Part shown: piece by piece, positions 1-57,753 of the stretch
How the letters are laid out: the number at the start of each line of letters is the position of its first letter
How positions within the stretch are numbered: the first letter of the stretch is position 1
Assembly (NCBI GenBank): GCA_043811105.1
Contig: JBDRNK010000015.1
Location: forward strand, 1 to 57,753
Direction of reading: 5' to 3'
From: Candidatus Uhrbacteria bacterium
GTDB taxonomy: Bacteria > Patescibacteriota > Patescibacteriia > UBA9934 > CAZDDW01
DNA length: 57,753 nucleotides
The notes under the pieces: generated by a model
The model's input: the letters and a program-made list of their open reading frames with translations, nothing else
Database searches by the model: none
Told to the model about the DNA's origin: nothing
Made by a program: the position numbers and the translations under genes

Positions 1-1472
1 TCCTTGACCTGCGTCTGGTAACCGTCGGGCAGGCTCTGGATGAAAGCATCTATACAGGCCAGCTGTGCCGCATGTTTGATCTCGGCCATGGTCGCGTCCG
101 GTTTGCCAAAGGCGATGTTCTCAGCCACGGTCCCAGTGAACAGGTCCACAGTCTGTGAAACAAAGCCAATTTGGGCTCGGAAAGCAGTCAGGTCGATTTT
201 GCGGATATTCTGGCCATCGATCAGGATGCTCCCAGCATCGGCATCGAAAGCACGTAAGGCCAACTTGACCAAGGTGCTTTTTCCACCACCAGATGGACCA
301 ACAATAGCCAGCATCTTGCCAGGTTCAGCCGCGAAGCTGACTTGATGCAAGGCCTCTCGTCCCGAATCCGGATAGCCAAAGCTGACGTTCTCGAAGGTTA
401 TCGCACCACGCAGGCCGTCAACTGGAATCGGATCACTCGGAACTGAAATGTCTGTATGTGATTTTAACAGCTTGAACAGACGCGAGGCTCCTTCTTGCTG
501 CATGGCAATCCGCCCGTAGTGTTCAACAGCTTGGTTGATCGAACCGAGCAGCTGACCACATAGTGCAATCATTAGCAAAGGTGTGCCAATACTCGTTGTG
601 CCTTCACGCACCTGCCAGAGGCTGATGGCGATGACAACTAAGCTGGCCATGGTCCGGAGCATGCGTTGTTGCCAACTCATCCTGTGAAACTGATTTGCCT
701 CATTCCAAGAGGACTTGAGCAGTGACTCTTGGATCCGTCCAAACTTGTTGCGGATGTTTCGTTCTTGTCCGAACAGAAGCACGGTTGACATGTTAGCCAG
801 AATCTCGTGCAACAAGGATGTTGATTCCTCGTAGCTGTCGAGTTTGTTCTTTCGATCTCGATCTGTCTGTTGAACCGTGCGTTGAGTCAGCCAAGTACTG
901 ATTGGGATCAAAACCAGGAAGATCAGACCGACCCGCCACTCGAAGTAGAAGGCCATGGCTGTAATCAATGGAATGACCACCAACTGTGGGAGCAAGCTGT
1001 AGAAACCGAAATCGGTAATTGCACCGATTGCGTTCGTGCCCTCGTCGACCTGCTTGATGCTAGCCCCAGTCTTGCGATGTTGATGCCAGCCGATCGATTG
1101 TCTGAGCAGAATATCCAGACTGTGGTTTTGCAGCCAGAGATTCAACTTCAAGGTCAGACGCATCGAGGCCCTTCGGGACTTGAACTCGACACCGCCGATG
1201 ATCACGTTAGCACTGAGGAAGGTGACCAACACAACGGCAGCGCAGAGAGCAGTTGCCTGGGAGTCAGTGTCAACGAACTGACGTGCATAATCGAGCGGGA
1301 TGGCCCCGCTGTTCTCTGTACCAGCAAGGATTCCGATTAGATCGAAGATTGTCTTGTACAGAAATTGATTGAACAGTTGCACTAGCTGGGTCAGGATGAT
1401 CAAACCGAATGCGACAGCGATTAGAAATTTGAAAGGACGAACTAGCGCCCAGTACTGTTTCCAGAATTGCAC
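1..1472 (-). CDS. ABC exporter, fused transmembrane + ATP-binding protein (MsbA-like); C-terminal end lies beyond the window
   Basis: The minus strand is open from the window edge to GTG at 1472-1470, with GGAGGA 4 nt upstream. My translation gives a multi-helix TMD (QFWKQYWALVRPFKFLIAVAFGLIIL...) followed by Walker A 'FAAEPGKMLAIVGPSGGGKSTL' around 260-330. It is absent from the ORF track only because no stop lies inside the window. Confidence 0.85.
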   Translation of the reverse strand, partial: MQFWKQYWALVRPFKFLIAVAFGLIILTQLVQLFNQFLYKTIFDLIGILAGTENSGAIPLDYARQFVDTDSQATALCAAVVLVTFLSANVIIGGVEFKSRRASMRLTLKLNLWLQNHSLDILLRQSIGWHQHRKTGASIKQVDEGTNAIGAITDFGFYSLLPQLVVIPLITAMAFYFEWRVGLIFLVLIPISTWLTQRTVQQTDRDRKNKLDSYEESTSLLHEILANMSTVLLFGQERNIRNKFGRIQESLLKSSWNEANQFHRMSWQQRMLRTMASLVVIAISLWQVREGTTSIGTPLLMIALCGQLLGSINQAVEHYGRIAMQQEGASRLFKLLKSHTDISVPSDPIPVDGLRGAITFENVSFGYPDSGREALHQVSFAAEPGKMLAIVGPSGGGKSTLVKLALRAFDADAGSILIDGQNIRKIDLTAFRAQIGFVSQTVDLFTGTVAENIAFGKPDATMAEIKHAAQLACIDAFIQSLPDGYQTQVK

Positions 1473-1530
1473 AGGTTCCTCCGGTTTTGGTGTTTCGAAA
1501 TTGGTTTTCCAGATGTACCGAGAACGCTGA

Positions 1531-1559
1531 ATAATAGCATAAATTAGCACTTTTGTCAA
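1531..1559 (-). promoter_or_regulatory. sigma70-type promoter of the ABC exporter gene
   Basis: On the minus strand: TTGACA (1559-1554), 17 nt, TATTAT (1536-1531). A TAA stop lies just upstream in the gene frame, so the GTG at 1472 is the start. Confidence 0.6.
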
Positions 1560-1601
1560 TTATAGGGGTTGATGATTGGGCTAATTTTAGTTAAGATGTG
1601 T

Positions 1602-1657
1602 GGGAAAGACGCCTGTTAGGGCATCACTAAGATGACACCCTTACGGGTGTCGGTCCC
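1602..1657. repeat. REP doublet (forward + inverted copy)
   Basis: GGGAAAGACGCCTGTTAGGGCATC (1602-1625) and GACACCCTTACGGGTGTCGGTCCC (1634-1657). Same architecture as the REPs flanking the RAYT gene at 32004. Confidence 0.8.
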
Positions 1658-1661
1658 ACGC

Positions 1662-2570
1662 ATGTCTAAAATTGAAAACAATGGAATCTGGAAATTTGAA
1701 GGGGCTCAGGCCGGCCCTTGTATTGGTGTGCTCGGAGGAATTCATGGGAATGAGTTAACCGGGATTGAAGTGGTCAAGCGTTTACGAGATCAATTTGAAT
1801 CTGGGATATTACAATTACAGGCTGGCACGTTGTATCTGATTTTAGGAAACCTAGAAGCCATTGAAAAAAATCAACGGGCCACTGCAATTGAAAATGATCT
1901 GAATAGAATGTTCTCGGAAACGAATTTATCTGGTCAAGGACGTGATTGTTACGAAGCTGAACGGGCACGTGAATTGGCACCGATCTTACGTCAGCTAGAT
2001 ATCAGTCTTGATTTACATGCCACCAATAAACCTAGTGATCCGTTTTTGTGTGTTGTCCATGATCCGCCAGGGACAAGAGAGATTATGTCTTTCTTTTCCG
2101 CTGACCAGGTGATCACAGATCCAAATTATATTTTAGCCGGTGAGCCGGCAACTACAGATGAGCTAGTCTTTTCTTCCGGTGGTCTTGGATTGTGTTATGA
2201 AACCGGTTGGGCAAAAGATACTAGTCGCGCTGATCAGGTGTTAGAGAATGTTTTGAATATTTTGTCTTCGAAGGGAATGACAAGTGGAAGCTTGTCATCT
2301 GTTCCTGAGTTTGATAAAACCGTTTACGAAATAACCAAGCGGATTAATCTAACCGAAGCCGGCTGGAGTTTTGCTGATAATTTCGGACAAAAAAATTTTG
2401 AACCGTTTGAATCTGGTCAAACAATTGGATATCATGGTGAAGATCCAGAAACGCCAGACTATGATGGAGTAACCGTATTTCCAAAAATAAAAGAGCATTG
2501 GAAAATTGGCTTCCCAGTTTGCTTTCTGGCTAAAGAAAATCAAGACGGGGCTAAAGCCCCTGGGAAATAA
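1662..2570 (+). CDS. succinylglutamate desuccinylase/aspartoacylase (AstE/AspA, M14-like) family protein
   Basis: Motifs 'GVLGGIHGNELTG' and 'LDLHAT' are typical of the family. I moved the start from 1632 to ATG 1662 because 1632-1657 is a REP copy. Confidence 0.75.
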   Translation: MSKIENNGIWKFEGAQAGPCIGVLGGIHGNELTGIEVVKRLRDQFESGILQLQAGTLYLILGNLEAIEKNQRATAIENDLNRMFSETNLSGQGRDCYEAERARELAPILRQLDISLDLHATNKPSDPFLCVVHDPPGTREIMSFFSADQVITDPNYILAGEPATTDELVFSSGGLGLCYETGWAKDTSRADQVLENVLNILSSKGMTSGSLSSVPEFDKTVYEITKRINLTEAGWSFADNFGQKNFEPFESGQTIGYHGEDPETPDYDGVTVFPKIKEHWKIGFPVCFLAKENQDGAKAPGK

Positions 2571-2607
2571 AAGGCCACGTTCGAGAGAGCGTGGCTATTT
2601 TGTATTT
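2570..2607. terminator. bidirectional intrinsic terminator
   Basis: GCCACG (2574-2579) pairs with CGTGGC (2590-2595), with T-runs on both strands. It sits between convergent genes. Confidence 0.55.
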
Positions 2608-3098
2608 GATCCGTCTGATCGTTGTTGGGGTTCGATACCGACACGAACAACAGTCGTTTCCTTTGTCTTAGCCAACAGATGAAATCCGATTTGTTGGTCT
2701 TGAGTTGGTTGATTTTGGAAGGTGCTTGAGTCGATCGTTGGAAAGCTCATTGCTGGGCGAAGGCTTGAACGAGCCTGTTCGACCAGAATCAGGTTTCCAA
2801 TCGGTTGTATATCTAGTTCGTTTATCTGTTCGATTTCAACCTGAATCGACTCGACTTGTTCAGTTGCCAGTAGTTCCAGCCAGCATTCACCATTGTCATC
2901 AAGAACTAGTTCTAGATACCTTGGTTCAGAGCCGATCTGTTCGGTATTGAATTTTGGTTGTTCACTAAATGTTGATGGTGGTTGGCACTTGATCTGTTCA
3001 AATTCAGGAATGAACAGAGCCTGACATCCATAGATGCTAAAGCAGACGAACATGTAGCTAGAAAACGCGATGGCAGTGGTACGTATTAACTCTTGCAC
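2595..3098 (-). CDS. hypothetical membrane-anchored protein (GC-rich cassette class)
   Basis: ORF-track frame. I moved the start to GTG 3098, preceded by AGGAGG at 6 nt. N-terminal hydrophobic helix 'TAIAFSSYMFVCFSIYG'. Confidence 0.6.
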   Translation of the reverse strand: MQELIRTTAIAFSSYMFVCFSIYGCQALFIPEFEQIKCQPPSTFSEQPKFNTEQIGSEPRYLELVLDDNGECWLELLATEQVESIQVEIEQINELDIQPIGNLILVEQARSSLRPAMSFPTIDSSTFQNQPTQDQQIGFHLLAKTKETTVVRVGIEPQQRSDGSNTK

Positions 3099-3118
3099 AG
3101 CTTTCCTCCTGGTCAAAG

Positions 3119-3147
3119 AGGATAATACAAAAACAGCGTCGTGTCAA
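3119..3147 (-). promoter_or_regulatory. promoter of 2595-3098
   Basis: Minus strand: TTGACA (3147-3142), N17, TATCCT (3124-3119). It lies directly after a hairpin+T-run that ends the upstream gene 3192-3530. Confidence 0.5.
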
Positions 3148-3191
3148 TTAAAAAGGCCATGCTCAGATGAGTATGGCTGTTTTGTGTCTGG

Positions 3192-3530
3192 CTAAAGGGC
3201 AATCTTCCTGGTCAGGCAGAGAATTGAGAACCACTTCGGGACAACTGGGTTTTTGAAAATGCGATACATCAGCTGGCAGGTGGCCACTTCGGCTTGTTCT
3301 GGCCTGAGTTCCAGACACAGGGTAGCAAAGGCATCGCCCAGAGTCGGATTGAATTCGATTTTGCGTCCAACGATCTGGATCTGATCGAACAGCTCGTCCG
3401 GCAGGTTGAAACCGGGCATGCCGTCTTTTTGACGTTGCCTGAGCATCAACAGAAATGCCTGACGCACCGGTTGTTCCCATCCATTCAGATCAGCTTCGTC
3501 TAGTCCTTTGTTGTCTGATGCAGTGGTCAT
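3192..3530 (-). CDS. hypothetical protein (GC-rich cassette class)
   Basis: 112-aa ORF with 'GGGAGAAGACC' immediately before the ATG. Hairpin GCCAT..ATGGC plus T-run downstream. Confidence 0.6.
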   Translation of the reverse strand: MTTASDNKGLDEADLNGWEQPVRQAFLLMLRQRQKDGMPGFNLPDELFDQIQIVGRKIEFNPTLGDAFATLCLELRPEQAEVATCQLMYRIFKNPVVPKWFSILCLTRKIAL

Positions 3531-3559
3531 GGTCTTCTCCCTTGCAGTCCTGTTTTAGT

Positions 3560-4111
3560 TCACTCAAGCAACCATTCGGCGCAGTCCCAGGGTTTGAGAT
3601 AGAAAGTGATCAAGGCTTCGGCATAGCCACGACCAGGTGGGTCTTTGATCCAACCCTGGTCCAAACGAGTTTGCAAAATCTTACACAAGGTTTCCATCTT
3701 GACATCAGAAGAGCGAATGATCTCATGTGTTGCCCGGTTGAAGCGAAGGTGCCAGCTATGCATCCAGCGATTGTGATCATCTTGATCAGCACACTTACAC
3801 ACCAGGCACGAGCCTACAGTTGCATCTTGATCAGGAATATTCTGATCAGACGACACCCGAATATTTCCATCCAACAGCCACTTAACCATGATCAAAGCTT
3901 GGCGTTGCTCAGCATAGCCTTGCAGTTTGGTCAGTGCATTGATCGCCTGGGAAATATCTTTGGTGTTTTTTTCATGGACTGAAAGCGTTCGAGCCGTCCC
4001 ACTTCCAGGATACATTCTAGCTGTTCGTCTTTGACCGCGCGATGGTGGACGCACAGTCATGCCGTGGAACTGATTTTGAATCAAGGTCAGAGTCGGTGTT
4101 CGTTTTGACAT
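3560..4111 (-). CDS. hypothetical protein (GC-rich cassette class)
   Basis: 183-aa ORF with GGAGAC 7 nt before the ATG and TTGACT/TTGACG -35-like boxes upstream (about 4150-4165). I preferred it over the antisense + ORF 3455-3982, which lacks signals and has an odd Cys/Leu-rich composition. Confidence 0.6.
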   Translation of the reverse strand: MSKRTPTLTLIQNQFHGMTVRPPSRGQRRTARMYPGSGTARTLSVHEKNTKDISQAINALTKLQGYAEQRQALIMVKWLLDGNIRVSSDQNIPDQDATVGSCLVCKCADQDDHNRWMHSWHLRFNRATHEIIRSSDVKMETLCKILQTRLDQGWIKDPPGRGYAEALITFYLKPWDCAEWLLE

Positions 4112-4210
4112 TGTTTGTCTCCAAGGTACAAGATTGCAGAGTACTACTAAATCAGCTTTTCGTCAAGTCAATAGTGTCTAAATCAGATTTTTGGTATACT
4201 TGAATAACAT

Positions 4211-7200
4211 ATGACTCATGGTCAAATAAATAAAATAACCAGGATTCTGATCTTAGGACTGATTTTTGTATTTTGTTATTTTTTGTTTATAGTATTGTCT
4301 AGCGCTTTAACTCCTGCCGCTGATTATTCTGTTAATGACTTAGGAGATGGACAAGATAATTTGGCTGGCGATGGAATTTGTGCCACAGCTGAGGGGGTCT
4401 GTACTTTGCGTGCAGCGATTCAGGAGGCCAACGCTACCATAGGTGCAGAGGTGATTGATTTTGCCGGAATTGATACAACCACGCAGCAAACAATCGGTGT
4501 GATCTCGGATCTACCAAACATAAATGAGCAAGTTACAATTACAGCTGAAGAACAATGGGAGGTTGCAGGTAATCGTCCGGGAATTATATTAACAACCTCG
4601 GCCGGAGCAACTAAAGGTTTTTCAATTGCTGATTCAGCGGATGGAACTAGAATCAGTGGATTGAAAATTCAAGGTTTTTCACAATATGGAATTTATACAG
4701 CTGCTGAAAATGGTTTGTTGGGTATGGATTGTATAGGATCACCGGACGCAAATCAGCGGAATGTTGTGGTTGGTAATTTGGTTGCCGGTATATATCTTGG
4801 TCAGGCTGATAATAATATTATTGCCGGAAACTGGATAGGATTGGATGATGATGGAACAACTTCAAGCCCTAATGGTGGAGGCACTTTGACTCACGCTTAT
4901 GTTGATTTGAATCTTAATAGTTCTGATAACAATGTTATTGGTTATGAGGATGGTGATGATTTTCCGGCTTTTGTTTGTACTGCAGAACAGGCTCGAAATG
5001 TGATTGGCGTTGGTGCATATAATGCAATAAATATTGAAAACAGCTCAACCAAGAATAAGTTTTCCGGAAATTATGTGAATGTTTTACCGGACGGTAGCAA
5101 TTCTGTAGCTTATTCTGCTCGCTGGGGTGTTTTCTTGTTTGAAGCCAGTTATAATTGGATCGGTACAGATGGTGATGGTTCAAATGATGATTTGGAAGGT
5201 AATGTTTTTGGTCCTTTTGCTCTAGGCGGGGTTTATGGAAACAGTAATGGAGCGACTTTTTCCGGAAATCGAATTTCCGGAAATATTTTTGGTGGTGATC
5301 CAACCGGAACTTCGGATTTGTACACAGGGGGCAATGCTGAAGTCGGTATTCGTTTAAGTAATGATGCCCAGAATCATATCATCGGTTTTTGTGATAACAA
5401 TGAGGACGGTTTAATTGGTGATGTTGATATGTGTAGCAACGGTGGAATTGTTGCAGATCAGGCAAATTATTTTATCGGTTTAGCTGGGACTACCGGTGGA
5501 ACCTCAAATGGTGTCATTTTGAGCATTTGGAAAAACAACACCAATAACTATGTTTATGGTAATTACTTTGGTGTAGGAACCGACAGTTCTGCAATCGGGA
5601 ACCATTATGGTATTTCTCTTTTTTATAATCTGTTTGGAACCGGCAACTACTTTACTGTCGGAGATCAAGGAGATCGAGCAAACATTTTCATGAATAATCA
5701 GGTTGGTGTAAATATTGAAAACTCAACTGCTGATGCGGCTCTAATGCAATATGTTAAGGTTCAGTATAATACAATTTCTGAAAACATATCGCACGGTGTT
5801 CAGGTTGTGCGTGGAAAACAAGCTCAGACCGTTGATTCCGCGCATGATATCTTAATCGAAAACAACACGATTACTGACAATGGCGGTTCCGGGGTGTATC
5901 TGAGTGGTAGTACTGCCGATATTATCAATAATACAATCACCGGAAATACCGAATATGGAATCTACGCTGTTAGTACATACGATAATCTGGTATCTACTTA
6001 TGGAAAACAGACTGCGCTTGGTGTGGCATCTGATCTTGTACCGGAACCGTTTAATATAGGGGGCAGTGGCTTAGAGAATACTATTTCCGGAAATCTGCTT
6101 GGCGGAATCTATTTTATGGACACTGAGCCGTCTGATCCGGAGACATTGTACACAAACAATATCTTTGCAGACAATAATTCAGGGCCAGCTATTCGTACAG
6201 CTTGGTGGGGAGCCGTTGAATTGCTTGATACAAGTTTAGATCCAGTAATTCTTGGTTCACATACTATTACTTTAACCCCAGACACCGGTTCAGCCTCGAC
6301 AGGGGCCGTAGCTGATACCGGCGAGTTTGTTGGTGAAAATGATACTGAAAGTGCTTGGGGATCTGATGGTTTTGATTATGATGATCAAACGACATGGTTT
6401 ACTTTGGTTGATTATGAATATGCCACAGATGGTATTTTAACCAATTATAATCCATATACGATTTCGGTTAGCGGTGATAATGCCAACGATGATGTTGTTG
6501 CCAGCTTTATTTTTGATGGTAGCGGTTCAGATATCAGTCAAGGTGGATTACCAGTAGGAATTTCTACAGGATCAGGAATCTATCGTTATCAAATAGCCGA
6601 AGCAGTGGTTTCTTCAATTCCTGATCAGCCAATCAATTTATTGCCAAACAATGGAAAAATAAATGAAGTAACGGTTCCAACTCTTTCCACTTCCGCTTTT
6701 TCCGATAGCTCAGAAACACACAGTTCTACTGCTTGGCGAGTTTATTCAAGCGAAGCGCTTTGTCAAGCGGGTGGAACAGGAGACTTTTATGATTCAGGGT
6801 TCATCTCTGATTTGACTTCGCATCAAGTAACCAGTTATTTGTTGCGAGCCCAAGATTTATGGTGGTCAGTGCAATATAAAAATTCATACGGCAATCTTTC
6901 CACGGCTTCAACTTGTACCTCCTTTAGGATTAGAGCCGGGTCAAATACACCGGTACAGTCAAATACCGGGGAATTTTTGGATGAAGAAAGCCTGCAGGAA
7001 GTGATGGAAGATGTGGAGATAATTGAGGTGAACGGAGAAGATACTGATGAAATTACGATTGATATCGAACCAGAACCCCAGCCAGAATTAAAAGAAGAAT
7101 CAATATTAAGTTTCACTTCCGGCAAATATGTAACTAATCAAGATTATTCTGTGGTATATTATCAAAGTCAAGACAATATTTTGTATCCTTTTTATGATCT

Positions 7201-7567
7201 TACAATTTTTTTCACCTGGGCGAACAAGGATACTTTGATTACTGTTTTGCCAAACAATATCTTACAGACAATGCCTGTTGCCAGTTGGATGTTGCCAAAA
7301 CCGGGTGTGGTATGGGTAAAGACTACAAGTAGTGCCAATGTGTATACTATTCAAGAAAATTCAGATGACCCATTTCATCCGATTTTACGTTGGATCAGTT
7401 CCGAATCTGTGGCCATGAATTTGCTTGGTTCGGAATGGGCTGATTATATAATTGATATACCCTTTCGTTTGTTAAAACATTTTATTTCCGGTGACGTTGT
7501 TGATCAAACCAATGACCATCAGATAAATATTGAAAATTTGAAAAAACGTGAAGAATTAATTCCTTAG
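4211..7567 (+). CDS. large secreted/surface protein with right-handed parallel beta-helix (NosD/CASH-like) repeats
   Basis: 1118 aa with an N-terminal TM/signal anchor. Repeated 'ITDNGGSGVYLSGS..INNTITGNTEYGIYA' type beta-helix turns. Extended -10 TGGTATACT (4192-4200) lies 10 nt before the ATG, and there is no SD. Confidence 0.75.
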   Translation: MTHGQINKITRILILGLIFVFCYFLFIVLSSALTPAADYSVNDLGDGQDNLAGDGICATAEGVCTLRAAIQEANATIGAEVIDFAGIDTTTQQTIGVISDLPNINEQVTITAEEQWEVAGNRPGIILTTSAGATKGFSIADSADGTRISGLKIQGFSQYGIYTAAENGLLGMDCIGSPDANQRNVVVGNLVAGIYLGQADNNIIAGNWIGLDDDGTTSSPNGGGTLTHAYVDLNLNSSDNNVIGYEDGDDFPAFVCTAEQARNVIGVGAYNAINIENSSTKNKFSGNYVNVLPDGSNSVAYSARWGVFLFEASYNWIGTDGDGSNDDLEGNVFGPFALGGVYGNSNGATFSGNRISGNIFGGDPTGTSDLYTGGNAEVGIRLSNDAQNHIIGFCDNNEDGLIGDVDMCSNGGIVADQANYFIGLAGTTGGTSNGVILSIWKNNTNNYVYGNYFGVGTDSSAIGNHYGISLFYNLFGTGNYFTVGDQGDRANIFMNNQVGVNIENSTADAALMQYVKVQYNTISENISHGVQVVRGKQAQTVDSAHDILIENNTITDNGGSGVYLSGSTADIINNTITGNTEYGIYAVSTYDNLVSTYGKQTALGVASDLVPEPFNIGGSGLENTISGNLLGGIYFMDTEPSDPETLYTNNIFADNNSGPAIRTAWWGAVELLDTSLDPVILGSHTITLTPDTGSASTGAVADTGEFVGENDTESAWGSDGFDYDDQTTWFTLVDYEYATDGILTNYNPYTISVSGDNANDDVVASFIFDGSGSDISQGGLPVGISTGSGIYRYQIAEAVVSSIPDQPINLLPNNGKINEVTVPTLSTSAFSDSSETHSSTAWRVYSSEALCQAGGTGDFYDSGFISDLTSHQVTSYLLRAQDLWWSVQYKNSYGNLSTASTCTSFRIRAGSNTPVQSNTGEFLDEESLQEVMEDVEIIEVNGEDTDEITIDIEPEPQPELKEESILSFTSGKYVTNQDYSVVYYQSQDNILYPFYDLTIFFTWANKDTLITVLPNNILQTMPVASWMLPKPGVVWVKTTSSANVYTIQENSDDPFHPILRWISSESVAMNLLGSEWADYIIDIPFRLLKHFISGDVVDQTNDHQINIENLKKREELIP

Positions 7568-7571
7568 AAAT

Positions 7572-7916
7572 ATGCAATATATAATTATTTGGTTACCGCG
7601 AATTTTATCTGTGATTATGACTGTTCTTGTGTTTATGTTTGCTGAAGAAGCAGTAGCTGTTGACGGCGGTTCCTGGCTTTTACCCCTAGTTGCTGCTTTG
7701 CCTGGCTTGGTAATTTTAATTGCCACGGTTATTGCCTGGATTCGACCGTTTTTTGGTGGGGTTGTTTTTCTTGCTTTAGGCTTAAGCTATGCTTATCAAG
7801 CTTATCTTCAATCTGGTATGGATAATTCCACAGCCATGGTTGTGATGGTTGGAGTACCGATACTGGCCGGGATTTTGTTCTTGTTGCAGAAAGCAAATTC
7901 CAACTATTGCCAATAA
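7572..7916 (+). CDS. small integral membrane protein
   Basis: 114 aa, about 4 hydrophobic helices. It starts 4 nt after the stop of the upstream gene. Confidence 0.6.
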   Translation: MQYIIIWLPRILSVIMTVLVFMFAEEAVAVDGGSWLLPLVAALPGLVILIATVIAWIRPFFGGVVFLALGLSYAYQAYLQSGMDNSTAMVVMVGVPILAGILFLLQKANSNYCQ

Positions 7917-7996
7917 TCTGTTTTGATGCTAGGTTGAGTTATAGTGTTTTGTAAATTCAAACAAAACTACTCCTTAATGGAGAATGGAGGAGAGAG

Positions 7997-8755
7997 ATGA
8001 GGTTGTTCTTTTTGTTCACAAGCATGATTCTGGTTGTGGGGCTGGTTGTTCCAGTTCTGGCACAGGATGATGAAGATGAAAAGCGTCGAGATCACCTGGT
8101 GATCAGGATCGGTCAGGGTGGAGAGGTCGAACAGCTCGACGTCATCCTTCCTACAGCCACACCGCGACAGGTTCAGCGGACAATGGCCCAGCTGTTGGCC
8201 TACATGGCGTGTATGGACAACGGCGGTGAAGCCGGGTTCTGTTCAGCTCAGGCTGACTCGACCCTGACTCGCTCGCATCTTGAAATTACCACTGGTAGTC
8301 CAGTCTACGGAGGACCTTATCCAGCCGTGCCAGGTTACAGTCCAGGCTATGTTCCGGATACGAGTATCAATAATCCATTCAATATCCAACATGGATACTC
8401 GCGAACCGAGGAAGAGCTGTATCAGCAGTATGAATACAATCAGGCCCAACGTGAGGAAATGGAACGAGTTCGTGCTCGTGCAGTCGAAGATGCTCAGGTT
8501 GACATTCTGCGTGAGGTCGTCAGCGGTCAGGCCGTGCTCGAAGAGCGCGTTCAGGCCACAGATCAGCGGTTGGATCAAGCCGATCAACGACTTGAAGCGG
8601 TTGCCGGTCAAATTCACGAAACCACAGTCGGGTTAAGTGAAACTTTGCGAGAATTGGATGAAACCAGGGATGTTACTGAGGATGTGATCGAGGGTCAGCA
8701 GACCCAGATTGACCTGCTTCAGGAAGAACAGCAAAAGAAAAAGAAGAGGGAGTAG
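7997..8755 (+). CDS. secreted coiled-coil protein (GC-rich cassette class)
   Basis: Signal peptide 'MRLFFLFTSMILVVGLVVPVLAQ', an acidic/Gln-rich heptad C-terminal half, GGAGGAGAGAG directly before the ATG, and its own terminator. Confidence 0.65.
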   Translation: MRLFFLFTSMILVVGLVVPVLAQDDEDEKRRDHLVIRIGQGGEVEQLDVILPTATPRQVQRTMAQLLAYMACMDNGGEAGFCSAQADSTLTRSHLEITTGSPVYGGPYPAVPGYSPGYVPDTSINNPFNIQHGYSRTEEELYQQYEYNQAQREEMERVRARAVEDAQVDILREVVSGQAVLEERVQATDQRLDQADQRLEAVAGQIHETTVGLSETLRELDETRDVTEDVIEGQQTQIDLLQEEQQKKKKRE

Positions 8756-8759
8756 TCAA

Positions 8760-8796
8760 AGTACCTTGCCATGCGGGTAAGGTACTCTTTTTTTTG
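8760..8796 (+). terminator. intrinsic terminator
   Basis: AGTACCTT (8760-8767) pairs with AAGGTACT (8779-8786), followed by a T-run. Confidence 0.7.
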
Positions 8797-8836
8797 TAAA
8801 TTATGCTTAAAAAGTAGATTTTCCACTACCACTGGG

Positions 8837-8870
8837 TTGACAGAAAGAAATTACCAACCTTTAAGGTTGG
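8837..8870 (+). promoter_or_regulatory. promoter-like site overlapped by a 17-bp palindrome
   Basis: TTGACA (8837-8842), N17, TTTAAG (8860-8865). The perfect palindrome CCAACCTTTAAGGTTGG (8854-8870) covers the -10 region. Confidence 0.45.
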
Positions 8871-9557
8871 GAAAAGATAGGACTCGGTTCTCAGGGTGTC
8901 CGGGAAACTGCATGCGGCCTTTTCTTGTCTGGCCGAACCTGCATCCCCGGAATGGTCCCTGATTACCGTTGCCCGGCATACCGACGCTCCACTAGTTGGA
9001 CGCGACTGTAGCCTGGCGGGTCGGTACCGAGTTCTGGTTAAGTAGTGAGCAGCCTCAGAAAGCTCACCATGTGTCGTATACACGCACTTCTTTGTGCTCG
9101 GCCGGACAGGAGCGAATACCTGACCGGTGCGAGTTCTAGGGGGCGTGGCATCCCCTGGAAGCTCACGAGGAGTGTGATCCATGTTTGTTAGCAGCCAGGG
9201 TACGTACTCTGGATTCGCCTGCTGATGAATACTTAACCGTTCTGGAGTTGGATGGAGCCGGTGTATTTCGCCCAGCATAGCCGCGGCTTATAAAAGCCGG
9301 CTTGCGGGTTTCACCGCAGGCCTCCACGGCGTCGCGTTGCGACTGCACCGGCTCTGTCCACTCCTTCCTTTGATCAGGGATTTCCCCTGATCTCAACCCC
9401 GCTGCGAAAGGACGTAACTCCGCAGCATAACTCCTCGTGATCACACTGGACCCGAATCACGAGCACATCTCAGGGTCCCGTTGGGTTCACCTAGTCATCG
9501 CGACCTGGATTCCCAACGTACCACACCTCCCCGGCCACGTAGTCGGGGAGGTTTTTT
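8871..9557 (+). ncRNA. candidate large structured ncRNA, class unknown (5' end approximate)
   Basis: G+C is visibly far above the flanks. Only Arg/Pro/Thr-rich shadow ORFs are present. There are many GC-rich hairpins and two long-range complements (details in findings). It ends in a canonical intrinsic terminator on the + strand only. Confidence 0.55.
9526..9557 (+). terminator. intrinsic terminator closing the 8871-9557 unit
   Basis: CCTCCCCG (9526-9533) pairs with CGGGGAGG (9544-9551), followed by TTTTTT (9552-9557). There is no T-run on the opposite strand. Confidence 0.8.
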
Positions 9558-9562
9558 ATTTA

Positions 9563-9631
9563 GTTATGAGTTTTGAGTTATGAGTTATGAGTTTTTTGAA
9601 GACTCACAACTCAAAACTCCAAACTCAAAAC
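9563..9631. repeat. imperfect 30-bp inverted repeat built from GAGTT/AACTC words
   Basis: Left arm GTTATGAGTTTTGAGTTATGAGTTATGAGT (9563-9592); right arm ACTCACAACTCAAAACTCCAAACTCAAAAC (9602-9631). Four mismatches. Confidence 0.7.
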
Positions 9632-9714
9632 TTTTCCACAACCGGTGTCTGACACCAGTTGGGGATAACTTGTATAACAAGCCAGTATCTTCTCTTTTTG
9701 GTATAATGAAACAG

Positions 9715-11010
9715 ATGTCAAAGAAACATATTATCCAGAATTATCAAAAACTTGCCACAACTAAGTTGCGCAAGGATGCTTTGAATATTGTTGAAGCTGG
9801 ATTACAAGCGATCAACACTAAACAGGTTGTTAATCAAGCAGTCAAGCTCAAAGGTTCAATTCTTAAGGTTCAAGGCCAGCGATATGATTTAAAGAAATTT
9901 AATCGTGTTTTTATTATCGGCGTAGGAAAGGCCTCATATGATGCCACCAAAGAACTTGAACGCATACTTGGATCCAAAATCACTGGCGGAATTGTGATTG
10001 ACCTCAAACCTGGAAAATTAAAGCGGCTTGAGTATGTTCAAGGAACCCATCCTTTGCCATCTGCTAAAAACATTCAGGCCACAAAGAAGATAATCGAGCT
10101 TTTAAATTTTTGCACTTCTCTTGATCTAATTATCACTATTGTTTCTGGTGGCGGATCAGCTTTACTGGCGCAACCTGTTCATTTGAACAGCAATCATTTA
10201 ATCAAGATTAATGATTATTTACTTCGGTCAGGTGCTTCTATCCATGAGATCAATACTGTGCGCAAGCATTTTTCTTTGATTAAGGGCGGACAGTTTGCAC
10301 GCTTTGCTCATCCAGCCACTTTGGTCGGACTTATTTTTTCAGATGTGCCAGGCGATGATTTAAGTGTGATTGCTTCTGGTCCGACAGTTATGGATAAGAC
10401 AACAGTACTTGATGCACAACGGATAATAAAGAAGTACAAGATATTTGATAAGTGCAAGGTTCCATATTCTGAACTCATTGAAACTCCAAAAGAAAAAAAA
10501 TATTTTAAGCGGGTGCAAAACTATTTGCTGGTTAATAATCAGGTTGCCACAGAAGCGATGCAACGAAAAGCTAAAGAGCTGGGGTATCGTGTATGTTTAT
10601 TATCAAATGAACTTGAAGGCGAGGCTTCAAAAGTGGGGGCTGATCTGGCTAAGCAGGCTAAACCCGGTCAAGCTTTAATTGCAGCTGGCGAGACCACGGT
10701 AACAGTTCGTGGAAAAGGCAAGGGAGGTCGGAATCAAGAGTTGATTCTAGGCTCGATCGCAAAATTGCCACCAGATACTCTAGTTTGTTCAGTCGCAAGC
10801 GATGGGATCGACAACACACCAGTGGCCGGAGCTTTTATTGATGAACAAGTTTTAGAATCAATTAAAACACGCAAGTTGGATCCAAAAACGGCGCTGAAAA
10901 CCAATGATTCATATCCGTTTTTTCAGAAATTAGAGTGTCAAATCAAGACTGGAAAAACTGGAGCGAACGTGTCGGATTTGATGTTGGTGTTGCGGGATCG
11001 ACAAGCGTAA
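9715..11010 (+). CDS. glycerate 2-kinase / hydroxypyruvate reductase family (DUF4147 + MOFRL)
   Basis: Motifs 'GVGKASYDA', 'HPLPS', 'VSGGGSALL' and 'AGETTVTVRGKGKGGRNQEL'. I moved the start to ATG 9715, 7 nt after TATAAT (9702-9707); the 9580 extension runs through the inverted repeat. Confidence 0.8.
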   Translation: MSKKHIIQNYQKLATTKLRKDALNIVEAGLQAINTKQVVNQAVKLKGSILKVQGQRYDLKKFNRVFIIGVGKASYDATKELERILGSKITGGIVIDLKPGKLKRLEYVQGTHPLPSAKNIQATKKIIELLNFCTSLDLIITIVSGGGSALLAQPVHLNSNHLIKINDYLLRSGASIHEINTVRKHFSLIKGGQFARFAHPATLVGLIFSDVPGDDLSVIASGPTVMDKTTVLDAQRIIKKYKIFDKCKVPYSELIETPKEKKYFKRVQNYLLVNNQVATEAMQRKAKELGYRVCLLSNELEGEASKVGADLAKQAKPGQALIAAGETTVTVRGKGKGGRNQELILGSIAKLPPDTLVCSVASDGIDNTPVAGAFIDEQVLESIKTRKLDPKTALKTNDSYPFFQKLECQIKTGKTGANVSDLMLVLRDRQA

Positions 11011-11017
11011 GCTTGTC
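10994..11017 (+). repeat. REP copy (variant stem) overlapping the glycerate kinase stop codon
   Basis: GGGATCGACAAGCGTAAGCTTGTC. The TAA in the GTAAG loop (11008-11010) is the gene's stop codon. Confidence 0.75.
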
Positions 11018-11154
11018 ATTTAAATACACCTGTTGATAGCTTACTAGCCAATAAGCTTAAAATAAGCTAGACTATACTTGTGATAAGCTTGGCTTGTGGA
11101 TAACCAGGCTTAAGCACCCTTAAATACATAATAAATCACTTAAATAAGATAAAT

Positions 11155-11340
11155 ATGGGAGATGACAAGTACGCCGGCACAATCGGTTATTGTGTCAAAT
11201 GCAAAGAAAAAAGAGAGATGAAGGATGCAGAGAAAGTAGATATGCCAGCAAAGGGTGGTGGAACACGTCCAGCGTTGAAGGGAAAGTGTTCTGTCTGTGA
11301 CTGTGGAATGTTTAAGATTCTACCTAAGTCAGAGGCATAA
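11155..11340 (+). CDS. DUF5679-like zinc-ribbon mini-protein
   Basis: 61 aa with 'CVKCKEKREMKD...KGKCSVCDCGMFKIL', a four-Cys ribbon that resembles the DUF5679 family from memory. Confidence 0.65.
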   Translation: MGDDKYAGTIGYCVKCKEKREMKDAEKVDMPAKGGGTRPALKGKCSVCDCGMFKILPKSEA

Positions 11341-11346
11341 GAAGAA

Positions 11347-11379
11347 AGTTTCAAGTTTCAAGTAACAAGTTTCAAGTAA
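11347..11379. repeat. direct word repeat (AGTTTCAAGT x3)
   Basis: AGTTTCAAGTTTCAAGTAACAAGTTTCAAGTAA, read directly from the sequence. Confidence 0.7.
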
Positions 11380-11417
11380 AAAACAGCTCGGGTAAGCGCC
11401 TTGAGCTGTTTTTGTTT
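11380..11417. terminator. bidirectional intrinsic terminator
   Basis: ACAGCTC (11383-11389) pairs with GAGCTGT (11403-11409). An A-run precedes and a T-run follows. It sits between convergent genes. Confidence 0.7.
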
Positions 11418-12086
11418 TTAGAATCCTAGACCGGTTACCAAGCGCAAGCTGTGTGCACTGGTTTCTGGTACAAGATAGTATTGAAGTTCTGTGTGAAAAG
11501 GACCAAAGGTTGTTCCAATGTGTGGGCCAAGGATGATGCTCTGGTATACTTGCTCAGCTTGTAGACCAACGTTCAAGTATGGCTTGATCAGGTATGAAGC
11601 TTTGTAAAAACAGTAGAGTTCGGCTTGTTTAAGTTCGTGGTTAAAGTAACCATCGATTTGAGCCGAGATTTCCAGACGCTCTTGTTCAAACGAGAATTCG
11701 ATCCAAAGCGAGGCAATGAATCCAGGGGCTGGCTTTGTTTCGATTTCTCCGTTTACCTTGAACTCGTATTCAAACCAGCCGTTTACCAGACCGATCATTG
11801 GTGAGATCGTTACCCAGTCAGCTGGTAGGAACGAGGGTCCAAAGTAGGCGTAGCCGAGACTGTCTTTGCTTGAGCTGTTGCCAAAGTAGATCAGGGTAGC
11901 TGTGATAGCCAGACGGTCCTGAATCACAGGAACCTGAGTTGCCAAGTACGGCTGGATTTCGAACCCAGCCCAAGCCAACGGATTTTCACTGGCTGCAGAA
12001 ACTGAGACATTGTCTTCTTGAGCAGCAGTTACATTTGCAGAAATCACTAAAAGTGAAAGCACGAGGATGAGTATAGTAAACTTCAT
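11418..12086 (-). CDS. secreted hypothetical protein (beta-rich)
   Basis: Signal peptide 'MKFTILILVLSLLVISANVTAAQ'. AGGAGGAAACA lies directly before the ATG. TTGACA-N17-TAAGGT sits upstream on the minus strand (about 12104-12133). Confidence 0.65.
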   Translation of the reverse strand: MKFTILILVLSLLVISANVTAAQEDNVSVSAASENPLAWAGFEIQPYLATQVPVIQDRLAITATLIYFGNSSSKDSLGYAYFGPSFLPADWVTISPMIGLVNGWFEYEFKVNGEIETKPAPGFIASLWIEFSFEQERLEISAQIDGYFNHELKQAELYCFYKASYLIKPYLNVGLQAEQVYQSIILGPHIGTTFGPFHTELQYYLVPETSAHSLRLVTGLGF

Positions 12087-12153
12087 TGTTTCCTCCTTGT
12101 CAGCACCTTAGCTGTCTTTAAGCTTGTTGTCAAAATTATCCACAACAAAAAAT

Positions 12154-12170
12154 CCAACCTTAAAGGTTGG
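12154..12170. promoter_or_regulatory. second copy of the CCAACCTT(T/A)AAGGTTGG palindrome
   Basis: CCAACCTTAAAGGTTGG, in the divergent intergenic region between 12086 and 12419. Confidence 0.4.
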
Positions 12171-12241
12171 GTAATATTGAATCTACTCGGTTCGTGGTTT
12201 TTATATTGACAGAATCGATAAATCTGTTAATATATCCAGCC

Positions 12242-12270
12242 TCTACAGATTCTAGAAAATAAGCTATAAT
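12242..12270 (+). promoter_or_regulatory. promoter of leader copy 1
   Basis: TATAAT (12265-12270) with a weak -35 TCTACA at N17. A second candidate, TTGACA (12206-12211)-N16-TAATAT, lies further upstream. Confidence 0.5.
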
Positions 12271-12279
12271 ATACACGAT

Positions 12280-12312
12280 ATGCCCGGTAGTACAACTTTG
12301 AATATTAAGTAG
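12280..12312 (+). CDS. leaderless mini-ORF MPGSTTLNIK (copy 1)
   Basis: The ATG lies 9 nt after the -10 box. The peptide and nucleotides are conserved with the 17943 copy (MPGRKTLNFR...). Confidence 0.35.
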   Translation: MPGSTTLNIK

Positions 12313-12418
12313 CCGGGTGTAAATAAACAGGGTTGCTAAAAACCAACAAAGGCTTTTATTCTTAGCATCTATTATTAAGACAACTTGAGTCCAAAAATTC
12401 AAAGTTGTACTACCGGGT
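12280..12418 (+). promoter_or_regulatory. structured 5' leader, copy 1 (candidate cis-regulatory RNA)
   Basis: 12283-12302 is the perfect reverse complement of 12398-12417. The helix ends 1 nt before the main ATG 12419. A homologous copy lies at 17943-18079. Confidence 0.55.
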
Positions 12419-13987
12419 ATGAGCAAACAGCTCGAAAAACTTATTTCAGCTATTGCTGAAGGACACACAGACCCAACCCCGCCTAAAGGCGAGGTTATTT
12501 CAGTTGATGAAACCGTTTCCAAAGCCGCATCGATTTATGAATCTGTGCGCAACACCCTTGAGTATGACGAAGTACATCGCTTACGCAGTAATGCGATCCG
12601 TCGCATTCTTAAGCGTCATCTTGATGGTGAAGAAGATATGTATGAGGTGGCTCGAGATTTGCTTCATGAATTGATCTGGGCCGGGTATTTGCCAAACAAT
12701 CAGATCGCCACTTCTGTAATCAATGAGTTAGCCGATGTTTTGGGTAAATACAGAAAACTGTTTCAAGTAGCCGGAAAACAAAAAGCTGATCCTGAGGAAA
12801 TGTCAGCTTGGTTACTGGACCTGTTATCAACTGAGGTTGAATATTTGATCAATCCTCCGCTTGAAGCAGAGGGGCTGGCAACTTATGCCTATACCGTAGC
12901 CAAATCTAAGATTGAGTGGAAATCCAGCTTGATAAGAAAAGAGGATCGCGAGATGCAACTGTTTTTGGCTATATACCGAACGTTGCTTCGTTCAAATATT
13001 GCGAGTTTGCGATATCGGGTATTTTTGCTGTTTTATCCTGAATGGCCAAAAGCTAGTCAGGCTTTGATTGAAGATATTGCTGGTAATCTGAGCAAGGTTC
13101 ATGATCATGTAGAAACCCAAGTTAATCATCCGGCCGCTGATTCCCTTAATCGTTTAGTTCGTCGTTATGTGATCATGTTTAATGTTTTGCATGACGTTAT
13201 TGTTAAGGATCCGGAACAAGCAATTGATACCCTAAGTACTGAGGCAGGTCTGAAAAAGGCAGTTAATCAAGCAGCAGCAACTCGATATAAAGATTTTTAT
13301 TCCAGAACCCGGCGCGGAATTATTCGAGCAGTAATTTTCTTGTTTTTTACTAAAATGTTGCTGGCTCTAGTTATCGAGCTACCTTATGATGTGGTTGTGC
13401 TTCAGACTACAAATTATATCCCTTTAATTACCAATATTATCTTTTTCCCAATCTTGCTGGGAATAATTGGAATGACCGTGTCTATTCCACAAAAAAAGAA
13501 CACGGAAATGATTTTTTCAACTTTAAAGGCTGTGCTTTATGGAGAAGGGGATATGTCGCTGGTTTATCGAACCAAACGTCCTTGGCGTTCAACTGCTGGA
13601 CGGATTTTTGATATCTTGTACCTGCTGATGTTTATTGTCTCCTATGGGTTGATTGCCTATGCTTTATATAAGGTTGATTTTAACACTTTGTCGATTTTCA
13701 TTTTCTTGTTCTTCTTGTCCTTGGTTATGTTCTTTGGGGTGCGAATTCGTATGACCAAACGTGATTTGTTGATTGTTAAGGGTCGTGGAGGAATTGGTGC
13801 TGCTTTATTCGATTTTTACTTTTTACCGATTATTCGGGCTGGACGCTGGATGGCTTTACGAGCACCGCGGATTAATGTCTTTTTGTTCTTCTTAGATTAT
13901 ATTGTTGAAGCACCGTTTAAAATGGCAATTGCTTTAATTGAGGGTTGGTTAGCGTTTATTCGGGAAAAGAAAGAGGAGATTGAGTAA
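12419..13987 (+). CDS. hypothetical protein: soluble N-terminal half plus polytopic membrane C-terminal half
   Basis: 522 aa with several hydrophobic helices after about residue 300. I did not recognise a family motif. Confidence 0.7.
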   Translation: MSKQLEKLISAIAEGHTDPTPPKGEVISVDETVSKAASIYESVRNTLEYDEVHRLRSNAIRRILKRHLDGEEDMYEVARDLLHELIWAGYLPNNQIATSVINELADVLGKYRKLFQVAGKQKADPEEMSAWLLDLLSTEVEYLINPPLEAEGLATYAYTVAKSKIEWKSSLIRKEDREMQLFLAIYRTLLRSNIASLRYRVFLLFYPEWPKASQALIEDIAGNLSKVHDHVETQVNHPAADSLNRLVRRYVIMFNVLHDVIVKDPEQAIDTLSTEAGLKKAVNQAAATRYKDFYSRTRRGIIRAVIFLFFTKMLLALVIELPYDVVVLQTTNYIPLITNIIFFPILLGIIGMTVSIPQKKNTEMIFSTLKAVLYGEGDMSLVYRTKRPWRSTAGRIFDILYLLMFIVSYGLIAYALYKVDFNTLSIFIFLFFLSLVMFFGVRIRMTKRDLLIVKGRGGIGAALFDFYFLPIIRAGRWMALRAPRINVFLFFLDYIVEAPFKMAIALIEGWLAFIREKKEEIE

Positions 13988-14236
13988 TCTTACTGGTCAG
14001 CCATGGGACTCAGACATCCTTTTTGTTCAGAGCACTCGGCCAGGCCAGAGTTTATCCTGTAAGAAAGGTTTCTGGCCTTGTTCGAGTTCCGCTGGACCAC
14101 AACCTATTATTATCATCCTGATCATTGGGTAGTGGGTCCAGCTCCACATGTCGTCACAAAAAGGATATCTTCGTCCTTTATAATGGCTGGCCGTCAATTC
14201 AGACCCTTTCTACCCTCTACCTTCTACTTTCAACTT

Positions 14237-15226
14237 ATGCGTAAACTTCGTAAAACTGATTTTATATTCTTGGGGGCAATGCTGGTCGGCATTTTTTTTA
14301 TTGCTTTATTTGGTTTGTTACGAAATGATTCTGAACAAGAGCTTGGAGTAACTTTTAGTGTTGCCTATGCCGAAGAGCTTGGTTTGAATCCGGGCGATGT
14401 GTTTATTGGGTTGTTAGATGAGGTTGGAGTACGTAAGTTCCGATTCCCGGTTTACTGGGATCGGATTGAAATAGCTCGTGGTCAATATGACTGGGGAGAA
14501 TTAGATTGGTATCTTTGGCAAGCCTCGATGCGTGATGATGTTGAGATAACTCTTGCTATTGGACAAAAAGTTCCACGCTGGCCAGAGTGCTGGTTACCAG
14601 ACTGGTTTGGACAAATATCAGAATCTGGACAAGCACAGGCAGTGTTAGAAATGATATCAGCCGTGGTGTCTCACATTGGATCAAATCCGGTTGTGGTTCG
14701 TTGGCAAGTAGAAAACGAGCCGTTTTTAGCTTTTGGTGAAGGTTGTCCGGCAATTACTTCAGAACGGCTGAATCAAGAAATTGATCTGGTTCGATCGCTT
14801 GATGATCGACCAATTCAGTTAACAGCCAGCGGTGAACAAGAGCCTTGGTTGGATATGGCAGTCCGAGCCGATGTGCTAGGAGTATCAATGTATCGCTTGG
14901 TTTACGATCAAATTGCGGGATTTGCTTTTTATCCGCTTAGTCCGGAATATTATCGAACCAAAGCTGGAGCCGCAGAACTTTTAGCTGATCAAGTGATTGT
15001 TTCCGAACTCCAGGCCGAACCATGGTTTTATAAGCCGATTGAAGAATTTAGTCTTGAGGAACAATATCAATCATTTGATGTCCAGGCGTTTCAGGACAAT
15101 GTTAAGTTTTCAGAACAGACCGGTTTAGACGAATCATATCTTTGGGGAGCTGAGTGGTGGTATTTTATGAAACAAGCTGGAGACGATCGGCACTGGGAAG
15201 CTGCCAAAGAGTTGTTTTATGAGTGA
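14237..15226 (+). CDS. membrane-anchored glycoside hydrolase, clan GH-A (cellulase-like)
   Basis: 'VVRWQVENEPF' matches the acid/base NEP motif of (beta/alpha)8 glycosidases. N-terminal TM anchor. I moved the start to ATG 14237, downstream of TATAAT (14179-14184). Confidence 0.6.
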   Translation: MRKLRKTDFIFLGAMLVGIFFIALFGLLRNDSEQELGVTFSVAYAEELGLNPGDVFIGLLDEVGVRKFRFPVYWDRIEIARGQYDWGELDWYLWQASMRDDVEITLAIGQKVPRWPECWLPDWFGQISESGQAQAVLEMISAVVSHIGSNPVVVRWQVENEPFLAFGEGCPAITSERLNQEIDLVRSLDDRPIQLTASGEQEPWLDMAVRADVLGVSMYRLVYDQIAGFAFYPLSPEYYRTKAGAAELLADQVIVSELQAEPWFYKPIEEFSLEEQYQSFDVQAFQDNVKFSEQTGLDESYLWGAEWWYFMKQAGDDRHWEAAKELFYE

Positions 15227-17123
15227 GAAATATAAACCAGAAAATCCTGAACAAGACAAATCAATTCAGGCAGCCCAAGAACTGCAACAAGTTTTAGAGT
15301 CTCATAGAATGTTGCGTGAACGATTAGAAATTGAAATGCCAATAATAGAGCGCTCAGTCCGTATTTTAGCTGATGTAACAAATGATATGAGAACCGTTGA
15401 AGATTATTTTAATAACCCGCTTGGTTATGTCTTTTATCTAAAACTGTCTCGAGCCGGCTTTCCAAAGTCACCTAAATTGTTTCTTGATGCCATAAATTCA
15501 GAACTAGGAAAAGAGTTTGTTCAAGCAAGTGCGAAAGAGAAAAGAATAATGGTTGATCAAATGGGTGATCAGCAAAGACAAACAATAAGTGAAAAATATT
15601 GTTATCAGGGCAGGGAGATATATCAAGCAGCAGAGAGGCTAGGAAAAACACTACTTGGTAAATGGTTTAGTAATACTAATCATGACTGGGAACAACAATA
15701 TGGTTCTTACAATTGTTTTGTTCACAAAGAACCAGATGCGGAAACAAAAAGGGCTGTTATGGATATGCTTGATAATGTTAGCTTTGAAGGGTTGGAAATA
15801 GAACCGGCCCAAGTTGGACATTATTATGATACCTTCGTTCATGTTGAGCGAGGAATAAATACAGACGCCTTTCGTGCGTTATTGGGAGATGATTATCAAG
15901 AGAGATTACTGACTGTTATACCAGCAGATTTTAGGCAGGATCTAAACTCTTTGTCTGTTCTGGGACAATTACCATCAAGTAAGCTTTCTCAATCTTCTGC
16001 GGAACACCTGTATAAACTAAAAGTCGCGGCAACCTATAATCCAGAGGCGAAGGCTATTAGTCTTTTGGCTGATCCTGAGGCGGTTACGGTTTCAAGTATT
16101 CATCGAGATTTATTTCACGAAGCCCTTCATCATGTTAGTCATGACAAATTAACGGCTGAAATGTTACAGGCAAAAGCTGATTTTATTAAATCTGTGGCTC
16201 AATCTGCCAATCATTTTACATACTATATTCCATTAACCAACGCTCGATTTGATCATGTTTCTGGACTTGAAGAAGATTTTGTAGAAACCCTGGCCTGGTT
16301 TTTTACTAATCCGGAAATGCTTAAGAAAAAGAATCTGGAAAGATATCAAGCGGCTGAGCAAATATGTGCCAAGATATTTCCGAATCTTGATGTTCAAGAG
16401 GAGCGTCAGAAGATCAGAGTACGTAACAAAGAGGGGCGTAGGCGTTTTCTCAGTGACCCAACTTTGGTTAAACGTAGATTCGAGACTGAATTTGCTCGTG
16501 AACAGTCACTTTCGATTACTGCTATTTTTCCAACTATTAGTTATAGAACAATGGATTATCATACAATAAAAGGAAGACCAAATGAGTCTAGGGTCAGAAA
16601 AGTACCGCTATCTAATGACATAAGCAATACAATTGATTTGGTTTCCGAGTTTGATCAAAAAGGCCGTCTAAAGCAAGAATATTGTGCAAATGATCAGGTA
16701 AAAGTTTTTTGTGATCCTGAATACGATGAGCAAGGAAGGTTACTTTCCTTTACTTCTCAGGTAATGCAAACCCAAACCTTTTATGAGTATCAAGGCTCAG
16801 ATAAATATCCAAACAAAGCTACTTATGTTAGTAAGGGGGTGGCGGTTTATGAAAGTAACTTTGAGCACCAGGGCGACACTATTGTTGAAACACCGCAGGG
16901 TTTAGCCGGTCAATTACCAGAACAGAAATTAGTGTATAAGATAAAGTATGGGCGTATTAAATCTGTGCGCGGCCAGCTTCAGGGACAAGATGTTTTTCGT
17001 ATGGTTTGTGAATACGATCAACAAGGTAGAATTAGTAGCAAAACCTATGTAGATGAGTATGATCGAACGCTTTTAGAATATAATTATCCATACAAAGAAC
17101 AAAAACATGAACATGCAGCCTGA
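15219..17123 (+). CDS. hypothetical protein with an HExxH motif and C-terminal YD-type repeats
   Basis: 'FHEALHHVSHD' (HExxH). 'YDEQGRLLSF' and 'YDQQGRISSKTY' are YD/RHS-like repeats. Confidence 0.6.
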   Translation: MSEKYKPENPEQDKSIQAAQELQQVLESHRMLRERLEIEMPIIERSVRILADVTNDMRTVEDYFNNPLGYVFYLKLSRAGFPKSPKLFLDAINSELGKEFVQASAKEKRIMVDQMGDQQRQTISEKYCYQGREIYQAAERLGKTLLGKWFSNTNHDWEQQYGSYNCFVHKEPDAETKRAVMDMLDNVSFEGLEIEPAQVGHYYDTFVHVERGINTDAFRALLGDDYQERLLTVIPADFRQDLNSLSVLGQLPSSKLSQSSAEHLYKLKVAATYNPEAKAISLLADPEAVTVSSIHRDLFHEALHHVSHDKLTAEMLQAKADFIKSVAQSANHFTYYIPLTNARFDHVSGLEEDFVETLAWFFTNPEMLKKKNLERYQAAEQICAKIFPNLDVQEERQKIRVRNKEGRRRFLSDPTLVKRRFETEFAREQSLSITAIFPTISYRTMDYHTIKGRPNESRVRKVPLSNDISNTIDLVSEFDQKGRLKQEYCANDQVKVFCDPEYDEQGRLLSFTSQVMQTQTFYEYQGSDKYPNKATYVSKGVAVYESNFEHQGDTIVETPQGLAGQLPEQKLVYKIKYGRIKSVRGQLQGQDVFRMVCEYDQQGRISSKTYVDEYDRTLLEYNYPYKEQKHEHAA

Positions 17124-17379
17124 ATGTTACACAATTGAATTTTGTGATATGGATCGCGGTAAAGTGTGTTTTCGAAATAATGAGATGGACCTAACTGATG
17201 TTGAACCGGCTATTGGGCAAATTATGGAGCAGATTTGGAATCAGGTTACTTTGGTTGGAGTGACAAATTTGGCGAACGAAACATATCAACAACCAGTTAG
17301 AATTCCCAAAGAATATTGGGTAGTGACTTTTATTGATGAACTATCTCGTCGTTTTATTGATCTTAAACCGGTGTCATGA
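17107..17379 (+). CDS. small hypothetical protein
   Basis: 90-aa ORF that overlaps the upstream stop and the downstream start, so it appears to be operonic. Confidence 0.45.
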   Translation: MNMQPECYTIEFCDMDRGKVCFRNNEMDLTDVEPAIGQIMEQIWNQVTLVGVTNLANETYQQPVRIPKEYWVVTFIDELSRRFIDLKPVS

Positions 17380-17921
17380 TTGATTTGTTGATTTTAATAT
17401 TATTGTGTTTTTTTCTACTGGCATGTCTGTTTGCCTTATTTTTTGGTTTATCGGTTATTTATTCTTGTATTGGCGGTGTACCTTGGGTTCGAACCAAGCC
17501 AAAGATTTCTCAAGTCATGCTAGAAATGGCCGATGTTCAGCCCGGTCAAACCGTTCTTGATCTAGGGTGTGGCGAAGGTTCAATCTTGTTTGTGGCTGCT
17601 AAAAAGTTTAAAGCAAAAGGGATTGGATTTGATAATAATCTGGCCTTGGTTTTAATTGGGCGCTGGCGTGCATGCTTTGCCGGTCTTAGTGATCAGGTTC
17701 AGATTTATCATGGCAATGTATTAAAGAAACAATTACCAAAAGCCGATATTATCACTTGTTATTTGCTCCCGGAATTTCAAGTCAGACTTGAGTCGCACCT
17801 ACTCAAAACCATGCCTTCAGGCACAAAAATCGTCTGTCATGCCTTTAAATATCCTAATCTAAAATTACTCAAAACCAGTCAAGTTGATAAGACAAACCTA
17901 TATTTGTACCAAGTGCCATAA
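17376..17921 (+). CDS. class I SAM-dependent methyltransferase with an N-terminal TM helix
   Basis: Motif I 'VLDLGCGEGSI'. Confidence 0.7.
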   Translation: MIDLLILILLCFFLLACLFALFFGLSVIYSCIGGVPWVRTKPKISQVMLEMADVQPGQTVLDLGCGEGSILFVAAKKFKAKGIGFDNNLALVLIGRWRACFAGLSDQVQIYHGNVLKKQLPKADIITCYLLPEFQVRLESHLLKTMPSGTKIVCHAFKYPNLKLLKTSQVDKTNLYLYQVP

Positions 17922-17932
17922 TGTGTTATTAT
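17904..17932 (+). promoter_or_regulatory. promoter of leader copy 2
   Basis: TTGTAC (17904-17909), N17, TATTAT (17927-17932). ATG 17943 lies 10 nt downstream. Confidence 0.5.
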
Positions 17933-17942
17933 TGCCCCTGCT

Positions 17943-17993
17943 ATGCCCGGTAGGAAAACTTTGAATTTTAGGAAGCCGGATGCAGTTACCTAA
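17943..17993 (+). CDS. leaderless mini-ORF MPGRKTLNFRKPDAVT (copy 2)
   Basis: Same position and the same first 8-10 codons as the mini-ORF at 12280. Confidence 0.35.
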   Translation: MPGRKTLNFRKPDAVT

Positions 17994-18079
17994 TGTTGCT
18001 AAGAAAGAAAACCGTTTTTGGTTTTTAGTAACAGGCCTAATTCAATAACCACCTAAGGTTCAAAGTTTTACTACCGGGT
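17943..18079 (+). promoter_or_regulatory. structured 5' leader, copy 2
   Basis: 17946-17965 (CCCGGTAGGAAAACTTTGAA) pairs with 18059-18078 (TTCAAAGTTTTACTACCGGG) with one mismatch. The helix ends 1 nt before ATG 18080. Confidence 0.55.
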
Positions 18080-18661
18080 ATGAGCAAGGAAATTGTCTTT
18101 GATATTGAGACCCAGAATACCTTTGCCGATGTTGGTGGGTATAACACTAAAGCGCTTAAAATTTCAGTGATAGGCGTTTATTTTTATGAGACGGATACCT
18201 ATGAGGCCTTTGCCGTTGATGAGCTAAATAAACTTTGGCCTCGCCTTGAACAGACTGATCGCTTAATCGGTTTTAATAGCAAGCACTTTGATATTCCAGT
18301 AATGAATAACTATTATCCAGGAGACCTGTCGGTTCTGCCGCATCTGGATATTATGGAAGAAGTGGTTAATACTTTAGGACATCGCCTGAAGCTTGAATCA
18401 ATTGCCCAGGCCACACTTGGTTATGGTAAGAGTGGATCAGGTTTAATGGCGGTTGAATATTGGAAGCAAGGGCAGATGGATGAGTTAAAAGACTATTGTT
18501 TACAAGATGTTAAAGTGACCAAAGAGGTTTATGAGTATGGATTAAAGCACGGGGCTTTGGCTTACCCGGACTTTGGTGGAGAACGAAAGGGAATTAAGGT
18601 AGATTTCCGTCAGCAGTCGATAAAAAATCCAGCCTCGATTAATTTAACAATGCCATTCTAG
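18080..18661 (+). CDS. DnaQ-like DEDD 3'-5' exonuclease
   Basis: Exo I 'VFDIETQ', Exo II 'GFNSKHFDIPVM', Exo III 'YCLQDVKVT'. Confidence 0.7.
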   Translation: MSKEIVFDIETQNTFADVGGYNTKALKISVIGVYFYETDTYEAFAVDELNKLWPRLEQTDRLIGFNSKHFDIPVMNNYYPGDLSVLPHLDIMEEVVNTLGHRLKLESIAQATLGYGKSGSGLMAVEYWKQGQMDELKDYCLQDVKVTKEVYEYGLKHGALAYPDFGGERKGIKVDFRQQSIKNPASINLTMPF

Positions 18662-18726
18662 AAATATAGTGCTAAACAAAAATAAAAATTAGTGTCGCAC
18701 CTTTATCCACATTACATCATATTCCA

Positions 18727-18775
18727 ACACAATATGTTGTGGTATAATTACATTGCGAGACACAAGATCTAGTGG
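18727..18775. promoter_or_regulatory. two NrdR-box-like palindromes bracketing a TATAAT
   Basis: ACACAATATGTTGTGG (18727-18742) and ACACAAGATCTAGTGG (18760-18775) resemble the NrdR-box consensus acaCwAtATaTwGtgt. TATAAT lies at 18743-18748. Confidence 0.55.
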
Positions 18776-18790
18776 TTGCTACTCAGACTT

Positions 18791-18880
18791 AAGGTGGACC
18801 AGGGAGGAGAGATCGGTGAGCTCCTAATGGAAACGCTCGGCAAGGCCGAACGAAGCTCCTGTGGGGACCACCTTTTTTGA
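18791..18880 (+). promoter_or_regulatory. structured nrdJ leader with a terminator-like helix
   Basis: AAGGTGG (18791-18797) pairs with CCACCTT (18868-18874), followed by a T-run. AGGAG (18805-18809) can pair with either CTCCT 18821-18825 or CTCCT 18856-18860. Confidence 0.45.
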
Positions 18881-18929
18881 TCTGTAGAAAAAGCATAAAT
18901 AAGCCTTTAATATTTTTAAATCCCCATCT

Positions 18930-21900
18930 ATGCCCGAACAAAATGAGCTTGCGGTGAATCAGGTCGACACCAAAACAGCAGATACTGCTTCTGATGCAGT
19001 TTGGAATTTTATGACTTCACTGAAGTCTGTGTGTAAACGAGACAATCAAGAGCAGTCTTTTGATTTGGAAAAATTGAAAAAATCTATTGCTGCAGCCATG
19101 GATGCAGTTGGCAAAAAAGAATCTAATCGCGCTGAAGATATTGCCAATCAAGTGGTTTCTCGTTTAATCCACATTTATGATGGTCATACCGTACCAATGA
19201 CCGCAGACATCCGTGAGGTTGTAAATGTTACCTTGATTGATAACAACATGATTCATGTGGCCAAGCAGTATATCGAGCACCGTCAGCGTTCGCGCTCTGA
19301 TTTGGTTACTGAACCTACTTATGGAAATGGGATTGAATTTAGTCGTTTTTTTACCAAGGACAAGATTAAACCTTTTGATCAAATCACTTGGGAAAAGCGT
19401 GATGCCCGGATTACCAATGAAAAAGGAGAAATCGTTTTTGAACAAAAAGAAGTTGAAGTGCCGGTTGATTGGTCACAAACCGCGACTAATATTGTTGTTT
19501 CAAAGTACTTCCGCGGTCAGATTGGAAAAGATGATCGCGAAACCTCGGTTAAACAGATGATTGGTCGAGTTAGCTCAACAATTTCTGATTGGGGCAGTAA
19601 AGACGGATATTTTCAGTCAGCAACCGATGCTAAAGTTTTTGAGGAAGAACTAACTTATATTTTGGTCAATCAAATGGCTGCCTTTAATTCACCGGTTTGG
19701 TTTAACGTAGGAATTGTTCCACGCCCACAATGTTCGGCGTGTTTTATTAATTCCGTTTCTGATGACATGCGTTCGATTATGCATCTGGCAGCAACTGAGA
19801 CCATGCTTTTCAAAGGCGGTTCAGGCACTGGCACAAATTTGTCCAGCCTACGTTCTTCAAAGGAATTTCTTGGTGGTTCAAACGGCCGTTCTTCAGGTCC
19901 GGTTTCTTTTATGAAGGGTTTTGATGCTTTTGCCGGGGTAATCAAGTCTGGTGGAAAAACTCGTCGGGCTGCCAAGATGGTTATCCTTAATATCGATCAT
20001 CCGGATATTGAAGAATTTATTAATTGTAAGGATCAAGAAGAGAAAAAGGCCTGGGCTTTAATGGATGCCGGATATGATGGTTCAATAGATGGTCCGGCTT
20101 ATAGTTCAATTTTCTTCCAAAATGCCAACAACTCTGTTCGAGTAACTGATGATTTTATGAAAGCGGTTGAGAATGACGATGAATGGCAGACCTATGAGGT
20201 TACCACTGGCAATCCTTCGGTTAAGCATAAGGCACGAGATTTAATGGATCAGATTTGTCAGGCATCTTGGCAGTGTGGTGACCCGGGAATGCAGTATGAT
20301 ACTACAACTAACCGCTGGAATACTTGCAAGGGTTCAGGCAGAATTAATGCTTCTAATCCTTGTAGTGAGTATATGTTCCTGGATGATTCAGCTTGTAATT
20401 TGTCATCATTAAACTTGATGAAGTTTCGAAAAAAAGATCCGGCAACCGGGCAAATGGTCTTTGATCCAAAGGCTTTTAAAAAAGCAGCTGAGATAATGAT
20501 CACTGCCATGGAGATTGTTGTTGATCGTTCCAGTTACCCCACTCCGGCCATTGAACAAAATTCACATTTATATCGAGCTTTGGGTATTGGTTATGCAAAC
20601 TTAGGGGCACTGTTAATGAGTCAGGGTGTGGCTTATGATTCAGACCAGGGTCGGGATATGGCCGCAGCAATCTCTTCGCTGATGACCGCACACTGTTATT
20701 TACAGTCTGCCCGTATTGCCAAGCGAAAAGGGACTTTTTCAGCTTATGAAAAAAATCGGGAAAGTGTTTTAGATGTTTTGAAAATGCATCAAACAGCAAC
20801 CAAAGATATTGCAAAGGACGGTAGTCATCAGGAGGTTTTACTTGAGGCTTTGGCTGGCTGGGATAAAGTTATTGATAAAGCCGAGGTTTGTGGAGTGCGT
20901 AATGCCCAGATAAGTTTATTGGCCCCAACCGGTACTATTGCCTTTCTCATGGACTGCGATACTACTGGAATTGAGCCAGACATCGCTTTGGTCAAGTATA
21001 AGTGGCTGGTTGGTGGAGGAATGGTCAAGATCGTTAATCAATCCGTTGCTGAAGCCTTGGATCGAATCGGTTATTCCAAAGAAGAAATTGATGACATTAT
21101 TAAGTTTATTGATGAAAAAGACACTATTGAGGGTGCACCACATATTCAAGAAAAACATTTGTCAGTTTTTGACTGTGCTTTTAAAGCTAAGAATGGTTTG
21201 CGGACAATTCATTATATGGGTCACTTGCGAATGATGGGGGCAGTTCAGCCGTTTCTCTCAGGGGCAATTTCAAAAACCGTCAACATGCCAAATGATGCCA
21301 CACCGGCACAAGTAGCTGAGGTCTATACTGAAGGTTGGAAAATGGGACTAAAAGCAATTGCCATTTATCGTGACGGATCAAAGCGCCAACAGCCATTAAC
21401 CACTTCGCTTGATCAAGATCAATCTAAGACTAAAGTTGAGACTAAAATTGAGTACAAACCACGTCGTCGACCAATGCCGGATGAGCGTCGATCAATCACT
21501 CACAAGTTTGTTGTTGGCAATCATGTTGGGTATGCCACGGTTGGTTTGTATGATGATGGTACCCCAGGAGAAGTTTTTATCAGTATGAACAAAGAGGGTT
21601 CGGTGATTTCCGGACTTATGGATTCATTTGCTGTTTCAATTTCAATTGGTCTGCAATACGGAGTGCCTTTAAGCGTGCTGGTAAACAAGTTCGTTCACAT
21701 GCGCTTTGAGCCATCCGGTTACACTAATAATCCGAATATCCGTATTGCTAAGTCATTGGTTGACTATATTTTCCGTTGGATGGCGATGAAATTCTTGGCT
21801 CCGGAAGATGCCATTGCCGTTGGTGTTAATGTGACCATTACTGATAAAGAAGAGGCCTTGGCTGAAAAAGTTGTTAGCGAAGCAGTTGTGGTAAATCCAG

Positions 21901-22127
21901 ATGAAAACAGTAATCAAATAGCTGATGATAAAGCCGAACAATCTAAATTATTCGAAAACGGCACTAGTAAACCGGAAGATTCGGTTGACCTTTCAAATCA
22001 GAATTTAGGCGCCACTTTTGATAATCAATCAGATGCCCCGCCTTGTGACACTTGCGGATCAGTAATGGTTCGAAACGGAGCTTGCTACAAATGTTTGAAT
22101 TGCGGTGCAACCTCAGGCTGTAGTTGA
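18930..22127 (+). CDS. nrdJ: adenosylcobalamin-dependent (class II) ribonucleotide reductase
   Basis: 1065 aa. Active-site region 'NPCSEYMFLDDSACNLSSLNL' and C-terminal redox Cys tail 'CDTCGS..CYKCLNCGATSGCS'. Confidence 0.9.
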   Translation: MPEQNELAVNQVDTKTADTASDAVWNFMTSLKSVCKRDNQEQSFDLEKLKKSIAAAMDAVGKKESNRAEDIANQVVSRLIHIYDGHTVPMTADIREVVNVTLIDNNMIHVAKQYIEHRQRSRSDLVTEPTYGNGIEFSRFFTKDKIKPFDQITWEKRDARITNEKGEIVFEQKEVEVPVDWSQTATNIVVSKYFRGQIGKDDRETSVKQMIGRVSSTISDWGSKDGYFQSATDAKVFEEELTYILVNQMAAFNSPVWFNVGIVPRPQCSACFINSVSDDMRSIMHLAATETMLFKGGSGTGTNLSSLRSSKEFLGGSNGRSSGPVSFMKGFDAFAGVIKSGGKTRRAAKMVILNIDHPDIEEFINCKDQEEKKAWALMDAGYDGSIDGPAYSSIFFQNANNSVRVTDDFMKAVENDDEWQTYEVTTGNPSVKHKARDLMDQICQASWQCGDPGMQYDTTTNRWNTCKGSGRINASNPCSEYMFLDDSACNLSSLNLMKFRKKDPATGQMVFDPKAFKKAAEIMITAMEIVVDRSSYPTPAIEQNSHLYRALGIGYANLGALLMSQGVAYDSDQGRDMAAAISSLMTAHCYLQSARIAKRKGTFSAYEKNRESVLDVLKMHQTATKDIAKDGSHQEVLLEALAGWDKVIDKAEVCGVRNAQISLLAPTGTIAFLMDCDTTGIEPDIALVKYKWLVGGGMVKIVNQSVAEALDRIGYSKEEIDDIIKFIDEKDTIEGAPHIQEKHLSVFDCAFKAKNGLRTIHYMGHLRMMGAVQPFLSGAISKTVNMPNDATPAQVAEVYTEGWKMGLKAIAIYRDGSKRQQPLTTSLDQDQSKTKVETKIEYKPRRRPMPDERRSITHKFVVGNHVGYATVGLYDDGTPGEVFISMNKEGSVISGLMDSFAVSISIGLQYGVPLSVLVNKFVHMRFEPSGYTNNPNIRIAKSLVDYIFRWMAMKFLAPEDAIAVGVNVTITDKEEALAEKVVSEAVVVNPDENSNQIADDKAEQSKLFENGTSKPEDSVDLSNQNLGATFDNQSDAPPCDTCGSVMVRNGACYKCLNCGATSGCS

Positions 22128-22162
22128 GGGAAAGAAAAAAGAGACTCAGAATGAGTCTCGGA

Positions 22163-22915
22163 TTATCGGCTGACCATGCCACGAGCGATTTTGCTTTTGT
22201 CTCGCTTGGTAAAGGAAACGCAAGCAATTGAAGACTCAGCAGTTTGGTTACCTTTTGTGCTTAGGAACCAACGTTCTGCCTGGTCTGAATCATGTAAGGC
22301 ACAAAGGATCCCGATCCGTTTCATGGCCATTTGAACCTGTGAGGCCTTGATACCGTTATCACAGTGGCGTTGAATTACCCACCTGGATATGTGGGCCAAC
22401 AAAGCCTCACCGCGAAGATTTTGAGCTTCTTTATGATCAACCACGATTTGTTCCAGATCAATACTTCTCAGTATTGGTTCGCCTGATCTTGTTGGACCTG
22501 TTCCACCGCCACGACCGTGGTGTAAATCATCCGTTTCAACCAGCTCATTGGCAGGGATTTGACTGCAGGTTGTATAGTCGAAGATACGACCATTGTTTTG
22601 TTCCCAGCGTTGAGCAATTATTCCGGCAGTGTTGGGTGAAAAATCAAACTCAAATTCATCTTTACCAAAGAGCAAGCTTCGGTCATAACCACTTAAACGA
22701 ACCAGTTCTGCAGTTTCATTGACCTTTTTGATCAGCTTGATTTTGCTGAGGTAAACCAGAACGTTTCCGGTGTTGATCGAGACATGCTCATCAAAGATTT
22801 TGAAGAGCAGAACCCAAGGAATAACCGCCGGAGTGCCTAGTTTCTTACTGACAGCATAAGCCAGATTCAGCAGTTCAAAATCGCGCCAACTCAGTCCGGT
22901 TTTCAGAACATTCAT
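22163..22915 (-). CDS. hypothetical protein, paralog family A (member 1)
   Basis: 250 aa. The N-terminal ~110 aa align by eye with 22912-23625 and 24680-25468. C-terminal 'ERWFLS' motif. ATGA overlap with the upstream gene. Confidence 0.65.
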   Translation of the reverse strand: MNVLKTGLSWRDFELLNLAYAVSKKLGTPAVIPWVLLFKIFDEHVSINTGNVLVYLSKIKLIKKVNETAELVRLSGYDRSLLFGKDEFEFDFSPNTAGIIAQRWEQNNGRIFDYTTCSQIPANELVETDDLHHGRGGGTGPTRSGEPILRSIDLEQIVVDHKEAQNLRGEALLAHISRWVIQRHCDNGIKASQVQMAMKRIGILCALHDSDQAERWFLSTKGNQTAESSIACVSFTKRDKSKIARGMVSR

Positions 22916-23625
22916 GGTATTTCCTTGTTTTCTTGTTCTGGTTTAGCTACGTACCAGCGGCGCTGTTTATTTTTTTTGTCAGCTGAAAACCAATATTTCC
23001 AACGCAAAAGACCTTGCTTTTGCAACACTTTGTGAATATAGGTTGCACTGGCTTTGTTTTGGCCTCTTTTTCTAGCAATTACATTCTGGGAAATGTCTGT
23101 TGGCAGACTACCCCCAAATTTATTTTGCTTTACCCGGTGATCAGCCAAGACCTGGTCAATATCGATTCTGGCCAAAGCTTGTTGACCAGCTTTTTCCCTG
23201 GCCAAAATTCTGGCATAGTATTCTTTCTGTTTTTGTGCAGCCGCTTTTGTTTTGGCCTCGCTTTCCGTATCCTTGGCCGAGGTTCTGCAGAAAATATCAG
23301 CTTCTTTATTACGCCAGTTTTCAGCAATCTTGGTTGTCGAAATATCCGGCCAGATAGTGTCATCATCACCAAAAAGCAGTTGCTTGTCGTACTTGGTAAG
23401 ACTGGGAATGCGAACTGAAACTCGGGGATTTATCCAAACCATAAAACCTTGATCGAACAGCCTTCTGATCGCTGGACCAGGGTCAATGTAAAGAACATGT
23501 TGAAAGATCTGATGAATCAAACCGTATGGGATTGATTTCGGTTGCCTTAGCTTTTGACCAACATTTTGAGCCAAGATCAAGATCTTGTAGTCTCGTCGGC
23601 AAAGCGGTAAGTTTGGAGCCGGCAT
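22912..23625 (-). CDS. hypothetical protein, paralog family A (member 2)
   Basis: 237 aa. GCGGAGG lies 4 nt before the ATG. C-terminal 'RRWYVAKP'. Confidence 0.65.
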   Translation of the reverse strand: MPAPNLPLCRRDYKILILAQNVGQKLRQPKSIPYGLIHQIFQHVLYIDPGPAIRRLFDQGFMVWINPRVSVRIPSLTKYDKQLLFGDDDTIWPDISTTKIAENWRNKEADIFCRTSAKDTESEAKTKAAAQKQKEYYARILAREKAGQQALARIDIDQVLADHRVKQNKFGGSLPTDISQNVIARKRGQNKASATYIHKVLQKQGLLRWKYWFSADKKNKQRRWYVAKPEQENKEIP

Positions 23626-23677
23626 AGCACCTCCGCAAATGATTTATTCGATGCCGGGTATAATTTAACAGAAGCTT

Positions 23678-24220
23678 ATGGAAAATACAAATGGATACGG
23701 TTTAATTCAAATTTACACTGGAGATGGAAAAGGTAAGACTACGGCCGCACTTGGTCAGGTTGTTCGGGCTGTTGGTGCGAATAAGCGCGTGGCTGTCTTG
23801 TTTTTCGATAAAGGTGGGGAGCGATATTGTGAGCGGATTGTCTTAGATCGTCTGGGAGTTGATTGGTGGGCCTTTGGCCGTGACCGGCGGATAACTTCGG
23901 ATAAGTTCGATTTCACGATCACAGATCAAGATCGTGTTCAAGCAGCTCGTGGGCTAGATAAGTTGTCACAATTATTTGAATCGAAAAAATACGATTTGAT
24001 AGTACTGGACGAACTGAATACAACAACCAACCTTGGGATGATTAAGGTCGACGAAGTGCTATCAATCCTGAATGTTCGGCCAGACACGATTGAGCTGATT
24101 CTCACCGGCCGCAACGCCCTACAGGAGCTTCTCGACCGTGCTGATTTGGTCTCTGAAGTGCAGAACAAAAAGCATTACTTTGACCAAGGAATCCAGGCGC
24201 GACAAGGTTTAGATTTTTAG
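23678..24220 (+). CDS. cobO: cob(I)yrinic acid a,c-diamide / corrinoid adenosyltransferase (CobA/CobO/BtuR type)
   Basis: P-loop 'IYTGDGKGKTTAALG' and 'LIVLDELN'. Size of 180 aa is typical. Confidence 0.85.
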   Translation: MENTNGYGLIQIYTGDGKGKTTAALGQVVRAVGANKRVAVLFFDKGGERYCERIVLDRLGVDWWAFGRDRRITSDKFDFTITDQDRVQAARGLDKLSQLFESKKYDLIVLDELNTTTNLGMIKVDEVLSILNVRPDTIELILTGRNALQELLDRADLVSEVQNKKHYFDQGIQARQGLDF

Positions 24221-24513
24221 CCCCCCTTCGAAGGGGGGTTTGAGTGAAGGAACCGATACACTTCAGTGTGTCAAAGTTAAAATGTAGAAGAAGGCTTTCT
24301 TGCCGGCCATAGCTTTAGCGACGGCTGGTAAGTCTTTCAATTTGAGGAATGACAGCCGTTAGGTTGTTAGTGAACACGTTCTAGACATGACGGATTTGTT
24401 CGTACGTACGTACAAACACGTCGTTTTAAATAAATATATTCTAACGTAAAATACAAAAAATTTGATTCTTATGGGGTCAGGCGCTTGCCAGTCCTCGATA
24501 GCCTGTCTACATT

Positions 24514-24532
24514 CCCAACCTTTAACGTTGGG
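24514..24532. promoter_or_regulatory. third copy of the CCAACC..GGTTGG palindrome
   Basis: CCCAACCTTTAACGTTGGG (one arm mismatch), followed by ATAGTTTTT. Confidence 0.35.
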
Positions 24533-24540
24533 AATAGTTT

Positions 24541-24630
24541 TTGGATCGCGCAGATCTTATATCAGAAATCCAAAATAAAAAACACTACTTTAGTAGAGTG
24601 GTTCTGGCTCGAGAAGGTTTAGACTTTTAA
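24541..24630 (+). pseudogene. relic 3' end of a second cobO allele
   Basis: It translates to LDRADLISEIQNKKHYFSRVVLAREGLDF*, versus the live C-terminus LDRADLVSEVQNKKHYFDQGIQARQGLDF* (24131-24220). 21 of 29 residues are identical, and the relic keeps its own stop and a downstream terminator. Confidence 0.75.
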
Positions 24631-24679
24631 GAAACACAAATAAAAAAGCCCCCTGAAGATTTGTGGGGCTTTTCGTTTT

Positions 24680-25468
24680 TTATAGGTGAGGATTGTGTCT
24701 GGGTTTGACCGGGTTGTCCTTGATCTTTTTTTCAGCTTGGGCATTATCAATGGTGGGCTGTAAGCCGGAATCAGTAGCAAACTTGCGACCGTGTTCAGTC
24801 ACCCACCAGCGATGACCAGCTTCATTGCCGCGTCTTACTGAGTCAAATGATCCGTGACGTTTCCAGGATTGACGTCGACCAATCGGATTACCTTCGCCCT
24901 CAAAACCCAACAGAATAACCGCACAAGAAAGTTCGTGGTTGAGCTGGTCTTGGAAAATTGTCTCCATGAAAATGTGGTTGACCAGAGTTTGGGCTTGGAT
25001 AATGGCATTACGCTGGTTGCGTTTTTTTGCCTCTGCAAACCCATAGTCTCTTTTTCTGGTTGCATCTTTGTCGGTTTTGTAATCGTATTGAGTATCAGGG
25101 GTGTTTAAATGCGAAGCATTAAATGAGCGAACCCCAGCTTTCCAGTGATTAGCTAAGGATTGTAATGATCGATCAGGGAAGTTAATCGAGCCTTGTCCTG
25201 GTAGCGAGATCATAGAGAGTGCATCCAATTTGTCTCGGTCAATGTACAAACGTAATCCGGACTCGGTCTGTTTGGTGGTGATTAACCCGGAATTAATCAG
25301 ATGTCGAACAGTGATTTCCGCATGGCAGGAGAACAGGTGCTTTGCCAGGAAAACCAGAAGTGGCTGTGGGATTTGATTGCGTTTGTTTATCAACGACGCC
25401 AAACGAGATAGATATCTGAGAAATATGCGATGGTTCTTTGTTGTTGCTGGCAGAGATTGTCGACTCAT
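24680..25468 (-). CDS. hypothetical protein, paralog family A (member 3)
   Basis: 262 aa. GAGGAAAAACA lies directly before the ATG. TTGACT-N16-TAAGAT sits upstream on the minus strand. C-terminal 'HRWWVTEHG'. Confidence 0.65.
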   Translation of the reverse strand: MSRQSLPATTKNHRIFLRYLSRLASLINKRNQIPQPLLVFLAKHLFSCHAEITVRHLINSGLITTKQTESGLRLYIDRDKLDALSMISLPGQGSINFPDRSLQSLANHWKAGVRSFNASHLNTPDTQYDYKTDKDATRKRDYGFAEAKKRNQRNAIIQAQTLVNHIFMETIFQDQLNHELSCAVILLGFEGEGNPIGRRQSWKRHGSFDSVRRGNEAGHRWWVTEHGRKFATDSGLQPTIDNAQAEKKIKDNPVKPRHNPHL

Positions 25469-25540
25469 TGTTTTTCCTCACATAGCTACTGGTGTCATCT
25501 TAGCTAAATAATCTAAAAAGTCAAATCAACACCAAGTATA

Positions 25541-25575
25541 AAAACAAAAAATCTGACCACCGGGTCAGGTTTTTA
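25541..25575. terminator. bidirectional intrinsic terminator
   Basis: CTGACC (25553-25558) pairs with GGTCAG (25563-25568), flanked by an A-run and a T-run. Confidence 0.65.
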
Positions 25576-25579
25576 ATGT

Positions 25580-25603
25580 GACAAGCTTACGCTTGTCGAT
25601 CCC
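25580..25603 (-). repeat. REP copy (inverted orientation, AAGC/GCTT stem)
   Basis: GACAAGCTTACGCTTGTCGATCCC. Confidence 0.75.
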
Positions 25604-25636
25604 GTCTGGAACAAACTAAAGTTTGTTGATTCCATT

Positions 25637-26620
25637 TTACCCCAAGAATAAAGTCGCAATCGCAAAGTAAATGATAATCGATAAAAGATCCTGGACGGTT
25701 GTGGTAAACGGGCCAGCACCAAGGGCTGGGTCTTTTTTCATTTTCTGAAGTAAGAGCGGAATACCTAAAGCAATTGATCCGGCTTTAAAGATATTGATGA
25801 ACATGGTCAGGCCGATAATCATGGCGGCGACCGAGGAATCAAGCCAAACCTGAGCAAACATAATCAAACCAAGTGCCAGAATAATACCGATAATAAAATC
25901 TACAGCAACCTCTCGCAACACATAAGTTTTTAGATTAATCTCTTCATTGCCAAGCGATCTGATAAAGATTAACTGAGTTTGGTGGCCAACGGCATCGCCC
26001 ATATAAACGATTACTGGGATAAAAAATGCCAGAGCAATGATTTCTTCCAATGCACCTTCGAAATAACTGATCACAAAGGTAGCCACAATTCCGCCAGCCA
26101 GTCCAACTAGCAGCCAAGGCAAACGCATCCTAACCAATTTAGCAATGCCGGCCCTTAAGATTTCCTGGATCTGCATTTTTTCCGAAGTCAGACCAGAGTA
26201 GTAGATTATGTCTTCAACATGGGAAGAGTGCAAAGTATTAATTACATCGTCAGAACCGAAAACACCCATCAAGATCCCGTTCTTTTTGACAACAGGTAAC
26301 TGCTTAAGGTTTTGTCGAATAGCCAGCATAGCAGCACGTTCTTTGCGGGTGTAGGGATGAACCAGTACCAACTCCTGGCACATAAGGCTTTGAAGTTTCT
26401 GTCGCGGTGCAGCTTTTAGCAGTTCTTTAATCGAAATAACTCCAAGTGCCTTATTCTTGGAGTCAATCACATAAATATAATTCACAGTGTCCCATTCTGA
26501 AGCTCGTTCCATTAATTCTTTACGCATGGCTTCTACAGTTGTGTTTTGTCGACCGGTTGGAACTTGTTCGAGGATATGATGACCTATAGCATTTTTGGGA
26601 AAGCTTGGTTTTTGACTCAT
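25637..26620 (-). CDS. mgtE: magnesium transporter MgtE (CBS pair + MgtE membrane domain, short N-terminus)
   Basis: CBS-like 'VIDSKNKALGVISIKELL' and 'LPVVKKNGILMGVFGSDDV', followed by a 5-helix MgtE-type C-terminus. Confidence 0.8.
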   Translation of the reverse strand: MSQKPSFPKNAIGHHILEQVPTGRQNTTVEAMRKELMERASEWDTVNYIYVIDSKNKALGVISIKELLKAAPRQKLQSLMCQELVLVHPYTRKERAAMLAIRQNLKQLPVVKKNGILMGVFGSDDVINTLHSSHVEDIIYYSGLTSEKMQIQEILRAGIAKLVRMRLPWLLVGLAGGIVATFVISYFEGALEEIIALAFFIPVIVYMGDAVGHQTQLIFIRSLGNEEINLKTYVLREVAVDFIIGIILALGLIMFAQVWLDSSVAAMIIGLTMFINIFKAGSIALGIPLLLQKMKKDPALGAGPFTTTVQDLLSIIIYFAIATLFLG

Positions 26621-26622
26621 AT

Positions 26623-26835
26623 TTACCTCCAGTTTTTAAAGAATTCAATCACCCCATCAAAAAATGGGAACCAGCTTAGGGTCCAGATAAGCAATCCGGC
26701 AATTACAGTGATTCCGATAAAGTAACCAATGCCGCGGAAAATACCACCGGCTAAGTTAACTAAAGCAAAGCGCCAAAAAGGTTTTGGAACTTCAAAGTAT
26801 TTTGGTTTAAGTTTCTTATCCTTCCTCCAGAACAT
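26623..26835 (-). CDS. small membrane protein (DUF5665-like)
   Basis: I moved the start to ATG 26835, 9 nt after TATTAT (minus strand, 26850-26845). Two hydrophobic helices. The family name is from memory only. Confidence 0.5.
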   Translation of the reverse strand: MFWRKDKKLKPKYFEVPKPFWRFALVNLAGGIFRGIGYFIGITVIAGLLIWTLSWFPFFDGVIEFFKNWR

Positions 26836-26998
26836 ATTGTGTATATAATAGCATGAAACTAAAAAACCAAGAAACCAAGAAACTAAATACGGCACCTATT
26901 TTTTATTTTTTTACTTTCTTATTTTCTTATCCACGCTTGACTAAATTTTCAAAAAAGACTAGCGTTTAATTAATGGTAAGGTCATTATATTGGAGGAA

Positions 26999-27646
26999 AT
27001 GATGTACACGCCAGCCTTGGAAAAAGCCATTGTTCATGTGCTGGCTCTGCATCAAGGAGCTACGCGCAAAGGCAATGGTACGCCTTATGTAATTCACCCC
27101 TTGGCAGTCATGCTGATTCTGCTTCAGTATACACACGACGAGGACACCCTGATCGCTGCTTTGTATCATGATACCATCGAGGACGTAGAAGAGTTTTTGG
27201 CCGGACATCTGTTGTCTTGCACAAATGAACATGTGGTTCAGATCGTTCTTGATGTGACTGCTGACAAGGACACAAATGACACTCGTCAAGACAAGATTGA
27301 TAAGTGGCATCAACGGAAGCAAGACTACATGGATCATCTGCGTGACAGTGCTCGTCTTGAAGCTGTGGCTGTGTCTTGTACAGACAAGATTCACAACATG
27401 CTCAGCATGATCACCGGATTCCATACCTATGGTGAACCTTTTTGGACACGTTTCAATGCTTCCAGAGGAGACTTCTACTGGTACTACACCACTATCTGCG
27501 AAATCTTCCAACATCGTCTGGCTGATCAGTATCCAGGCCTGCTCGATGAGTTCGATCGCGTTCTCCTGGAACTCAGCCCTTTACTCATGGACGATGAGGA
27601 TTCCATGAATCTTGATGCCACTGACAGCGAACTGTCTCTGGCCTAA
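26999..27646 (+). CDS. HD-domain phosphohydrolase (SpoT/HD_4-like) (GC-rich cassette class)
   Basis: 'YVIHPLAV' and 'ALYHDTIEDV' match the His..HD..D motif. GGAGGAA lies immediately before the ATG. It has its own terminator. Confidence 0.7.
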   Translation: MMYTPALEKAIVHVLALHQGATRKGNGTPYVIHPLAVMLILLQYTHDEDTLIAALYHDTIEDVEEFLAGHLLSCTNEHVVQIVLDVTADKDTNDTRQDKIDKWHQRKQDYMDHLRDSARLEAVAVSCTDKIHNMLSMITGFHTYGEPFWTRFNASRGDFYWYYTTICEIFQHRLADQYPGLLDEFDRVLLELSPLLMDDEDSMNLDATDSELSLA

Positions 27647-27670
27647 CCCCGACACCTTCGGGGTTTTTTC
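27645..27670 (+). terminator. intrinsic terminator
   Basis: AACCCCG (27645-27651) pairs with CGGGGTT (27659-27665), followed by a T-run. Confidence 0.75.
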
Positions 27671-27709
27671 TTTGACAAAAGCCGGTAAATACAGCACAAT
27701 AAGAACAAT

Positions 27710-28453
27710 ATGTCACAATACTATAACGTTCCGCGGACTCGTAATTTATACATCCCTGGCCAGCCGTTTAAGGTTAGTCGATCCAAGATCGATCTATTCT
27801 TAGAATGTCAGCGCTGTTTTTATTTAGATCGAGTTAAAGGTGTTGGTCGACCTCCGGGATTTCCGTTTAATATCAATAGCACTGTTGATCATCTGCTGAA
27901 AAAAGAATTTGATTTACATCGAGCCAAGCAAAAGGCTCATCCGATGATGAAAGCATATGGACTTAAGGCCGTACCTTTTGAACATCAAAACATGGATCAG
28001 TGGCGAGAAAACTTTGTTGGAGTACAGTATTTTCATCAACCAACCAATCTAACCATTTTTGGCGCGGTTGATGATCTTTGGATGGATGTTTCCGGAGATT
28101 TGATCGTAGTTGATTACAAAGCCACGTCAAAGGATGGAAAAGTTTCGCTCGACGCTGACTGGCAGATTTGCTACAAGCGGCAGATGGAAGTGTATCAGTG
28201 GTTGATGCGACACAACGGGTTTGAGGTTTCAAATACCGGATACTTTGTCTACTGCAACGGTCGTCGTGATGCTCAGGCCTTTGATGGCAAACTTGAATTT
28301 GACGTTGATCTACTGCCATACGAAGGAAATGATGATTGGGTTGAAGGTACGGTTGTTGATTTGCACGCTTGCATGAATCAGCCTGAGATCCCGGCTTCGA
28401 ATCCTGGGTGCGATTATTGTTTGTATCGTCAAGCTGTAAGTAATGTTGAATAA
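27710..28453 (+). CDS. PD-(D/E)XK nuclease with Cas4/AddB-like four-Cys cluster
   Basis: N-terminal 'CQRCFY', core 'DLIVVDYKAT' (D..D-x-K), C-terminal 'CDYCLY'. Confidence 0.65.
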   Translation: MSQYYNVPRTRNLYIPGQPFKVSRSKIDLFLECQRCFYLDRVKGVGRPPGFPFNINSTVDHLLKKEFDLHRAKQKAHPMMKAYGLKAVPFEHQNMDQWRENFVGVQYFHQPTNLTIFGAVDDLWMDVSGDLIVVDYKATSKDGKVSLDADWQICYKRQMEVYQWLMRHNGFEVSNTGYFVYCNGRRDAQAFDGKLEFDVDLLPYEGNDDWVEGTVVDLHACMNQPEIPASNPGCDYCLYRQAVSNVE

Positions 28454-28455
28454 AT

Positions 28456-29202
28456 ATGACCGAGCTATCTAGAGAACATGGTCAAGAAGTAATGGCTGAA
28501 AAAAAGATTCTCGGCTCTGATTTTAAGTTTCCGGATTTACCGCCGTTGGAAAAGGGACAGTATTTTCATCAAGAAGTTGTTGAATATCCGGTTCAGGTTG
28601 GTGATCTAAAATTTGACGGTAAGTTTACTTTTGAACGAGCCGAAGATGTTCCAGAAGGCAAGCACGGTCAGGTTGCTCGGACAGATTTTGAGGCCTACGA
28701 CCCAGAGACAAAAGAACGTGTTTTAAGTTTCAAAGCGACCTTGACTCAAGGTGTTTATGATGCCGAATATCGGGAGGGTATTACCGGAACCCCGCGTCAT
28801 TGGCACATTTGGAATCGGCGAGTAGAGCCAGAGTATCGGAAAAAAGGTTTGGGCCAATTCAGTATGCAAGCGTTAGAAGAAGCGATTCAACGCTTTGGAC
28901 AAGAGCAGTCGGATTTAGCTGGGGAGTGGATTCAGTTAGATACACGTTTAGGATCGTTAACGAATTTGATTGTTGATCCGAATTGGTTAAAAGAGTGGTT
29001 AGCTGAAAATCCTGATCTGCCTTGGGTTAATTATCAGTTGTTGAATAAACGAGCAAAGAAAACCGATCGGAACTTGGGTTATCAACCACATCCAGTTGAT
29101 CAAGAGCGGGGAATTCGAGTATTACAATCTGGTACAGCCGAACGAAAAGATCTGGACGCCCTGCCTCCAGAAAAAGATGTACGGTTTGTGAAAAAGTTAT
29201 AG
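28456..29202 (+). CDS. hypothetical protein with a GNAT-like motif
   Basis: 'RRVEPEYRKKGLGQFSMQALEEAI' resembles acetyl-CoA-binding motif A (R/Q-x-x-G-x-G/A). Confidence 0.5.
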   Translation: MTELSREHGQEVMAEKKILGSDFKFPDLPPLEKGQYFHQEVVEYPVQVGDLKFDGKFTFERAEDVPEGKHGQVARTDFEAYDPETKERVLSFKATLTQGVYDAEYREGITGTPRHWHIWNRRVEPEYRKKGLGQFSMQALEEAIQRFGQEQSDLAGEWIQLDTRLGSLTNLIVDPNWLKEWLAENPDLPWVNYQLLNKRAKKTDRNLGYQPHPVDQERGIRVLQSGTAERKDLDALPPEKDVRFVKKL

Positions 29203-29249
29203 TTATGAATAAAAAACCGATACATCTCATGTATCGGCAAGGACCTGAC

Positions 29250-29759
29250 CTAGTCAGGTTTTGTTTTTGAAAAAAGGACGATGAGGTTGTTCTGGCCAGC
29301 AGAAATTGAAACTCTGTGGCCCTGCTGATCAAGTGTGGAAAAAAGTATTTGCCCAAGATCAGACTGAAGGTCGATCTTGCATTTGAATCCTCGGTAGGCC
29401 TTCGGTACGCAAGTCATCAAAGTTTCAACGAATTTCTTGATCAGTTCATCATCCTGATTCTCAGACAAAGCCAGGACCAGTTTTTCAGACAACCGCAATC
29501 TGGTTGCCTGAGCATAGCCCATGTCGCTTCGATCCAAGGGCTGCATGACAATCAGACCAGCAATATTGTCATGTTCGTCAGTAATGATCACGTGCATGCC
29601 ACGGTTTCCGAGAAACTGAATCTGAGTAGCAAACAGGTCGTTTGCGTTTTCAGGTCTGACTTCGCCAATCTCTTCAGACATCGGCGACCGACAAAATTGC
29701 TGTAGATCTCGTTGATCTTCGTGGCTGGAAATGCGAGCACTTAGCTGTGTAAGATCCAT
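29250..29759 (-). CDS. hypothetical protein (GC-rich cassette class)
   Basis: 169 aa. GGAGGACAAG lies directly before the ATG. TTGACT-N17-TAGGTT sits upstream. Terminator CCGATACAT..ATGTATCGG lies downstream. Confidence 0.6.
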   Translation of the reverse strand: MDLTQLSARISSHEDQRDLQQFCRSPMSEEIGEVRPENANDLFATQIQFLGNRGMHVIITDEHDNIAGLIVMQPLDRSDMGYAQATRLRLSEKLVLALSENQDDELIKKFVETLMTCVPKAYRGFKCKIDLQSDLGQILFSTLDQQGHRVSISAGQNNLIVLFSKTKPD

Positions 29760-29856
29760 CTTGTCCTCCAGAGCCTTAACCTATCATGATAATTCGCTTT
29801 AGTCAAGCCAAGGTGGATGTGGTAAAATATATCCAGAAAAAATTAATATTGATCTT

Positions 29857-31869
29857 ATGAAAAAAGAAATTTTATTTGCTTTGGCCAGTATCATGATTAT
29901 GTTGGCTATTGGGCTTTGGGTGCTGGCATATTTTTCTCTTAAATATGAGCAGAATTTAATTCCGGATATTCCGGACATTTTTGAGAACGTGACTGATGTG
30001 ATTGTTGGTCAGGGCGAGGTGGCAAAATTCGAGTCAGCTGAAGATTTTAAACAGTATTTGGCCGAAGTTCGCTCAACATATATGGATTCATATGGTTTTG
30101 GCGGTTTTGTTGAAACCAGTCAATTTCGAGGTGGAGATGTGATGGTTTTGGCTGAAGAAGCTACTGCTGTGGATAGTTCTGGTTTGAACGAAGTTTCAGG
30201 CATGGGGGCGGGCGCTGCACCGACAGCTGATCGAGTTTCTGAAACCAATGTCCAGGTGCAAGGTATTGATGAACCAGATATTGTTAAAACCGATGGCCAG
30301 GAAATTTACTATTCGCAAGAAGAGATTTATTACTATTGGCGCGAAACTCGGGGTTTTGACACAACCACTAAAATGATCAGTGCCTTACCAGTTGAAGAAA
30401 TGGATATTGACGGGGAGATTGAAGCGATCGGTGATTTGCTGTTGGTTGATGACATCTTGTTAATTCTTGATTATCAGGGCATTAATGCCTATGACGTTAG
30501 TGATCCAACCAGCGCGGTTGAGTTGTGGACCATGGAATATTCTGACTCTACTTATCACGACGCCCGTCTTTACAATGGCTTGTTATATCTGGTTACTTAT
30601 ACCTGGATTAGTGATTATAATCCTTGCCCGATTGAGCCGTTCTATATGGCTGACCAGCCGTTTGAAATCGCTTGTTCAGATATTTATCACCCGGTTGCCC
30701 CGGCACCCTCTGATGTAACTTTTAATGTGGCCAAGATTAATCCGACTTCAGGTCAGATTGAAGATCAAGTTTCTTTGGTTAGTTCATATTCTGAGGCTGT
30801 GGTTTACATGACCACTGGTAATCTGTATTTGACCTACACATATCCTGAAAGCTTTGTGAATTTGGTGGTTGAGTTTTTTAATGAGGAAGCATACAATTTG
30901 GTTTCCACAGAGGCTTTGCAAAGGATACGCAACCTTGAAGTCTATGAAATTTCCGATCAAGCCAAGATGGTTGAATTTCAAGTCATCCTTGATGATTATT
31001 TAAACTCGCTTGATGAAGACGATCGACTGATGTTTGAAAATGAGTTTGAGAATCGGATGGATACTTTTTTGGATGAACGCAAGCGCGAGCTAACACGCAC
31101 AGGAATTGTGCGCATTGATCCTGATAATTTATCCATTAAAGCCACCGGCGAGGTACCGGGGTATCCATTAAATCAATTTTCACTTGATGAGTGGGATGAT
31201 CATTTGCGAATTGCTACCACTGTTGGCGGTTCTGGTTTGTGGGGCTGGATGTTTAGTTCAAGTACTGAGTCTGAAAACGACCTTTATGTTTTGAATGATA
31301 ATTTGAAAGTTACTGGTCAGGTACAAGGTTTGGCTGAAGGTGAGCGGATTTATTCAGCGCGTTTCATTGAAGATAAAGGATATTTGGTAACCTTCCGTCA
31401 GACTGATCCGTTTTATGTATTTGATCTTTCTAATCATAAAAAACCGGCCATGGTCGGTGAGTTAAAGATCCCGGGATATTCTTCTTACCTGCATCCGTTA
31501 GCTGAGGATTTGATTCTCGGGGTTGGTATGGAGGATTCAAAGGTTAAATTATCCTTGTTTGATGTTTCTGATCCAACTGATCCAGTCGAGGTTAGTAAAT
31601 ACATGCTTGATGAATACTGGTCAGATGTTTTAGAAACTCATCACGCCTTCTTACACGATTCAAAGTTCGGTGTCTTCTTTATGCCGGGAAGTCAGGGCGG
31701 ATATATTTTTAGCTATGAAGATGATAATTTACAATTAGAAAAGGCAGTCGCCGGAATCAATGCTAAACGAGCCATCTATGTTAATGATAACTTGTACATC
31801 TTTGGTCAAGACGAGATCGTTGTTTTAGACGAGAACACTTGGGAAAGAGTCGGAGAATTAGATCTTTAA
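29857..31869 (+). CDS. secreted beta-propeller domain protein (PF09826-like)
   Basis: 670 aa with an N-terminal TM anchor. 'YSARFIEDKGYLVTFRQTDPFYVFDLSNHKKPAMVGELKIPGYSSYLHPL' resembles the Beta_propel family from memory. Confidence 0.65.
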   Translation: MKKEILFALASIMIMLAIGLWVLAYFSLKYEQNLIPDIPDIFENVTDVIVGQGEVAKFESAEDFKQYLAEVRSTYMDSYGFGGFVETSQFRGGDVMVLAEEATAVDSSGLNEVSGMGAGAAPTADRVSETNVQVQGIDEPDIVKTDGQEIYYSQEEIYYYWRETRGFDTTTKMISALPVEEMDIDGEIEAIGDLLLVDDILLILDYQGINAYDVSDPTSAVELWTMEYSDSTYHDARLYNGLLYLVTYTWISDYNPCPIEPFYMADQPFEIACSDIYHPVAPAPSDVTFNVAKINPTSGQIEDQVSLVSSYSEAVVYMTTGNLYLTYTYPESFVNLVVEFFNEEAYNLVSTEALQRIRNLEVYEISDQAKMVEFQVILDDYLNSLDEDDRLMFENEFENRMDTFLDERKRELTRTGIVRIDPDNLSIKATGEVPGYPLNQFSLDEWDDHLRIATTVGGSGLWGWMFSSSTESENDLYVLNDNLKVTGQVQGLAEGERIYSARFIEDKGYLVTFRQTDPFYVFDLSNHKKPAMVGELKIPGYSSYLHPLAEDLILGVGMEDSKVKLSLFDVSDPTDPVEVSKYMLDEYWSDVLETHHAFLHDSKFGVFFMPGSQGGYIFSYEDDNLQLEKAVAGINAKRAIYVNDNLYIFGQDEIVVLDENTWERVGELDL

Positions 31870-31871
31870 GC

Positions 31872-31997
31872 GGGAAAGACGCCCGTAAGGGCGTCAAGGT
31901 TGTGATCTACATTTAAGAAAGCTAATATGACGCCCTGACGGGCGTCTGTCCCACAAAGAAGATTGCTCTCGTGGGGAAAGACGCCCGTAAGGGCGTC
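31872..31997. repeat. REP cluster upstream of the RAYT gene
   Basis: GGGAAAGACGCCCGTAAGGGCGTC / GACGCCCTGACGGGCGTCTGTCCC / GGGGAAAGACGCCCGTAAGGGCGTC. Confidence 0.85.
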
Positions 31998-32003
31998 AAA
32001 GCT

Positions 32004-32543
32004 ATGGCAGTTCCAAGTATCCATCGCCCTTGTCATGATTCAATGAATGTTCCTGGTGAGTATTTTATAACCGGAAAGACAGTAGACGGACAAAAATTCA
32101 TTCAGGCCGGCGAAAGAAAATATGAGTTTCTTGATGTCGTAATCAATTTGTGTGAGCGGCATGCCTTTGAACTGATTGCTTGGATGGTTGCTGATAATCA
32201 TTATCATATTAAAATTTATTCAGATCAAGTATTCAAAATTGGTCGCTTTGCAAACAGTTTACACAGCATCACGGCGAAGATATTTAATGATTTAGATCAG
32301 AAGCCTGGCCGAAAAGTTTGGAACCAATACTGGGATCGTCGAATTCGAGATGAGAAAGAATCCTGGACGGTCTTTAATTATATTCACTGGAATCCAATAA
32401 AGCACAGATACGCAAAGGATTTGTTAGAAGCAACAAAATACAGATACTGTAGTTTAGGAATTTGGCATGAATTGTTGGGTGAAGAGTTGATTGAGGTTTT
32501 TTATGAACAGTATCCGATTGACCAATTCAAACCATTTAAGTAA
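32004..32543 (+). CDS. REP-associated tyrosine transposase (RAYT; IS200/IS605-like Y1 HUH)
   Basis: HUH motif 'DNHYHIKI' and C-terminal 'WNQYWDRRIRDEKESWTVFNYIHWNPIKHRYA' (catalytic Tyr region). I moved the start to ATG 32004 because 31973-31997 is a REP. Confidence 0.8.
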   Translation: MAVPSIHRPCHDSMNVPGEYFITGKTVDGQKFIQAGERKYEFLDVVINLCERHAFELIAWMVADNHYHIKIYSDQVFKIGRFANSLHSITAKIFNDLDQKPGRKVWNQYWDRRIRDEKESWTVFNYIHWNPIKHRYAKDLLEATKYRYCSLGIWHELLGEELIEVFYEQYPIDQFKPFK

Positions 32544-32547
32544 CACT

Positions 32548-32605
32548 GACGCCCTTACGGGCGTCTATCCCCCGAATTAATGGGAGAGACGCCCGTAAGG
32601 GCGTC
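32548..32605. repeat. REP doublet downstream of the RAYT gene
   Basis: GACGCCCTTACGGGCGTCTATCCC and GGGAGAGACGCCCGTAAGGGCGTC. Confidence 0.85.
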
Positions 32606-32616
32606 ATCGTCAGAAT

Positions 32617-33306
32617 ATGCGAATAAACAAATACTTAACTCAAGCCAATTATTGTTCGCGACGGGAAGCCGATCGCTTGATTGGTGATGGCAAAGTTAGA
32701 ATTAATCAACGCAAAGCTAAGCTTGGCGATCAAGTTGGCCCGGCTGATAAAGTTTTTGTTGGGCGTAATCAGATCGAACTTGATCAGGAAGAAAAGATAT
32801 ATCTGGTTTTTAACAAACCGGTCGGGGTTATCTGCACTTCTGATCCAACCGCTCGACGCAATATTGTAAGCGCAGTAAATTCACCTGAGCGAGTCTATCC
32901 AGTTGGCCGGCTTGATGTGAACACCTCCGGCTTGATCTTAATGACCAATGACGGTGATCTGGTAAATATGATTCTCAAAGCTGAAAATCATGTAGAAAAA
33001 GAATATATTGTTGAAGTTGATCGTAAGATCAATCAGCACTTTATTGATAACTTACATAATGGTGTGAATATAGGAGGCAGGCGCAAAACAATGCCGGCGA
33101 TAGTAAAAAGAATCAATGATCGGAATTTTTCAATGACCATTATGGAAGGAAAAAAACGGCAGATTCGTCGAATGTGTCAGGTACTTGGTTATGAGGTGAC
33201 CGGTTTGATTCGAGTTCGTATCGGAAAGCTTGAGCTTGGCAAACTTCGTGCCGGAGAATCAAAGAAAATTTCTGAAAAAAAATTAAAGCAGGCTTTGAAT
33301 TTATAA
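32617..33306 (+). CDS. pseudouridine synthase, RsuA/RluB family (S4 domain + catalytic domain)
   Basis: 'RINKYLTQANYCSRREADRLI' (S4 domain) and 'VGRLDVNTSGLILMTNDG' (catalytic Asp motif). Confidence 0.85.
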   Translation: MRINKYLTQANYCSRREADRLIGDGKVRINQRKAKLGDQVGPADKVFVGRNQIELDQEEKIYLVFNKPVGVICTSDPTARRNIVSAVNSPERVYPVGRLDVNTSGLILMTNDGDLVNMILKAENHVEKEYIVEVDRKINQHFIDNLHNGVNIGGRRKTMPAIVKRINDRNFSMTIMEGKKRQIRRMCQVLGYEVTGLIRVRIGKLELGKLRAGESKKISEKKLKQALNL

Positions 33307-33307
33307 T

Positions 33308-34063
33308 ATGGATTTGAGTTTGGTTCTTCCGGCCTTTCTGGCTGGTTTGATTACATTTTTAGCCCCATGTACTTTACCGTTAGTGCCGGTTTATTTGGCG
33401 ATCATTAGTGGAGTATCATCAGAACAACTTCGTGATCCTGAAAAGTCCAGACATACTTGTCTGAAGATATTTTTTAACGGTCTTTGGTTTGTTATTGGTT
33501 TTAGTGCGATTTTTATTACTCTTGGAACAGTCGCCGGAGCACTTGGTCAAACCCTGGCTCAACATCGAGAATTGATCGTCCAGATCGGAGGAATTTTTGT
33601 GATCATTTTTGGTTTGTTCATGTTACAAGCGGTTAAGATTCCGGTGTTAGAAAAAACAGCCCGCTTGCGCACGCCAAAGATTTTCAAACAAGGAAGCGGA
33701 ATAAATGCTTTTGTTGTCGGAGCTATTTTTGCTTTTGGCTGGACACCGTGCATCGGACCTATTCTTGGAACGATCTTATTGCTAGCCTCTTTATCTTCAA
33801 CAGTATGGCAGGGTGCTTTTTTACTGTTAGTGTTTTCGATCGGACTAGCAATTCCATTCCTTGTTATCGCAACCGTGGCTAGTTCAGCCGTGCATTACGT
33901 TCGCCGTTTACTTAAGTATATGCCAATTATTTCAGTTATCGGCGGTGTGTTCTTAATTGTTCTTGGTGTTTTGCTCTTGATCGATAAAATGGAACTTCTT
34001 ATCGGTTGGGGATATCAACTGGGCCACTTGTTCAATTACGAAAGTTTGATGGATTATTTGTAA
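33308..34063 (+). CDS. ccdA: cytochrome c biogenesis/thiol-disulfide transporter CcdA (DsbD family)
   Basis: 'FLAPCTLPLVPVYL' and 'GWTPCIGPILG', the two conserved Cys-Pro helices. About 6 TM helices. Confidence 0.8.
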   Translation: MDLSLVLPAFLAGLITFLAPCTLPLVPVYLAIISGVSSEQLRDPEKSRHTCLKIFFNGLWFVIGFSAIFITLGTVAGALGQTLAQHRELIVQIGGIFVIIFGLFMLQAVKIPVLEKTARLRTPKIFKQGSGINAFVVGAIFAFGWTPCIGPILGTILLLASLSSTVWQGAFLLLVFSIGLAIPFLVIATVASSAVHYVRRLLKYMPIISVIGGVFLIVLGVLLLIDKMELLIGWGYQLGHLFNYESLMDYL

Positions 34064-34070
34064 TAAGTTT

Positions 34071-35011
34071 TTAATGTTGAAAATTTTTGCGTAAAAGAAA
34101 AAGTGCCAGTGTGTCCACAACCTCTGGATGAAACTTATACTTGGGAAAAGATCCGAACGGGTTAACATCTATTACAACGGGTTCGTCATTTTTCATAATA
34201 ATATCCATACATAAATATTTTAGACCTAATTTATCACTTAGGTTTTTAAAATTATCTTCGTAATTACTAAATAGGTTTTCAGGTGCTTTAACTAAGTCAG
34301 CCGAGCTTTTATCAAAGGAGTTTATTTTTTTCTTTTATAAGCAAAGATGTTTCCGTTTACAACAAATACTCTGTACTCTTCTCCTTCAATCATATTTTGC
34401 AAAAAGCAGGTTCCAAAATTGTCAGTATGTTTTTGAATGTCATCTGAGTTAGTAACAAGATGAGGTTTGTATATATAGGCTTTATCATTACCATCTTCTT
34501 CAAAAGATAATATATCTTTAAGAGCACACTCTTTTTTTGGTACTTGATTTGAAAAATAGCAATTACCAAGACTTTTTGTTATTTGTTTATTGTCAAGATT
34601 GAAATCAATATTTCCGTTTTTGATAATAATAGATTTAGGCGTCTTAAGTCCACACTCTCTTGCTTGAGATAACGAGTATAGTCTATTTCGTGCGAAATGA
34701 GCTTTTTGGATATCATTAATTCCCACCTCATTGAATAATAGAGCTATTGTTTTTAATAATTCTGTTTTTTCTCTTTTCTGATAGGTGTCTGTGTGAGGGT
34801 TAATTAAATCATAAGGATACCTAATAAATGACGCTGTGAAACTTTTTATGCTGTGTTTTTCTGCATTGTCTCCGATGTATATCGAATTGTCATCGATAGC
34901 TGTTACATCTTTATCACTAATAATTAAATCACCCTCAGACTTATTCTTATCAAGGGATTTATATAGGTCTTGGACTCTGTTGTATGGACAGCTAATTATT
35001 ATTTTATTCAT
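34071..35011 (-). pseudogene. ATP-grasp ligase (RimK-like) split by a -1 frameshift in an A7 run
   Basis: The ORF 35011-34322 ends '...EYRVFVVNGNIFAYKRKK*'. The -1 frame continues '(I)NSFDKSS...LGLKYLCMDIIMKNDEPVVIDVNPFGSF...' to TAA 34073-34071, which is the expected ATP-grasp C-terminal half. The junction is AGAAAAAAATAA (T-run 34325-34331 on the + strand). Confidence 0.65.
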
Positions 35012-35119
35012 ATGTAAACAAACAGGAGCGATAAACGCCCCTGTTGGCTTGTCAGTTTAGTCTTGCCAAATTGCCATAAAGGTCGTTATTAAAAATTATT
35101 TAATTCAAGGTATTGGGTG

Positions 35120-35488
35120 TTACAATTCTTTTTCCTTTGTGATTATATGTTCAATGTCTAAAATTGTAATTTCAGGGTCAGCCTTGATTTTTTTTATTTC
35201 AAGCATTGGTAAATAGTGGATTTCGTTGTTGTTAAAAATTATTTGGAAAAAACCATAAGGTAGGCGGACAATTTTATTAATGTCAGAAAATTGTTCCTCG
35301 ACCCCATCTTCACGGATAAAAGTTGCTGAAGATTTGCAATATTCAAAAGAGTTCACACCTTGCACTTTTTCCTGAGAACCATCGGCATAAATTATGGTTC
35401 CCTGGTCTTTGTTTGTGCTTTTATAGGTCTGCACGTTTTTGTAGATACGTTGATTATTGTCCTGAAATATGATTATCAATCGTTGCAT
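35120..35488 (-). CDS. hypothetical protein (very AT-rich)
   Basis: 122-aa ORF. No motif recognised. Confidence 0.5.
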   Translation of the reverse strand: MQRLIIIFQDNNQRIYKNVQTYKSTNKDQGTIIYADGSQEKVQGVNSFEYCKSSATFIREDGVEEQFSDINKIVRLPYGFFQIIFNNNEIHYLPMLEIKKIKADPEITILDIEHIITKEKEL

Positions 35489-35523
35489 AGAAAAAGGGAG
35501 GACGGACGGGAGTGTCCGTCCTC
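35489..35523 (-). terminator. intrinsic terminator of mini-gene A
   Basis: Minus strand: AGGACGGAC..GTCCGTCCT hairpin followed by CCCTTTTT. Confidence 0.75.
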
Positions 35524-35534
35524 AGAGATCTGGT

Positions 35535-35732
35535 CTAGCGACCGTAGCCGGCCGGACCAACCTGACCGTTCGGGCCGATCGGCAGGTTGACGCTGATGCC
35601 CTGGCCCTGACCCAGACCGGGAATCCGGCTGGCGATGTGGGCACCGCCACCGACCGTGGTGATGTGAGAGCCGCCGCTCTCCTTGAAGACGGTTCCGCCA
35701 GGGAACGTGTTAGCAACATTTCCATTGCTCAT
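35535..35732 (-). CDS. Gly-rich 65-aa protein (mini-gene A)
   Basis: MSNGNVANTFPGGTVFKESGGSHITTVGGGAHIASRIPGLGQGQGISVNLPIGPNGQVGPAGYGR. GGAGG lies 8 nt before ATG 35732. GC3-rich codons. Own terminator. Confidence 0.6.
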   Translation of the reverse strand: MSNGNVANTFPGGTVFKESGGSHITTVGGGAHIASRIPGLGQGQGISVNLPIGPNGQVGPAGYGR

Positions 35733-35784
35733 AACTTTGGCCTCCAAAGCCTTGATTCACAGGCCGGAATTGTTCCGGCGCGTG

Positions 35785-35818
35785 AGAAAAGGGAGGACGG
35801 ACGGGAATGTCCGTCCCC
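35785..35818 (-). terminator. intrinsic terminator of mini-gene B
   Basis: GGACGGAC..GTCCGTCC hairpin followed by TCCCTTTTCTC; near-identical to the terminator at 35489. Confidence 0.75.
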
Positions 35819-35840
35819 AAGAGCTAAGCCGATCGGCTCG

Positions 35841-36065
35841 CTAGTAGGTCCGGCCCGGGATGTTATCGTAGCAACGCCGGGGCGGCAGGTTGGACGGGTT
35901 GGCCACGTTGCCAAAGCCACGATCGAAGGCGTCACCACGGATGCCCAGGTTGCCCAGGGCATCGCGTTCACCCTGGTGAACCACCTGGTGGGTGAACCAG
36001 TCCATCTGGTCGCCAGGACGGTCATGCATTCGGTCAGGATGGTGGCCCAAAGAAGGGTAAGACAT
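35841..36065 (-). CDS. His/Asp/Gly-rich 74-aa protein (mini-gene B)
   Basis: MSYPSLGHHPDRMHDRPGDQMDWFTHQVVHQGERDALGNLGIRGDAFDRGFGNVANPSNLPPRRCYDNIPGRTY. GGAGAAGACC lies directly before ATG 36065. Confidence 0.6.
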   Translation of the reverse strand: MSYPSLGHHPDRMHDRPGDQMDWFTHQVVHQGERDALGNLGIRGDAFDRGFGNVANPSNLPPRRCYDNIPGRTY

Positions 36066-36300
36066 GGTCTTCTCCAAGTTGTGGTCTATTTTAGACCGGG
36101 GTTGTAGGGAACTCAGTTAATCTGAGATTAGGTCAGCCCCGAAAGTTATCGAGCTGGCTTTTTGCGAAAATTCGTAGCCGTTCGAATTGCTCGAAGCTGA
36201 TCTAATGTGTCCCTCACCACTGTATGGTCTAAGACCGATATGGCAGTGAGTTGAACAATTGAATCTCAGATTAACATCCTTTGATTCAGACCGCAGATGC
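36066..36300 (-). promoter_or_regulatory. structured ~190-nt leader of mini-gene B (candidate riboswitch-like element)
   Basis: A 13-bp closing helix: + strand 36262-36274 pairs with 36117-36130 (TTAATCTGAGATT / AATCTCAGATTAA on the RNA). It encloses several nested helices. Confidence 0.45.
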
Positions 36301-36311
36301 ATCAGCGGTCT

Positions 36312-36350
36312 GAGAAAAGGGAGGACGAGCCGAGCGTTAGCTCGTCCTCA
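36312..36350 (-). terminator. intrinsic terminator of mini-gene C
   Basis: GAGGACGAGC..GCTCGTCCTC hairpin followed by CCTTTTCTC. Confidence 0.75.
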
Positions 36351-36354
36351 AGGG

Positions 36355-36633
36355 TTAACAATGGATATGAAATCCAGGGTCAGGAAAGAACGTCGGATGC
36401 CGTGACGGGTACCAGTCTGAGTAGGGTCCCCGATATGGAGGGTGGGGCATGGGCGGTGGGAAAGGTCGCATCGGCGGCATGGGAGGCAGGGGATCAGGGT
36501 GGATCGGATTCGGATGCGGTCCATGGATGCAGCCCAAGCAGTTGTGACCAGAGCAATCAAACACAGGGCAACCCGTACCGAATGGTCGATGGTGAACAGT
36601 ACCGAAAGGTTGAAAAGGATCTCCGTGGCGCAT
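36355..36633 (-). CDS. Pro/His/Cys-rich 92-aa protein (mini-gene C)
   Basis: MRHGDPFQPFGTVHHRPFGTGCPVFDCSGHNCLGCIHGPHPNPIHPDPLPPMPPMRPFPPPMPHPPYRGPYSDWYPSRHPTFFPDPGFHIHC. GGAGGAGAAA lies directly before ATG 36633. Confidence 0.55.
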   Translation of the reverse strand: MRHGDPFQPFGTVHHRPFGTGCPVFDCSGHNCLGCIHGPHPNPIHPDPLPPMPPMRPFPPPMPHPPYRGPYSDWYPSRHPTFFPDPGFHIHC

Positions 36634-36749
36634 TTTCTCCTCCAAAAGCAATGCGTTGTTTTATCTTGTCTTCAGGATATAGAGAAACAAATATGAAAAC
36701 TACTGAAAAATTTAAGAAAAACAAAAAACCGCTCTGTTGAGCGGTTGAT

Positions 36750-36803
36750 GGGATCGACAAGCGTAAGCTTGTCAATGTTGACAGGCTGACGCCTGTCGGT
36801 CCC
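36750..36803. repeat. REP doublet
   Basis: GGGATCGACAAGCGTAAGCTTGTC (36750-36773) and GACAGGCTGACGCCTGTCGGTCCC (about 36779-36803). Confidence 0.8.
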
Positions 36804-36815
36804 ACCCAGGCTAAT

Positions 36816-38678
36816 TTATTTAATTCGATCCAAAATTCCTACTGTCAATCCATTCGGAGCAAAATTAATGTCAAAATTCATTAACTGACCATTAATCTTA
36901 AGATAAAGTTCTTGACTAATTTGTTCTTTTAATAGTCGATTTAAAGGAGTGATGATCTTTCCTTGCAGTTCATTTCGATATTCAGTGTATCCAGACTTAG
37001 GTAAATCTTTGTTACTCACTGTTTTGCCCAGGTTCTGCATTAAACATTCTAAGATTTCAATCGTGGCTTTTTGTGATGGAATTTCTTTAGAAGAAAATTC
37101 TTGTCCACGAATAGAAATCTTGCCGTTAACTTTATCTAAGAACAGATCAAAACCGTTTCGATTCATTTCATTGTTTTGCACAATTGTACTTCGGCATCGT
37201 CCAAGTGCGTCACAAGAAATCAGCTGTTTATCATTTTGGTCAATAAAGGTTGAGTATCTTCCTTGAGAAATAAATTGATCAACTTTAATTCCTTGAGAAC
37301 CCCAACCATCACGCCAGGAAGCAAATTCAATTTTAACTTTTGGGTCATGGACACTTTGGATTTCTTTAACAACTTCATGAATCTGATCGCGGAATCGACC
37401 GCGCTGTGAAAATACAAAAACTGTCCCATCCTCTTTTCCCCAATACATGGCACGTAATCCAATCTTAACTCCTTGTTCATGAGCTTTTTGTCGAACCTTA
37501 CTGAAAATAAAGCGCAAGTTACGAGAAGGGGTTTCTTCAAAAGGACCGTTTGAAGAAAGTGTGGTTTCCAGGATTTCTAAAAAGTTGGTGATTTCCGAAC
37601 TTTTTAGTCGATACATATAAGCTCTAATTAAACTGGCTAAAAGAAAAACTCGACTGATTGATTGGCCTTGGGCAAACTGAACCCAATAACGCCCACTCCG
37701 TTCGATCTTTTTCAAAAAGTTTGGTAAGTGATCCTGTTCTTCGCTAATTATTTCAGCAAAAATTTGTTTAACGTTTTCTTGTAGTTCATCAAAACCCGGG
37801 ATAACCACATTCTTTACATATTCTGATGGAGCACCGTAATTTTTCGTTGTTCCAGGATTTATTCCAACAACATCAAAAGGGAACTCTCCGTTGATATCAG
37901 CCAGCTCGTTTAAGCGATAGCACCAGGCTCGCATGTGATTAAGCTCGTCAACATTACTAGAGACATCAAGCGGTGGTAGGCCAGGAAAAGGATGCTCAAT
38001 TGATCCGGCTCGTTCTTCTGTAAAATGAACTATAGGAAAGCTTGAATTCAAAGTTGAGGTATATGATGTTGATCCAGAACTAACACCACAAAATGTCAGA
38101 GCAACAAATTTAATAATATTGCCTTGAATTTCTTTGTACAACAAAGAAATCGGGTCAGTGCCATAGTTAATCTGATGGCCTGTTAAATAAGGTACTTGTT
38201 CAATTTCGTTAATGGTTGCAAATTTATAATAGGCATAAACAGCAAACATTATTGCATTGCTGATGCCTGGATCCAGGCCTGTGTCAGCTGGTTTTTCCGC
38301 TAGAACGTTAATGGTAATTCCTTGAATTTCATTTTGCCCGGTTTTATTTTTTACTATTTTTTCTAAGAGAGGCAGACATTTGGCCCAATCATAAGGATCA
38401 TATTCAAGTGGAATAAAACGTTGTTTGTGTGGCGAATAACCCAAAAGATGATTGATTTGAATTTTACCAACCTGGTTTGGTTGAATTCCAATATAGGTTC
38501 GGAACGGAAGTTTTTGTCTAATCGTTGGTGCTCCAGAACGCCAAGCAATTCCAGTTGGTAGGGCAAAGGAGGTATCGCAAGAAACAACCAAGTCATTTTC
38601 AGCAAAAAAACGCTCGTAGATTTCTTTGTGTCTATCTTGAAGTGCCTCAGTATTTTCTTTTTGTTCAAAAGGCAGCAT
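36816..38678 (-). CDS. GHMP-kinase-like N-terminal region fused to a C-terminal OmpR/PhoB-type winged helix (paralog 2)
   Basis: 620 aa. Degenerate GHMP motif II 'KPADTGLDPGISNAIMFAVYAYY' and motif III-like 'GVSSGSTSY'. C-terminus 'ISIRGQEFSSKEIPSQKATIEILECLMQNLGKTVSNKDL' resembles trans_reg_C. The functional call is tentative. Confidence 0.55.
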   Translation of the reverse strand: MLPFEQKENTEALQDRHKEIYERFFAENDLVVSCDTSFALPTGIAWRSGAPTIRQKLPFRTYIGIQPNQVGKIQINHLLGYSPHKQRFIPLEYDPYDWAKCLPLLEKIVKNKTGQNEIQGITINVLAEKPADTGLDPGISNAIMFAVYAYYKFATINEIEQVPYLTGHQINYGTDPISLLYKEIQGNIIKFVALTFCGVSSGSTSYTSTLNSSFPIVHFTEERAGSIEHPFPGLPPLDVSSNVDELNHMRAWCYRLNELADINGEFPFDVVGINPGTTKNYGAPSEYVKNVVIPGFDELQENVKQIFAEIISEEQDHLPNFLKKIERSGRYWVQFAQGQSISRVFLLASLIRAYMYRLKSSEITNFLEILETTLSSNGPFEETPSRNLRFIFSKVRQKAHEQGVKIGLRAMYWGKEDGTVFVFSQRGRFRDQIHEVVKEIQSVHDPKVKIEFASWRDGWGSQGIKVDQFISQGRYSTFIDQNDKQLISCDALGRCRSTIVQNNEMNRNGFDLFLDKVNGKISIRGQEFSSKEIPSQKATIEILECLMQNLGKTVSNKDLPKSGYTEYRNELQGKIITPLNRLLKEQISQELYLKINGQLMNFDINFAPNGLTVGILDRIK

Positions 38679-38679
38679 A

Positions 38680-40545
38680 TTATTTTATTCGATCTAAAAT
38701 TCCCACGGTTAATCCGTTTGTAGCAAAGTTAATTTCAAAATTCATCAGCTGGCCGTTTATTTTCAGATCAACTTCTCGACCTAATTGTTCGTGAAGTAAT
38801 TTATTTAAAGGCGAGAAGATCTTTCCTTGTAATTCGTTGCGGTACTCTGTATATCCAGACTTAGGTAAGTCTTTGTTGCTCACTGTTTTGCCCAGGTTCT
38901 GCATTAAGAATTCCAAGATTTCAATCGTGGCTTTTTGTGACGGAATTTCTTTAGAACTAAACTCTTGCCCACGAACAGAAATCTTGCCATTTATTTTATC
39001 CAAGAACAGATCAAACTGATTGCGTTGAACTTCTGTGTCTTTGACCACAGTGTGAGAACATTCACCTTTTTCATTACATAATGTTAGTTGTTTTGAATTC
39101 TGTTCAATAAAATCCGAATAAATTCCTTGGGAAATAAACTGGTTAACTTCTAAGCCTTTATCAGCCCAGCCGTCACGCCAAGAGGCAAATTCAATATGAA
39201 TGTTTGGGTTGTACTCTTTTTGTATACTTTCAATCACTTCCATGATCTGATCACGAAATTTACCTTGCTGTGAGAAAACCATGATACTAGCGTCTTCTTT
39301 ACCCCAAAACATTGAACGAAAACTTATTTTTATTCCTGACTCATGAGCTCGTTCTCTGATTTTTCGTGTAATATATCGTAAGTTGCGAGAAGGTGCCTCT
39401 TCAAACGGTCGGTTGATAGTCATTAAAGCATCCTGAGCTTCAAGGAAACTATATACATTTGAGCTGCGCATTTTGTATTGATATAGGTGGATCAATTCTT
39501 GAAGAACATATAACCGAGACATGGCTTGGCCACGAAGATAACGTTGCCAGTAATTACCAGGTCGATCTATATATTTCCAAAAACTTGGAATACGATTTTG
39601 ATCTGAAAAATCAAATTTTGAAAACAGTTCTTTGGTATCAATTTGTAATTTATTAAAATCTGGAACAAGCACTTCTTGAACATGGGTCATGGCCGCAGCG
39701 TACTGTCTTGATGATCCAGGATAGATACTGACCACATCGAGTGGGATTGGCTCATCGTTGATTTTGGCCATTTCAGTTAATCGAAAGCACCAATGTTTGA
39801 TTGACTCAGCTCGATCAAGATCGTCACTGATATCAAGTGGTGGTTTATTTTCGTATGGTTCAGCAACACTACCAGCGCGTTCTTCCATTACATAGACGAA
39901 CGGGCTTTTACCGTCAAGAGTTCCAGGATAGGTGTCTCCACCAGTTGCTACTCCATGAAAGGTTTGTGAGAGAAGTTTAAGGGCAACACTAATAACATCT
40001 TCAAAATATTTTGCTGCACTAATTTCTTTTGTTTGTAGATCAATACCGGTCAATTTTGATATCTTATTGGCAGTATCCAAATCAATAATTCCATAATAAA
40101 GAAAACAGACCAAAGCGATAGAAAACGCACTTGGTGCGTCAAATCCAGTATTTTCCGGTTTTTCATAAAGAAGATCTAATGTGATACCTGGAAAATCTTT
40201 TGTTTTTAAACGTTTGCTAATTTCTTGATGAAGAATTGGAATACTTTTCTCAAGATTGATCGGCTCATATTCAAGTGGAATAATTTGTTGATCTCGACTC
40301 GAGTAGTATCTAGTTTTTTCAATTTTTATTGTTCCATTCTCATTATTTTTCTTTACACCTGCATACATTCGAAAAGGTATCTTGTGTTTGACTGCTGGTG
40401 CACCGGCTCGCCAAGTAAGACCAGTTGTTATATTAAAATTCATTCCACCAGAAATAACCAAATCATGCTCAGCAAAAAAACGTTCATAGGTTTCGTGAAA
40501 CCTTTCTTGGAGCGCTTGGGTGTTTTCGATCTGATTTTTATCCAT
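38680..40545 (-). CDS. GHMP-kinase-like + winged-helix fusion (paralog 1)
   Basis: 621 aa, collinear with 36816-38678 and separated from it by 1 nt. The C-terminal ~60 aa are almost identical to the paralog. Confidence 0.55.
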   Translation of the reverse strand: MDKNQIENTQALQERFHETYERFFAEHDLVISGGMNFNITTGLTWRAGAPAVKHKIPFRMYAGVKKNNENGTIKIEKTRYYSSRDQQIIPLEYEPINLEKSIPILHQEISKRLKTKDFPGITLDLLYEKPENTGFDAPSAFSIALVCFLYYGIIDLDTANKISKLTGIDLQTKEISAAKYFEDVISVALKLLSQTFHGVATGGDTYPGTLDGKSPFVYVMEERAGSVAEPYENKPPLDISDDLDRAESIKHWCFRLTEMAKINDEPIPLDVVSIYPGSSRQYAAAMTHVQEVLVPDFNKLQIDTKELFSKFDFSDQNRIPSFWKYIDRPGNYWQRYLRGQAMSRLYVLQELIHLYQYKMRSSNVYSFLEAQDALMTINRPFEEAPSRNLRYITRKIRERAHESGIKISFRSMFWGKEDASIMVFSQQGKFRDQIMEVIESIQKEYNPNIHIEFASWRDGWADKGLEVNQFISQGIYSDFIEQNSKQLTLCNEKGECSHTVVKDTEVQRNQFDLFLDKINGKISVRGQEFSSKEIPSQKATIEILEFLMQNLGKTVSNKDLPKSGYTEYRNELQGKIFSPLNKLLHEQLGREVDLKINGQLMNFEINFATNGLTVGILDRIK

Positions 40546-40609
40546 ATATATAAGATAGCAAATTAGCGCAGTTTTGCATATTTGTCAAGGAGTGGTAACA
40601 TTATTTAGT

Positions 40610-41368
40610 ATGGCAAAACCAGTAATTGGAATTGGTACAGATGTAACGCATATTGGCCAATTTGATCAATTGCGTTTGAATTTGCAGTATGTTGATGCGG
40701 TAGAGCGGGCTGGTGGAGTGCCGATTTTGTTGGCAGCGACAGGGAAGTCGGAGTTGGTGGCACAGCAATTGGACCGAGTTGATGCAGTTATCGGAATCGG
40801 CGGAGATGATTATCATTCTAATTTGTATGGATGTGAACGACATTATTCTGAAAAGCTGCTGCCTCAACGACGCCAGGATTATGACCTGGTTTTTTTGTCT
40901 CATGTTTGGCAACGTAAAATTCCGGCGTTAATGATTTGTGCTTCAGCTCAGGGGTTGAATATCATTCAGGGAGGTGGCTTGATTCAACATCTGGATGACC
41001 TGGTTGAGCAACATCAATACAACCATGGTCTTGATCTGGCACACATTGTTGATATTGAGACGGAAACTTTGTTGCATTATATTTTGAATCAAACTGAAAT
41101 TGAAGTTAATTCTTTTCACCATCAAGCGGTTGATAATTTGGGATCAGGTCTACGAGTTTCAGCACGTGCTCCTGATGGAACGGTTGAGGCGATCGAGCCG
41201 ATCGCTTTTGCCGAACATCCGTTGCTTGCAGTTCAGTGGCACCCGGAACGGATTCCTGATCAACCACACTCAAAACAAATATTCGGCTGGTTAATTGATC
41301 AAGCTGTTATTGCTCGGCCGTTTACAGCCACCGCAGTCAAGACTTCGAGTTTATCACCATTTGTATAA
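40610..41368 (+). CDS. class I glutamine amidotransferase-like, peptidase C26 (gamma-glutamyl hydrolase) family
   Basis: 'PALMICASAQGLN', 'NSFHHQAV' and 'AVQWHPE'. I moved the start to ATG 40610 (MAKPVIGIG). Confidence 0.7.
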   Translation: MAKPVIGIGTDVTHIGQFDQLRLNLQYVDAVERAGGVPILLAATGKSELVAQQLDRVDAVIGIGGDDYHSNLYGCERHYSEKLLPQRRQDYDLVFLSHVWQRKIPALMICASAQGLNIIQGGGLIQHLDDLVEQHQYNHGLDLAHIVDIETETLLHYILNQTEIEVNSFHHQAVDNLGSGLRVSARAPDGTVEAIEPIAFAEHPLLAVQWHPERIPDQPHSKQIFGWLIDQAVIARPFTATAVKTSSLSPFV

Positions 41369-41422
41369 AAACACCCCGGACCTTCGTAGATCCGGGGTGT
41401 GACGTTGTCGATTCAGATCGAC

Positions 41423-42145
41423 TTACCAGCGCAGGCGGGTGGCTCGCTCCTGCCTCTGGCGTTCCTGATGCAGACGCGCATTCATTGATCGGTGGTAAGC
41501 CATGGCTAACTTGGACACGTCGCGTGGCTGACCATCTTCCTCAGAAGCGATCCTTTCCCAAGTCATGTTCTGGTTCCAGTGCACCTGGCGGTCCTTGCCA
41601 GTGCCCTGGAAATGAACCTGGGATTCGACAAAGGTTTCGCCATCGACGTAGCGAAGTCGAATTACCGCAGTACCATGTTCGTCCTTGTACAAGGACATTC
41701 CATCGCAGATGATTGCGTCCGGACGACCCTCTGGATTGTCCCAGACAAAGGCAGCCGTTGCTACCCAACTCTGGTTATACAGTGATTCGAACTGTGTATT
41801 CACAGGCACAGACTCGTCCTTACGCATGTCCACAAGAACATCTTCGTCGCCGAGAACATTGGTGAAACCATAGGTGACGATCGGTTTGTCGCGATCTCGA
41901 CCACCCATGGCTAGTCCTGACCCGGTGTAGTGCAGGGTGTCCAGATCACGAGCTAGTTCGCTCAGGTCGAGCAGAACCTTGAACAGGCCAATCACCTGCA
42001 TGCCTGAGACGTCCTCGTCCTTACAAGACACAGTTTCCCGAGGCTTGTCTTCACGCCGCCGCATTTCCTCTAGGATCCCGGCAGCAAAGGTGACCACCTG
42101 TAGAATCACCGGTCGTCGAACCAGCCTTGCTTCGGCCATTGTCAT
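41423..42145 (-). CDS. hypothetical protein (GC-rich cassette class)
   Basis: I moved the start to ATG 42145, preceded by AAGGAGAGAAGAC. TTGACA-N17-TATAGT sits upstream on the minus strand. Terminator ACACCCCGGA..TCCGGGGTGT lies downstream. Confidence 0.6.
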   Translation of the reverse strand: MTMAEARLVRRPVILQVVTFAAGILEEMRRREDKPRETVSCKDEDVSGMQVIGLFKVLLDLSELARDLDTLHYTGSGLAMGGRDRDKPIVTYGFTNVLGDEDVLVDMRKDESVPVNTQFESLYNQSWVATAAFVWDNPEGRPDAIICDGMSLYKDEHGTAVIRLRYVDGETFVESQVHFQGTGKDRQVHWNQNMTWERIASEEDGQPRDVSKLAMAYHRSMNARLHQERQRQERATRLRW

Positions 42146-42412
42146 GTCTTCTCTCCTTTTCACCCTGTATTCAGGGTATTGTTTTTGTTCATTGAAAGAT
42201 CGTACGACCGATAACTATAGCACGAAATTAAGCTCCTGTCAACCCGGCAACAGCCCTACGGGCAACTGCCGGGTCAACCCTAAGACGCTTAATTTAGCCA
42301 AGAATGAGTTAAATAAGCAAAAGAAATTGATCCACAAGCAGGCATTGACAAAGCTTAGAATCCATGGTTATCTGATAATAGACTCCCAATTAAAAAGGGG
42401 AGTTTTGTGTTT

Positions 42413-42943
42413 ATGTCAGATACTAAAGAATTTTTTCTTGATATGCTACATTTATTCGGTGTTTTTCTAACATCGGGTTATTCTATTCCACCAGCTTATA
42501 TTTGTGATCGGGAACGATACTATGAATTTATGCGTGAACAGGAGAATTATAAGGTATGGAGGCAATCGCGTGAATTAGAGAAAAGAAAATATATTGAAAT
42601 AAGAGAAAAGGGTGACTTTGTTTTTTTCGAGCTTAAAAGAAAAGGTTATCTTGAAGCATTAAAACAGCAAGTGTTACATACAACAGATGAATTGCCAGAT
42701 GATTTGGTGTGTTTGGTTAGTTTCGATATACCAGAAAATGTAAAAAAGGTTAGGAACGTGTTTCGTGATTTTTTGAAAAAAGCTGGTTTTGAGCAAGTTC
42801 ATTTAAGTGTATGGCAGAGCAGATTGAACGTTATTGAAAAGCTGGCTGAATATGTGCGTTGTATGGGTATTGAGAAATGGGTTCAAATTTATAAAGCCGA
42901 ACGCATTTCACAATCTCATACAAACTTATTATTCAACTTATGA
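42413..42943 (+). CDS. hypothetical protein with a PaaX-C/Cas2-like ferredoxin-fold motif
   Basis: 'LVCLVSFDIPENVKKVRNVFRDFLKKAGFEQVHLSVWQS' follows the beta-alpha-beta pattern of PaaX C-terminal/Cas2-like domains. No CRISPR context. Confidence 0.5.
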   Translation: MSDTKEFFLDMLHLFGVFLTSGYSIPPAYICDRERYYEFMREQENYKVWRQSRELEKRKYIEIREKGDFVFFELKRKGYLEALKQQVLHTTDELPDDLVCLVSFDIPENVKKVRNVFRDFLKKAGFEQVHLSVWQSRLNVIEKLAEYVRCMGIEKWVQIYKAERISQSHTNLLFNL

Positions 42944-43051
42944 CTTTTCAGACGATCGCCTGAAAAGTTGACGGTCATTGTTTGTATAGAGTTTAAATAT
43001 AAGATAGTATACAAATTCGACAAATCAGTGTCTTTTCGTTAGTATCAACTT

Positions 43052-44338
43052 ATGTCTGACTTATTTTCGCACAAACAAGAACAAGAAAAAAAACGACATG
43101 CGCCGTTGGCTGAGCGGATGCGACCTTTGAGTTTGGAAGAGTTTGAGGGGCAAGAAGAATTGATTGGTTCGACAAGTATGTTGCGGCGCTTAGTGGAAGC
43201 AGATCGCATACCTTCAATGATCTTTTGGGGACCTCCGGGAACCGGAAAAACCACACTGGCCAGAATTATTGCCAAGTTAACCGCCTCGCGTTTTATTCAA
43301 CTTTCAGCTGTATCGTCCGGAGTTAAAGATGTTCGAACAGTTGTTCAAGAGGCTGATGAACAGCTTAAGTATTATAACAAACGAACGATTTTATTTATTG
43401 ATGAGATTCATCGTTTTAACAAAAGCCAGCAAGACGCATTTTTGCCGTACGTTGAATCAGGGACGATTATTTTAATCGGGGCCACAACTGAGAATCCAAG
43501 TTTTGAAGTCAATTCTGCTTTGCTTTCTCGAGCTCGGGTTTTTGTTTTAAACAAACTTGAAGCAGAACACATTCTAAGTGTTCTTCAGCGTAGCTTAAAA
43601 GACAAGGAGCGCGGGCTCGGTTATGAGTCAATCAAAGTCAATGATCAAACTTTAGCTTTGATCGCCAACATGGCTGACGGTGATGCTCGAGTAGCTTTGA
43701 ATACATTAGAGTACGCTGTGGATTCTTGTCGCCCACAGAACAAGAAAGATGTGATAGAATTGTCAGTGAACGCAGTTAAAGAAGCTTTTCAAAAATCACA
43801 CCTTCTTTATGATCGCGCTGGCGAAGAGCATTACAATATTATCAGTGCGCTACACAAGTCAATGCGCGGTTCTGATGCTGATGCTGCTTTGTATTGGTTG
43901 GGTCGGATGTTTGAAGCCGGGGAAGAACCTTTATATATTGCTCGTCGGTTAATCCGTTTCGCATCAGAAGATATTGGATTGGCTGATCCGCAAGCTTTGT
44001 CACAGGCCGTGGCCGCATATCAAGCGGCACATTTCATTGGCCCACCAGAATGCAATGTTAATTTGGCCCAAGCTGTGGTATATATGTCTTTGGCTAAGAA
44101 ATCAAACGCCCTATATCGGGCTTACAGTAAAGTACAAGAAACAATTCATGATCGACCAGCAGATCCGGTGCCACTTCATTTACGCAACGCCCCAACCAAG
44201 TTAATGAAAGAACTTGGTTATGGAAAAGATTATAAATATAACCCAAATTATAACAAACCCATTGATCAAGACTATCTTCCTGAGTCTTTGATCGGAACAA
44301 AGTTTTATGACAATACCAGAGATTCTGCAAGCAGCTAA
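43052..44338 (+). CDS. rarA: replication-associated recombination protein A (AAA+ ATPase)
   Basis: '[17 protein letters not shown]' and '[20 protein letters not shown]', with a MgsA C-terminal domain. Confidence 0.9.
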
Positions 44339-44753
44339 TCCAGAAAACAAGCTGCAAGTATTAAACAGCCCGTTTGTTTACACGGGAAAGACCACTTTGA
44401 ATCTTGAAGGTGGTGAAGATGTTTTTTGGATTTTTGCTGAAGATGAACGCATGCTTTCAGTTAATCCAACAACCGATGAAGTAGTTGCTTTTATGCCTTA
44501 TGAGGAGGAGCTAAGTGTTGAGGAAGATGCCATTGTTTATCGTGGCGAGGAATATGAATTGTCTTATGAAGACAAAGGATCAGTTACTTCCAGTGAAGAT
44601 GGCGCCGATTTTGATGATGACACTCAAGTTAGTTGGCGTGATTACGAAGCTGAGGATGGTGAAATTATTCGGATTATTCAAACCACCCAACACGAAGATC
44701 CGATCAGCTATATCGGTCAGGCCACACTTGAGGACGATATTTTGAAAGCCTAG
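44307..44753 (+). CDS. acidic hypothetical protein
   Basis: 148-aa ORF that overlaps the end of rarA. Confidence 0.5.
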   Translation: MTIPEILQAANPENKLQVLNSPFVYTGKTTLNLEGGEDVFWIFAEDERMLSVNPTTDEVVAFMPYEEELSVEEDAIVYRGEEYELSYEDKGSVTSSEDGADFDDDTQVSWRDYEAEDGEIIRIIQTTQHEDPISYIGQATLEDDILKA

Positions 44754-44756
44754 ATT

Positions 44757-45614
44757 ATGAAAAAAATTATATTAGCCATTTTTTTGCTCCTGGTAACTCT
44801 TGGGGTTGCTTGGTTTGTTTACAATCGTTTTTTTGATGTTGACTATCAGATAAGATCAATGGTTAAGGCAATGCAAGAGGTCGAGTCTGTCCAGGTTGAT
44901 ATCTCAGGAACAATTCAAGAAGAGTCTGTACAAGCTGGATTACGAATGATCGATGGTCAGACCTATGTTAGTTTTCCAGGAATGGAACAATTGGGTCTAG
45001 CTGAACAATGGGTAAAATTAGAAGATTTACAATCTGAAGAAATTGGTTTCTTTGATGAACTGGCTGATTTTGCCGAATTGATCATTGCCAGCAAAAGAGA
45101 CATTTCGGAGATTACTAATGGTCAAGCAACCAAAGTTTATGACATTGTGCCAAATCTTGAAATTATCAATCAGGATTATGCCAACCTGACCGGAGTTTTA
45201 TGGATCAATCCAAGAAGCCATTTGTTATCTCAGGCTAAAATAAACGGCACGATCATTTACCCAGAAGTTGGGGAGACAACGTATGATTTAGTTTTAGTTT
45301 TTAGTAAATATAATCAGGCTGATCAGATTGAGACACCAGAAGTAGGTGTTTTAGATCTTCCTCAAGGATCAGCGGAACGAGAACAGATTTTTACTGATCC
45401 TGAATCAAACGGCAAAGAAACAAATGGCAACACTTCAGCAGGAGCCAGAGATACTGATGGCGATGGATTACCTGATGCTGATGAAGGTTTTTGGGGAACA
45501 AATATGTATGATCCCGATTCTGATGATGATGGTGTTAGTGATGGAGAAGAAGTAAAAAACGGACAAGATCCAACAGGGTCCGGATCACTGTTTAATTTCG
45601 GCCTGCCTGAGTAA
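44757..45614 (+). CDS. secreted protein with C-terminal thrombospondin-type-3-like Ca-binding repeats
   Basis: N-terminal TM anchor. 'DTDGDGLPDADE' and 'DPDSDDDGVSDGEE'. Confidence 0.65.
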   Translation: MKKIILAIFLLLVTLGVAWFVYNRFFDVDYQIRSMVKAMQEVESVQVDISGTIQEESVQAGLRMIDGQTYVSFPGMEQLGLAEQWVKLEDLQSEEIGFFDELADFAELIIASKRDISEITNGQATKVYDIVPNLEIINQDYANLTGVLWINPRSHLLSQAKINGTIIYPEVGETTYDLVLVFSKYNQADQIETPEVGVLDLPQGSAEREQIFTDPESNGKETNGNTSAGARDTDGDGLPDADEGFWGTNMYDPDSDDDGVSDGEEVKNGQDPTGSGSLFNFGLPE

Positions 45615-45621
45615 TACAATT

Positions 45622-45755
45622 GGATACGAACTACGAAAATATACGAAAGTACGAAATCGATAAACCACGGCAGTAGAAATAGAAAGGAATGGTGATTATT
45701 GATAGACCTTCTTAGAAAACTTTCGTATTTTCGTACGCTTTCGTAGTTCGTATCC
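45622..45755. repeat. 134-bp element with 35-bp imperfect terminal inverted repeats built from TACGAA words
   Basis: Left arm GGATACGAACTACGAAAATATACGAAAGTACGAAA (45622-45656); right arm TTTCGTATTTTCGTACGCTTTCGTAGTTCGTATCC (45721-45755). Confidence 0.7.
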
Positions 45756-45767
45756 GAACTAGTTCTT

Positions 45768-47624
45768 ATGCCTAAACGACGAGACTGGAAAAAATCATCT
45801 CGAACAAGTTCTGATTTACACGACCCTTGGCGAGTCGGTCTTTTTCGGGTATCTGTTTGTCTGTTTGCTGGAATTATTATTCTTAGACTATTTATCTTAC
45901 AAGTAGTTGATCATGGATTTTATGAAGCCTTAGCTTCAGGCCAACACGAAATTTTTCAAGAATTATTTCCAGAGCGCGGGACAATTTATGCCCAGGATTT
46001 TATGACTGAAGAATTGGTGGCCATTGCTACAAACCAATTGCTCGGTTTTGTTTATGCTGATCCGCGTCGAGTTGAAGATCCATATAATACCGCAGCCGAG
46101 CTGGCTAATGTGTTGGGCTATGAGATAGAAGCTAAGATAGTTGAGCATGAGTTGATGATAGAGGGGGAATCCTCCTCCGCTGAAGCTTCGGAGGACAGGG
46201 AAGAGCAGGACAGTGAATTTCAGACCCTGTTAAATCGTTTATCAAAACAGGATGATCCTTACGAGCCGATCGCCCGCCAGGTCAGCGATTTGCAGTTGCA
46301 ACAGATCGATGTTCTTGATTTGTCTGGCATATATTATGTTCGTGAACAAGCTAGAATGTATCCGGAACAGGAGATCGGTGGACATCTGTTAGGATTTGTT
46401 GGTTCTGATGAAGCAGGGAATATGTCCGGACGATATGGTCTAGAAGGATATTTTGATCAGGTTTTGTCAGGAATAAATGGTTATTTGCAATCTGAGCGAG
46501 ATATTGCCGGTCGTTTAATCGCTGTTGGTGACCGATCGGTTGAACCGGCTGTTGATGGTGCTGATATTGTCCTGACCATTGATCGAACAATTCAATACAT
46601 GGCTTGCAGTCGTTTGCGCGACACGGTTTTTAAACACGGAGCTGACGGCGGTTCAGTGGTAATTCTTGATCCTAACGATGGTGCGGTCTTGGCCATGTGT
46701 TCTTATCCGGATTATGATCCAGCCACTTACAACGAAGTTGAAGATATTAACATCTACAACAACACAGCTATTTTTGGAGCCTATGAGCCTGGTTCGGTCT
46801 TTAAGCCAATTACCATGGCTGCGGCTTTGGACACCGGTTCGGTAACTCCGGGAACAACTTATGAAGATACCGGAGTGGCTGAGATTGCTGGCTATTCTAT
46901 TATGAACTCAGACGAAGAAGCTAACGGAATTCAAACCATGACTCAGGTTCTTGAAAAATCATTAAACACTGGAGTGATCTTTGCTATGTTGGAAACCGGA
47001 GCTGAGGTTTTTCGAGATTATATTGAGGATTTCGGATTTGGTGAGTTGACCGGAATCGAACTTGATAATGAAACCGCTGGTGATGTTTCCAGCCTTTATT
47101 TGGCTAGTGATATTTATCCGGCTACAGCTTCTTTTGGACAAGGAATTATGGTTACTCCTTTGCAAATGGTTAATGCCTTTGCCACGATTGCCAATGGTGG
47201 TACTTTATATAAACCGTATTTAGTTAAGGAAATTCGCTATCCTGACGGAACCGTTGAACAAACAAATCCGGAGCAAATCCGTCAGGTGATTACTGAAAAG
47301 ACTGCTCAATTTCTCTCAGCCATGCTGGTTTCAGTGGTTGAACGCGGACATGGTACGCAAGCCGGAGTTGATGGTTATTATGTTGCTGGAAAAACCGGTA
47401 CGGCACAAGTAGCCAAAAAAGACGGTTTAGGGTACGATCCAGATGTGACCATTGGTTCTTTTGCCGGGTTTGCCCCGGCAACCAATGCACGCTTTGCTAT
47501 GATTGTCCGTATTGATCGACCGCGAACCGTGCAATGGGCGGAATCAACCGCAGCACCGCTTTTTGGTGAACTAGCTGAGTTTTTACTTCAATATTTAGAA
47601 GTTCCTCCGGAAAGAGGAATATAA
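45768..47624 (+). CDS. ftsI: penicillin-binding protein 2 / FtsI-type transpeptidase
   Basis: SxxK 'GSVFKP', SxN 'KSLNTG' and 'KTGTA'. N-terminal TM anchor. Lies upstream of murF. Confidence 0.85.
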   Translation: MPKRRDWKKSSRTSSDLHDPWRVGLFRVSVCLFAGIIILRLFILQVVDHGFYEALASGQHEIFQELFPERGTIYAQDFMTEELVAIATNQLLGFVYADPRRVEDPYNTAAELANVLGYEIEAKIVEHELMIEGESSSAEASEDREEQDSEFQTLLNRLSKQDDPYEPIARQVSDLQLQQIDVLDLSGIYYVREQARMYPEQEIGGHLLGFVGSDEAGNMSGRYGLEGYFDQVLSGINGYLQSERDIAGRLIAVGDRSVEPAVDGADIVLTIDRTIQYMACSRLRDTVFKHGADGGSVVILDPNDGAVLAMCSYPDYDPATYNEVEDINIYNNTAIFGAYEPGSVFKPITMAAALDTGSVTPGTTYEDTGVAEIAGYSIMNSDEEANGIQTMTQVLEKSLNTGVIFAMLETGAEVFRDYIEDFGFGELTGIELDNETAGDVSSLYLASDIYPATASFGQGIMVTPLQMVNAFATIANGGTLYKPYLVKEIRYPDGTVEQTNPEQIRQVITEKTAQFLSAMLVSVVERGHGTQAGVDGYYVAGKTGTAQVAKKDGLGYDPDVTIGSFAGFAPATNARFAMIVRIDRPRTVQWAESTAAPLFGELAEFLLQYLEVPPERGI

Positions 47625-47632
47625 ATATATTT

Positions 47633-48937
47633 ATGAAATCATTTGTAGAAAAATTACTTGCCAGACTATCCCAACGGGTTGTTTCTCGATATCAGCCACG
47701 GATTATTGCTATTACTGGTTCCGTTGGCAAAACTTCAACTAAGAACGCTATTGTTGCTGTTTTGCACGATCATTTTAATTTGCGCACTTGTCGTGAAAAT
47801 TATAATTCAGAGTTTGGGGTGCCACTGACTATTATCGACGCCAAGTCTCCTGGACATTCTGCTGTTGGTTGGTTTCTGGTTTTGTTAAAGGGGTTTTTTC
47901 TTGCGTACGGTTCTAAACAAGATTATCCAGAGTTGTTGGTTCTTGAATTCGGGGTAGATCATCCAGGTGATATGGCCAAGCTTTGTCAGATCGCTCCGCC
48001 TGAGATTGGAGTAGTAACCAGAATTTCTCCGGTTCATGTTGAACATTTTGATGATCTAGAACACTTGGCTCAGGAAAAATCCGAGTTGATCAAGAGGCTG
48101 CCTGAATCAGGTTTATCAGTATTAAACGCTAATGATCAGTTGGTTGCTCGGATGAGTGAGCTGTCTAAGGCTCAAGTTCGAACCTATGGTTTTGATCTTG
48201 ATGCTAATGTGCAAGGTTCAGCCTTTTCTGACACAATGAAATTTGATGATAATTTTCAGCCTGGTGAAACTGTGGCCATGTCTATGTTCAGGGTTAATAC
48301 CGCTCTTGGCCAATTCGATCTTGAGTTAAAAAATATCGTTGGACAACCAGCCGCCTTTTCAGCACTTGCGGCGATTGCAGTTGGCTTACATCTTGGGCTT
48401 AGTCTTGATGATTTTCAATCCGGATTATCTAATTTTGTGCCAATGCCAGGACGAACCCGCTTGATTCCGGGAATTAAAGGTTCAATGATAATTGATGATT
48501 CTTACAACGCTGCTCCTGCTTCAACCTTGGCGGCCCTGGATATTTTGCATGAATTTTCACCGATCGAAGAGGCTCGACGGATTGCAGTGTTAGGTGATAT
48601 GCTTGAGCTTGGTTCAATGAGCGAGGATGAACATCGGCGTGTTGGCCGAGCTGTAGTAAAGTCTGATGTTGATTTACTGGTTACCGTTGGCGAGCGTTCA
48701 ATTTATATTGCTGAAGAAGCTAAGCAGGCCGGAATGAGTCAAGACAAGATACAAAGCTTTGGAACAGCAGAAGAGGCCGGGCGTTTTCTAGATCCGGATG
48801 TGCGTACAGGAGATATTATTTTAGTAAAAGGATCCCAAGGGATACGGACAGAAAAGATTGTTAAAGAGTTAATGGCCGAACCACTGCGAGCTAAAGAGCT
48901 CTTGGTCCGTCAGTATCCACCTTGGGTGACAGAATAA
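47633..48937 (+). CDS. murF: UDP-N-acetylmuramoyl-tripeptide--D-alanyl-D-alanine ligase
   Basis: Mur ligase P-loop 'ITGSVGKTSTKN' and a C-terminal Mur ligase domain. Confidence 0.85.
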   Translation: MKSFVEKLLARLSQRVVSRYQPRIIAITGSVGKTSTKNAIVAVLHDHFNLRTCRENYNSEFGVPLTIIDAKSPGHSAVGWFLVLLKGFFLAYGSKQDYPELLVLEFGVDHPGDMAKLCQIAPPEIGVVTRISPVHVEHFDDLEHLAQEKSELIKRLPESGLSVLNANDQLVARMSELSKAQVRTYGFDLDANVQGSAFSDTMKFDDNFQPGETVAMSMFRVNTALGQFDLELKNIVGQPAAFSALAAIAVGLHLGLSLDDFQSGLSNFVPMPGRTRLIPGIKGSMIIDDSYNAAPASTLAALDILHEFSPIEEARRIAVLGDMLELGSMSEDEHRRVGRAVVKSDVDLLVTVGERSIYIAEEAKQAGMSQDKIQSFGTAEEAGRFLDPDVRTGDIILVKGSQGIRTEKIVKELMAEPLRAKELLVRQYPPWVTE

Positions 48938-48956
48938 AAAATAGGAGGGTTGTACC

Positions 48957-49589
48957 TTGGAAGAACACAGGCTGATCGTGCTGATCGTTGAGCCGGACGC
49001 CAATCAACCATTGGTTGACGAGCTAATGGATTGCATTCGTATTGATCCACAACTGTCTCAGTTGATTGATTTTGTCAAAGCCGTGACCACTGACCAGGCA
49101 TTGGTCAGAAAGTATCCGAATTTGTTTTCGCCCATGACGACGCACATGTTTGCTGAGCGGGAACGTACCGGGTTGTTGCTTTGTCAGCGAAAGGTTGAGG
49201 GTCAGATACACGGGATTCTGTCCACAGAGGTTGGTTCAGCCCTGCTACATAACCACGCTATCATTCAGATCTCTTTGGCTGAGCTGGAACAAGTCCAAGC
49301 CAGTCAGTTCAGGGCCGATCTATTGATCATTGGGGTCACTCTTGATCCAGATGTGCGACGTGATAAGTTGACTGCTGGTATGAACACTATGTGCTATCTG
49401 TCAAATCAGGACGTGATTCGCTTTGTGCGCGGTTTGCCAGACGACCATCGCTTTGTGGCAAAAGATGATGAGATGGATCCGTTGAATCTTTTTTTACTGA
49501 TTCAGAATCTCGGTCTTTTCACCGGCGCTGGCCCTGACTACGTCCAGACTGAAGCAGTACGCAAACTGCCGATCAAATACAGAACCTAA
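48957..49589 (+). CDS. hypothetical protein (GC-rich cassette class)
   Basis: TTG start preceded by AGGAGG at 8 nt. Terminator ACCGCC..GGCGGT plus a T-run at 49588-49618. Confidence 0.55.
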   Translation: MEEHRLIVLIVEPDANQPLVDELMDCIRIDPQLSQLIDFVKAVTTDQALVRKYPNLFSPMTTHMFAERERTGLLLCQRKVEGQIHGILSTEVGSALLHNHAIIQISLAELEQVQASQFRADLLIIGVTLDPDVRRDKLTAGMNTMCYLSNQDVIRFVRGLPDDHRFVAKDDEMDPLNLFLLIQNLGLFTGAGPDYVQTEAVRKLPIKYRT

Positions 49590-49659
49590 CCGCCCTGAAC
49601 AAAGGCGGTTTTTTTTGTTGGCCAGCCAAAGTTCTGGTTAAGGCGGGTGGGGTCAGGGC

Positions 49660-49688
49660 TTGACAGCAAGGCTAATTTTAGCTACTAT
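49660..49688 (+). promoter_or_regulatory. cassette promoter
   Basis: TTGACA (49660-49665), N17, TACTAT (49683-49688). Confidence 0.6.
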
Positions 49689-49751
49689 TTATCTCTTCAC
49701 CAATCCTGGTGGAATGTACATACACAACCTCTAGCTAGGGGGAAAGATAAA

Positions 49752-50756
49752 ATGCAATTCGCTGATTACGCAGAGCTGGACAAGCTCGCACGCAGACATC
49801 TGTCCAATAAGGCTGTGAATGAACGGAAAAAGAAAAAGCGTCAGCTTCTAAAAAATGATCACAGGTTAACTTTGAAAACATGGGAGGCACAAGATCTAGG
49901 TGATGAGTTTTCCTGCCAACACGTTTCTGTATATTTTCTATTCTTCATCTTGTCCTTTGCTGCGTCTATTCCTGCCGGGATTGGGCTGGTCTGTGCCGAA
50001 CAGATTTGGGTTAAATTGCTTTGGTTGATGTTGCCAACAGTTATGTTTATACTGAATAGGGTCATTCGGGAAATTAAGGTCATACAGATTCTGAGAAAAG
50101 AATTCGATTTCAAACTACCCAATTTCGACGAATTGAAACCAGCCGAGTACGTAAACATTTACCTCAACGATGAGATTGGGCGATTGCGGGAAGATCTGCT
50201 TGGTAGGACAAGTCAGCTTTCACGAATCAAGGGTCGTTTGGCCAGAACCGACGAGCAAGCACGGACAGTCCGAGCGCAGCTCGAACGTCGTTGTGACGGT
50301 GAGAACACACCTGAATATCTGACCGATGCTCACGAACGTATCCAAGATACCTGTCAGCGGATCGCTGCTAAGCGTGAGACGCTCGACGAGTACACCGCCC
50401 GCATCGAAGCCTTTTTGCGAGAGTGCCAGGCTCAGGTCAAGCGTGTCCAACAGCCCTTGTCCGACCTCGAACTGATTCGTGAGACCAATCGTCTTTGCGA
50501 AGAGACTGAACAACTTGAAATTCGGGCAGCTGCAGTTGTGGTCAGAACGACCTCTGAGCTGACCAGCCGTATGCTCGAAACCAAGAACCGCCTCTACCGT
50601 CAGTTCGAAAGTGCTGGGGTCAGTCTGGCTCTGGCCAGCGCTGAGACAGGTGACGCTCTCAAGAACTTCCAACTTCTCGAATCCACGATCGGCAAGTTCG
50701 TTCCTGCCGATAAGGTTCTCGAAGCCGAATCCGAGGAGACCAGTGCAGCAGGCTGA
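49752..50756 (+). CDS. membrane-anchored coiled-coil protein (cassette 1)
   Basis: I moved the start to ATG 49752, after GGGGGAAAGATAAA. Two TM helices followed by a long heptad-rich C-terminus. Confidence 0.6.
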   Translation: MQFADYAELDKLARRHLSNKAVNERKKKKRQLLKNDHRLTLKTWEAQDLGDEFSCQHVSVYFLFFILSFAASIPAGIGLVCAEQIWVKLLWLMLPTVMFILNRVIREIKVIQILRKEFDFKLPNFDELKPAEYVNIYLNDEIGRLREDLLGRTSQLSRIKGRLARTDEQARTVRAQLERRCDGENTPEYLTDAHERIQDTCQRIAAKRETLDEYTARIEAFLRECQAQVKRVQQPLSDLELIRETNRLCEETEQLEIRAAAVVVRTTSELTSRMLETKNRLYRQFESAGVSLALASAETGDALKNFQLLESTIGKFVPADKVLEAESEETSAAG

Positions 50757-50978
50757 GTCAATCCCTTCCCACCTACCAACACTTCACACCCGCTCCGCCC
50801 GCAGTCCCCAGTAGCTCCATCAGGAGCGTAGGGGGGCAGTCGGTTCTCACCGAGAGTCGTCCATGGGCAGAGGGCGGTCTCACCCTGTACCGACGGCATA
50901 AGCCTTGACCGTCTGGTACAGGGCTTTTTTTATTTTTAACCTTTAGCGTTAAAACGAAGAAGTCGCTTGAAAAGGCGG

Positions 50979-51039
50979 TTTTGAGCAATTAACTCAAGGT
51001 GTTGAAGTCACGAGCCGTGAAGTTGTCAAAGCTCGTCAG
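50979..51039 (+). pseudogene. relic copy of the 3' end of a cassette-2-type gene
   Basis: 61 nt match 51958-52018 with 2 mismatches. It encodes FEQLTQGVEVTSREVVKARQ followed by TGA. Confidence 0.7.
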
Positions 51040-51136
51040 TGATTTGGGGTCAGGCCGGCCTGCCCTGTACCGACGAAGTGCAACGACGTCTGGTACAGGG
51101 GAAACGGGAATCGCTGATAAATTTGGTGACTTACGC

Positions 51137-51165
51137 TTGACGGATAGCCAACATTATGCAAGAAT
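51137..51165 (+). promoter_or_regulatory. cassette promoter
   Basis: TTGACG (51137-51142), N17, AAGAAT (51160-51165). Confidence 0.5.
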
Positions 51166-51208
51166 AAGTTACCGAACCGTAAACAACCAAACTCCACTGG
51201 AGGGAAAA

Positions 51209-52090
51209 ATGATCTGGTGGCCACTTATCACAGCACTGCTTTGCTCGGTATGCGCAATTGGTGGATTGGCTATATTTCGCCGTGCACGTCAAATATCTCT
51301 GAATTCTGTATTTTATAGTGAAGAAGACTTAAAAACTGCTGGAGTAACTATACCCGTTTTCGGACTCGGTATGTTTGGTGCATTACCGATGATAGAACTT
51401 GGGCTACCTTATCTTACCTTTGTTCTCCTCGTTCTCGGAGCTTCGTGCCTGACTCCAGCTACTATTTATGGTATGCGTCAAGCAGAATTGGAACAGAAGT
51501 TTAAGCAACTTCTAGGTGAACAAAGTGAAGCCATCAGAGCAAAGCTGAAAGCCTGGTATCAGAGCTGGCGGGAGCGGGAAAACAAGGTGCTGCGTGATGC
51601 CGGGAGAAAGGCAGATGAACTCTGCGATCTGATTCCTGATGTACCTTGGGAGGAGTTCCGAGGTTTTATCAGACAGGTGGCAAACAACTTTCTGCCCGAG
51701 CTGTACACCCAGGCTCAAGAACTACGAGACGAAGTTGCCCAGGTCGGTGAGATCATCGCCGAGTACAAAGACAAAAAACTCGATGACTTCTCTCGTGGCC
51801 TGCTCGGAAAAAGTGTGGCTGACAAGCAGGAGTTGGAAAAAGCTCTGGCAGAAATCGAGATTCAGATCACAGCCTGCCGTTCTTTCCTCGACCACATCAA
51901 GTCCGACCTGCTGGTGGCTCGCCGACGAGGTACTGGCCTGCCCGAACTTCGAGCTCGTTTTGAGCAATTAACTCAAGGTGTCGAAGCCACGAGCCGTGAA
52001 GTTGTCAAAGCTCGTCAGGAAGTTGATGACATTGGTGATCGACGTGTGGTTAACCTGCCGTCTCATCCTAGACAGCGCACGCCTCAGTGA
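51209..52090 (+). CDS. membrane-anchored coiled-coil protein (cassette 2)
   Basis: I moved the start to ATG 51209, after GGAGGGAAAA. TM helices followed by a coiled coil. Terminator at 52105-52139. Confidence 0.6.
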   Translation: MIWWPLITALLCSVCAIGGLAIFRRARQISLNSVFYSEEDLKTAGVTIPVFGLGMFGALPMIELGLPYLTFVLLVLGASCLTPATIYGMRQAELEQKFKQLLGEQSEAIRAKLKAWYQSWRERENKVLRDAGRKADELCDLIPDVPWEEFRGFIRQVANNFLPELYTQAQELRDEVAQVGEIIAEYKDKKLDDFSRGLLGKSVADKQELEKALAEIEIQITACRSFLDHIKSDLLVARRRGTGLPELRARFEQLTQGVEATSREVVKARQEVDDIGDRRVVNLPSHPRQRTPQ

Positions 52091-52147
52091 TTTATTTCAC
52101 ATCCGCCCCGACTTAATACCAAGTCCGGGGCCTTTTTTATTTATCTC

Positions 52148-52176
52148 TTGACAAAAGGGCTTATTATTGCTAAATT
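52148..52176 (+). promoter_or_regulatory. cassette promoter
   Basis: TTGACA (52148-52153), N17, TAAATT (52171-52176). Confidence 0.6.
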
Positions 52177-52234
52177 TGTATCTTCATCAATTCTGGTGGA
52201 ACGTACATATACAACTCCTAGCTAGGAGGGGAAG

Positions 52235-52834
52235 ATGGAACACACTTCTGTGATCAGTGTTCTCACCGGCTACCTTGCTGGGGGTATTCTCATCATTGGT
52301 TACCTAATATACAACTGGAAGATTTTTAAAGGCACAACAAGACCGAATACTGCCACATGGGCACTTTGGGCATTTATTGTTGGTCTTAACGCTCTAACAT
52401 ACGACAAGATGAGTGCTGACCACATCAAAGCAATTGTCTCTATTGCGAGTGGTGCCTTCTGTATATTCACCTTCCTTTTCTCCTTGTTCACTGGGAAATT
52501 CAAATCACTCGACAGCTGGGACAAGAGTATCTTGGTAATTGGGTTGATCGCTATTGGTGTTTGGTATTACTTTAAAAGTGCTACCTATGCCAATATGTTG
52601 CTCCAGGTGGCAATCGTTATTAGCTTTGTTCCAATCCTTCATAGTGTCTGGAAGGAACCTGATAGCGAGAACTGGCTTCCGTGGATGGTTTGGGTCATTG
52701 CTTACACAGTCTCGATCGTAACAGTCATCATGCGCTGGAACGTTGGTTGGGACATCGTTTATCCCATCAATGGTTTTATCATGCATGGGATCGTTGGCCT
52801 GTTCTCCATTCGACAGACTCGTACCCGCTCCTAA
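52235..52834 (+). CDS. polytopic membrane protein (cassette 3)
   Basis: 199 aa, about 6 TM helices. AGGAGGGGAAG lies directly before the ATG. Terminator CCGCTCCT..AGGAGCGG plus a T-run at 52825-52852. Confidence 0.65.
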   Translation: MEHTSVISVLTGYLAGGILIIGYLIYNWKIFKGTTRPNTATWALWAFIVGLNALTYDKMSADHIKAIVSIASGAFCIFTFLFSLFTGKFKSLDSWDKSILVIGLIAIGVWYYFKSATYANMLLQVAIVISFVPILHSVWKEPDSENWLPWMVWVIAYTVSIVTVIMRWNVGWDIVYPINGFIMHGIVGLFSIRQTRTRS

Positions 52835-52961
52835 ATAAGGAGCGGTTTTTTTATACCACAAAACTTATTTTTAACCCTTAGCGTTAAAACGAAGAACCTT
52901 TGGGGTCAGGCTGGGAAACGGGAATCGCCGCTAAATTTAGCCCAGAATAGACAAGTGTTCC

Positions 52962-52990
52962 TTGACAACAGCTTGTTTTTGTGTTATATT
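52962..52990 (+). promoter_or_regulatory. cassette promoter
   Basis: TTGACA (52962-52967), N17, TATATT (52985-52990). Confidence 0.6.
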
Positions 52991-53061
52991 TCCAAGTCAA
53001 TTCGACCCCGTGACTGGGAAAATGTCGAGATTAAAGTTCATGTACCTTGGAGGATTACAAC

Positions 53062-53373
53062 ATGAGTAGAACAGTTATCACTCTTCCGGATCGAGAAGAG
53101 ATGCTACAGCGTCTCATGCAAGTCAATGACAGGAATCATGTACAGCAGAAGCTCTATCCGATTCTCCTCAACCACGCAGGACAGGAAAAAGTGGCGCAAG
53201 GTATCCCCGTGATGCTTGCTCTGGCCATCAATGACTACACAACGGGTATGCCCGCAGTCGTAGCCGGAATGGTTTGGGATTACGTACCCGCCTGGATCGA
53301 TGCTCTGGTTGACGACCAGGACGTCGCTGCGGAAGCCAAGGCCTTCTTCGAGGCTGCCTTCGCTACTCAGTAG
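53062..53373 (+). CDS. small soluble hypothetical protein (cassette 4)
   Basis: I moved the start to ATG 53062, after GGAGGATTACAAC. Terminator at 53382-53437. Confidence 0.6.
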   Translation: MSRTVITLPDREEMLQRLMQVNDRNHVQQKLYPILLNHAGQEKVAQGIPVMLALAINDYTTGMPAVVAGMVWDYVPAWIDALVDDQDVAAEAKAFFEAAFATQ

Positions 53374-53616
53374 TTTCTCAACCGCCCCACCCATTCGGCC
53401 TTCGAAGCCGCACCTTGGGTAGAGGGCGGCTTTTTTATTTATAGACTAAAAACTAAAAATGGGGTCAGGTCTTGAGTTCGAACCTCAATAGACTAGATAG
53501 TACTGTGGTGCAGGTCTTTGGTTGACTAGTTGCCTCGATCGGACAATCGAACCCAGGGAGATTCTCATCCTCCCCGGGATCATAAAAACCGTCTAGAAAA
53601 ATCTAGCCGGTTTTTA

Positions 53617-53784
53617 TGGTGACCCCAGGGGGAATATAGTCGTGCCGACCATATTGAACTCCTCCGCTCGGAAGACGTTGAATGAATTCAGGTCTTCTCT
53701 CGCTCAGTCGTGCAATCGAACCCAGGGAGTTCTCATCCTCCCTAGGATCACAAAAACCGCCTGGAAGAATCCAGTCGGCTTTTG
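53617..53784. repeat. tRNA-3'-end-like repeat module, copy 1
   Basis: It starts TGGTGACCCCAGGGGGAAT. This is followed by a ~85-nt block almost identical to 55297-55383 (GTCGTGCCGACCATATTGAA...CGTTGAATGAATTCA..GTCTTCTCTCGCTCAGTCG..AATCGAAC). It ends in a bidirectional hairpin. Confidence 0.6.
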
Positions 53785-53993
53785 TGGTGACCTACTGTAT
53801 TGAGAATTGGAACACCATTATCCAACATCTCAAGCAATGGTCAGAAACCTTGCCGCATATTTTGGAAGAAAAAACTTTTGCAATAAATCAACTATAGCAA
53901 GCTCTTTTTGATGGAGATGATTTACAATTCTCTTCATTGGACATCTACTTGTTTTCCAAGGATATATCCCTATTTCTCCGTAACTATTCCAAT

Positions 53994-54620
53994 TTATTCA
54001 CCTTCCGCTAATTTTGCTTGTCGTGCGACGTGTTTCCATTCTTGTGAAGAGAATTTATTTACGATCTCTCCTCCCCAGTTATCTTTATTTTTTGGATCTT
54101 CGTATATTTGCACAGCTGTTTCTGCAAGAGCCGATATAACACCTGGACAATTTTCTTTCATGTAGGCCTGAAAGTTAAATCTCCACGCTTCTTGCAGATC
54201 ATCAGAGAGATCTCCGACAAACTTTGTTTCTTCCTTATCTGTAGCATCGCCCCCAAACTCCGAATCTAACATGCTAAAAACTTCTTTCTTTTCCCTTTGC
54301 ATTTCTTGTGCCTGTTTCCCCGTTGCCTTCCATTGATCTGGGATATCTAATGACTCAATGTTGAGTTCCAGAATTCCCCATTGATGTGCAAAGGCGACTA
54401 ATGGATACCTCTCTTGTATGTCTACCGAGTCGGGGATGCTCGCCGCCATTTCTCCTGTGACTGAATATCTGTTCAGGTCGATATTCATAACTGGATTGTC
54501 GTAACGGCTTGGGGAAGGCGCTATGATGACACCCTCTTGAAATGATGGATTGAACTCTCTATTGGTTTCACGTATCGCATCGGGCGGTGTTTCGCCACCT
54601 CTTCTTCCTTCTTTTGGCAT
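53994..54620 (-). CDS. hypothetical protein
   Basis: 208-aa ORF. No motif recognised. Confidence 0.5.
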   Translation of the reverse strand: MPKEGRRGGETPPDAIRETNREFNPSFQEGVIIAPSPSRYDNPVMNIDLNRYSVTGEMAASIPDSVDIQERYPLVAFAHQWGILELNIESLDIPDQWKATGKQAQEMQREKKEVFSMLDSEFGGDATDKEETKFVGDLSDDLQEAWRFNFQAYMKENCPGVISALAETAVQIYEDPKNKDNWGGEIVNKFSSQEWKHVARQAKLAEGE

Positions 54621-54696
54621 AATATAGAATGATTATGATTTATATGAACAAATTATATCAAATGGGGGGGGTGAAACAAGACTTTTTTGCAAAACG

Positions 54697-54930
54697 TCAA
54701 GAGTGACCTTTTTCCAGTAACTCCAAAATATCTTTCTTCTTATACCGACGATCACCTCGTGTTCCCAAGCGGACGGCAACAAGATTTCCATTCTTGTCCC
54801 AATTACGCAAGGTGTTCGGATGACAATGCAACAAACCAGCCGCCTCTTTGAGAGTCAACAACTCTGGGAGCTTTGTGTCTCGTTGAGTTGACTGATCTTG
54901 CATATTTGATAAGTTACCATAAGTATACAA
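54697..54930 (-). CDS. excisionase/MerR-type helix-turn-helix DNA-binding protein
   Basis: 'LTLKEAAGLLHCHPNTLRNWDKNGNLVAVRLGTRGDRRYKKKDILELL' matches the excisionase-family HTH pattern. Confidence 0.65.
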   Translation of the reverse strand: MYTYGNLSNMQDQSTQRDTKLPELLTLKEAAGLLHCHPNTLRNWDKNGNLVAVRLGTRGDRRYKKKDILELLEKGHS

Positions 54931-55079
54931 ATCTATGCAACCATGGCTGGTACAGGAAGTTTTGATCCAACATCACTATTGATGAAGTTTGACCCTTTGC
55001 TCCTTGGTAAGTTTGCCAAAAAGCAAGAGCTGGATTTTATTATACAGGATAGCGAGGAGGACGAAGACCGTGCCGACCG

Positions 55080-55262
55080 ACGAGGCAGTTGATTACGTGT
55101 TTGGATTCGTTGGAACACTCCCAGAGACATGGATTGACACCGACTTCACACAAAAACAACAGTTACAGAGTTTGATTTTCCCAGAAAAACCCGTGTACAC
55201 CTATTCAGGATTTGAAACACGAGTTTTGTCGCCAATGTTCGCAACAAAAAAGACTCATCATA
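55080..55262 (+). pseudogene. possible C-terminal fragment of a serine recombinase
   Basis: 'WIDTDFTQKQQLQSLIFPEKPVYTYSGFETRVLSPMF' resembles, from memory, the tail of large serine recombinases (..KQrlQklvFPeG..y....yRT..vn.vF). No catalytic domain lies upstream. Confidence 0.3.
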
Positions 55263-55277
55263 TAGATGAGTCCTCTT

Positions 55278-55445
55278 TGGTGACCTCACGGAGAATATGG
55301 TCGTGCCGACCATATTGAATTCCTTCGCTCGGGAGACGTTGAATGAATTCAAGTCTTCTCTCGCTCAGTCGAACAATCGAACTCGCCGAAGTGTCTCATC
55401 CCCATGGAAATCAAAAAGCCGCCGTCCATTTGGACGACGACTTTT
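55278..55445. repeat. tRNA-3'-end-like repeat module, copy 2
   Basis: The first 19 nt, TGGTGACCTCACGGAGAAT (55278-55296), are identical to the 3' end of the adjacent tRNA-Glu gene as read on the + strand. The conserved ~85-nt block follows. It ends in the hairpin GCCGCCGTCC..GGACGACG. Confidence 0.65.
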
Positions 55446-55520
55446 TGGTGACCTCACGGAGAATCGAACTCCGGTTCCAAGGATGAGAACCTTGTGTCCT
55501 AACCACTAGACGATGAGGCC
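55446..55520 (-). tRNA. tRNA-Glu (anticodon CUC), CCA encoded
   Basis: Minus strand: GGCCTCATCGTCTAGTGGTTAGGACACAAGGTTCTCATCCTTGGAACCGGAGTTCGATTCTCCGTGAGGTCACCA. I folded the cloverleaf by hand: 7-bp acceptor, anticodon loop TTCTCAT, T-loop TTCGATT. Confidence 0.9.
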
Positions 55521-55561
55521 ATTTTAGTTTTGTGAGGCAAGTATACTTGTTCATGACCAGT

Positions 55562-55590
55562 TTGTCAATCCTAATTTAAGGTGATACAAT
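55562..55590 (+). promoter_or_regulatory. promoter of a leaderless-type efflux operon
   Basis: TTGTCA (55562-55567), N17, TACAAT (55585-55590), then 9 nt to ATG 55600. No SD. Confidence 0.55.
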
Positions 55591-55599
55591 AATACCAAT

Positions 55600-57429
55600 A
55601 TGCGATTTTATAAGCGTAAATTATTTTGGGTAATTTTTGTAGTAGTTATCGTTGCGATTGGTGGCAGCGTTTATTATTTTACAAAAAGTCCAGAGCAAGA
55701 GATTGTTTCTGCTTTAGTTGAAAAGGGAACTTTGATCCAAACCGTTGAATCAACCGGTGTTGTTGAAGCTGATCGTGAGATCGAGCTAGCTTTTGAAACC
55801 ACTGGAACTGTGGCTGGAATTTTGGTTGAACCTGGCGATGAAGTTATGGCCGGACAACCGTTAATGACTCTTAGCAGTGCCAGTGCTTTGATCGGATTGT
55901 CTCAAGCTCAAGCCACTCTGGATAAAGCTCAAGCAAATCTAAACCAAACATTGGCCGGCGAGTCTGAGGAATCGGTTGGGGTAACTGAAGCACAGCTGGC
56001 TGAGGCCGAGACATTGCTGGCCAAATATCAGACTGATTTAGAAAATGCCAAAGCAGTTTATGCTGTGGCCACAAAGGCAGCTCAAGTAACTGTTGATACT
56101 GAATATGATGACTGGGTAAACACATTGGTTGATAATCAGCAAGATCTAAGCGAGGTTTATGATGATGCTTTGACAATTATGCAGGCGGCAGTGATTAGTG
56201 TTTCCTCAGGTTTAACCGAAGCTGATAATATTATTGGCGTTGAAAATGCTACGTTTAATACAGAGTTTAGAGACTACCTTAGCGTGCTCAATAGTCAATA
56301 TATCATTGATGCTAAAAATTCCTATCCGGTAGCTCGAGCAAAAATGCTTGAGGTTGAGGGCTTGCTTGAGAGTCTGTCTGTAAACTCTCTTGATGCAGAT
56401 ATCGCTGTTGCTGTTGCTGAGACTCGTGAGATGTTAAATCTTGCTTTTGAAACTTTGAATGATACTCGACATGTTCTTGATGCCACTCAGGCCGGAAACG
56501 CTGATTTGTCTGATGCCACATTGAATACTTATAAATCAAACATTGATACCGATCGGGATGCGGTAAATGCGGATCTAGTTGTTTTGAATAATCAAGAGCA
56601 GTTGATCAGCTCGACAACGATTGCTACACAGACTGCAGAGGATAATGCTGAGAATGCATACGAAGCAGCCTATGTTGCTTTAGAACAAGCCCAAGCAACT
56701 GAGGTGGATCAGGTCGCTAAAGCTACTGCTTTGGTAGCAACTCAGACAGCTGCCGTGGCCACAGCAACTGCAAATTTGGTTTACAAAGAAGCTACTCCTC
56801 GTTCAGTGGATACCGCCGCGCTTGAGGCTCAGGTAAAAGAAGCCGGTGCTGCAATGGCCTTGGCTCAGGAAGAATACAATAAGACAATAATTGTTGCTCC
56901 GTTTGCCGGACAAGTGACAGATATTAATTATCAGATTGGTGAACAAGTTTCTTTGAGTACTGTAGCGATTGGAATGCTGGCTATGAATGAATTTCAGATT
57001 GTTACAGATATTGACGAAGCGGATATTATTAAATTGACATTGGACGATCCGGTTGAGATTACTTTTGATGCTTTTGGTGATGATTTAGTTTTCAATGCTC
57101 GTGTAGCAAAAATTAATCCAGCTGAAAAATCTATCGAAGGTGTTGTTTACTATGAAGTAACCGTGTATTTAAACGAGCCGGTTGAACAAATTCGTTCCGG
57201 AATGTCTGCTGATATTATGATTATTACCGAACAGATTGAAGATGTTGTCTTGATTCCGAGTCGTGCCATCTTAACTGAAAATTTTGAAAAATATACTCGA
57301 GTATATGATGGGGATGAAGTTCGACAGCGAATGCTTGAGGTTGGAATTCGTGGAGACGGGGGAGTTACTCAAGTGATTAGTGGTGTAAATGAAGGTGAAG
57401 AGGTGGTGATCACGATTCGGGAGAAATAA
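55600..57429 (+). CDS. efflux transporter periplasmic adaptor (HlyD/MacA family) with an extended coiled coil
   Basis: N-terminal TM anchor, lipoyl-like 'VAGILVEPGDEVMAGQPLMTL', a long Ala/Gln-rich hairpin, and a beta-barrel C-terminus 'VAPFAGQVTDINYQIGEQV'. Confidence 0.8.
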   Translation: MRFYKRKLFWVIFVVVIVAIGGSVYYFTKSPEQEIVSALVEKGTLIQTVESTGVVEADREIELAFETTGTVAGILVEPGDEVMAGQPLMTLSSASALIGLSQAQATLDKAQANLNQTLAGESEESVGVTEAQLAEAETLLAKYQTDLENAKAVYAVATKAAQVTVDTEYDDWVNTLVDNQQDLSEVYDDALTIMQAAVISVSSGLTEADNIIGVENATFNTEFRDYLSVLNSQYIIDAKNSYPVARAKMLEVEGLLESLSVNSLDADIAVAVAETREMLNLAFETLNDTRHVLDATQAGNADLSDATLNTYKSNIDTDRDAVNADLVVLNNQEQLISSTTIATQTAEDNAENAYEAAYVALEQAQATEVDQVAKATALVATQTAAVATATANLVYKEATPRSVDTAALEAQVKEAGAAMALAQEEYNKTIIVAPFAGQVTDINYQIGEQVSLSTVAIGMLAMNEFQIVTDIDEADIIKLTLDDPVEITFDAFGDDLVFNARVAKINPAEKSIEGVVYYEVTVYLNEPVEQIRSGMSADIMIITEQIEDVVLIPSRAILTENFEKYTRVYDGDEVRQRMLEVGIRGDGGVTQVISGVNEGEEVVITIREK

Positions 57430-57430
57430 T

Positions 57431-57753
57431 ATGCCAGATTGCTTAATTGAGGCAAAAAATCTATATAAGGAATATCAGAATGATGAGGTCGTAACAAAGG
57501 TTTTGTTCGACCTCAGTTTTAAAGTTGAGTCAGGGGATTTTGTGGCTTTGATGGGGCCGTCCGGTTCTGGCAAATCAACCCTGATGCATATTTTAGGGTT
57601 TTTGGATCGATTGACTTCTGGTGAATATTTGTTTTTGGGAAAAAATGTGCACGCAATGAATAATGATGAATTAGCTCGAATGCGGCGCGAAGAAGTTGGT
57701 TTTGTTTTTCAATCTTTTAATTTATTAGCCAAAACTTCGGTTTTAGATAATGT
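57431..57753 (+). CDS. MacB/LolD-type ABC transporter ATP-binding protein (5' part only)
   Basis: 'GDFVALMGPSGSGKSTLMHILG' (Walker A) and 'VGFVFQSFNLL'. The frame is open to the window end. Confidence 0.85.
   Translation, partial: MPDCLIEAKNLYKEYQNDEVVTKVLFDLSFKVESGDFVALMGPSGSGKSTLMHILGFLDRLTSGEYLFLGKNVHAMNNDELARMRREEVGFVFQSFNLLAKTSVLDN

Follow-up and report, generated by a model that had tools for sequence, protein, structure and literature searches.

The sequence analysed here, a complete contig (57,753 nucleotides, the window) from a MAG of Candidatus Uhrbacteria (CPR/Patescibacteria), an uncultured and ultra-small bacterium, raises the question why genes with different base composition and different expression signals are interleaved along it. 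A preliminary description distinguished AT-rich core genes of leaderless type (class 1) from GC-rich hypothetical genes with their own promoter, strong SD and usually a private terminator (class 2), and proposed for the latter either repeated acquisition from a GC-rich donor or a dedicated SD-dependent regulon. The features considered are collected in Table 1.

Table 1. Location of class-2 units, leaderless-type starts and other elements in the window
Feature	Position	Strand	Details
ABC exporter unit, running off the window	3-1559	-	Pfam ABC_membrane and ABC_tran
Class-2 units	2595-4111	-	Operon 3560-4111 + 3192-3530; single gene 2595-3116 (start uncertain)
Leaderless-type start	4192-4213	+	TGGTATACT + 10 nt + ATG at 4211 (direct reading)
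Secreted coiled-coil protein unit	7997-8786	+	GC3 0.51; SD GGAGGAGAGAG; terminator 8760-8786
GC-rich (0.57) ORF-free stretch, candidate structured RNA of ~700 nt	8850-9556	+	Terminator 9525-9552
Leaderless-type start, glycerate-kinase-like gene	9695-9717	+	TGGTATAAT + 7 nt + ATG at 9715
Signal-peptide protein 11418-12086 and terminator	11379-12086	-	Class 2
MITE-like element, copy 1	12280-12421	+	141 bp; 25-bp perfect terminal inverted repeats
MITE-like element, copy 2	17943-18082	+	Between TATTAT promoter and exonuclease-gene ATG at 18080
Two-gene operon	22141-23625	-	22912-23625 + 22163-22915; bidirectional terminator common to RNR gene
Unit 24680-25468	24640-25524	-	Promoter TTGACT-16-TAAGAT; terminator
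Leaderless-type start, DUF5665 gene	26833-26855	-	TGCTATTAT + 9 nt + ATG at 26835
HD_4 (RelA/SpoT-type hydrolase domain) protein unit	26999-27665	+	Pfam HD_4 3e-13; terminator
Unit 29250-29759	29216-29830	-	TTGACT promoter; GGAGG SD; terminator
Three very GC-rich small-protein genes	35498-36651	-	35535-35732, 35841-36065, 36355-36633
Unit 41423-42145	41371-42242	-	TTGACA-17-TATAGT promoter; ~68-nt leader; SD GGAGAGAAGAC
Five class-2 units	48957-53440	+	48957-49589, 49752-50756, 51209-52090, 52235-52834, 53062-53373
tRNA-Glu(CTC) 55446-55520 and integrative-element remnant(s)	53455-55520	-	Repeats; HTH_17 ORF
Leaderless-type promoter	55562-55602	+	TTGTCA-17-TACAAT (with TG) + 9 nt + ATG at 55600

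Base composition

The GC content of the window is 42.7%, with 500-bp windows spanning 0.31 to 0.63 and GC3 of single genes ranging from 0.24 to 0.74. Class 1 has a pooled GC3 of 0.335 and class 2 one of 0.513, a difference of 0.18 that is accompanied by smaller rises in GC1 (0.05) and GC2 (0.03). The ratios of these rises resemble those between genomes about 10% GC apart (our own, uncomputed comparison). The two classes are not as sharply separated as first described: GC3 forms a right-skewed continuum without two sharp modes, Gaussian fits with one and two components have equal BIC, and for overall GC per gene BIC prefers one component. The sole bimodal measure was C/(C+T) at two-fold NNY codons, with modes at 0.22 and 0.50. 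The third-position shift of class 2 is asymmetric, C being raised more than G, and GAG, GCG, CCG and CGG are not raised.

Class 2 has a foreign-like composition. The classes are separated by a dinucleotide-signature distance (delta*) of 0.105 +/- 0.008, compared with 0.033 +/- 0.009 inside class 1, and the tetranucleotide (TETRA) correlation is 0.31 between the classes and 0.53 inside class 1. The class-2 set is itself heterogeneous, since its halves correlate with only 0.18 (0.38 for class-1 sets of equal size) and codon-usage distances are greater within it. Its genes are also less codon-biased (ENC 54.6 versus 49.6, p 0.002) and shorter, with a median of 210 aa. The DNA flanking them (promoter, UTR) mostly has background GC of 0.33-0.41. 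Backbone genes (GC3 ~0.34) account for about 64% of the bases and class-2 cassettes for about 22%. The latter are randomly oriented and lie in either direction between backbone genes; 13 of 20 class-2 genes are on the lagging strand compared with 8 of 34 class-1 genes (p 0.004).

Expression signals

SD and terminators track GC3, and this part of the two-class description stands. The SD becomes stronger as GC3 rises among window genes (Spearman rho -0.58, p 4e-6), and the correlation was repeated in the loci of relatives (rho -0.41, p 3e-5, n = 98 automatically called genes). Strong SDs (dG <= -7) precede 15/20 class-2 and 2/34 class-1 genes, as had been claimed. Private terminators are indeed usual, an intrinsic terminator being located 3' of 15/19 class-2 compared with 11/34 class-1 genes (Fisher p 0.0016), or of 17/19 if two from a separate scan are counted. 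The shared pre-start strings noted at 3530, 36065 and 42145 are likewise present. The TTGAC-N17 promoter attributed to each GC-rich unit is less general: of the 16 class-2 transcription units, about 8-10, no more, have a recognisable TTGAC(N)-16/17 promoter, and 48957 has none. In orthologous leaders the class-2 SD is kept despite indels and substitutions elsewhere. This persistence suggests that the host ribosome still reads the SD, and a functional anti-SD in the host is probable; the transcription start sites are likewise predicted from sequence.

Across the clade, -10-like hexamers were found 6-9 nt 5' of the ATG in 18/77 weak-SD and 1/28 strong-SD first genes. The genome had been called leaderless-type; this is supported for about one quarter of first genes, but internal core genes, which have A/T-rich upstream sequence without SD, are non-SD and not leaderless. 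Of six leaderless starts proposed, those at 4211, 9715, 26835 (minus strand) and 55600 do have the stated leaderless-type -10 box. The DUF4147 domain starts at residue 22 of the protein begun at 9715, and homologues of the DUF5665 gene in relative L003 have TAAAAT followed by 9 nt.

The remaining two, 12280 and 17943, were rejected as gene starts because their ATGs are the left junctions of 141-bp elements, both with 25-bp perfect terminal inverted repeats; the true starts are 12419 and 18080. Copy 1 separates the leaderless promoter (TATAAT 12265-12270) from the ATG of gene 12419 and has an ATG at both junctions, and relatives' homologues of this gene have the -10 immediately 5' of the ATG. 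The predicted folds reach -54.1 kcal/mol (z -7.6) for copy 1 and -56.8 kcal/mol (z -6.7) for copy 2.

Class-2 units and their neighbourhood

All class-2 genes had been described as hypothetical. The Pfam matches of 1-1472 and 26999-27646 identify an ABC exporter and an HD_4 protein, which are therefore not hypotheticals; the other class-2 genes gave no match in Pfam, PHROG, PADLOC and NCBIfam, among them the 2595-4111 genes (Pfam, PHROG, PADLOC) and the 7997 protein (family searches). The ABC exporter gene (GC3 0.61) has the promoter TTGACA-17-TATTAT at 1531-1559 (score 11/12), a leader of ~59 nt and GGAGGAACCTGTG as its start context; L012, L014 and L016 keep the promoter, the SD and the GTG start but differ in the leader. 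The HD_4 protein (GC3 0.51) also shows a partial match to TIGR00691. GC3 of the 2595-4111 genes is 0.41-0.59, their SDs are GGAGA and GGGAGAAGACC, and terminators lie 3' of 3192 and of 2595. Gene 11418-12086, missing from the preliminary list, has a GC3 of 0.48, a C/(C+T) at NNY of 0.67 and the SD AAGGAGG (dG -11.2). The paired genes 22912-23625 and 22163-22915 are paralogues (E 2e-17). The small-protein genes at 35535-36633 (GC 0.57-0.64, GC3 up to 0.74) each have their own SD, with terminators all of one family (GAGGACG..CGTCCTCCCTTTTCTC), and the 41423 terminator has a 13-bp stem.

The plus strand of the ORF-free stretch 8850-9556 has an MFE of -328 kcal/mol (z -9.7; z is -4.7 for the minus strand), and the stretch has no Rfam match at E <= 1. 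Accessory genes that are AT-rich and SD-less also occur in the window, at 15219-17123, 34322-35488 and 36816-40545.

Distribution and divergence in relatives

Homologues of class-2 genes are confined to close relatives: only two were found for 41423 in 5.8 billion proteins, 4 in a further case, and the family of the 22163-23625 paralogues has only 27 representatives among 1.84 billion proteins. The slots, which lie between syntenic core genes, are variable, and more distant relatives have other, unrelated GC-rich genes in them. In L002, L003 and L004, the slots MgtE-CobA, 26623-27710, 27710-29857 and upstream of 12419 are occupied by unrelated GC-rich genes or by GC-rich DNA without ORFs, as seen in the 11418-12086 slot 5' of the 12419 homologue in L002 and L004 (unrelated GC-rich genes) and at the 24680-25468 slot of L002 (an unrelated GC-rich gene in reversed orientation). 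RNR abuts CobA in L002, where the 22163-23625 pair is absent, and L014 lacks the 2595-4111 genes between AstE and DUF7670. The 6.5-kb island of the window (34064-40573), which contains the 35535-36633 genes, is absent from L006, where GATase and DsbD are direct neighbours.

Conservation and synteny, which the preliminary description had named as evidence against its own proposal, were found for part of class 2. The ABC exporter is old and syntenic; four lineages have it together with its promoter and SD, at a GC3 of 0.61-0.71. In L006, 41423, 29250 and the HD_4 gene are conserved. The HD_4 gene is syntenic there (83% aa, dN/dS 0.10) with conserved -35 and SD; the 29250 orthologue (74% aa identity, dN/dS 0.36) has a conserved SD and an altered -10. 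Gene 41423 is syntenic in L006 and L010, with GC3 values of 0.60, 0.59 and 0.60 across the three lineages. The dN/dS values of 0.10-0.36 indicate purifying selection, and the class-2 ORFs are therefore real genes.

Class-2 and core genes have diverged out of step with each other. Between near-identical strains, the PBP-to-murF core (3.2 kb) contains 1 mismatch compared with 22 in gene 48957, and in a near-identical strain gene 22163 shares 87% nucleotide identity compared with 97% for RNR (dS 0.40 versus 0.13). Between species, dS of 41423 is 0.27 compared with ~0.7-0.9 for neighbouring genes, and that of the ABC gene is 0.57-1.03 compared with 1.16-2.32 for AstE. Parsimony polarisation, a method biased at divergences of this size, gives 114 GC-to-AT and 51 AT-to-GC changes at third positions of the ABC gene; in 41423 the changes are balanced (27 GC-to-AT, 23 AT-to-GC). 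Simple amelioration was rejected for 41423 (binomial p 0.002 against an expected 0.74).

Origin of the GC-rich genes

On balance we lean slightly towards class 2 being moron-like accessory cassettes, a laterally circulating pool of SD-using genes in a leaderless or non-SD core. The likeness to phage morons (defined in PMC4378225) is that the cassettes are self-contained units between backbone genes with their own signals, and islands of horizontal gene transfer, exchanged mostly among Patescibacteria, have been documented (PMC12455944). Repeated acquisition from a GC-rich donor, as originally proposed, agrees with the variable slots, the lineage restriction, the foreign-like and heterogeneous composition, the lower codon bias, the random orientation and the GC-to-AT excess of the ABC gene. 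The donor itself, host or phage, was not found among phages, plasmids, IMG/VR and PHROGs, and beyond relatives at 81-83% the ABC gene has only generic ABCB matches at ~33%; the third-position shift favouring C over G argues against a generic high-GC donor. Against a lateral origin, several units are old, with stable synteny in the clade and GC3 retained, 41423 shows no amelioration, promoter and UTR DNA around the genes is mostly at background GC, and most class-2 units have no integrase and no flanking repeats, their insertion mechanism not being evident. Also against it, some accessory genes are AT-rich and without SD.

The alternative of a dedicated SD-dependent regulon is supported locally, in the 48957-53373 cluster, and not elsewhere. 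Each unit of this array has a terminator and four have a TTGAC(A/G)-17 promoter; gene 48957, without such a promoter, starts 19 nt after murF. The regions upstream of 49752 and 52235 have 83% mean column identity over 118 aligned columns, from 5' of TTGACA to the ATG, and the ORFs that follow are unrelated. A second pair, 51209 and 53062, also has common upstream modules, and the motif TGGGGTCAGG recurs at four junctions. Comparison of the array with phages, plasmids and IMG/VR revealed no similarity. Next to it, the 19-nt 3' end of tRNA-Glu is copied at 55278-55296, within a 140-nt repeat (53617-53756 and 55278-55417), and an excisionase-like HTH_17 ORF is located at 54697-54930 (8e-11). The tRNA gene, the repeat of its 3' end and this ORF are traces of mobile elements adjoining the largest class-2 cluster. 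These traces, like the portable upstream modules, the decoupled divergence and the selection on the SD, speak for the cassette reading.

The backbone is syntenic among relatives and, on the cassette reading, inherited vertically; its genes are translated without SD, and first genes often have an (extended) -10 box 6-10 nt 5' of the ATG. Single genes or small operons would have been inserted between backbone genes in either orientation, each bringing an intrinsic terminator and a sigma-70 promoter (-35/-10), with a leader of 25-70 nt that contains a consensus GGAGG SD. Such cassettes would form a flexible pool moving laterally among related Uhrbacteria, ultimately derived from GC-richer, SD-using organisms or elements, and their GC excess would be a trace of that pool, decaying slowly or renewed by repeated import, rather than codon optimisation. 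With portable signals a cassette could be expressed wherever it is inserted, and the whole looks like ordinary genome mosaicism in an unusual form.

Composition and codon usage of the two gene classes

The 54 genes of the window, curated from open reading frames (ORFs), upstream strings, Pfam matches and relatives, were divided into class 2, comprising 20 GC-richer, lineage-restricted genes mostly led by a strong Shine-Dalgarno (SD) sequence, and class 1, the remaining 34 AT-richer genes, nearly all without a strong SD. Class 2 as pooled here is the list of the preliminary description with 11418-12086 added in this analysis; further genes are named by their window coordinate. The window has a GC content of 42.7%, which varies from 0.31 to 0.63 in 500-bp windows with the sharpest step at 35.5 kb (0.34 to 0.63), and GC3 of individual genes ranges from 0.24 to 0.74. 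Pooled class 2 showed GC1, GC2 and GC3 values of 0.576, 0.391 and 0.513 compared to 0.524, 0.362 and 0.335 for class 1, and an overall GC of 0.49 versus 0.41. The heterogeneity initially described as two sharply different base compositions is real, but GC3 does not fall into two sharp modes: Gaussian mixtures with one and two components gave the same BIC, and a one-component fit was favoured for overall GC. The only bimodal measure was the C fraction at two-fold NNY codons, with modes at 0.22 and 0.50. Promoter and UTR DNA flanking class-2 genes has mostly background GC.

The codon changes from class 1 to class 2 are mostly from NNT to NNC (TTC 0.18 to 0.54, TAC 0.23 to 0.61, ATC 0.24 to 0.53) with no rise of GAG, GCG, CCG and CGG, and NNC reaches only about 50% in class 2. 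On the coding strand of class 2, C and G increase by unequal amounts, and amino-acid usage differs between the classes as well. The effective number of codons (ENC) of 54.6 for class 2 and 49.6 for class 1 (p 0.002) indicates a weaker codon bias in class 2, and codon-usage distances are greater among class-2 genes than among class-1 genes. The GC-normalised dinucleotide signature yielded a delta* of 0.105 between the classes versus 0.033 between equal-sized class-1 sets. The correlation of tetranucleotide z-scores (TETRA) was 0.31 between the classes versus 0.53 within class 1, and 0.18 for the halves of class 2 versus 0.38 for size-matched class-1 sets. Along the window, the cumulative GC skew increases monotonically and hence the plus strand behaves as the leading strand; 13 of the 20 class-2 but 8 of the 34 class-1 genes are located on the lagging strand. 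The median length was 210 aa for class 2 and 258 aa for the other genes. Neither a codon bias stronger than average nor co-orientation with replication, as expected for a translationally optimised gene class, was found for class 2. The ENC values, the heterogeneity, the genomic signatures, the shifts in GC1, GC2 and amino-acid usage and the lagging-strand excess favour a heterogeneous pool of foreign-like composition over codon optimisation in a native class of highly expressed genes.

Expression signals of class-2 genes

GC3 of the window genes correlated with the predicted SD/anti-SD pairing energy (rho -0.58, p 4e-6). As the class labels rest partly on the SD, this rank correlation is the unbiased figure; counted by class, 15 of 20 class-2 and 2 of 34 class-1 genes reach a dG <= -7 kcal/mol. 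The correlation recurred in the relatives (rho -0.41, p 3e-5; 98 automatically called genes from eight loci). Terminators composed of a hairpin and a T-run were counted with an energy-based finder, bulged or long-loop hairpins having escaped a strict first version, and were detected for 15 of 19 class-2 and 11 of 34 other genes; inclusion of two terminators found by the stricter version alone raises the class-2 count to 17 of 19. Both the strong SD and the usually private terminator proposed in the preliminary description are borne out by these counts. The TTGAC-N17 promoter ascribed to each member is predicted for about half of the units: consensus-like TTGAC(N)-16/17 promoters are situated upstream of about 8-10 of 16 class-2 units, the promoters being heterogeneous and about half of them weak. 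Promoter-like matches were not enriched over shuffled sequences in two of three thirds of the window, and six of the ten best exact TTGACA matches in the window lie in front of class-2 genes.

The gene of the ABC exporter at the left end of the window (ABC) has kept its TTGACA-17-TATTAT promoter and GGAGGA...GTG start in all lineages compared. More generally, the SD is kept in orthologous leaders while the rest of the leader diverges. This pattern indicates that the SDs of class-2 genes are probably read by the host, and it argues for a lineage that may still possess a functional anti-SD.

Leaderless-type starts and MITE-like insertions

A -10 box about 6-10 nt before the start codon, without an SD, was found at 4211, 9715, 26835(-), 27710, 43052 and 55600. 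In the window and the relatives together, -10-like hexamers 6-9 nt before the ATG precede 18 of 77 first genes with a weak SD versus 1 of 28 with a strong SD. Four of the six leaderless starts quoted previously (4211, 9715, 26835(-) and 55600) are retained, but 12280 and 17943 are not gene starts. Instead, MITE-like elements of about 141 bp with 25-bp terminal inverted repeats (CCCGGTAG..TTTGAA) begin at these positions. In each element the left end after the ATG reads CCCGGTAG(N)A(N)AACTTTGAA, and its reverse complement stops exactly at the real ATG of gene 12419 or 18080, an ATG being present at both junctions. One copy has an uninterrupted 25-bp helix, whereas a small internal loop interrupts that of the other; both are predicted to form near-perfect hairpins (-54 and -57 kcal/mol, z -7.6 and -6.7) and have little in common outside the terminal repeats. 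Like MITEs, the two copies are short and non-coding and carry terminal inverted repeats, and the ATG at both junctions corresponds to a target-site duplication. The homologues of genes 12419 and 18080 in the relatives have a -10 box immediately before the ATG.

Because of the terminal repeats, the ATG at both junctions and the position of the -10 box in the relatives, we interpret both elements as MITE-like insertions by which a leaderless promoter has been parted from the ATG of its gene. The starts formerly placed at 12280 and 17943 are therefore explained as an orphaned promoter with a duplicated ATG. The insertions are predicted to turn the leaderless genes 12419 and 18080 into genes with a hairpin leader of about 140 nt. 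No more copies were detected in any fetched locus of the relatives, and no cognate transposase was identified. A riboswitch at 12280 or 17943 was rejected, as only the terminal repeats are kept between the copies and the relatives do not have the element; a permissive Rfam scan of 12150-12470 gave spurious miRNA matches only.

The string noticed earlier in two leaderless promoters was confirmed; it comprises 21 nt, GCTAT(A/T)ATATACAC(G/A)ATATG, located at 12263-12282 and 26833-26855(-), and could stem from duplication or convergence. The start of the longest ORF is probably wrong at 9580/9715, 49647/49752, 50999/51209, 26990/26999 and 53047/53062; at these five ORFs the downstream start, behind a -10 box or SD, is better supported.

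Identity and distribution of class-2 genes

Class 2 had been described as hypothetical genes, which does not apply to the ABC exporter and to HD_4, a protein with a RelA/SpoT-type hydrolase domain, both with clear families, but stands for the others: these matched no Pfam, PHROG, PADLOC or NCBIfam family and yielded coiled-coil noise only. Among 5.8 billion clustered proteins, two homologues were found for the 41423 family and four for the 22163/22912/24680 family; for the 22163 family, 27 matches among 1.84 billion representatives were obtained with a full HMMER profile search. The GC-rich donor (host or phage) suggested previously was not recovered by homology, as homologues end at close relatives. 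In this donor search, the series of ABC homologues also ended beyond close relatives, no class-2 match was found in phage or plasmid collections, and IMG/VR contained only one match (23%, coiled-coil). Structure prediction for the 41423 family reached a mean pLDDT of 37. The dN/dS ratios against orthologues, 0.10-0.36 for class 2 and 0.03-0.18 for core genes, demonstrate that the class-2 ORFs are real genes.

Variable slots in a conserved gene order

Exact protein matches identify the window as an entire contig (57,753 bp) of a MAG named Candidatus Uhrbacteria bacterium, with locus tags ABIH67_..., and a near-identical second assembly is available (GCA_043807295.1). More distant loci were found via MgtE, which shares 81%, 75% and 60% amino-acid identity with its counterparts in L002, L003 and L004, respectively (L numbers denote loci fetched from relatives). 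The core order 12419, 14078, 17376, 18080, RNR, CobA, MgtE, DUF5665, 27710, 29857, 32617 is kept in these three loci, and none of them contains a homologue of the class-2 genes of the 12419-32617 span. In L002, RNR directly adjoins CobA, between which 22163-23625 is placed in the window; the remaining slots in L002-L004 are occupied by unrelated GC-rich genes, often with GGAGG, or by GC-rich ORF-free DNA. In L006, with core proteins 83-94% identical to those of the window, homologues of 41423, 29250, HD_4 and 48957 are present and syntenic (74-89%). Conservation and synteny of class 2, named at the outset as speaking against the proposal, is found for these four genes in L006 but for none of the class-2 genes of the 12419-32617 span in L002-L004. 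L006 has neither the IS200-like gene nor the 6.5-kb segment 34064-40573.

To add relatives on the left side of the window, metagenomes were scanned with glycerate kinase, which returned one locus (41%). The ABC exporter gene is divergently arranged beside AstE in L012, L014 and L016, and everywhere GC3 is 0.61-0.71 for ABC versus 0.32-0.43 for AstE, which has no SD. Between AstE and DUF7670, L014 has a single ORFan where the window has 2595-7567. As the contrast between ABC and AstE recurs in independent assemblies, chimerism is ruled out and the dichotomy of the two classes is therefore a property of the clade.

The divergence of class-2 genes does not follow that of their neighbours. Compared to the near-identical strain, PBP2 and murF (3.2 kb) showed one mismatch versus 22 for gene 48957, and 22163 was 87% identical (dS 0.40) versus 97% (dS 0.13) for the adjacent RNR. 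Between species the sign is reversed, with dS values of 0.27 for 41423 versus about 0.7-0.9 for its neighbours, and 0.57-1.03 for ABC versus 1.16-2.32 for AstE. Thus, class-2 divergence is decoupled from the backbone, for which allele and cassette exchange among related lineages is the simplest reading. The evidence for amelioration is mixed. GC3 of 41423 is 0.59-0.60 in three lineages, and its 27 GC-to-AT versus 23 AT-to-GC substitutions differ from the share of about 0.74 that decay towards 0.35 would predict (p 0.002). The third positions of ABC, in contrast, showed 114 GC-to-AT versus 51 AT-to-GC changes, strongest in the two lineages of lowest background GC, although parsimony bias inflates such directional counts at these divergences.

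Modular array, mobile-element traces and ORF-free stretches

The five-gene array 48957-53373 is modular. The upstream regions of 49752 and 52235, whose ORFs are unrelated, show 83% mean column identity over 118 aligned columns; genes 51209 and 53062 have common upstream blocks, and upstream of 51209 there is a 69-nt copy of its own 3' end. The 10-mer TGGGGTCAGG occurs in five exact plus-strand copies (24472, 49648, 51045, 52901 and 53460), with about 0.1 expected by chance according to our estimate. Four copies are found at junctions of the array and one near the class-2 gene 24680; in three of the five cases a -35 hexamer follows after 2-3 nt. On the opposite strand, a tRNA-like 3' acceptor fragment at 53617 agrees with the motif in eight bases (TGGGGTCA). 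The motif may serve either as a site for a regulator or as the core of a recombination site.

Downstream of the array, the 19-nt 3' end of the tRNA-Glu gene is repeated at 55278-55296, 168 bp away. This region also contains a 140-nt repeat (53617-53756 versus 55278-55417, 81%), 63-nt repeats at 53562 and 53730, an HTH_17 excisionase-like ORF, and ORF 54989-55318, which had no Pfam match and may be the remnant of a recombinase. Together, these features of 53455-55520 suggest integrative elements that were arranged in tandem and have decayed. As in tRNA-linked islands, the end of the tRNA gene is present as a direct repeat, but for 53455-55445 only; the search for an integrase or recombinase yielded none there, just the excisionase-like ORF. 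Most class-2 units have neither a recombinase nearby nor flanking repeats. Integron cassettes were rejected, as there is no integrase, the units are scattered on both strands with predicted promoters of their own, and the hairpins with T-runs at their ends are typical terminators.

The Y1 transposase gene is flanked on both sides (region 31870-32616) by REP-like palindromes GACGCCCGTAAGGGCGTC, which also occur at about 1600. This RAYT/REP arrangement is missing at this position in L002 and L006. Two further palindrome families are intergenic, CCAACCTTTAAGGTTGG at 8854-8870, 12154-12170 and 24516-24531 and GGGATCGACAAGCGTAAGCTTGTC at 10994-11018, 25579-25606 and 36747-36774; some of them are also terminator-like hairpins.

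Island 34064-40573 (6.5 kb) combines very AT-rich genes with three very GC-rich genes for small proteins and could be a graspetide-like peptide-modification locus.

Apart from the single tRNA gene, the Rfam scan of the window gave no match. The ORF-free stretch 8850-9556(+) has a GC of 0.57, a strong intrinsic terminator at its end and a folding z-score against shuffled sequences of -9.7 on the plus and -4.7 on the minus strand. It matched no Rfam family, a permissive scan of 8700-9650 gave spurious miRNA matches only, and no homologue was found; the folding makes it a candidate for a structured RNA of about 700 nt. In the relatives, whose loci had no Rfam match either, ORF-free GC-rich (0.49-0.56) stretches of 0.9-2.4 kb occupy variable slots (L014:796-1695, L003:1000-2000, L002:7250-9700). 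Several of their 500-nt windows reached z-scores of about -4 to -7, whereas most coding controls stayed between about -0.3 and -2.6; one control, the sense strand of 41423, reaches -4.0. These stretches showed no sequence similarity to each other or to 8850-9556.

Features annotated in the window
Feature	Coordinates	Strand	Basis	Remark
ABC exporter (ABC_membrane+ABC_tran)	3-1472	-	Pfam	class 2
MITE-like element, copy 1	12280-12421			before ATG of gene 12419
MITE-like element, copy 2	17943-18082			before ATG of gene 18080
HD_4 RelA/SpoT-type hydrolase domain protein	26999-27646		Pfam, NCBIfam	class 2
IS200-like Y1 transposase gene	31971-32543		Pfam Y1_Tnp, 5.7e-7	
AT-rich gene	34322-35011		TIGR04192, 9e-8, below cut-off	island 34064-40573; weak match to ATP-grasp peptide maturases
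AT-rich gene	35120-35488			island 34064-40573
Two AT-rich paralogues, 620 aa				island 34064-40573; 51% identical
HTH_17 excisionase-like ORF	54697-54930	-	Pfam	
tRNA-Glu(CTC)	55446-55520			downstream of array

Origin of the class-2 genes

The best-supported explanation is a conserved SD-independent, partly leaderless backbone carrying moron-like, self-sufficient SD-led cassettes from a laterally circulating, compositionally distinct pool. We consider it unlikely that class 2 is instead native, namely a highly or conditionally expressed SD-dependent regulon with translational selection for C-ending codons. The codon shift from NNT to NNC with flat GAG, GCG, CCG and CGG would agree with such a class, as would the lower between-species dS of 41423 and ABC (for ABC also a lower dN), the stable GC3 and balanced substitutions of 41423, the flanks at background GC, the common promoter/5'UTR modules with all five TGGGGTCAGG copies at class-2 junctions on one strand, and the ABC promoter and SD kept in four lineages. 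Yet class 2 is the less codon-biased and the more heterogeneous group in codons and TETRA, and NNC at about half reflects a loss of bias and not a preference. Moreover, its genes are enriched on the lagging strand, are ORFans replaced in relatives by unrelated genes, differ also in GC1, GC2 and amino-acid usage, mostly have dN/dS values above the core, and are preceded by heterogeneous promoters of which about half are weak.

A smaller probability is assigned to a GC excess made in place by GC-biased gene conversion at slots that are recombination hot spots, the signals merely reflecting the needs of independently transcribed genes. The recombination-type mosaic of mismatches between near-identical strains, concentrated in 22163 and 48957, the GC shift at all three codon positions and the GC3 of 41423, stable without amelioration as at an equilibrium, fit this explanation. 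However, reported effects of gene conversion on GC in bacteria amount to a few percent, and the GC3 difference of 0.18-0.40 seems too large; promoters and UTRs in the same slots are not GC-rich, C and G increase unequally on the coding strand, ABC shows a net flux from GC to AT, and comparable slots hold AT-rich accessory genes (15219-17123 and 34322-40545). Equally improbable appear recent direct acquisitions from a distant GC-rich donor, the literal form of the first proposal in the preliminary description. The atypical composition and genomic signature, the absence of the units from more distant relatives and the tRNA-linked element remnant beside one cluster would be in line with such events, but orthologues of the same composition exist in lineages separated by a core dS of about 0.8 or more, homologues outside the clade are missing among the 5.8 billion proteins as well as in phage and plasmid collections, and the codon usage is unlike that of a typical high-GC genome. 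A chimeric assembly, or a bin with reads of two organisms, is hardly credible. It would explain the compositional mosaic and nothing more, but the order GATase, 41423-homologue, PaaX_M was independently assembled in L006, L007, L008 and L010 and the AstE-ABC order in L012, L014 and L016, and the switches fall at gene boundaries and shared bidirectional terminators.

Comparison with known systems

Phage morons were defined as "more DNA" in lambdoid and Mu-like phages (PMC4378225). Like morons, class-2 units are single ORFs or small units, mostly followed by a factor-independent terminator and, for about half of them, preceded by a predicted promoter of their own, and they are inserted between genes adjacent in related genomes, as observed for RNR/CobA in L002 and nearly so for AstE/DUF7670 in L014. 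Their nucleotide composition likewise differs from that of the neighbours (GC, GC3, delta*). They differ from morons by their location in the chromosome backbone of a CPR bacterium instead of a phage or prophage, by a GC content above that of their surroundings and by being SD-led among leaderless or non-SD neighbours. As these neighbours are cellular housekeeping genes (RNR, MurF, PBP2, RarA, MgtE) and no PHROG match was found, the units behave like morons without being morons strictly speaking.

Islands of horizontal gene transfer and individually transferred genes have been described in Patescibacteria (PMC12455944). The cassettes resemble such islands and flexible islets in their variable content at fixed slots between syntenic core genes, the exchange mostly within the group, the many hypothetical genes, and the one cluster beside a tRNA gene with a repeated tRNA 3' end; unlike these, they are mostly single genes every few kb without integrases or flanking repeats. 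Flexible genomic islets of the replacement type are known. To our knowledge, a systematic tie to SDs and private terminators is not part of the descriptions of islands or islets.

Bacterial genomes with leaderless transcription form group C of GeneMarkS-2, in which the remaining genes, e.g. operon-internal ones, are modelled with RBS sites, and the atypical genes distinguished by this program are usually GC-poorer than typical ones (PMC6028130). The window shares with group C the Pribnow box, which precedes the start of first genes by about 6-10 nt, and with the atypical genes a minority of atypical GC, presumed to be horizontally transferred. In contrast to group C, SDs are missing from its internal core genes and occur almost exclusively in the atypical genes, which in contrast to those of GeneMarkS-2 are GC-richer. 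A survey of Parcubacteria, with Uhrbacteria in the group "Parcubacteria 1", found an anti-SD motif in only 48% (Tsurumaki et al. 2022, PMC9297842). Like these, the present CPR lineage does not use an SD for most genes, but consensus SDs are conserved in a subset of its genes.

The atypical composition, strongest at third positions, and the GC-to-AT excess of ABC resemble what the amelioration model of Lawrence and Ochman reportedly describes for horizontally acquired genes. Different from this model, the polarity is reversed with acquired genes being GC-richer, 41423 shows no drift over substantial divergence, and the signature persists across lineages.

Significance

Acquired genes are usually AT-richer than the core, and the accessory genes described here show the reverse pattern. 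We know of no description of GC-richer accessory genes which nearly monopolise both SDs and private terminators in a non-SD genome. Taken singly, the components are already known: Patescibacteria islands (PMC12455944), atypical genes and leaderless genomes (PMC6028130) and morons (PMC4378225).

One can speculate, though we give this a low probability, that two regimes of translation initiation coexist in one cell of Uhrbacteria, and perhaps of other Parcubacteria, a leaderless or SD-independent core and laterally circulating, SD-led GC-rich cassettes. The cassettes may carry portable modules of promoter, 5'UTR/SD and terminator and may be read via the SD/anti-SD route, through which the flexible genome may have a tunable expression channel of its own; the compositional difference may be actively maintained instead of being a decaying relic. 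Linked to this, and equally speculative, the GC-rich ORF-free stretches of the clade (e.g. 8850-9556) may be large, fast-evolving structured RNAs.

If our explanation is true, expression signals alone, i.e. the presence of an SD or none and a private terminator, would suffice to tell flexible from inherited parts of the genome in a CPR lineage, and would thereby help at little cost to annotate the many hypothetical genes found there. Gene finders trained on most genes of a genome of this kind will place some starts wrongly, as at 9580/9715, 49647/49752 and 50999/51209. Reading of the SDs by the host matters because only 48% of the surveyed Parcubacteria showed the anti-SD motif; to the question whether SD-poor members possess a working anti-SD, the conserved SDs would suggest a positive answer for this lineage. 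Finally, the units would represent natural plug-and-play expression cassettes in organisms so far beyond genetic manipulation.

What the first reader, a model, noticed from the sequence alone, without database searches (positions are those of the whole stretch)
8837..9557. ~690-nt GC-rich, ORF-free, hairpin-dense transcription unit: candidate large structured ncRNA of unknown class
**Boundaries.** The stretch lies between a promoter-like site (TTGACA 8837-8842, N17, TTTAAG) and a one-sided intrinsic terminator (CCTCCCCG/CGGGGAGG + T6, 9526-9557).

**Composition.** G+C is visibly far higher than in the flanks. The only ORFs are Arg/Pro/Thr-rich shadows on the opposite strand.

**Helices traced by hand:**
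- GTGAGC 9045-9050 / GCTCAC 9062-9067
- CTCGGCCGGACAGG 9097-9110 / CCTGACCGGTGCGAG 9119-9133
- GATCAGGG 9372-9379 / CCCTGATC 9385-9392
- GCTGCG 9401-9406 / CGCAGC 9421-9426
- CGTTGGG 9479-9485 / CCCAACG 9512-9518
- Long-range: ACTCGGT 8882-8888 / ACCGAGT 9026-9032
- Long-range: TCACGAGGAGT 9163-9173 / ACTCCTCGTGA 9430-9440

**Classes I could not match.** On either strand I found no RNase P CR-I box (GAGGAAAGUCC), no tmRNA tag ORF or T-arm, no SRP domain IV, and no group II domain V.

**Inference.** A discrete, highly structured ~0.7-kb RNA in a reduced genome would fall in the size class of OLE/GOLLD/ROOL-type ornate RNAs.
Basis: partly seen in the sequence, partly recalled or inferred. Interest (0 to 1): 0.8.

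Follow-up and report, generated by a model that had tools for sequence, protein, structure and literature searches.

The report
New large structured RNA gene, Uhrbacteria
The flagged stretch is very probably a stand-alone gene for a roughly 690-base folded RNA that matches no described RNA family. Its fold is kept by paired compensating mutations in the one relative I could find, but its function is unknown.

Summary
Window 8872-9557 (+) is 57% G+C in a 43% G+C contig of a Candidatus Uhrbacteria MAG.

**Not a known family, not a gene remnant**
- No Rfam 15 family matches, even at E<=10.
- No protein resembles its shadow ORFs.
- It is not in the phage or plasmid collections.

**One diverged orthologue supports a folded RNA**
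- The orthologue is ENA contig L005, about 75% identical, in the same gene order.
- It keeps the -35 box, the terminator and a core of helices.
- Of 125 alignable pairs, 20 changed on both sides and none is broken.
- Indels ignore the reading frame and substitutions show no codon periodicity, unlike the neighbouring gene.

- Six of the seven hand-traced helices are kept. The 11-bp long-range helix 9163-9173/9430-9440 is not; a covarying pseudoknot (9434-9478) replaces it.
- The window's -10 hexamer is weak and overlaps a 17-bp palindrome.

**Wider context**
Other Uhrbacteria carry one to three unalignable, equally G+C-rich, strongly folding RNA-like units in the same slot, between a DUF7670 gene and glycerate kinase.

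**Verdict**
This is a genuine candidate for a new large structured ncRNA family. Its function is unknown, and the evidence rests on only two sequences.

The parts
8760..8794 (+). Intrinsic terminator of the upstream 252-aa gene. It marks the left boundary: the RNA unit is not a 3' UTR of that gene.
   Evidence: 11-bp stem plus T-run. It is 100% identical in L005.
8837..8842 (+). -35 hexamer TTGACA, inside the conserved block CACTGGGTTGACA.
   Evidence: The same block precedes the orthologous RNA in L005 and the RNA-like units in L033 and L034.
8854..8870 (+). 17-bp palindrome CCAACCTTTAAGGTTGG covering the -10 position (TTTAAG 8860-8865, a weak hexamer). L005 has the extended consensus TGTGGTATAGT here. 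This is a candidate operator, or a promoter-weakening replacement.
   Evidence: 3 copies in the window, all intergenic; 0.22 expected by chance. One search reports no promoter here.
8872..9557 (+). Predicted RNA of about 686 nt. The 5' end is inferred from the promoter geometry; the 3' end is the terminator T-run.
   Evidence: The + strand consensus fold is -157.3 kcal/mol against -135.7 for the - strand, and it contains 12 G-U pairs.
8880..9034 (+). P1 (8880-8887 with 9027-9034, GGACUCGG/CCGAGUUC) enclosing variable domain 1. The interior is 139 nt here and 81 nt in L005, and the two cannot be aligned.
Evidence: 8 of 8 pairs identical in both.
9036..9238 (+). Domain 2, closed by P2 (9036-9043 with 9231-9238). 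Inner helices: 9045-9050/9062-9067, 9084-9091/9168-9175, 9103-9110/9119-9126, 9188-9194/9219-9225 and 9195-9201/9206-9212. Conserved junction: GUGUGAUCCAUGUUUG 9172-9187.
   Evidence: 52 pairs, 16 changed on both sides, against 8.0+-2.0 in shuffles (0 of 500) and 0-3 with slid partners. Column-shuffle z = -8.9.
9112..9218 (+). Candidate tertiary loop-to-internal-loop pairing, 9112-9117 GCGAAU with 9213-9218 AUUCGC. In L005 it is GCGAGC/GUUCGU.
   Evidence: 6 pairs kept; 1 changed on both sides, 2 on one side. Weak evidence.
9244..9367 (+). P3 long hairpin. The base (9244-9261 with 9348-9367) is conserved. The 81-nt tip (9264-9344) is 13 nt in L005, a net 68-nt difference, so this is a variable expansion.
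   Evidence: 15 base pairs kept; 3 G-U/Watson-Crick switches.
9372..9392 (+). P4 hairpin GAUCAGGG-AUUUC-CCCUGAUC, nearly invariant, loop included.
9401..9426 (+). P5 hairpin (GCUGCG.../...CGCAGC).
9434..9478 (+). H-type pseudoknot: P6 (9434-9439 with 9458-9463) interleaved with P7 (9448-9453 with 9473-9478).
Evidence: P6 has 3 of 6 pairs changed on both sides; P7 has 1 of 6; none is broken.
9479..9518 (+). P8 (CGUUGGG/CCCAACG) with an internal hairpin. The stem and the flanking GGAUUCCCAACGUAC are invariant.
9525..9558 (+). Intrinsic terminator: 11-bp G+C-rich stem, 6-nt loop, T6.
   Evidence: It is conserved in L005 with one compensatory pair at the top of the stem.
9560..9672 (+). Conserved downstream elements, probably not part of the RNA. 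They are an A+T-rich inverted repeat of GAGTTAT/GAGTTTT heptamers (9560-9632) and a small covarying hairpin GGTGTCTGACACC (9644-9656).

Best explanation
Window 8872-9557 (+) is an independent gene for a structured non-coding RNA of about 686 nt that belongs to no described family.

**Transcription.** It would start from a sigma-70-type promoter (-35 at 8837-8842) and stop at an intrinsic terminator (9525-9558).

**Fold.** The RNA folds into a conserved core:
- P1;
- a P2-closed multi-helix domain;
- the base of P3;
- P4 and P5;
- a P6/P7 pseudoknot;
- P8.

Two freely varying expansion segments sit on this core: domain 1 and the P3 tip.

**How it most likely works.** It most likely acts in trans as a folded molecule, as a scaffold for a ribonucleoprotein or an RNA assembly. 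It is unlikely to act by coding, by antisense pairing, or as a leader of a neighbouring gene.

**Shown**
- Absence of coding signal.
- Boundaries conserved in an orthologue.
- Strand-specific, compensated secondary structure.
- Invariant junction sequences of 17-22 nt.

**Inferred**
- That it is transcribed at all.
- The position of the 5' end.
- Action in trans.
- Any protein partner. The adjacent membrane protein DUF7670 is only a positional suggestion.

The confidence figure applies to 'genuine structured ncRNA gene of a new family'. The scaffold mechanism by itself deserves about 0.3.
For: **No known family, at any threshold**
- No Rfam match in the window copy or in L005.

**An orthologue in conserved gene order**
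- L005 has the order DUF7670, 257-aa gene, RNA, then glycerate kinase further downstream.
- It keeps the -35 box, has a consensus extended -10 (TGTGGTATAGT), and keeps the terminator.

**Compensated structure**
- Anchored alignment: 125 alignable pairs, of which 93 are unchanged, 12 changed on one side, 20 on both sides, and 0 are broken.
- Domain 2: 16 both-sided changes, against 8.0+-2.0 in shuffles (0 of 500) and 0-3 when partners are slid.
- The consensus fold of domain 2 has z = -8.9 against column shuffles; the 3' domain has z = -7.0.
- The P6/P7 pseudoknot covaries.

**Strand**
- The + strand folds better in the consensus (-157.3 against -135.7 kcal/mol).
- The same is true of all six units examined, by 16-40 kcal/mol.

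**Not coding**
- 11 of 13 indels are not multiples of 3.
- Mismatches fall 49/49/58 by phase. The adjacent gene shows 30/33/81, and all its gaps are multiples of 3.
- There is no conserved ORF.
- The shadow ORFs have no homologues among 5.8 billion proteins or 1.84 billion cluster representatives.

**Expansion segments on a fixed core**
- These are the 68-nt difference at the P3 tip and unalignable domain 1 inside an invariant P1.
Against: - Only two distinct sequences exist, so R-scape-type statistics are impossible. Both-sided changes in the 3' domain are few (4; 29 of 500 shuffles reach that number).
- There are no expression data.
- The window copy has a poor -10 hexamer, replaced by a palindrome, so this copy may be weakly transcribed or repressed.
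- Conservation decays fast. At 61-67% identity of the neighbouring glycerate kinase, the units in the same slot (L033, L034) are no longer detectable by blastn, nhmmer or two covariance models. That is unusual for an RNA with an essential conserved function.
- A G+C-rich coding gene in the same window also reaches z = -4.2.
- The 5' third (domain 1) gives no comparative support.
Confidence: 0.72

Rival explanations
1. It is one cassette of a fast-evolving, island-borne family of accessory RNAs. The slot between DUF7670 and glycerate kinase would be a variable G+C-rich island whose RNA genes duplicate, recombine and are replaced. Their role would lie in conflict or in episymbiotic interaction (phage, host or competitor) rather than in housekeeping. 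This differs from the best explanation in function and evolutionary mode, not in the claim that it is a structured RNA.
For: - The same slot holds one unit in L034 and three tandem units in L033. Each has the same promoter type and its own terminator, 54-61% G+C, and fold z between -8 and -10.6.
- The L033 units are mosaic: C = the 5' half of B plus the 3' half of A, about 78% identical. About 98 pairs per comparison are kept and none is broken; z = -10.6 and -9.2.
- The types cannot be aligned with one another.
- The island also carries G+C-rich secreted-protein or lipoprotein genes that differ between genomes.
Against: - No mobility gene, repeat boundary or integrase lies next to the slot.
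- There are no matches in phage, plasmid or viral-contig collections.
- No defence-system protein is nearby.
- Failure to align could simply be rapid divergence of one orthologous gene.
Confidence: 0.2
2. It is a divergent member of a known RNA class (RNase P RNA, tmRNA, SRP, 6S, OLE, ROOL, GOLLD, HEARO/omega RNA, group I or II intron) that the models miss in this lineage.
For: Candidate-phyla bacteria often carry divergent versions of universal RNAs (general knowledge). The size is in the OLE/ROOL/GOLLD range.
Against: - No hit from any of these models at E<=10 with permissive filters on the 1-kb region, nor on L005, L033 or L034.
- ARAGORN finds no tmRNA.
- There is no CR-I box.
- Three tandem copies in L033, and unalignability between close relatives, are incompatible with a universal housekeeping RNA.
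- No IscB, TnpB or reverse-transcriptase gene is adjacent.
Confidence: 0.03
3. It is a cis-acting element: a long leader or riboswitch of the downstream glycerate kinase gene, a 3' UTR of the upstream gene, or an antisense regulator.
For: It lies between two + strand genes and is co-oriented with them.
Against: - It is bracketed by two strong intrinsic terminators (8760-8794 and 9525-9558).
- The downstream gene has its own TGGTATAAT promoter at about 9698-9706.
- In L005 a 63-aa ORF and a bestrophin-like gene separate the RNA from glycerate kinase.
- No gene is encoded opposite it.
Confidence: 0.04
4. It is a decayed protein-coding gene or non-functional foreign G+C-rich DNA whose hairpins are incidental.
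For: - The G+C content differs from the genome's, and there are long shadow ORFs on the - strand.
- In more distant relatives (L007, L012) a 207-aa gene follows the homologue of the upstream gene.
- The window copy has a weak -10 hexamer.
Against: - tblastn of that 207-aa protein against the region finds nothing.
- No protein homologues exist for either shadow ORF.
- Substitutions show no codon periodicity, and indels break the frame in both copies.
- 20 compensated pairs with none broken, together with invariant blocks of 17-22 nt, are not expected of neutral DNA at about 75% identity.
Confidence: 0.03

Closest known systems
OLE RNA (Rfam RF01071; accession from memory)
   Same: - About 600-700 nt, with many helices and highly conserved junction sequences.
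- A stand-alone gene.
- It lies next to a gene for a small multi-pass membrane protein. For OLE that protein is OapA, which tethers the RNA to the membrane (PMC3413148, PMC12265935).
   Different: - No covariance-model match.
- The neighbouring protein is DUF7670, not OapA.
- The host is a candidate-phyla bacterium, not an extremophilic or anaerobic Firmicute.
- Sequence conservation is far shallower than in OLE.
ROOL and GOLLD RNAs (RF03087, RF01998; accessions from memory)
   Same: - Large ornate RNAs of unknown function, found by their structure.
- Variable peripheral elements on a conserved core.
- They are known to build RNA-only homo-oligomeric cages (PMC12286853), which shows one way an RNA of this size can work.
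   Different: - No model match.
- The context is not prophage or tRNA-associated. The only tRNA in the window is 46 kb away, and there are no matches in viral contigs.
RNase P RNA / tmRNA (universal structured RNAs with expansion segments)
   Same: The architecture is the same: an invariant core of helices and junctions, with lineage-specific insertions at helix tips.
   Different: - No model match and no CR-I box.
- No tag ORF or tRNA-like end.
- Multi-copy and unalignable between related genomes.
HEARO / omega RNAs of IscB-TnpB elements
   Same: Structured RNAs of several hundred nt that occur in several copies per genome.
   Different: - No IscB or TnpB ORF is adjacent, and there are no transposon ends.
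- No model match.

Membership tests
OLE RNA | Match to the OLE covariance model (conserved core sequence and structure) | tested here: not met
   cmscan of Rfam 15 at the gathering threshold and at E<=10 on 8700-9700 gives no OLE hit. The same holds for L005.
OLE RNA | Adjacent oapA gene (OLE-associated membrane protein) | tested here: not met
   The neighbours are DUF7670 (PF24709), a 252-aa protein with no Pfam family, and DUF4147/MOFRL glycerate kinase. DUF7670 looks like a small membrane protein from its hydrophobic sequence but belongs to a different family. That Pfam has an OapA model to hit is my assumption, not something I checked.
ROOL / GOLLD | Match to the family covariance model | tested here: not met
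   no hit.
ROOL / GOLLD | Typical prophage or tRNA-adjacent context | tested here: not met
   The single tRNA is at 55446-55520. There are no relatives in phage or viral collections.
ROOL / GOLLD / OLE | Homo-oligomeric RNA assembly | not testable with these tools
   Requires cryo-EM or native gels.
Bacterial RNase P RNA | Model match; CR-I (GAGGAAAGUCC) and CR-V motifs | tested here: not met
   No model match. No CR-I within 2 mismatches in 8800-9600. CR-V was not searched separately.
tmRNA | tRNA-like domain plus tag reading frame | tested here: not met
   ARAGORN finds only tRNA-Glu. Rfam gives no hit.
Group I / group II introns, HEARO, raiA, SRP, 6S | Model match | tested here: not met
   the only sub-threshold hits are to the A+T-rich palindrome at 9555-9645 (miRNA-precursor models, far below their gathering scores).
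Structured ncRNA gene in general (not a family) | Secondary structure maintained by compensatory substitution in homologues | tested here: met
   20 both-sided changes, 0 broken pairs, controls exceeded. The limit is that there are only two sequences.
Structured ncRNA gene in general (not a family) | Discrete transcript | not testable with these tools
   No expression data. The promoter and terminator are conserved in position.

The most novel reading that the evidence does not exclude
Uhrbacteria keep a dedicated genomic slot, between the DUF7670 membrane-protein gene and glycerate kinase, for a previously unrecognised class of ornate RNAs.

- The RNAs are large (0.5-0.7 kb), strongly expressed and G+C-rich.
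- They evolve so fast that lineages 30-40% apart in neighbouring-protein sequence have mutually unalignable versions.
- They occur in one to three tandem, recombining copies.

The window RNA would be one type of this class. It could work as a membrane-associated ribonucleoprotein or as a self-assembling RNA particle, under diversifying selection.
Probability: 0.2. Interest if true: 0.85.

Novelty: categorically new. Interest (0 to 1): 0.68.

Why it matters
- **Rarity.** Large structured bacterial RNAs of unknown function are rare, and each has opened new biology. OLE forms a membrane ribonucleoprotein; ROOL and GOLLD form RNA-only cages.
- **Host lineage.** My literature searches found no such RNA described from candidate-phyla (Patescibacteria) genomes. 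These genomes are small, so about 0.7 kb of non-coding DNA maintained by compensatory evolution implies a real cost-benefit.
- **The slot.** Related genomes carry different, sometimes tandem and mosaic, units of the same character at the same place. If this holds up, it would be an unusual mode of RNA-gene evolution.
- **Scope of the novelty claim.** It is at the level of RNA family. Nothing here shows a new kind of mechanism.

Tried and rejected
**Protein and decayed-gene tests**
- Search with the 150-aa shadow ORF returned only the ORF itself.
- phmmer of the 93-aa shadow ORF against 1.84 billion representatives gave only two weak hits (E = 1e-5 and 8e-5, 30-38% identity), one to a 2242-aa and one to a 451-aa protein.
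- The 207-aa gene that follows the upstream-gene homologue in L007 and L012 has no tblastn match here.

**Searches for more homologues**
- blastn against phages and plasmids: none.
- Genome contigs through glycerate kinase: the nearest is a CPR2 genome at 47% identity, with no RNA.
- Three viral-contig pattern scans and one protein scan: no true homologue.
Besides copies identical to the window (L004) or to L005 (L031), they gave only L005 plus the non-homologous slot units of L033 and L034. One relevant JGI contig had no DNA available.

**Homology between the window type and the L033/L034 units**
- blastn, nhmmer, shared 9-mers and two covariance models all found nothing beyond the promoter.

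**Other copies in the window**
- None.
- Two other G+C-rich stretches with the same promoter type (41.4-42.2 kb on the - strand, 53.0-53.4 kb on the + strand) are protein genes with a ribosome-binding site and ATG.

**Other checks**
- Defence-system and NCBIfam scans of the neighbours gave nothing informative.
- Literature searches found no description of this RNA or of DUF7670.
- The MAFFT alignment of the 5' third was wrong and had to be re-anchored on ATAGGACTCGG. Domain 1 stays unalignable.
Full report
**1. What is in the sequence**

Every coordinate in the finding checks out.
- The stretch 8872-9557 is 57.3% G+C, against 42.7% for the window and 37-40% for the immediate flanks.
- The upstream protein gene (7997-8755) is itself 51.9% G+C, so composition alone does not define the element.
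- The + strand has no open stretch longer than 54 codons. The - strand carries two shadow ORFs of 150 and 93 aa.
- The consensus scan finds the terminator at 9525-9558 and a second one at 8760-8794, which ends the upstream gene.
- The scan does not report the promoter. The -35 hexamer is perfect, but TTTAAG lacks the two most important -10 positions.
- The region folds far better than dinucleotide shuffles: z = -7.0 on the + strand and -8.9 on the - strand. Coding controls of equal length give -4.2 and -1.8. All these values rest on 20 shuffles.

**2. Source and context**

The window is a 57,753-bp contig of a Candidatus Uhrbacteria MAG. The local gene order is:
- a 1118-aa beta-helix protein;
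- DUF7670, a 114-aa protein that looks membrane-embedded from its hydrophobic sequence;
- a 252-aa protein with a hydrophobic N-terminus and a charged, repeat-rich C-terminus, in no Pfam family;
- the element;
- DUF4147/MOFRL glycerate 2-kinase.

**3. Known families**

- Rfam 15 at gathering thresholds finds only a tRNA-Glu 46 kb away.
- At E<=10 with permissive filters on 8700-9700, nothing falls inside 8871-9438. The few weak hits on its edges score far below their gathering thresholds. The strongest sub-threshold hits are miRNA-precursor models on an A+T-rich palindrome downstream.
- There is no CR-I box and no tmRNA.
- blastn finds nothing in the phage or plasmid collections.

**4. Not a gene remnant**

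- The 150-aa shadow ORF matches only itself among 5.8 billion proteins.
- The 93-aa shadow ORF has no credible relative among 1.84 billion cluster representatives.
- In more distant relatives of the upstream gene (L007, L012) a 207-aa gene occupies the following position, but tblastn of it against the window finds nothing.
- Compared with the orthologue described below, 11 of 13 indels are not multiples of three, and mismatches fall 49/49/58 over the three phases.
- The adjacent coding gene gives 30/33/81, and all its gaps are multiples of three.
- No ORF is conserved in any frame.

**5. The orthologue**

Homologues of the upstream protein led to ENA contig L005 (L031 is identical to it). L005 has DUF7670, a 257-aa homologue (77% identical), a gene-free gap, a 63-aa ORF, a bestrophin-like gene, and then glycerate kinase. 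The gap aligns with the finding. What is kept:
- the upstream terminator (100% identical);
- the block CACTGGGTTGACA;
- invariant blocks of 11 to 22 nt, including ATAGGACTCGG, CCGAGTTC, GGTTAAGTAGTG, AGTGTGATCCATGTTTG, TCTGGAGTTGGATGGAGCCGGT, GATCAGGGATTTCCCCTG, TCCCGTTGGGTT and GGATTCCCAACGTAC;
- the terminator.

Between the blocks the sequences differ heavily.
- L005 has a consensus extended -10 (TGTGGTATAGT) and about 75 extra 5' nucleotides forming small hairpins.
- In the window copy, that segment is replaced by the palindrome CCAACCTTTAAGGTTGG.

**6. Structure**

After re-anchoring the alignment, RNAalifold gives a core of:
- P1 (8880-8887/9027-9034);
- a domain closed by P2 (9036-9043/9231-9238) with five inner helices;
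- the base of the long hairpin P3;
- P4, P5 and P8;
- the terminator.

*Pair counts.*
- Of 125 alignable pairs, 93 are unchanged, 12 changed on one side to or from G-U, 20 changed on both sides, and none is broken.
- In domain 2, 16 of 52 pairs changed on both sides. Shuffles of the 3' partners give 8.0+-2.0 (0 of 500 reach 16), and sliding the partners by 1-3 columns gives 0-3.
- Column shuffling followed by re-prediction gives at most 14 such pairs and an energy z of -8.9.
- The 3' domain is more conserved, so it offers fewer changes (4). Three of them sit in one 6-bp helix, P6 (9434-9439/9458-9463).
- P6 interleaves with P7 (9448-9453/9473-9478; one compensated pair) to form an H-type pseudoknot.
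- A loop-to-internal-loop contact, 9112-9117/9213-9218, is possible.

*Variable segments.* Two segments vary freely:
- the interior of P1, 139 nt here against 81 nt in L005, which cannot be aligned and gives no comparative support;
- the tip of P3, 81 nt here and 13 nt in L005.

*Strand.* The consensus fold is -157.3 kcal/mol on the + strand and -135.7 on the - strand. There are 11-12 G-U pairs in each sequence, which would be C-A mismatches on the other strand.

- 8882/9026;
- 9045/9062, with two compensated pairs read directly from the alignment;
- the inner part of 9097/9119, with three compensated pairs;
- 9372/9385;
- 9401/9421;
- 9479/9512.

The 11-bp long-range helix 9163-9173/9430-9440 fails at 7 of 11 positions in L005. 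Its two strands are instead used by 9084-9091/9168-9175 and by P6.

**7. The same slot in other Uhrbacteria**

Closer glycerate-kinase homologues gave two informative loci.
- In L034 (61% identity), DUF7670 is followed by a 624-nt gap holding one unit with a consensus promoter and its own terminator. The folded unit is 474 nt, 54% G+C, z = -10.6.
- In L033 (67% identity), three tandem units lie between DUF7670 and the bestrophin-like gene. Each has a GGTTGACAAAA...TGTGGTAT(A/G)(G/A)T promoter and a terminator, and they are 58-61% G+C. Units A and C, the two that were folded with shuffle controls, give z = -8.2 and -8.7.
- The L033 units are mosaic: C shares its 5' half with B and its 3' half with A, at about 78% identity. 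In both comparisons about 98 predicted pairs are kept with none broken, and the consensus energy is 9-11 sd below column shuffles.
- None matches Rfam.
- A JGI contig whose DNA could not be retrieved shows a 1073-nt gap at the same place.
- The window type and the L033 and L034 types share nothing detectable beyond the promoter. This holds for blastn, nhmmer, 9-mer sharing, and covariance models of domain 2 and of the 3' domain.
- A CPR2 genome has neither DUF7670 nor a gap before its glycerate kinase.
- The promoter type is the general strong promoter of these organisms, since protein genes use it too. It is therefore not by itself evidence of homology.

**8. Interpretation**

The comparative evidence supports a strand-specific structured RNA gene with a conserved core and expansion segments, belonging to no described family.

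How it works is inference.
- It has no coding capacity, no gene opposite it, and terminators on both sides. It also has long invariant junction sequences.
- These features point to an RNA that acts through its fold, most simply as a scaffold of a ribonucleoprotein or an RNA assembly.
- The closest analogues in size and ornateness are OLE, ROOL and GOLLD. Membership in each was tested and failed.
- The recurrent neighbour DUF7670 recalls the OLE-OapA pairing, but that is only a positional analogy.
- The rapid loss of alignability between related genomes, the tandem copies and the mosaicism argue against a housekeeping role. They keep open the rival that these are accessory, fast-evolving cassettes of a variable island.

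**9. Weaknesses**

- There are only two sequences of the window type.
- There are no expression data.
- This copy has a degenerate -10 hexamer.
- The 5' third has no comparative support.

**10. Verdict**

I rate it as a credible new family of large structured RNA, with function unknown, and of moderate to high interest.

Noticed in passing
window 8854-8870, 12154-12170, 24515-24531: The 17-bp palindrome CCAACCTTTAAGGTTGG (at most 1 mismatch) occurs three times, always intergenic; 0.22 are expected by chance. At 8854 it sits exactly where the orthologue has its -10 box. It is a candidate operator of an unknown regulator, or a small repeated hairpin.
   Followed up: partly
window 9560-9672; L005 2765-2876: Directly after the RNA terminator lies an A+T-rich inverted repeat with arms of about 35 bp, built of GAGTTAT/GAGTTTT heptamers. 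A small hairpin follows that covaries between the two genomes (GGTGTCTGACACC against GGGGTCTGACCCC). The whole stretch is about 79% conserved. It could be a second or bidirectional terminator, or a protein-binding array.
   Followed up: partly
L033 4880-7080; L034 7465-7965: Other Uhrbacteria carry one (L034) or three tandem, mosaic (L033) G+C-rich, ORF-poor, strongly folding units in the same slot between DUF7670 and glycerate kinase. Each has its own promoter and terminator. None can be aligned with the window RNA. The 193-aa gene called at L033 5627-6208 (-) lies on unit B and is probably spurious.
   Followed up: partly
window about 53530-53625 and about 53705-53795: Two direct repeats of about 85 nt (caatcgaacccagggag.ttctcatcctcc...ggatca.aaaaaccg...tggtgacc), each containing a hairpin followed by a T-run, in a gene-poor stretch.
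   Followed up: no
window 41423-42163 (-), 53063-53375 (+), 7997-8755 (+): Several protein genes are much richer in G+C (52-60%) than the genome (43%). At least the first two are driven by strong TTGACA-N17-TGnTATAnT promoters. The 252-aa protein has a paralogue (64% identical) on another contig of the same MAG. Its more distant homologues sit next to arrays of T4SS-pilin genes.
   Followed up: partly
L033 3881-4769 (-): Between DUF7670 and the RNA units, L033 carries two G+C-rich small genes with ribosome-binding sites. The upstream one has a lipoprotein-type signal peptide and the downstream one a hydrophobic N-terminus. They are absent from the window, so the slot is a variable island in protein content as well.
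   Followed up: no
L004 (Logan SRR27458548 contig, 1065 nt) = window 8527-9591: A short public contig covers just the end of the upstream gene plus the whole RNA, and stops 34 nt after the terminator. Whether that run is a metatranscriptome could not be checked.
   Followed up: no

Follow-up and report, generated by a model that had tools for sequence, protein, structure and literature searches.

Two short stretches of the window, by which we mean the whole 57.7-kb stretch of DNA that was analysed, are very probably non-autonomous, MITE-like copies of a mobile family of CPR/Patescibacteria whose intact form carries the gene of a GIY-YIG nuclease. They lie on the forward strand at positions 12279-12421 and 17942-18082. 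The features that define a MITE are observed: inverted repeats, a duplication flush with them, empty sites in relatives, small decayed copies, and multiple related copies. The initial annotation had considered these stretches as a conserved regulatory leader common to two genes; the evidence presented below points instead to the insertion of a mobile element, which a close relative lacks at both loci.

The two copies in the window and their empty sites

Upstream of copy 1, a promoter-like element of the host (TCTACA-17-TATAAT, 12242-12270, + strand) has its -10 box, TATAAT, at 12265-12270, 9 nt before ATG 12280, and the leaderless-type geometry that had been described there holds. This ATG is part of the first copy of the duplicated target site, TATG (12279-12282), and opens the mini-ORF MPGSTTLNIK* (12280-12312), read as initially reported, whose start MPGSTTLN is made of ATG plus the repeat, as in the GIY-YIG ORF of longer copies; for this reason we read the mini-ORF as a remnant of the nuclease ORF. 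The left terminal inverted repeat (CCCGGTAGTACAACTTTGAA, 12283-12302) is the perfect reverse complement of the right one (12398-12417), which confirms the 20-bp helix of the initial annotation. Between them lies a non-coding interior (12303-12397). The right repeat ends 1 nt before ATG 12419, which belongs to the second TATG (12418-12421) and is the present start codon of host gene 1 (12419-13987, + strand). This gene codes for a 522-aa protein that is conserved in Uhrbacteria-like Patescibacteria and matches no Pfam family. As had been stated, the main ATG has no SD (there is no SD motif in the preceding 16 nt), and the two smaller helices noted alongside the main one are present in the sequence.

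The second copy, also mentioned initially, has the same organisation on the + strand. A first TATG (17942-17945), whose ATG 17943 opens the mini-ORF MPGRKTLNFRKPDAVT*, is followed by the left repeat (CCCGGTAGGAAAACTTTGAA, 17946-17965), the interior (17966-18058), the right repeat (18059-18078), which abuts ATG 18080, and the second TATG (18079-18082). ATG 18080 is the present start codon of host gene 2 (18080-18661), which codes for a 193-aa RNase H-like / PolB-exonuclease-like protein. Copies 1 and 2 measure 135 and 133 bp and contain ORFs of only 10 and 16 codons; their 20-bp arms are perfect in copy 1 and have one mismatch in copy 2, and in both the TATG is a direct repeat flush with the two arms. 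With at most 3 mismatches allowed, the window contains 4 occurrences of the arm pattern, against 0.02 expected from shuffles (none of 100 shuffles reaches 4).

The copies have a mean column identity of 78%, and their interiors align with a score of 12, compared to -11.8 +/- 4.7 for shuffled sequences (0/1000 shuffles reach 12). Two copies with related interiors are thus present inside one 57.7-kb stretch, and the relationship between the interiors suggests that the decayed element has itself been copied.

Both copies are predicted to fold tightly. Copy 1 folded as RNA has an MFE of -54.2 kcal/mol (z-score -8.3), copy 2 one of -60.0 kcal/mol (z-score -7.7), and copy 1 folded as single-stranded DNA one of -27 kcal/mol (z-score -5.9). 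The helix extends into the flanking TATG on both sides, through G.U, U-A, A-U and U.G pairs.

The empty sites are seen in relatives. In an ortholog of host gene 1 (90% amino acid identity), the corresponding sequence, gaaaataagcTATAATactcttgaTATGagcaaacagctcg, equals the flanks in the window, except that the element is absent and TATG is present once; for host gene 2, whose ortholog is on the same contig, the sequence is ...attattgtcggacTATGagcaaggaaattg, which again lacks the element and has TATG once. In this relative (L138/L143) both loci are therefore empty and the genes are intact, and the empty site of the host gene 1 ortholog keeps a TATAAT-N8-TATG arrangement. Locus 1 is also empty in an outgroup at 65% identity (L140). 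The empty sites place the ATG of the mini-ORF at the position of the original start codon of the host gene, which is where ribosomes are expected to start.

No nuclease gene was detected in the 57.7-kb window by a six-frame HMM search, so that the source of a trans-mobilisation would lie outside the view that the window offers. The link between the interiors of the window copies and the nuclease ORF is weak. It comes from an nhmmer search, in which profile positions 259-318 align to 12361-12417 (E 5.9e-5); the score for the region of copy 1 is 16.2, compared to about 12.7 for the arms alone, which is a weak similarity to the 3' end of full-length copies. Intermediate stages of decay are seen elsewhere: in five other copies (L052, L075, L008, L122 and L129), parts of the nuclease ORF survive in unchanged orientation.

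A family of elements placed on start codons

The family was collected by scanning public genomes and metagenomes with patterns that require conserved arms. These scans gave 55 non-redundant elements of 37-376 bp, in each of which a perfect direct repeat of 4 bp adjoins both arms without a gap. The arms are 20-bp terminal inverted repeats, which in the window copies read CCCGGTAGnnnAACTTyGAA; the inverted partner arm is present for 10 of the 15 genome hits and for most metagenome hits. Across the family the arms co-vary at positions 4, 14, 17 and 20 and are frequently mismatched at positions 9-11. A T-loop-like TTCRAAG lies in the 3' arm, and the outermost 7 bp look like an acceptor stem. Interiors from different genomes are not related to each other, tandem and nested copies occur, and a collapsed copy of 37 bp (L081/L100) has the form of a single hairpin repeat.

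The flanking repeat is TATG in 40 elements, and in 33 of these its ATG starts an ORF of at least 80 aa; this is also the case of the 4 elements flanked by ATGA, CATG or GATG, while the repeats of the remaining 11 (TAAA, TATA, CAAA, CACA) have no ATG. By comparison, an ORF that reaches 80 aa is opened by 25% of all TATG sites in the same DNA, whether or not an insertion there would be tolerated. Selection may account for part of the start-codon bias, because insertions inside genes would be purged from compact genomes, and ascertainment may account for another part, because the search patterns required conserved arms. The conservation of the flanks is limited to TATG. The downstream genes, among which murA, tsaD, adk, rplT and gyrA, number dozens, are unrelated to each other and belong to many CPR lineages; some hits are in MAGs labelled Gammaproteobacteria or Bdellovibrionales (labels as deposited). 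The N-termini that follow the elements are genuine, as judged from MurA, TsaD, Adk, L20, GyrA and GalU, and a TANNNT box lies 5-10 nt before the first ATG for 16/35 host genes, against 121/773 in a crude control set. The initial annotation had taken copies at random positions as the sign of a MITE. The identification as a MITE stands, the random placement does not: the copies sit on start codons, and a test based on random positions is too narrow for such an element.

Copies of about 300 bp carry a single ORF, which codes for a single-domain GIY-YIG nuclease of 93-104 residues. This ORF relies on a borrowed start codon: it opens with an ATG, which is the duplicated host start, and continues into the repeat, whose codons CCC GGT AGT ACA ACT TyG AA read PGSTT(L/S)N/K (hence PGSTTLN...). 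In all seven full-length copies whose ORF is opened by the flanking ATG, that ATG sets the reading frame, the ORF has the direction of the host gene, and 16-33 nt separate its stop codon from the regenerated ATG of the host. All the long copies, which come from several CPR classes, have a nuclease ORF that spans repeat to repeat. A further full-length copy, before a Wzy gene, has perfect repeats and a duplication; another, between secY and adk, is diverged and its first flank is TATT.

The assignment of the protein is clear from Pfam (GIY-YIG, PF01541: 55-61 bits for a cut-off of 22.6, E about 1e-16), and among its catalytic residues Y13, Y24 and R34 are invariant while E70 is at least 90% conserved. 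The AlphaFold2 model (pLDDT 88.5) consists of one domain, without a DNA-binding domain; its best structural matches are Slx1 (7cq2, Foldseek E 6.8e-4) and UPF0213, and I-TevI is also matched. UPF0213 proteins are also the best relatives in the PDB (1zg2, phmmer E 1.2e-5), and no NCBIfam family is above its cut-off when searched with the nuclease ORF. An MPGST-like N-terminus is found in 76 of the 120 closest public homologues.

Proposed mechanism and competing explanations

In the reading that we propose, the target is 4 bp long, usually a TATG that contains the ATG start codon of a host gene, and insertion duplicates it. The element brings neither a promoter nor a ribosome-binding site nor a start codon. 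On the upstream side, TATG retains the host promoter and its leaderless transcription start or SD, and supplies the ATG of the nuclease, whose first codons are the repeat itself; the downstream TATG regenerates the host start codon. The element would take the first ATG, and leave the regenerated one to the host. The nuclease ORF is missing from the window copies, where what is left of it is the ATG, MPGSTTLN and an early stop, the "mini-ORF", and the "20-bp helix" consists of the two ends of the transposon, which pair in any single strand.

Three further steps are proposed with decreasing confidence. The one we trust most is that the GIY-YIG protein mobilises the element: by analogy with Ssn nucleases and Slx1, it would probably cut at the base of the repeat hairpin, which it would recognise in DNA that is single-stranded or forms a cruciform. 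We are less confident that the host gene behind intact copies is translated by termination-reinitiation, and least so that in decayed copies such as those in the window the second ATG remains usable thanks to ribosomes which start at the first one and prevent the 5' arm from pairing. That ribosomes starting at the first ATG open the helix for the second one is plausible. In the short copies the mini-ORFs are 3-65 aa long, the stop lies between -70 and +155 nt relative to the main ATG, the second ATG is in the three possible frames relative to the first in 12, 9 and 9 cases, and there is a stop in every copy. This stop-to-ATG gap leads us to reject a conserved translational coupling in short copies, and the frames and stops do not allow ribosomes to read through from the first ATG and so lengthen the host protein at its N-terminus. 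Ribosome hopping is known from T4 gene 60 and from the "byp" elements of yeast mitochondria; a programmed hop from ATG to ATG has no support here, and initiation at the second ATG is simpler. An outward-facing promoter in the 3' arm was also discarded, no acceptable -10 hexamer being seen by eye at a leaderless distance.

Tentatively, and with somewhat less than even confidence, we suggest that the family may be a new class of autonomous transposons of ~0.3 kb, which would be the smallest known, in which the GIY-YIG protein of ~94 residues would act as a transposase on the hairpin or cruciform formed by its own ends and would land on host TATG starts. Such starts would often be leaderless and often belong to essential genes, and what attracts the element there may be DNA that is single-stranded in the open complex of the promoter.

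It may also be that the copies are ordinary MITEs moved by a DDE transposase that is encoded elsewhere, the GIY-YIG ORF being a passenger or addiction gene. A flush 4-bp duplication beside inverted repeats (here of 20 bp) is the hallmark product of DDE transposases, and elements of the IS5, IS1380 and piggyBac types make 4-bp duplications. To our knowledge, GIY-YIG enzymes are hydrolytic nucleases for which neither strand transfer nor any joining of DNA has been described, and the window contains MITEs but no nuclease gene. On the other hand, none of the 135 fetched loci contains a longer element with ends CCCGGTAG...CTACCGGG, nor a convincing arm partner more than 600 bp away around a larger gene, as a long autonomous partner with a classical transposase would have; the lone arms in these loci are short elements or chance hits. 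No transposase of a known class (DDE, DEDD, HUH, Ser, Tyr) is encoded between the ends, where the only ORF is that of the GIY-YIG protein. An ORF which starts inside one repeat and ends at the other is hard to square with a passenger gene, and the genes of Ssn GIY-YIG nucleases are flanked by hairpin repeats to which these enzymes bind and beside which they cut (PMC11893778). We consider the involvement of a DDE transposase rather unlikely. A GIY-YIG domain is also typical of homing endonucleases (PMC1564403), and the insertions do not destroy the host gene, as would be the case if the copies were a free-standing homing endonuclease gene and its relics, spread by cutting of the empty allele and recombinational repair. 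This hardly seems credible: the insertions are at dozens of unrelated loci that have only TATG in common, homing is not marked by inverted repeats or by a duplicated target, the nuclease is a bare catalytic domain without a DNA-binding domain, and non-coding copies have multiplied, two related ones being found in a single window.

The other two explanations concern the RNA. The stability of the helix that covers the main ATG, the leaderless-type promoter geometry at the first ATG and the co-variation of the arms are what would be expected of a dedicated cis-regulatory leader, in which the helix would hide the start codon until it is melted by a ligand, by a protein or through a leaderless mini-ORF. 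However, both orthologous sites are empty in the 90%-identical relative, whose genes are intact; neither the interiors in different genomes nor the genes downstream are related to one another; some copies are tandem or nested, and the lengths vary from 37 to 376 bp; mismatches are frequent at arm positions 9-11, and co-variation of the arms is expected of any inverted-repeat transposon. As to whether the peptide or only the pairing is conserved, the mini-ORF peptide is kept only where the repeat encodes it, while length, frame and stop position vary. That this is no known riboswitch or leader, as had been proposed, is consistent with Rfam, which returns nothing at the gathering threshold and, in E-value mode, a sole and spurious match to the miRNA MIR6224 (20.7 bits, for a gathering score of 171). 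A dedicated leader is therefore very unlikely; the element may have come to influence expression secondarily, by exaptation. However it arose, the helix could mainly be an RNA processing signal, at which a double-strand-specific RNase would free an mRNA that starts near the second AUG: a perfect RNA helix of 20-24 bp is long enough for RNase III, many host genes look leaderless, and the second AUG is directly at the end of the helix base. We find this unlikely, since RNase III cuts inside the helix and would leave a leader of roughly 10 nt rather than a 5'-terminal AUG, and since the full-length copies, whose stop codon is 16-33 nt from the ATG, have the design of translationally coupled genes and do not need processing. 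A tRNA-like mimic, processed to a 5'-terminal AUG by RNase P/Z-type enzymes, was rejected as Rfam in E-value mode gives no tRNA-like match.

Among DNA elements, an integron attC site does not fit, as the arms lack the core sites RYYYAAC/GTTRRRY and flush 4-bp duplications are not expected of it, and a phage origin or phage element finds no match in IMG/VR or among GenBank phages. Compared to all these possibilities, the insertion of a GIY-YIG-associated mobile element is the explanation that we retain.

Related systems and significance

Several known elements resemble the family in part. The Correia/NEMIS elements of Neisseria are MITEs that are co-transcribed with neighbouring genes; they duplicate TA and are not known to be positioned on start codons. 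Like the present elements, they are short, non-coding, bounded by inverted repeats and a target duplication, present in many gene-proximal copies, and they form long hairpins in mRNA; unlike them, the elements described here derive from a GIY-YIG gene, and their insertion is nucleotide-exact on a start codon, which it regenerates. IS200/IS605 and REP/RAYT are also very small, recognise hairpins at their ends, have a target of 4-5 nt and give rise to hairpin-only derivatives that multiply, but their enzyme is an HUH tyrosine nuclease-ligase. Their hairpins are sub-terminal, and they are not known to have terminal inverted repeats or to duplicate the target.

By structure as well as by sequence, the encoded protein is closest to Slx1 and the UPF0213 (YhbQ-type) proteins. 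Slx1 cuts branched and stem-loop DNA at the junction, which is the activity that cutting at the base of a hairpin needs; these proteins serve in cellular repair or are uncharacterised, and are not known to be mobile or bounded by inverted repeats. I-TevI and the Seg proteins are likewise products of selfish GIY-YIG genes that lie beside or within host genes and leave these intact, but they have DNA-binding domains, reach one cognate site through recombination, and involve neither inverted repeats nor a target duplication.

The closest published relative is the system of Ssn nucleases (CDD cd10448), which are single-domain, single-strand-specific GIY-YIG enzymes accompanied by hairpin repeats known as NTS/SRM (Chenal et al. 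2025, Nat Commun, PMC11893778). The Ssn repeats also occur without the gene, and the authors likened the repeat-gene-repeat layout to an insertion sequence and compared it with IS200/IS605 and REP/RAYT, mobility being put forward as a hypothesis only (PMC11893778). The two systems share a bare GIY-YIG domain of about 94 residues, a cognate repeat on both sides, gene-less repeats and a similar spacing of the catalytic Tyr-Tyr-Glu (Y6/Y17/E64 in Ssn, Y13/Y24/E70 in the nuclease described here). They differ in that Ssn genes are flanked by self-contained hairpins of 20-50 nt (SRM), whereas the present elements end in half-sites that pair across the gene, and in that the repeats are unrelated, those of the element having no resemblance to the NTS consensus. 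Start codons and duplications are absent from the Ssn paper (PMC11893778), while the ORF of the element begins inside the repeat and borrows the host ATG.

Our literature search found no description of this element, of its lifestyle or of its expression strategy. For annotation, hundreds of CPR/Patescibacteria genes would carry a palindromic insert of 37-376 bp exactly at their start, and thousands of small ORFs annotated as "GIY-YIG nuclease family" or "hypothetical" that begin with MPGSTTS... would be the coding form of the element; gene callers mis-extend or mis-start the neighbouring genes, as is the case of P0121, for instance. If the proposal is true, the GIY-YIG nuclease class would join the short list of enzymes that move DNA, and Ssn nucleases would gain the role in a mobile element that their discoverers only suggested. 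In the expression strategy, the first seven codons of the nuclease ORF are also the repeat, and the duplication yields one start codon each for the parasite and the host. Last, essential genes (murA, adk, rplT, gyrA, tsaD) would tolerate a helix of -54 kcal/mol on their start codon, and this opens both reinitiation and leaderless initiation in CPR bacteria to direct tests.

Empty sites of the two window copies

The structure that the initial annotation described as an RNA leader upstream of the gene for a 522-aa protein is present. Nucleotides 12283–12302 are the perfect reverse complement of 12398–12417, and the 3′ arm of this 20-bp helix ends 1 base 5′ of ATG 12419, which opens the 522-aa ORF. 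The mini-ORF that starts at ATG 12280 reads MPGSTTLNIK followed by a stop codon; TATAAT (12265–12270) lies 9 nt 5′ of this ATG and is part of a promoter-like TCTACA-17-TATAAT. The second copy also exists, with arms at 17946–17965 and 18059–18078 that abut ATG 18080, the start of a 193-aa RNase H-like protein, in the same way. When up to 3 mismatches are allowed, the window contains exactly four matches to the arm, which are the two arms of the two copies (shuffled sequences give an expectation of 0.02). The regions of copy 1 and copy 2 fold as RNA with −54.2 kcal/mol (z −8.3) and −60.0 kcal/mol (z −7.7), respectively, and copy 1 folds as single-stranded DNA with −27 kcal/mol (z −5.9). The window copies match no Rfam family, and the element has no match in phage and viral collections. 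A detail that had gone unremarked is that the tetranucleotide TATG is flush against both arms of both copies.

The two copies in the window arose by insertion. A metagenome contig of 12.5 kb, collinear with the window, encodes a 90%-identical ortholog of the 522-aa protein; the site of copy 1 reads there gaaaataagcTATAATactcttgaTATGagcaaacagctcgaaaaactt, that is, the flanks found in the window are joined via a single TATG and the element is absent. The site is also empty in a 65%-identical ortholog, which indicates an insertion in the lineage of the window, rather than a loss elsewhere. On the same 12.5-kb contig, 20 nt separate the methyltransferase gene from the RNase H-like gene, and their junction, ...attattgtcggacTATGagcaaggaaattg, contains a single TATG at the site of copy 2; this copy is present on contigs encoding a 193-aa protein identical to that of the window. 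The interiors of the two copies are related (alignment score 12 versus −11.8 ± 4.7, reached in 0 of 1000 shuffles), which suggests that a non-coding element was copied onto a second start codon.

We note that the public gene call for one ortholog of the 522-aa protein (P0121, locus L138, 1501–1542) begins 13 codons too early, MACVVKISYNTLD-MSKQ..., and runs through the TATAAT promoter box. The window also contains other repeats. A palindromic element with different ends, at 45622–45755, has 35-nt arms (GGATACGAACTACGAAAATATACGAAAGTACGAAA and its reverse complement, 89% complementary) separated by a 64-nt spacer, and ends 12 nt before ATG 45768 of a 618-aa ORF; it may be a second MITE family near a gene start. 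A GC-rich, self-folding repeat of ~25 nt, GGGAAAGACGCCCGTAAGGGCGTCA, occurs in several intergenic copies and in both orientations (31872–31998, 32547–32606 and about 1600–1630); this REP-like hairpin repeat resembles in form the ones that accompany Ssn nucleases.

A dispersed family at start codons

When one genome per species was scanned with the pattern CCCGGTAGNANAACTTTGAA, 15 loci were recovered, and a partner arm lies 70–200 nt away in 10 of them, which belong to Saccharibacteria, Moranbacteria, unclassified bacteria and MAGs labelled Bdellovibrionales and Gammaproteobacteria. The flanking geometry is NATG/CCCGG...CCGGG/NATG in all 10 paired loci. The same ends are seen in MAGs with the last two labels in L008 (CAYVOI010000001.1, 876 kb) and L007/L010 (CAZHDL01); this points to mislabelling, to faulty binning or to a transfer of the element across phylum boundaries.

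The metagenome scan gave at least 120 stretches. The family set was restricted to elements with paired arms and a perfect 4-bp direct repeat flush to both arms, duplicates being removed, and the matches listed include at least 55 such elements, 37–376 bp long. The flanking repeat is TATG, or its complement CATA, in 40 of these 55, TAAA/TTTA in five, TATA in three, ATGA and CAAA in two each, and CATG, GATG and CACA in one each. The flanks are not conserved outside TATG, and the interiors of short copies are unrelated across genomes. Tandem pairs with a common middle TATG are found (L029 2487–2739, L053 1144–1395), some copies are nested inside another element with a CAAA duplication (L067 735–954, L108 813–1032), and a 37-bp copy (L081 4923–4959, L081/L100) has nothing but the two arms, with TATA on either side.

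Among the matches listed, the ATG that adjoins the arm begins an ORF of 80 codons or more in 33 of the 40 TATG elements and in 4 of the 4 elements flanked by ATGA, CATG or GATG. Across every TATG site in the same DNA, the proportion is 25%, a control that is generous to chance, in that it counts internal Met codons, and unfair otherwise, in that insertions within genes would be purged, so that the size of the start-codon bias is not a clean measure of targeting. The element ATG is the true N-terminus of conserved proteins such as MurA (MEVFEIEGGKKLKGE), TsaD (MNILSIETSCDET), Adk (MLHKILLMGPQGSGKGT) and L20 (MARVKRGKTAHKRRK), and also GyrA and GalU. A TANNNT box lies 5–10 nt before the first ATG in 16 of 35 host genes (a crude control gives 121 of 773), and host genes often look leaderless. 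In the window, a Shine–Dalgarno sequence precedes about 12 of 48 genes (roughly a quarter), and the gene starts at 4211, 29857, 38680 (minus strand), 43052 and 55600 are among many that have a TANNNT box 6–10 nt upstream and no Shine–Dalgarno sequence; this Uhrbacteria-like organism seems to make heavy use of leaderless or Shine–Dalgarno-independent initiation.

The 1100 arm positions of the 55 listed elements comprise 969 Watson–Crick pairs, 50 G–T pairs and 81 mismatches. Positions 9–11 are variable and frequently mismatched; positions 4, 14, 17 and 20 change jointly on both sides (position 17, for instance, is T–A in 24 elements and C–G in 25). This pattern fits ends that have to remain mutual inverted copies for a single protein, and is compatible with a DNA-hairpin or an RNA requirement. 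As to whether the peptide or the pairing is conserved, the third-codon positions of the arm are conserved as much as the others, so the constraint is not on the peptide.

A GIY-YIG nuclease in the longer copies

Elements of 298–385 bp have a common conserved interior with a single ORF of 93–104 codons, or 118 in one longer variant; this ORF is read starting at the flanking codon and encodes a GIY-YIG catalytic domain (Pfam, E about 1e-16). The motif residues (two Tyr, Arg, Glu) are invariant or nearly so. The AlphaFold2 model of the product is confident (pLDDT 88.5) and its best structural matches are Slx1, UPF0213 BH0048 and I-TevI; the only sequence relatives in the PDB are two UPF0213 proteins.

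In seven copies next to a host gene, the ORF lacks its own start codon: it takes the ATG from the upstream TATG and runs on directly into the repeat, whose codons CCC GGT AGT ACA ACT TTG AA give PGSTTLN. It points toward the host gene, and its stop codon lies 16–33 nt before the downstream TATG. The layout of locus L145 leaves nothing to spare: TATG, repeat, ORF, TAA, repeat, then the TATG of the host gene. A full-length element also lies between secY and adk, in the ribosomal spc operon of an Uhrbacteria genome (GCA_016208545.1, L144 2500–2810); its upstream flank is TATT instead of TATG and its 3′ arm has diverged, and this copy may be heading for inactivation.

An MPGST-like start occurs in 76 of the closest 120 protein clusters listed from public data. 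The wider family of small GIY-YIG proteins amounts, at 50% identity, to 18,194 clusters at E ≤ 1e-3 and 4,002 at E ≤ 1e-10, within which this start is confined to close relatives. In the TTTA/TAAA sub-lineage (L023 1284–1620, L068 128–464), full-length elements lie in AT-rich intergenic DNA, the ORF-side arm has diverged, and the nuclease starts at its own internal ATG (MYWVYILE...) with no captured ATG, which fits the idea of ATG capture as a TATG-lineage adaptation. In copies of intermediate length (L052, L075, L008, L122, L129), pieces of the ORF persist in unchanged orientation. The window itself encodes no such nuclease; its mini-ORF MPGSTTLNIK has the same ATG-plus-repeat start, and we suggest, weakly, that the rest of the window interiors descended from the nuclease ORF.

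Classification and proposed mechanism

The feature behind the leader-family reading of the initial annotation is real and was wrongly classified: the window copies are a transposon relic rather than a leader family. All the characteristics of a MITE that were tested were found, and the element is, in form, a MITE with a coding parent, the latter being outside all known transposase classes of insertion sequence. It is not a homing endonuclease gene, since its targets are many and unrelated. Among known systems, it most resembles the Ssn nucleases and their hairpin repeats (SRM), from which it differs by its half-site ends, its target duplication and, on the element's side, the capture of a start codon. 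We found no description of such an element in the literature searched.

An element with 20-bp inverted repeats enters and duplicates a 4-bp target, usually the TATG of a start codon, and the ORF of the intact element is wired to the initiation signals of the host. In a leaderless message, a 5′-terminal AUG suffices, so that an element inserted right behind the AUG is transcribed and translated without carrying any signals itself.

By analogy with Slx1 and the Ssn nucleases, the enzyme that mobilises the element is probably its GIY-YIG protein. Slx1, the closest structural match to this protein, cleaves branched DNA at its junction; where the DNA is single-stranded or forms a cruciform, the two ends of the element would give a junction of this kind whose base is TATG. 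Each Ssn nuclease consists of a GIY-YIG domain of about 94 residues and nothing else; it recognises and binds a hairpin repeat in single-stranded DNA and cleaves a few bases upstream of it. Such repeats flank the Ssn genes, a layout whose resemblance to an insertion sequence was noted by the authors (PMC11893778).

As for the host gene, the short distance between the stop codon and the host ATG suggests that intact copies would allow termination–reinitiation. In decayed copies, including both window copies, a ribosome starting at the first ATG would cover the 5′ arm before transcription has reached the 3′ arm, which may keep the second ATG open; the earlier idea that translation of the mini-ORF licenses the main start codon is retained in this limited form. 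The mini-ORF stop is at no fixed position in short copies, which indicates that precise coupling is not conserved. The family behind this finding is unusual enough for follow-up.
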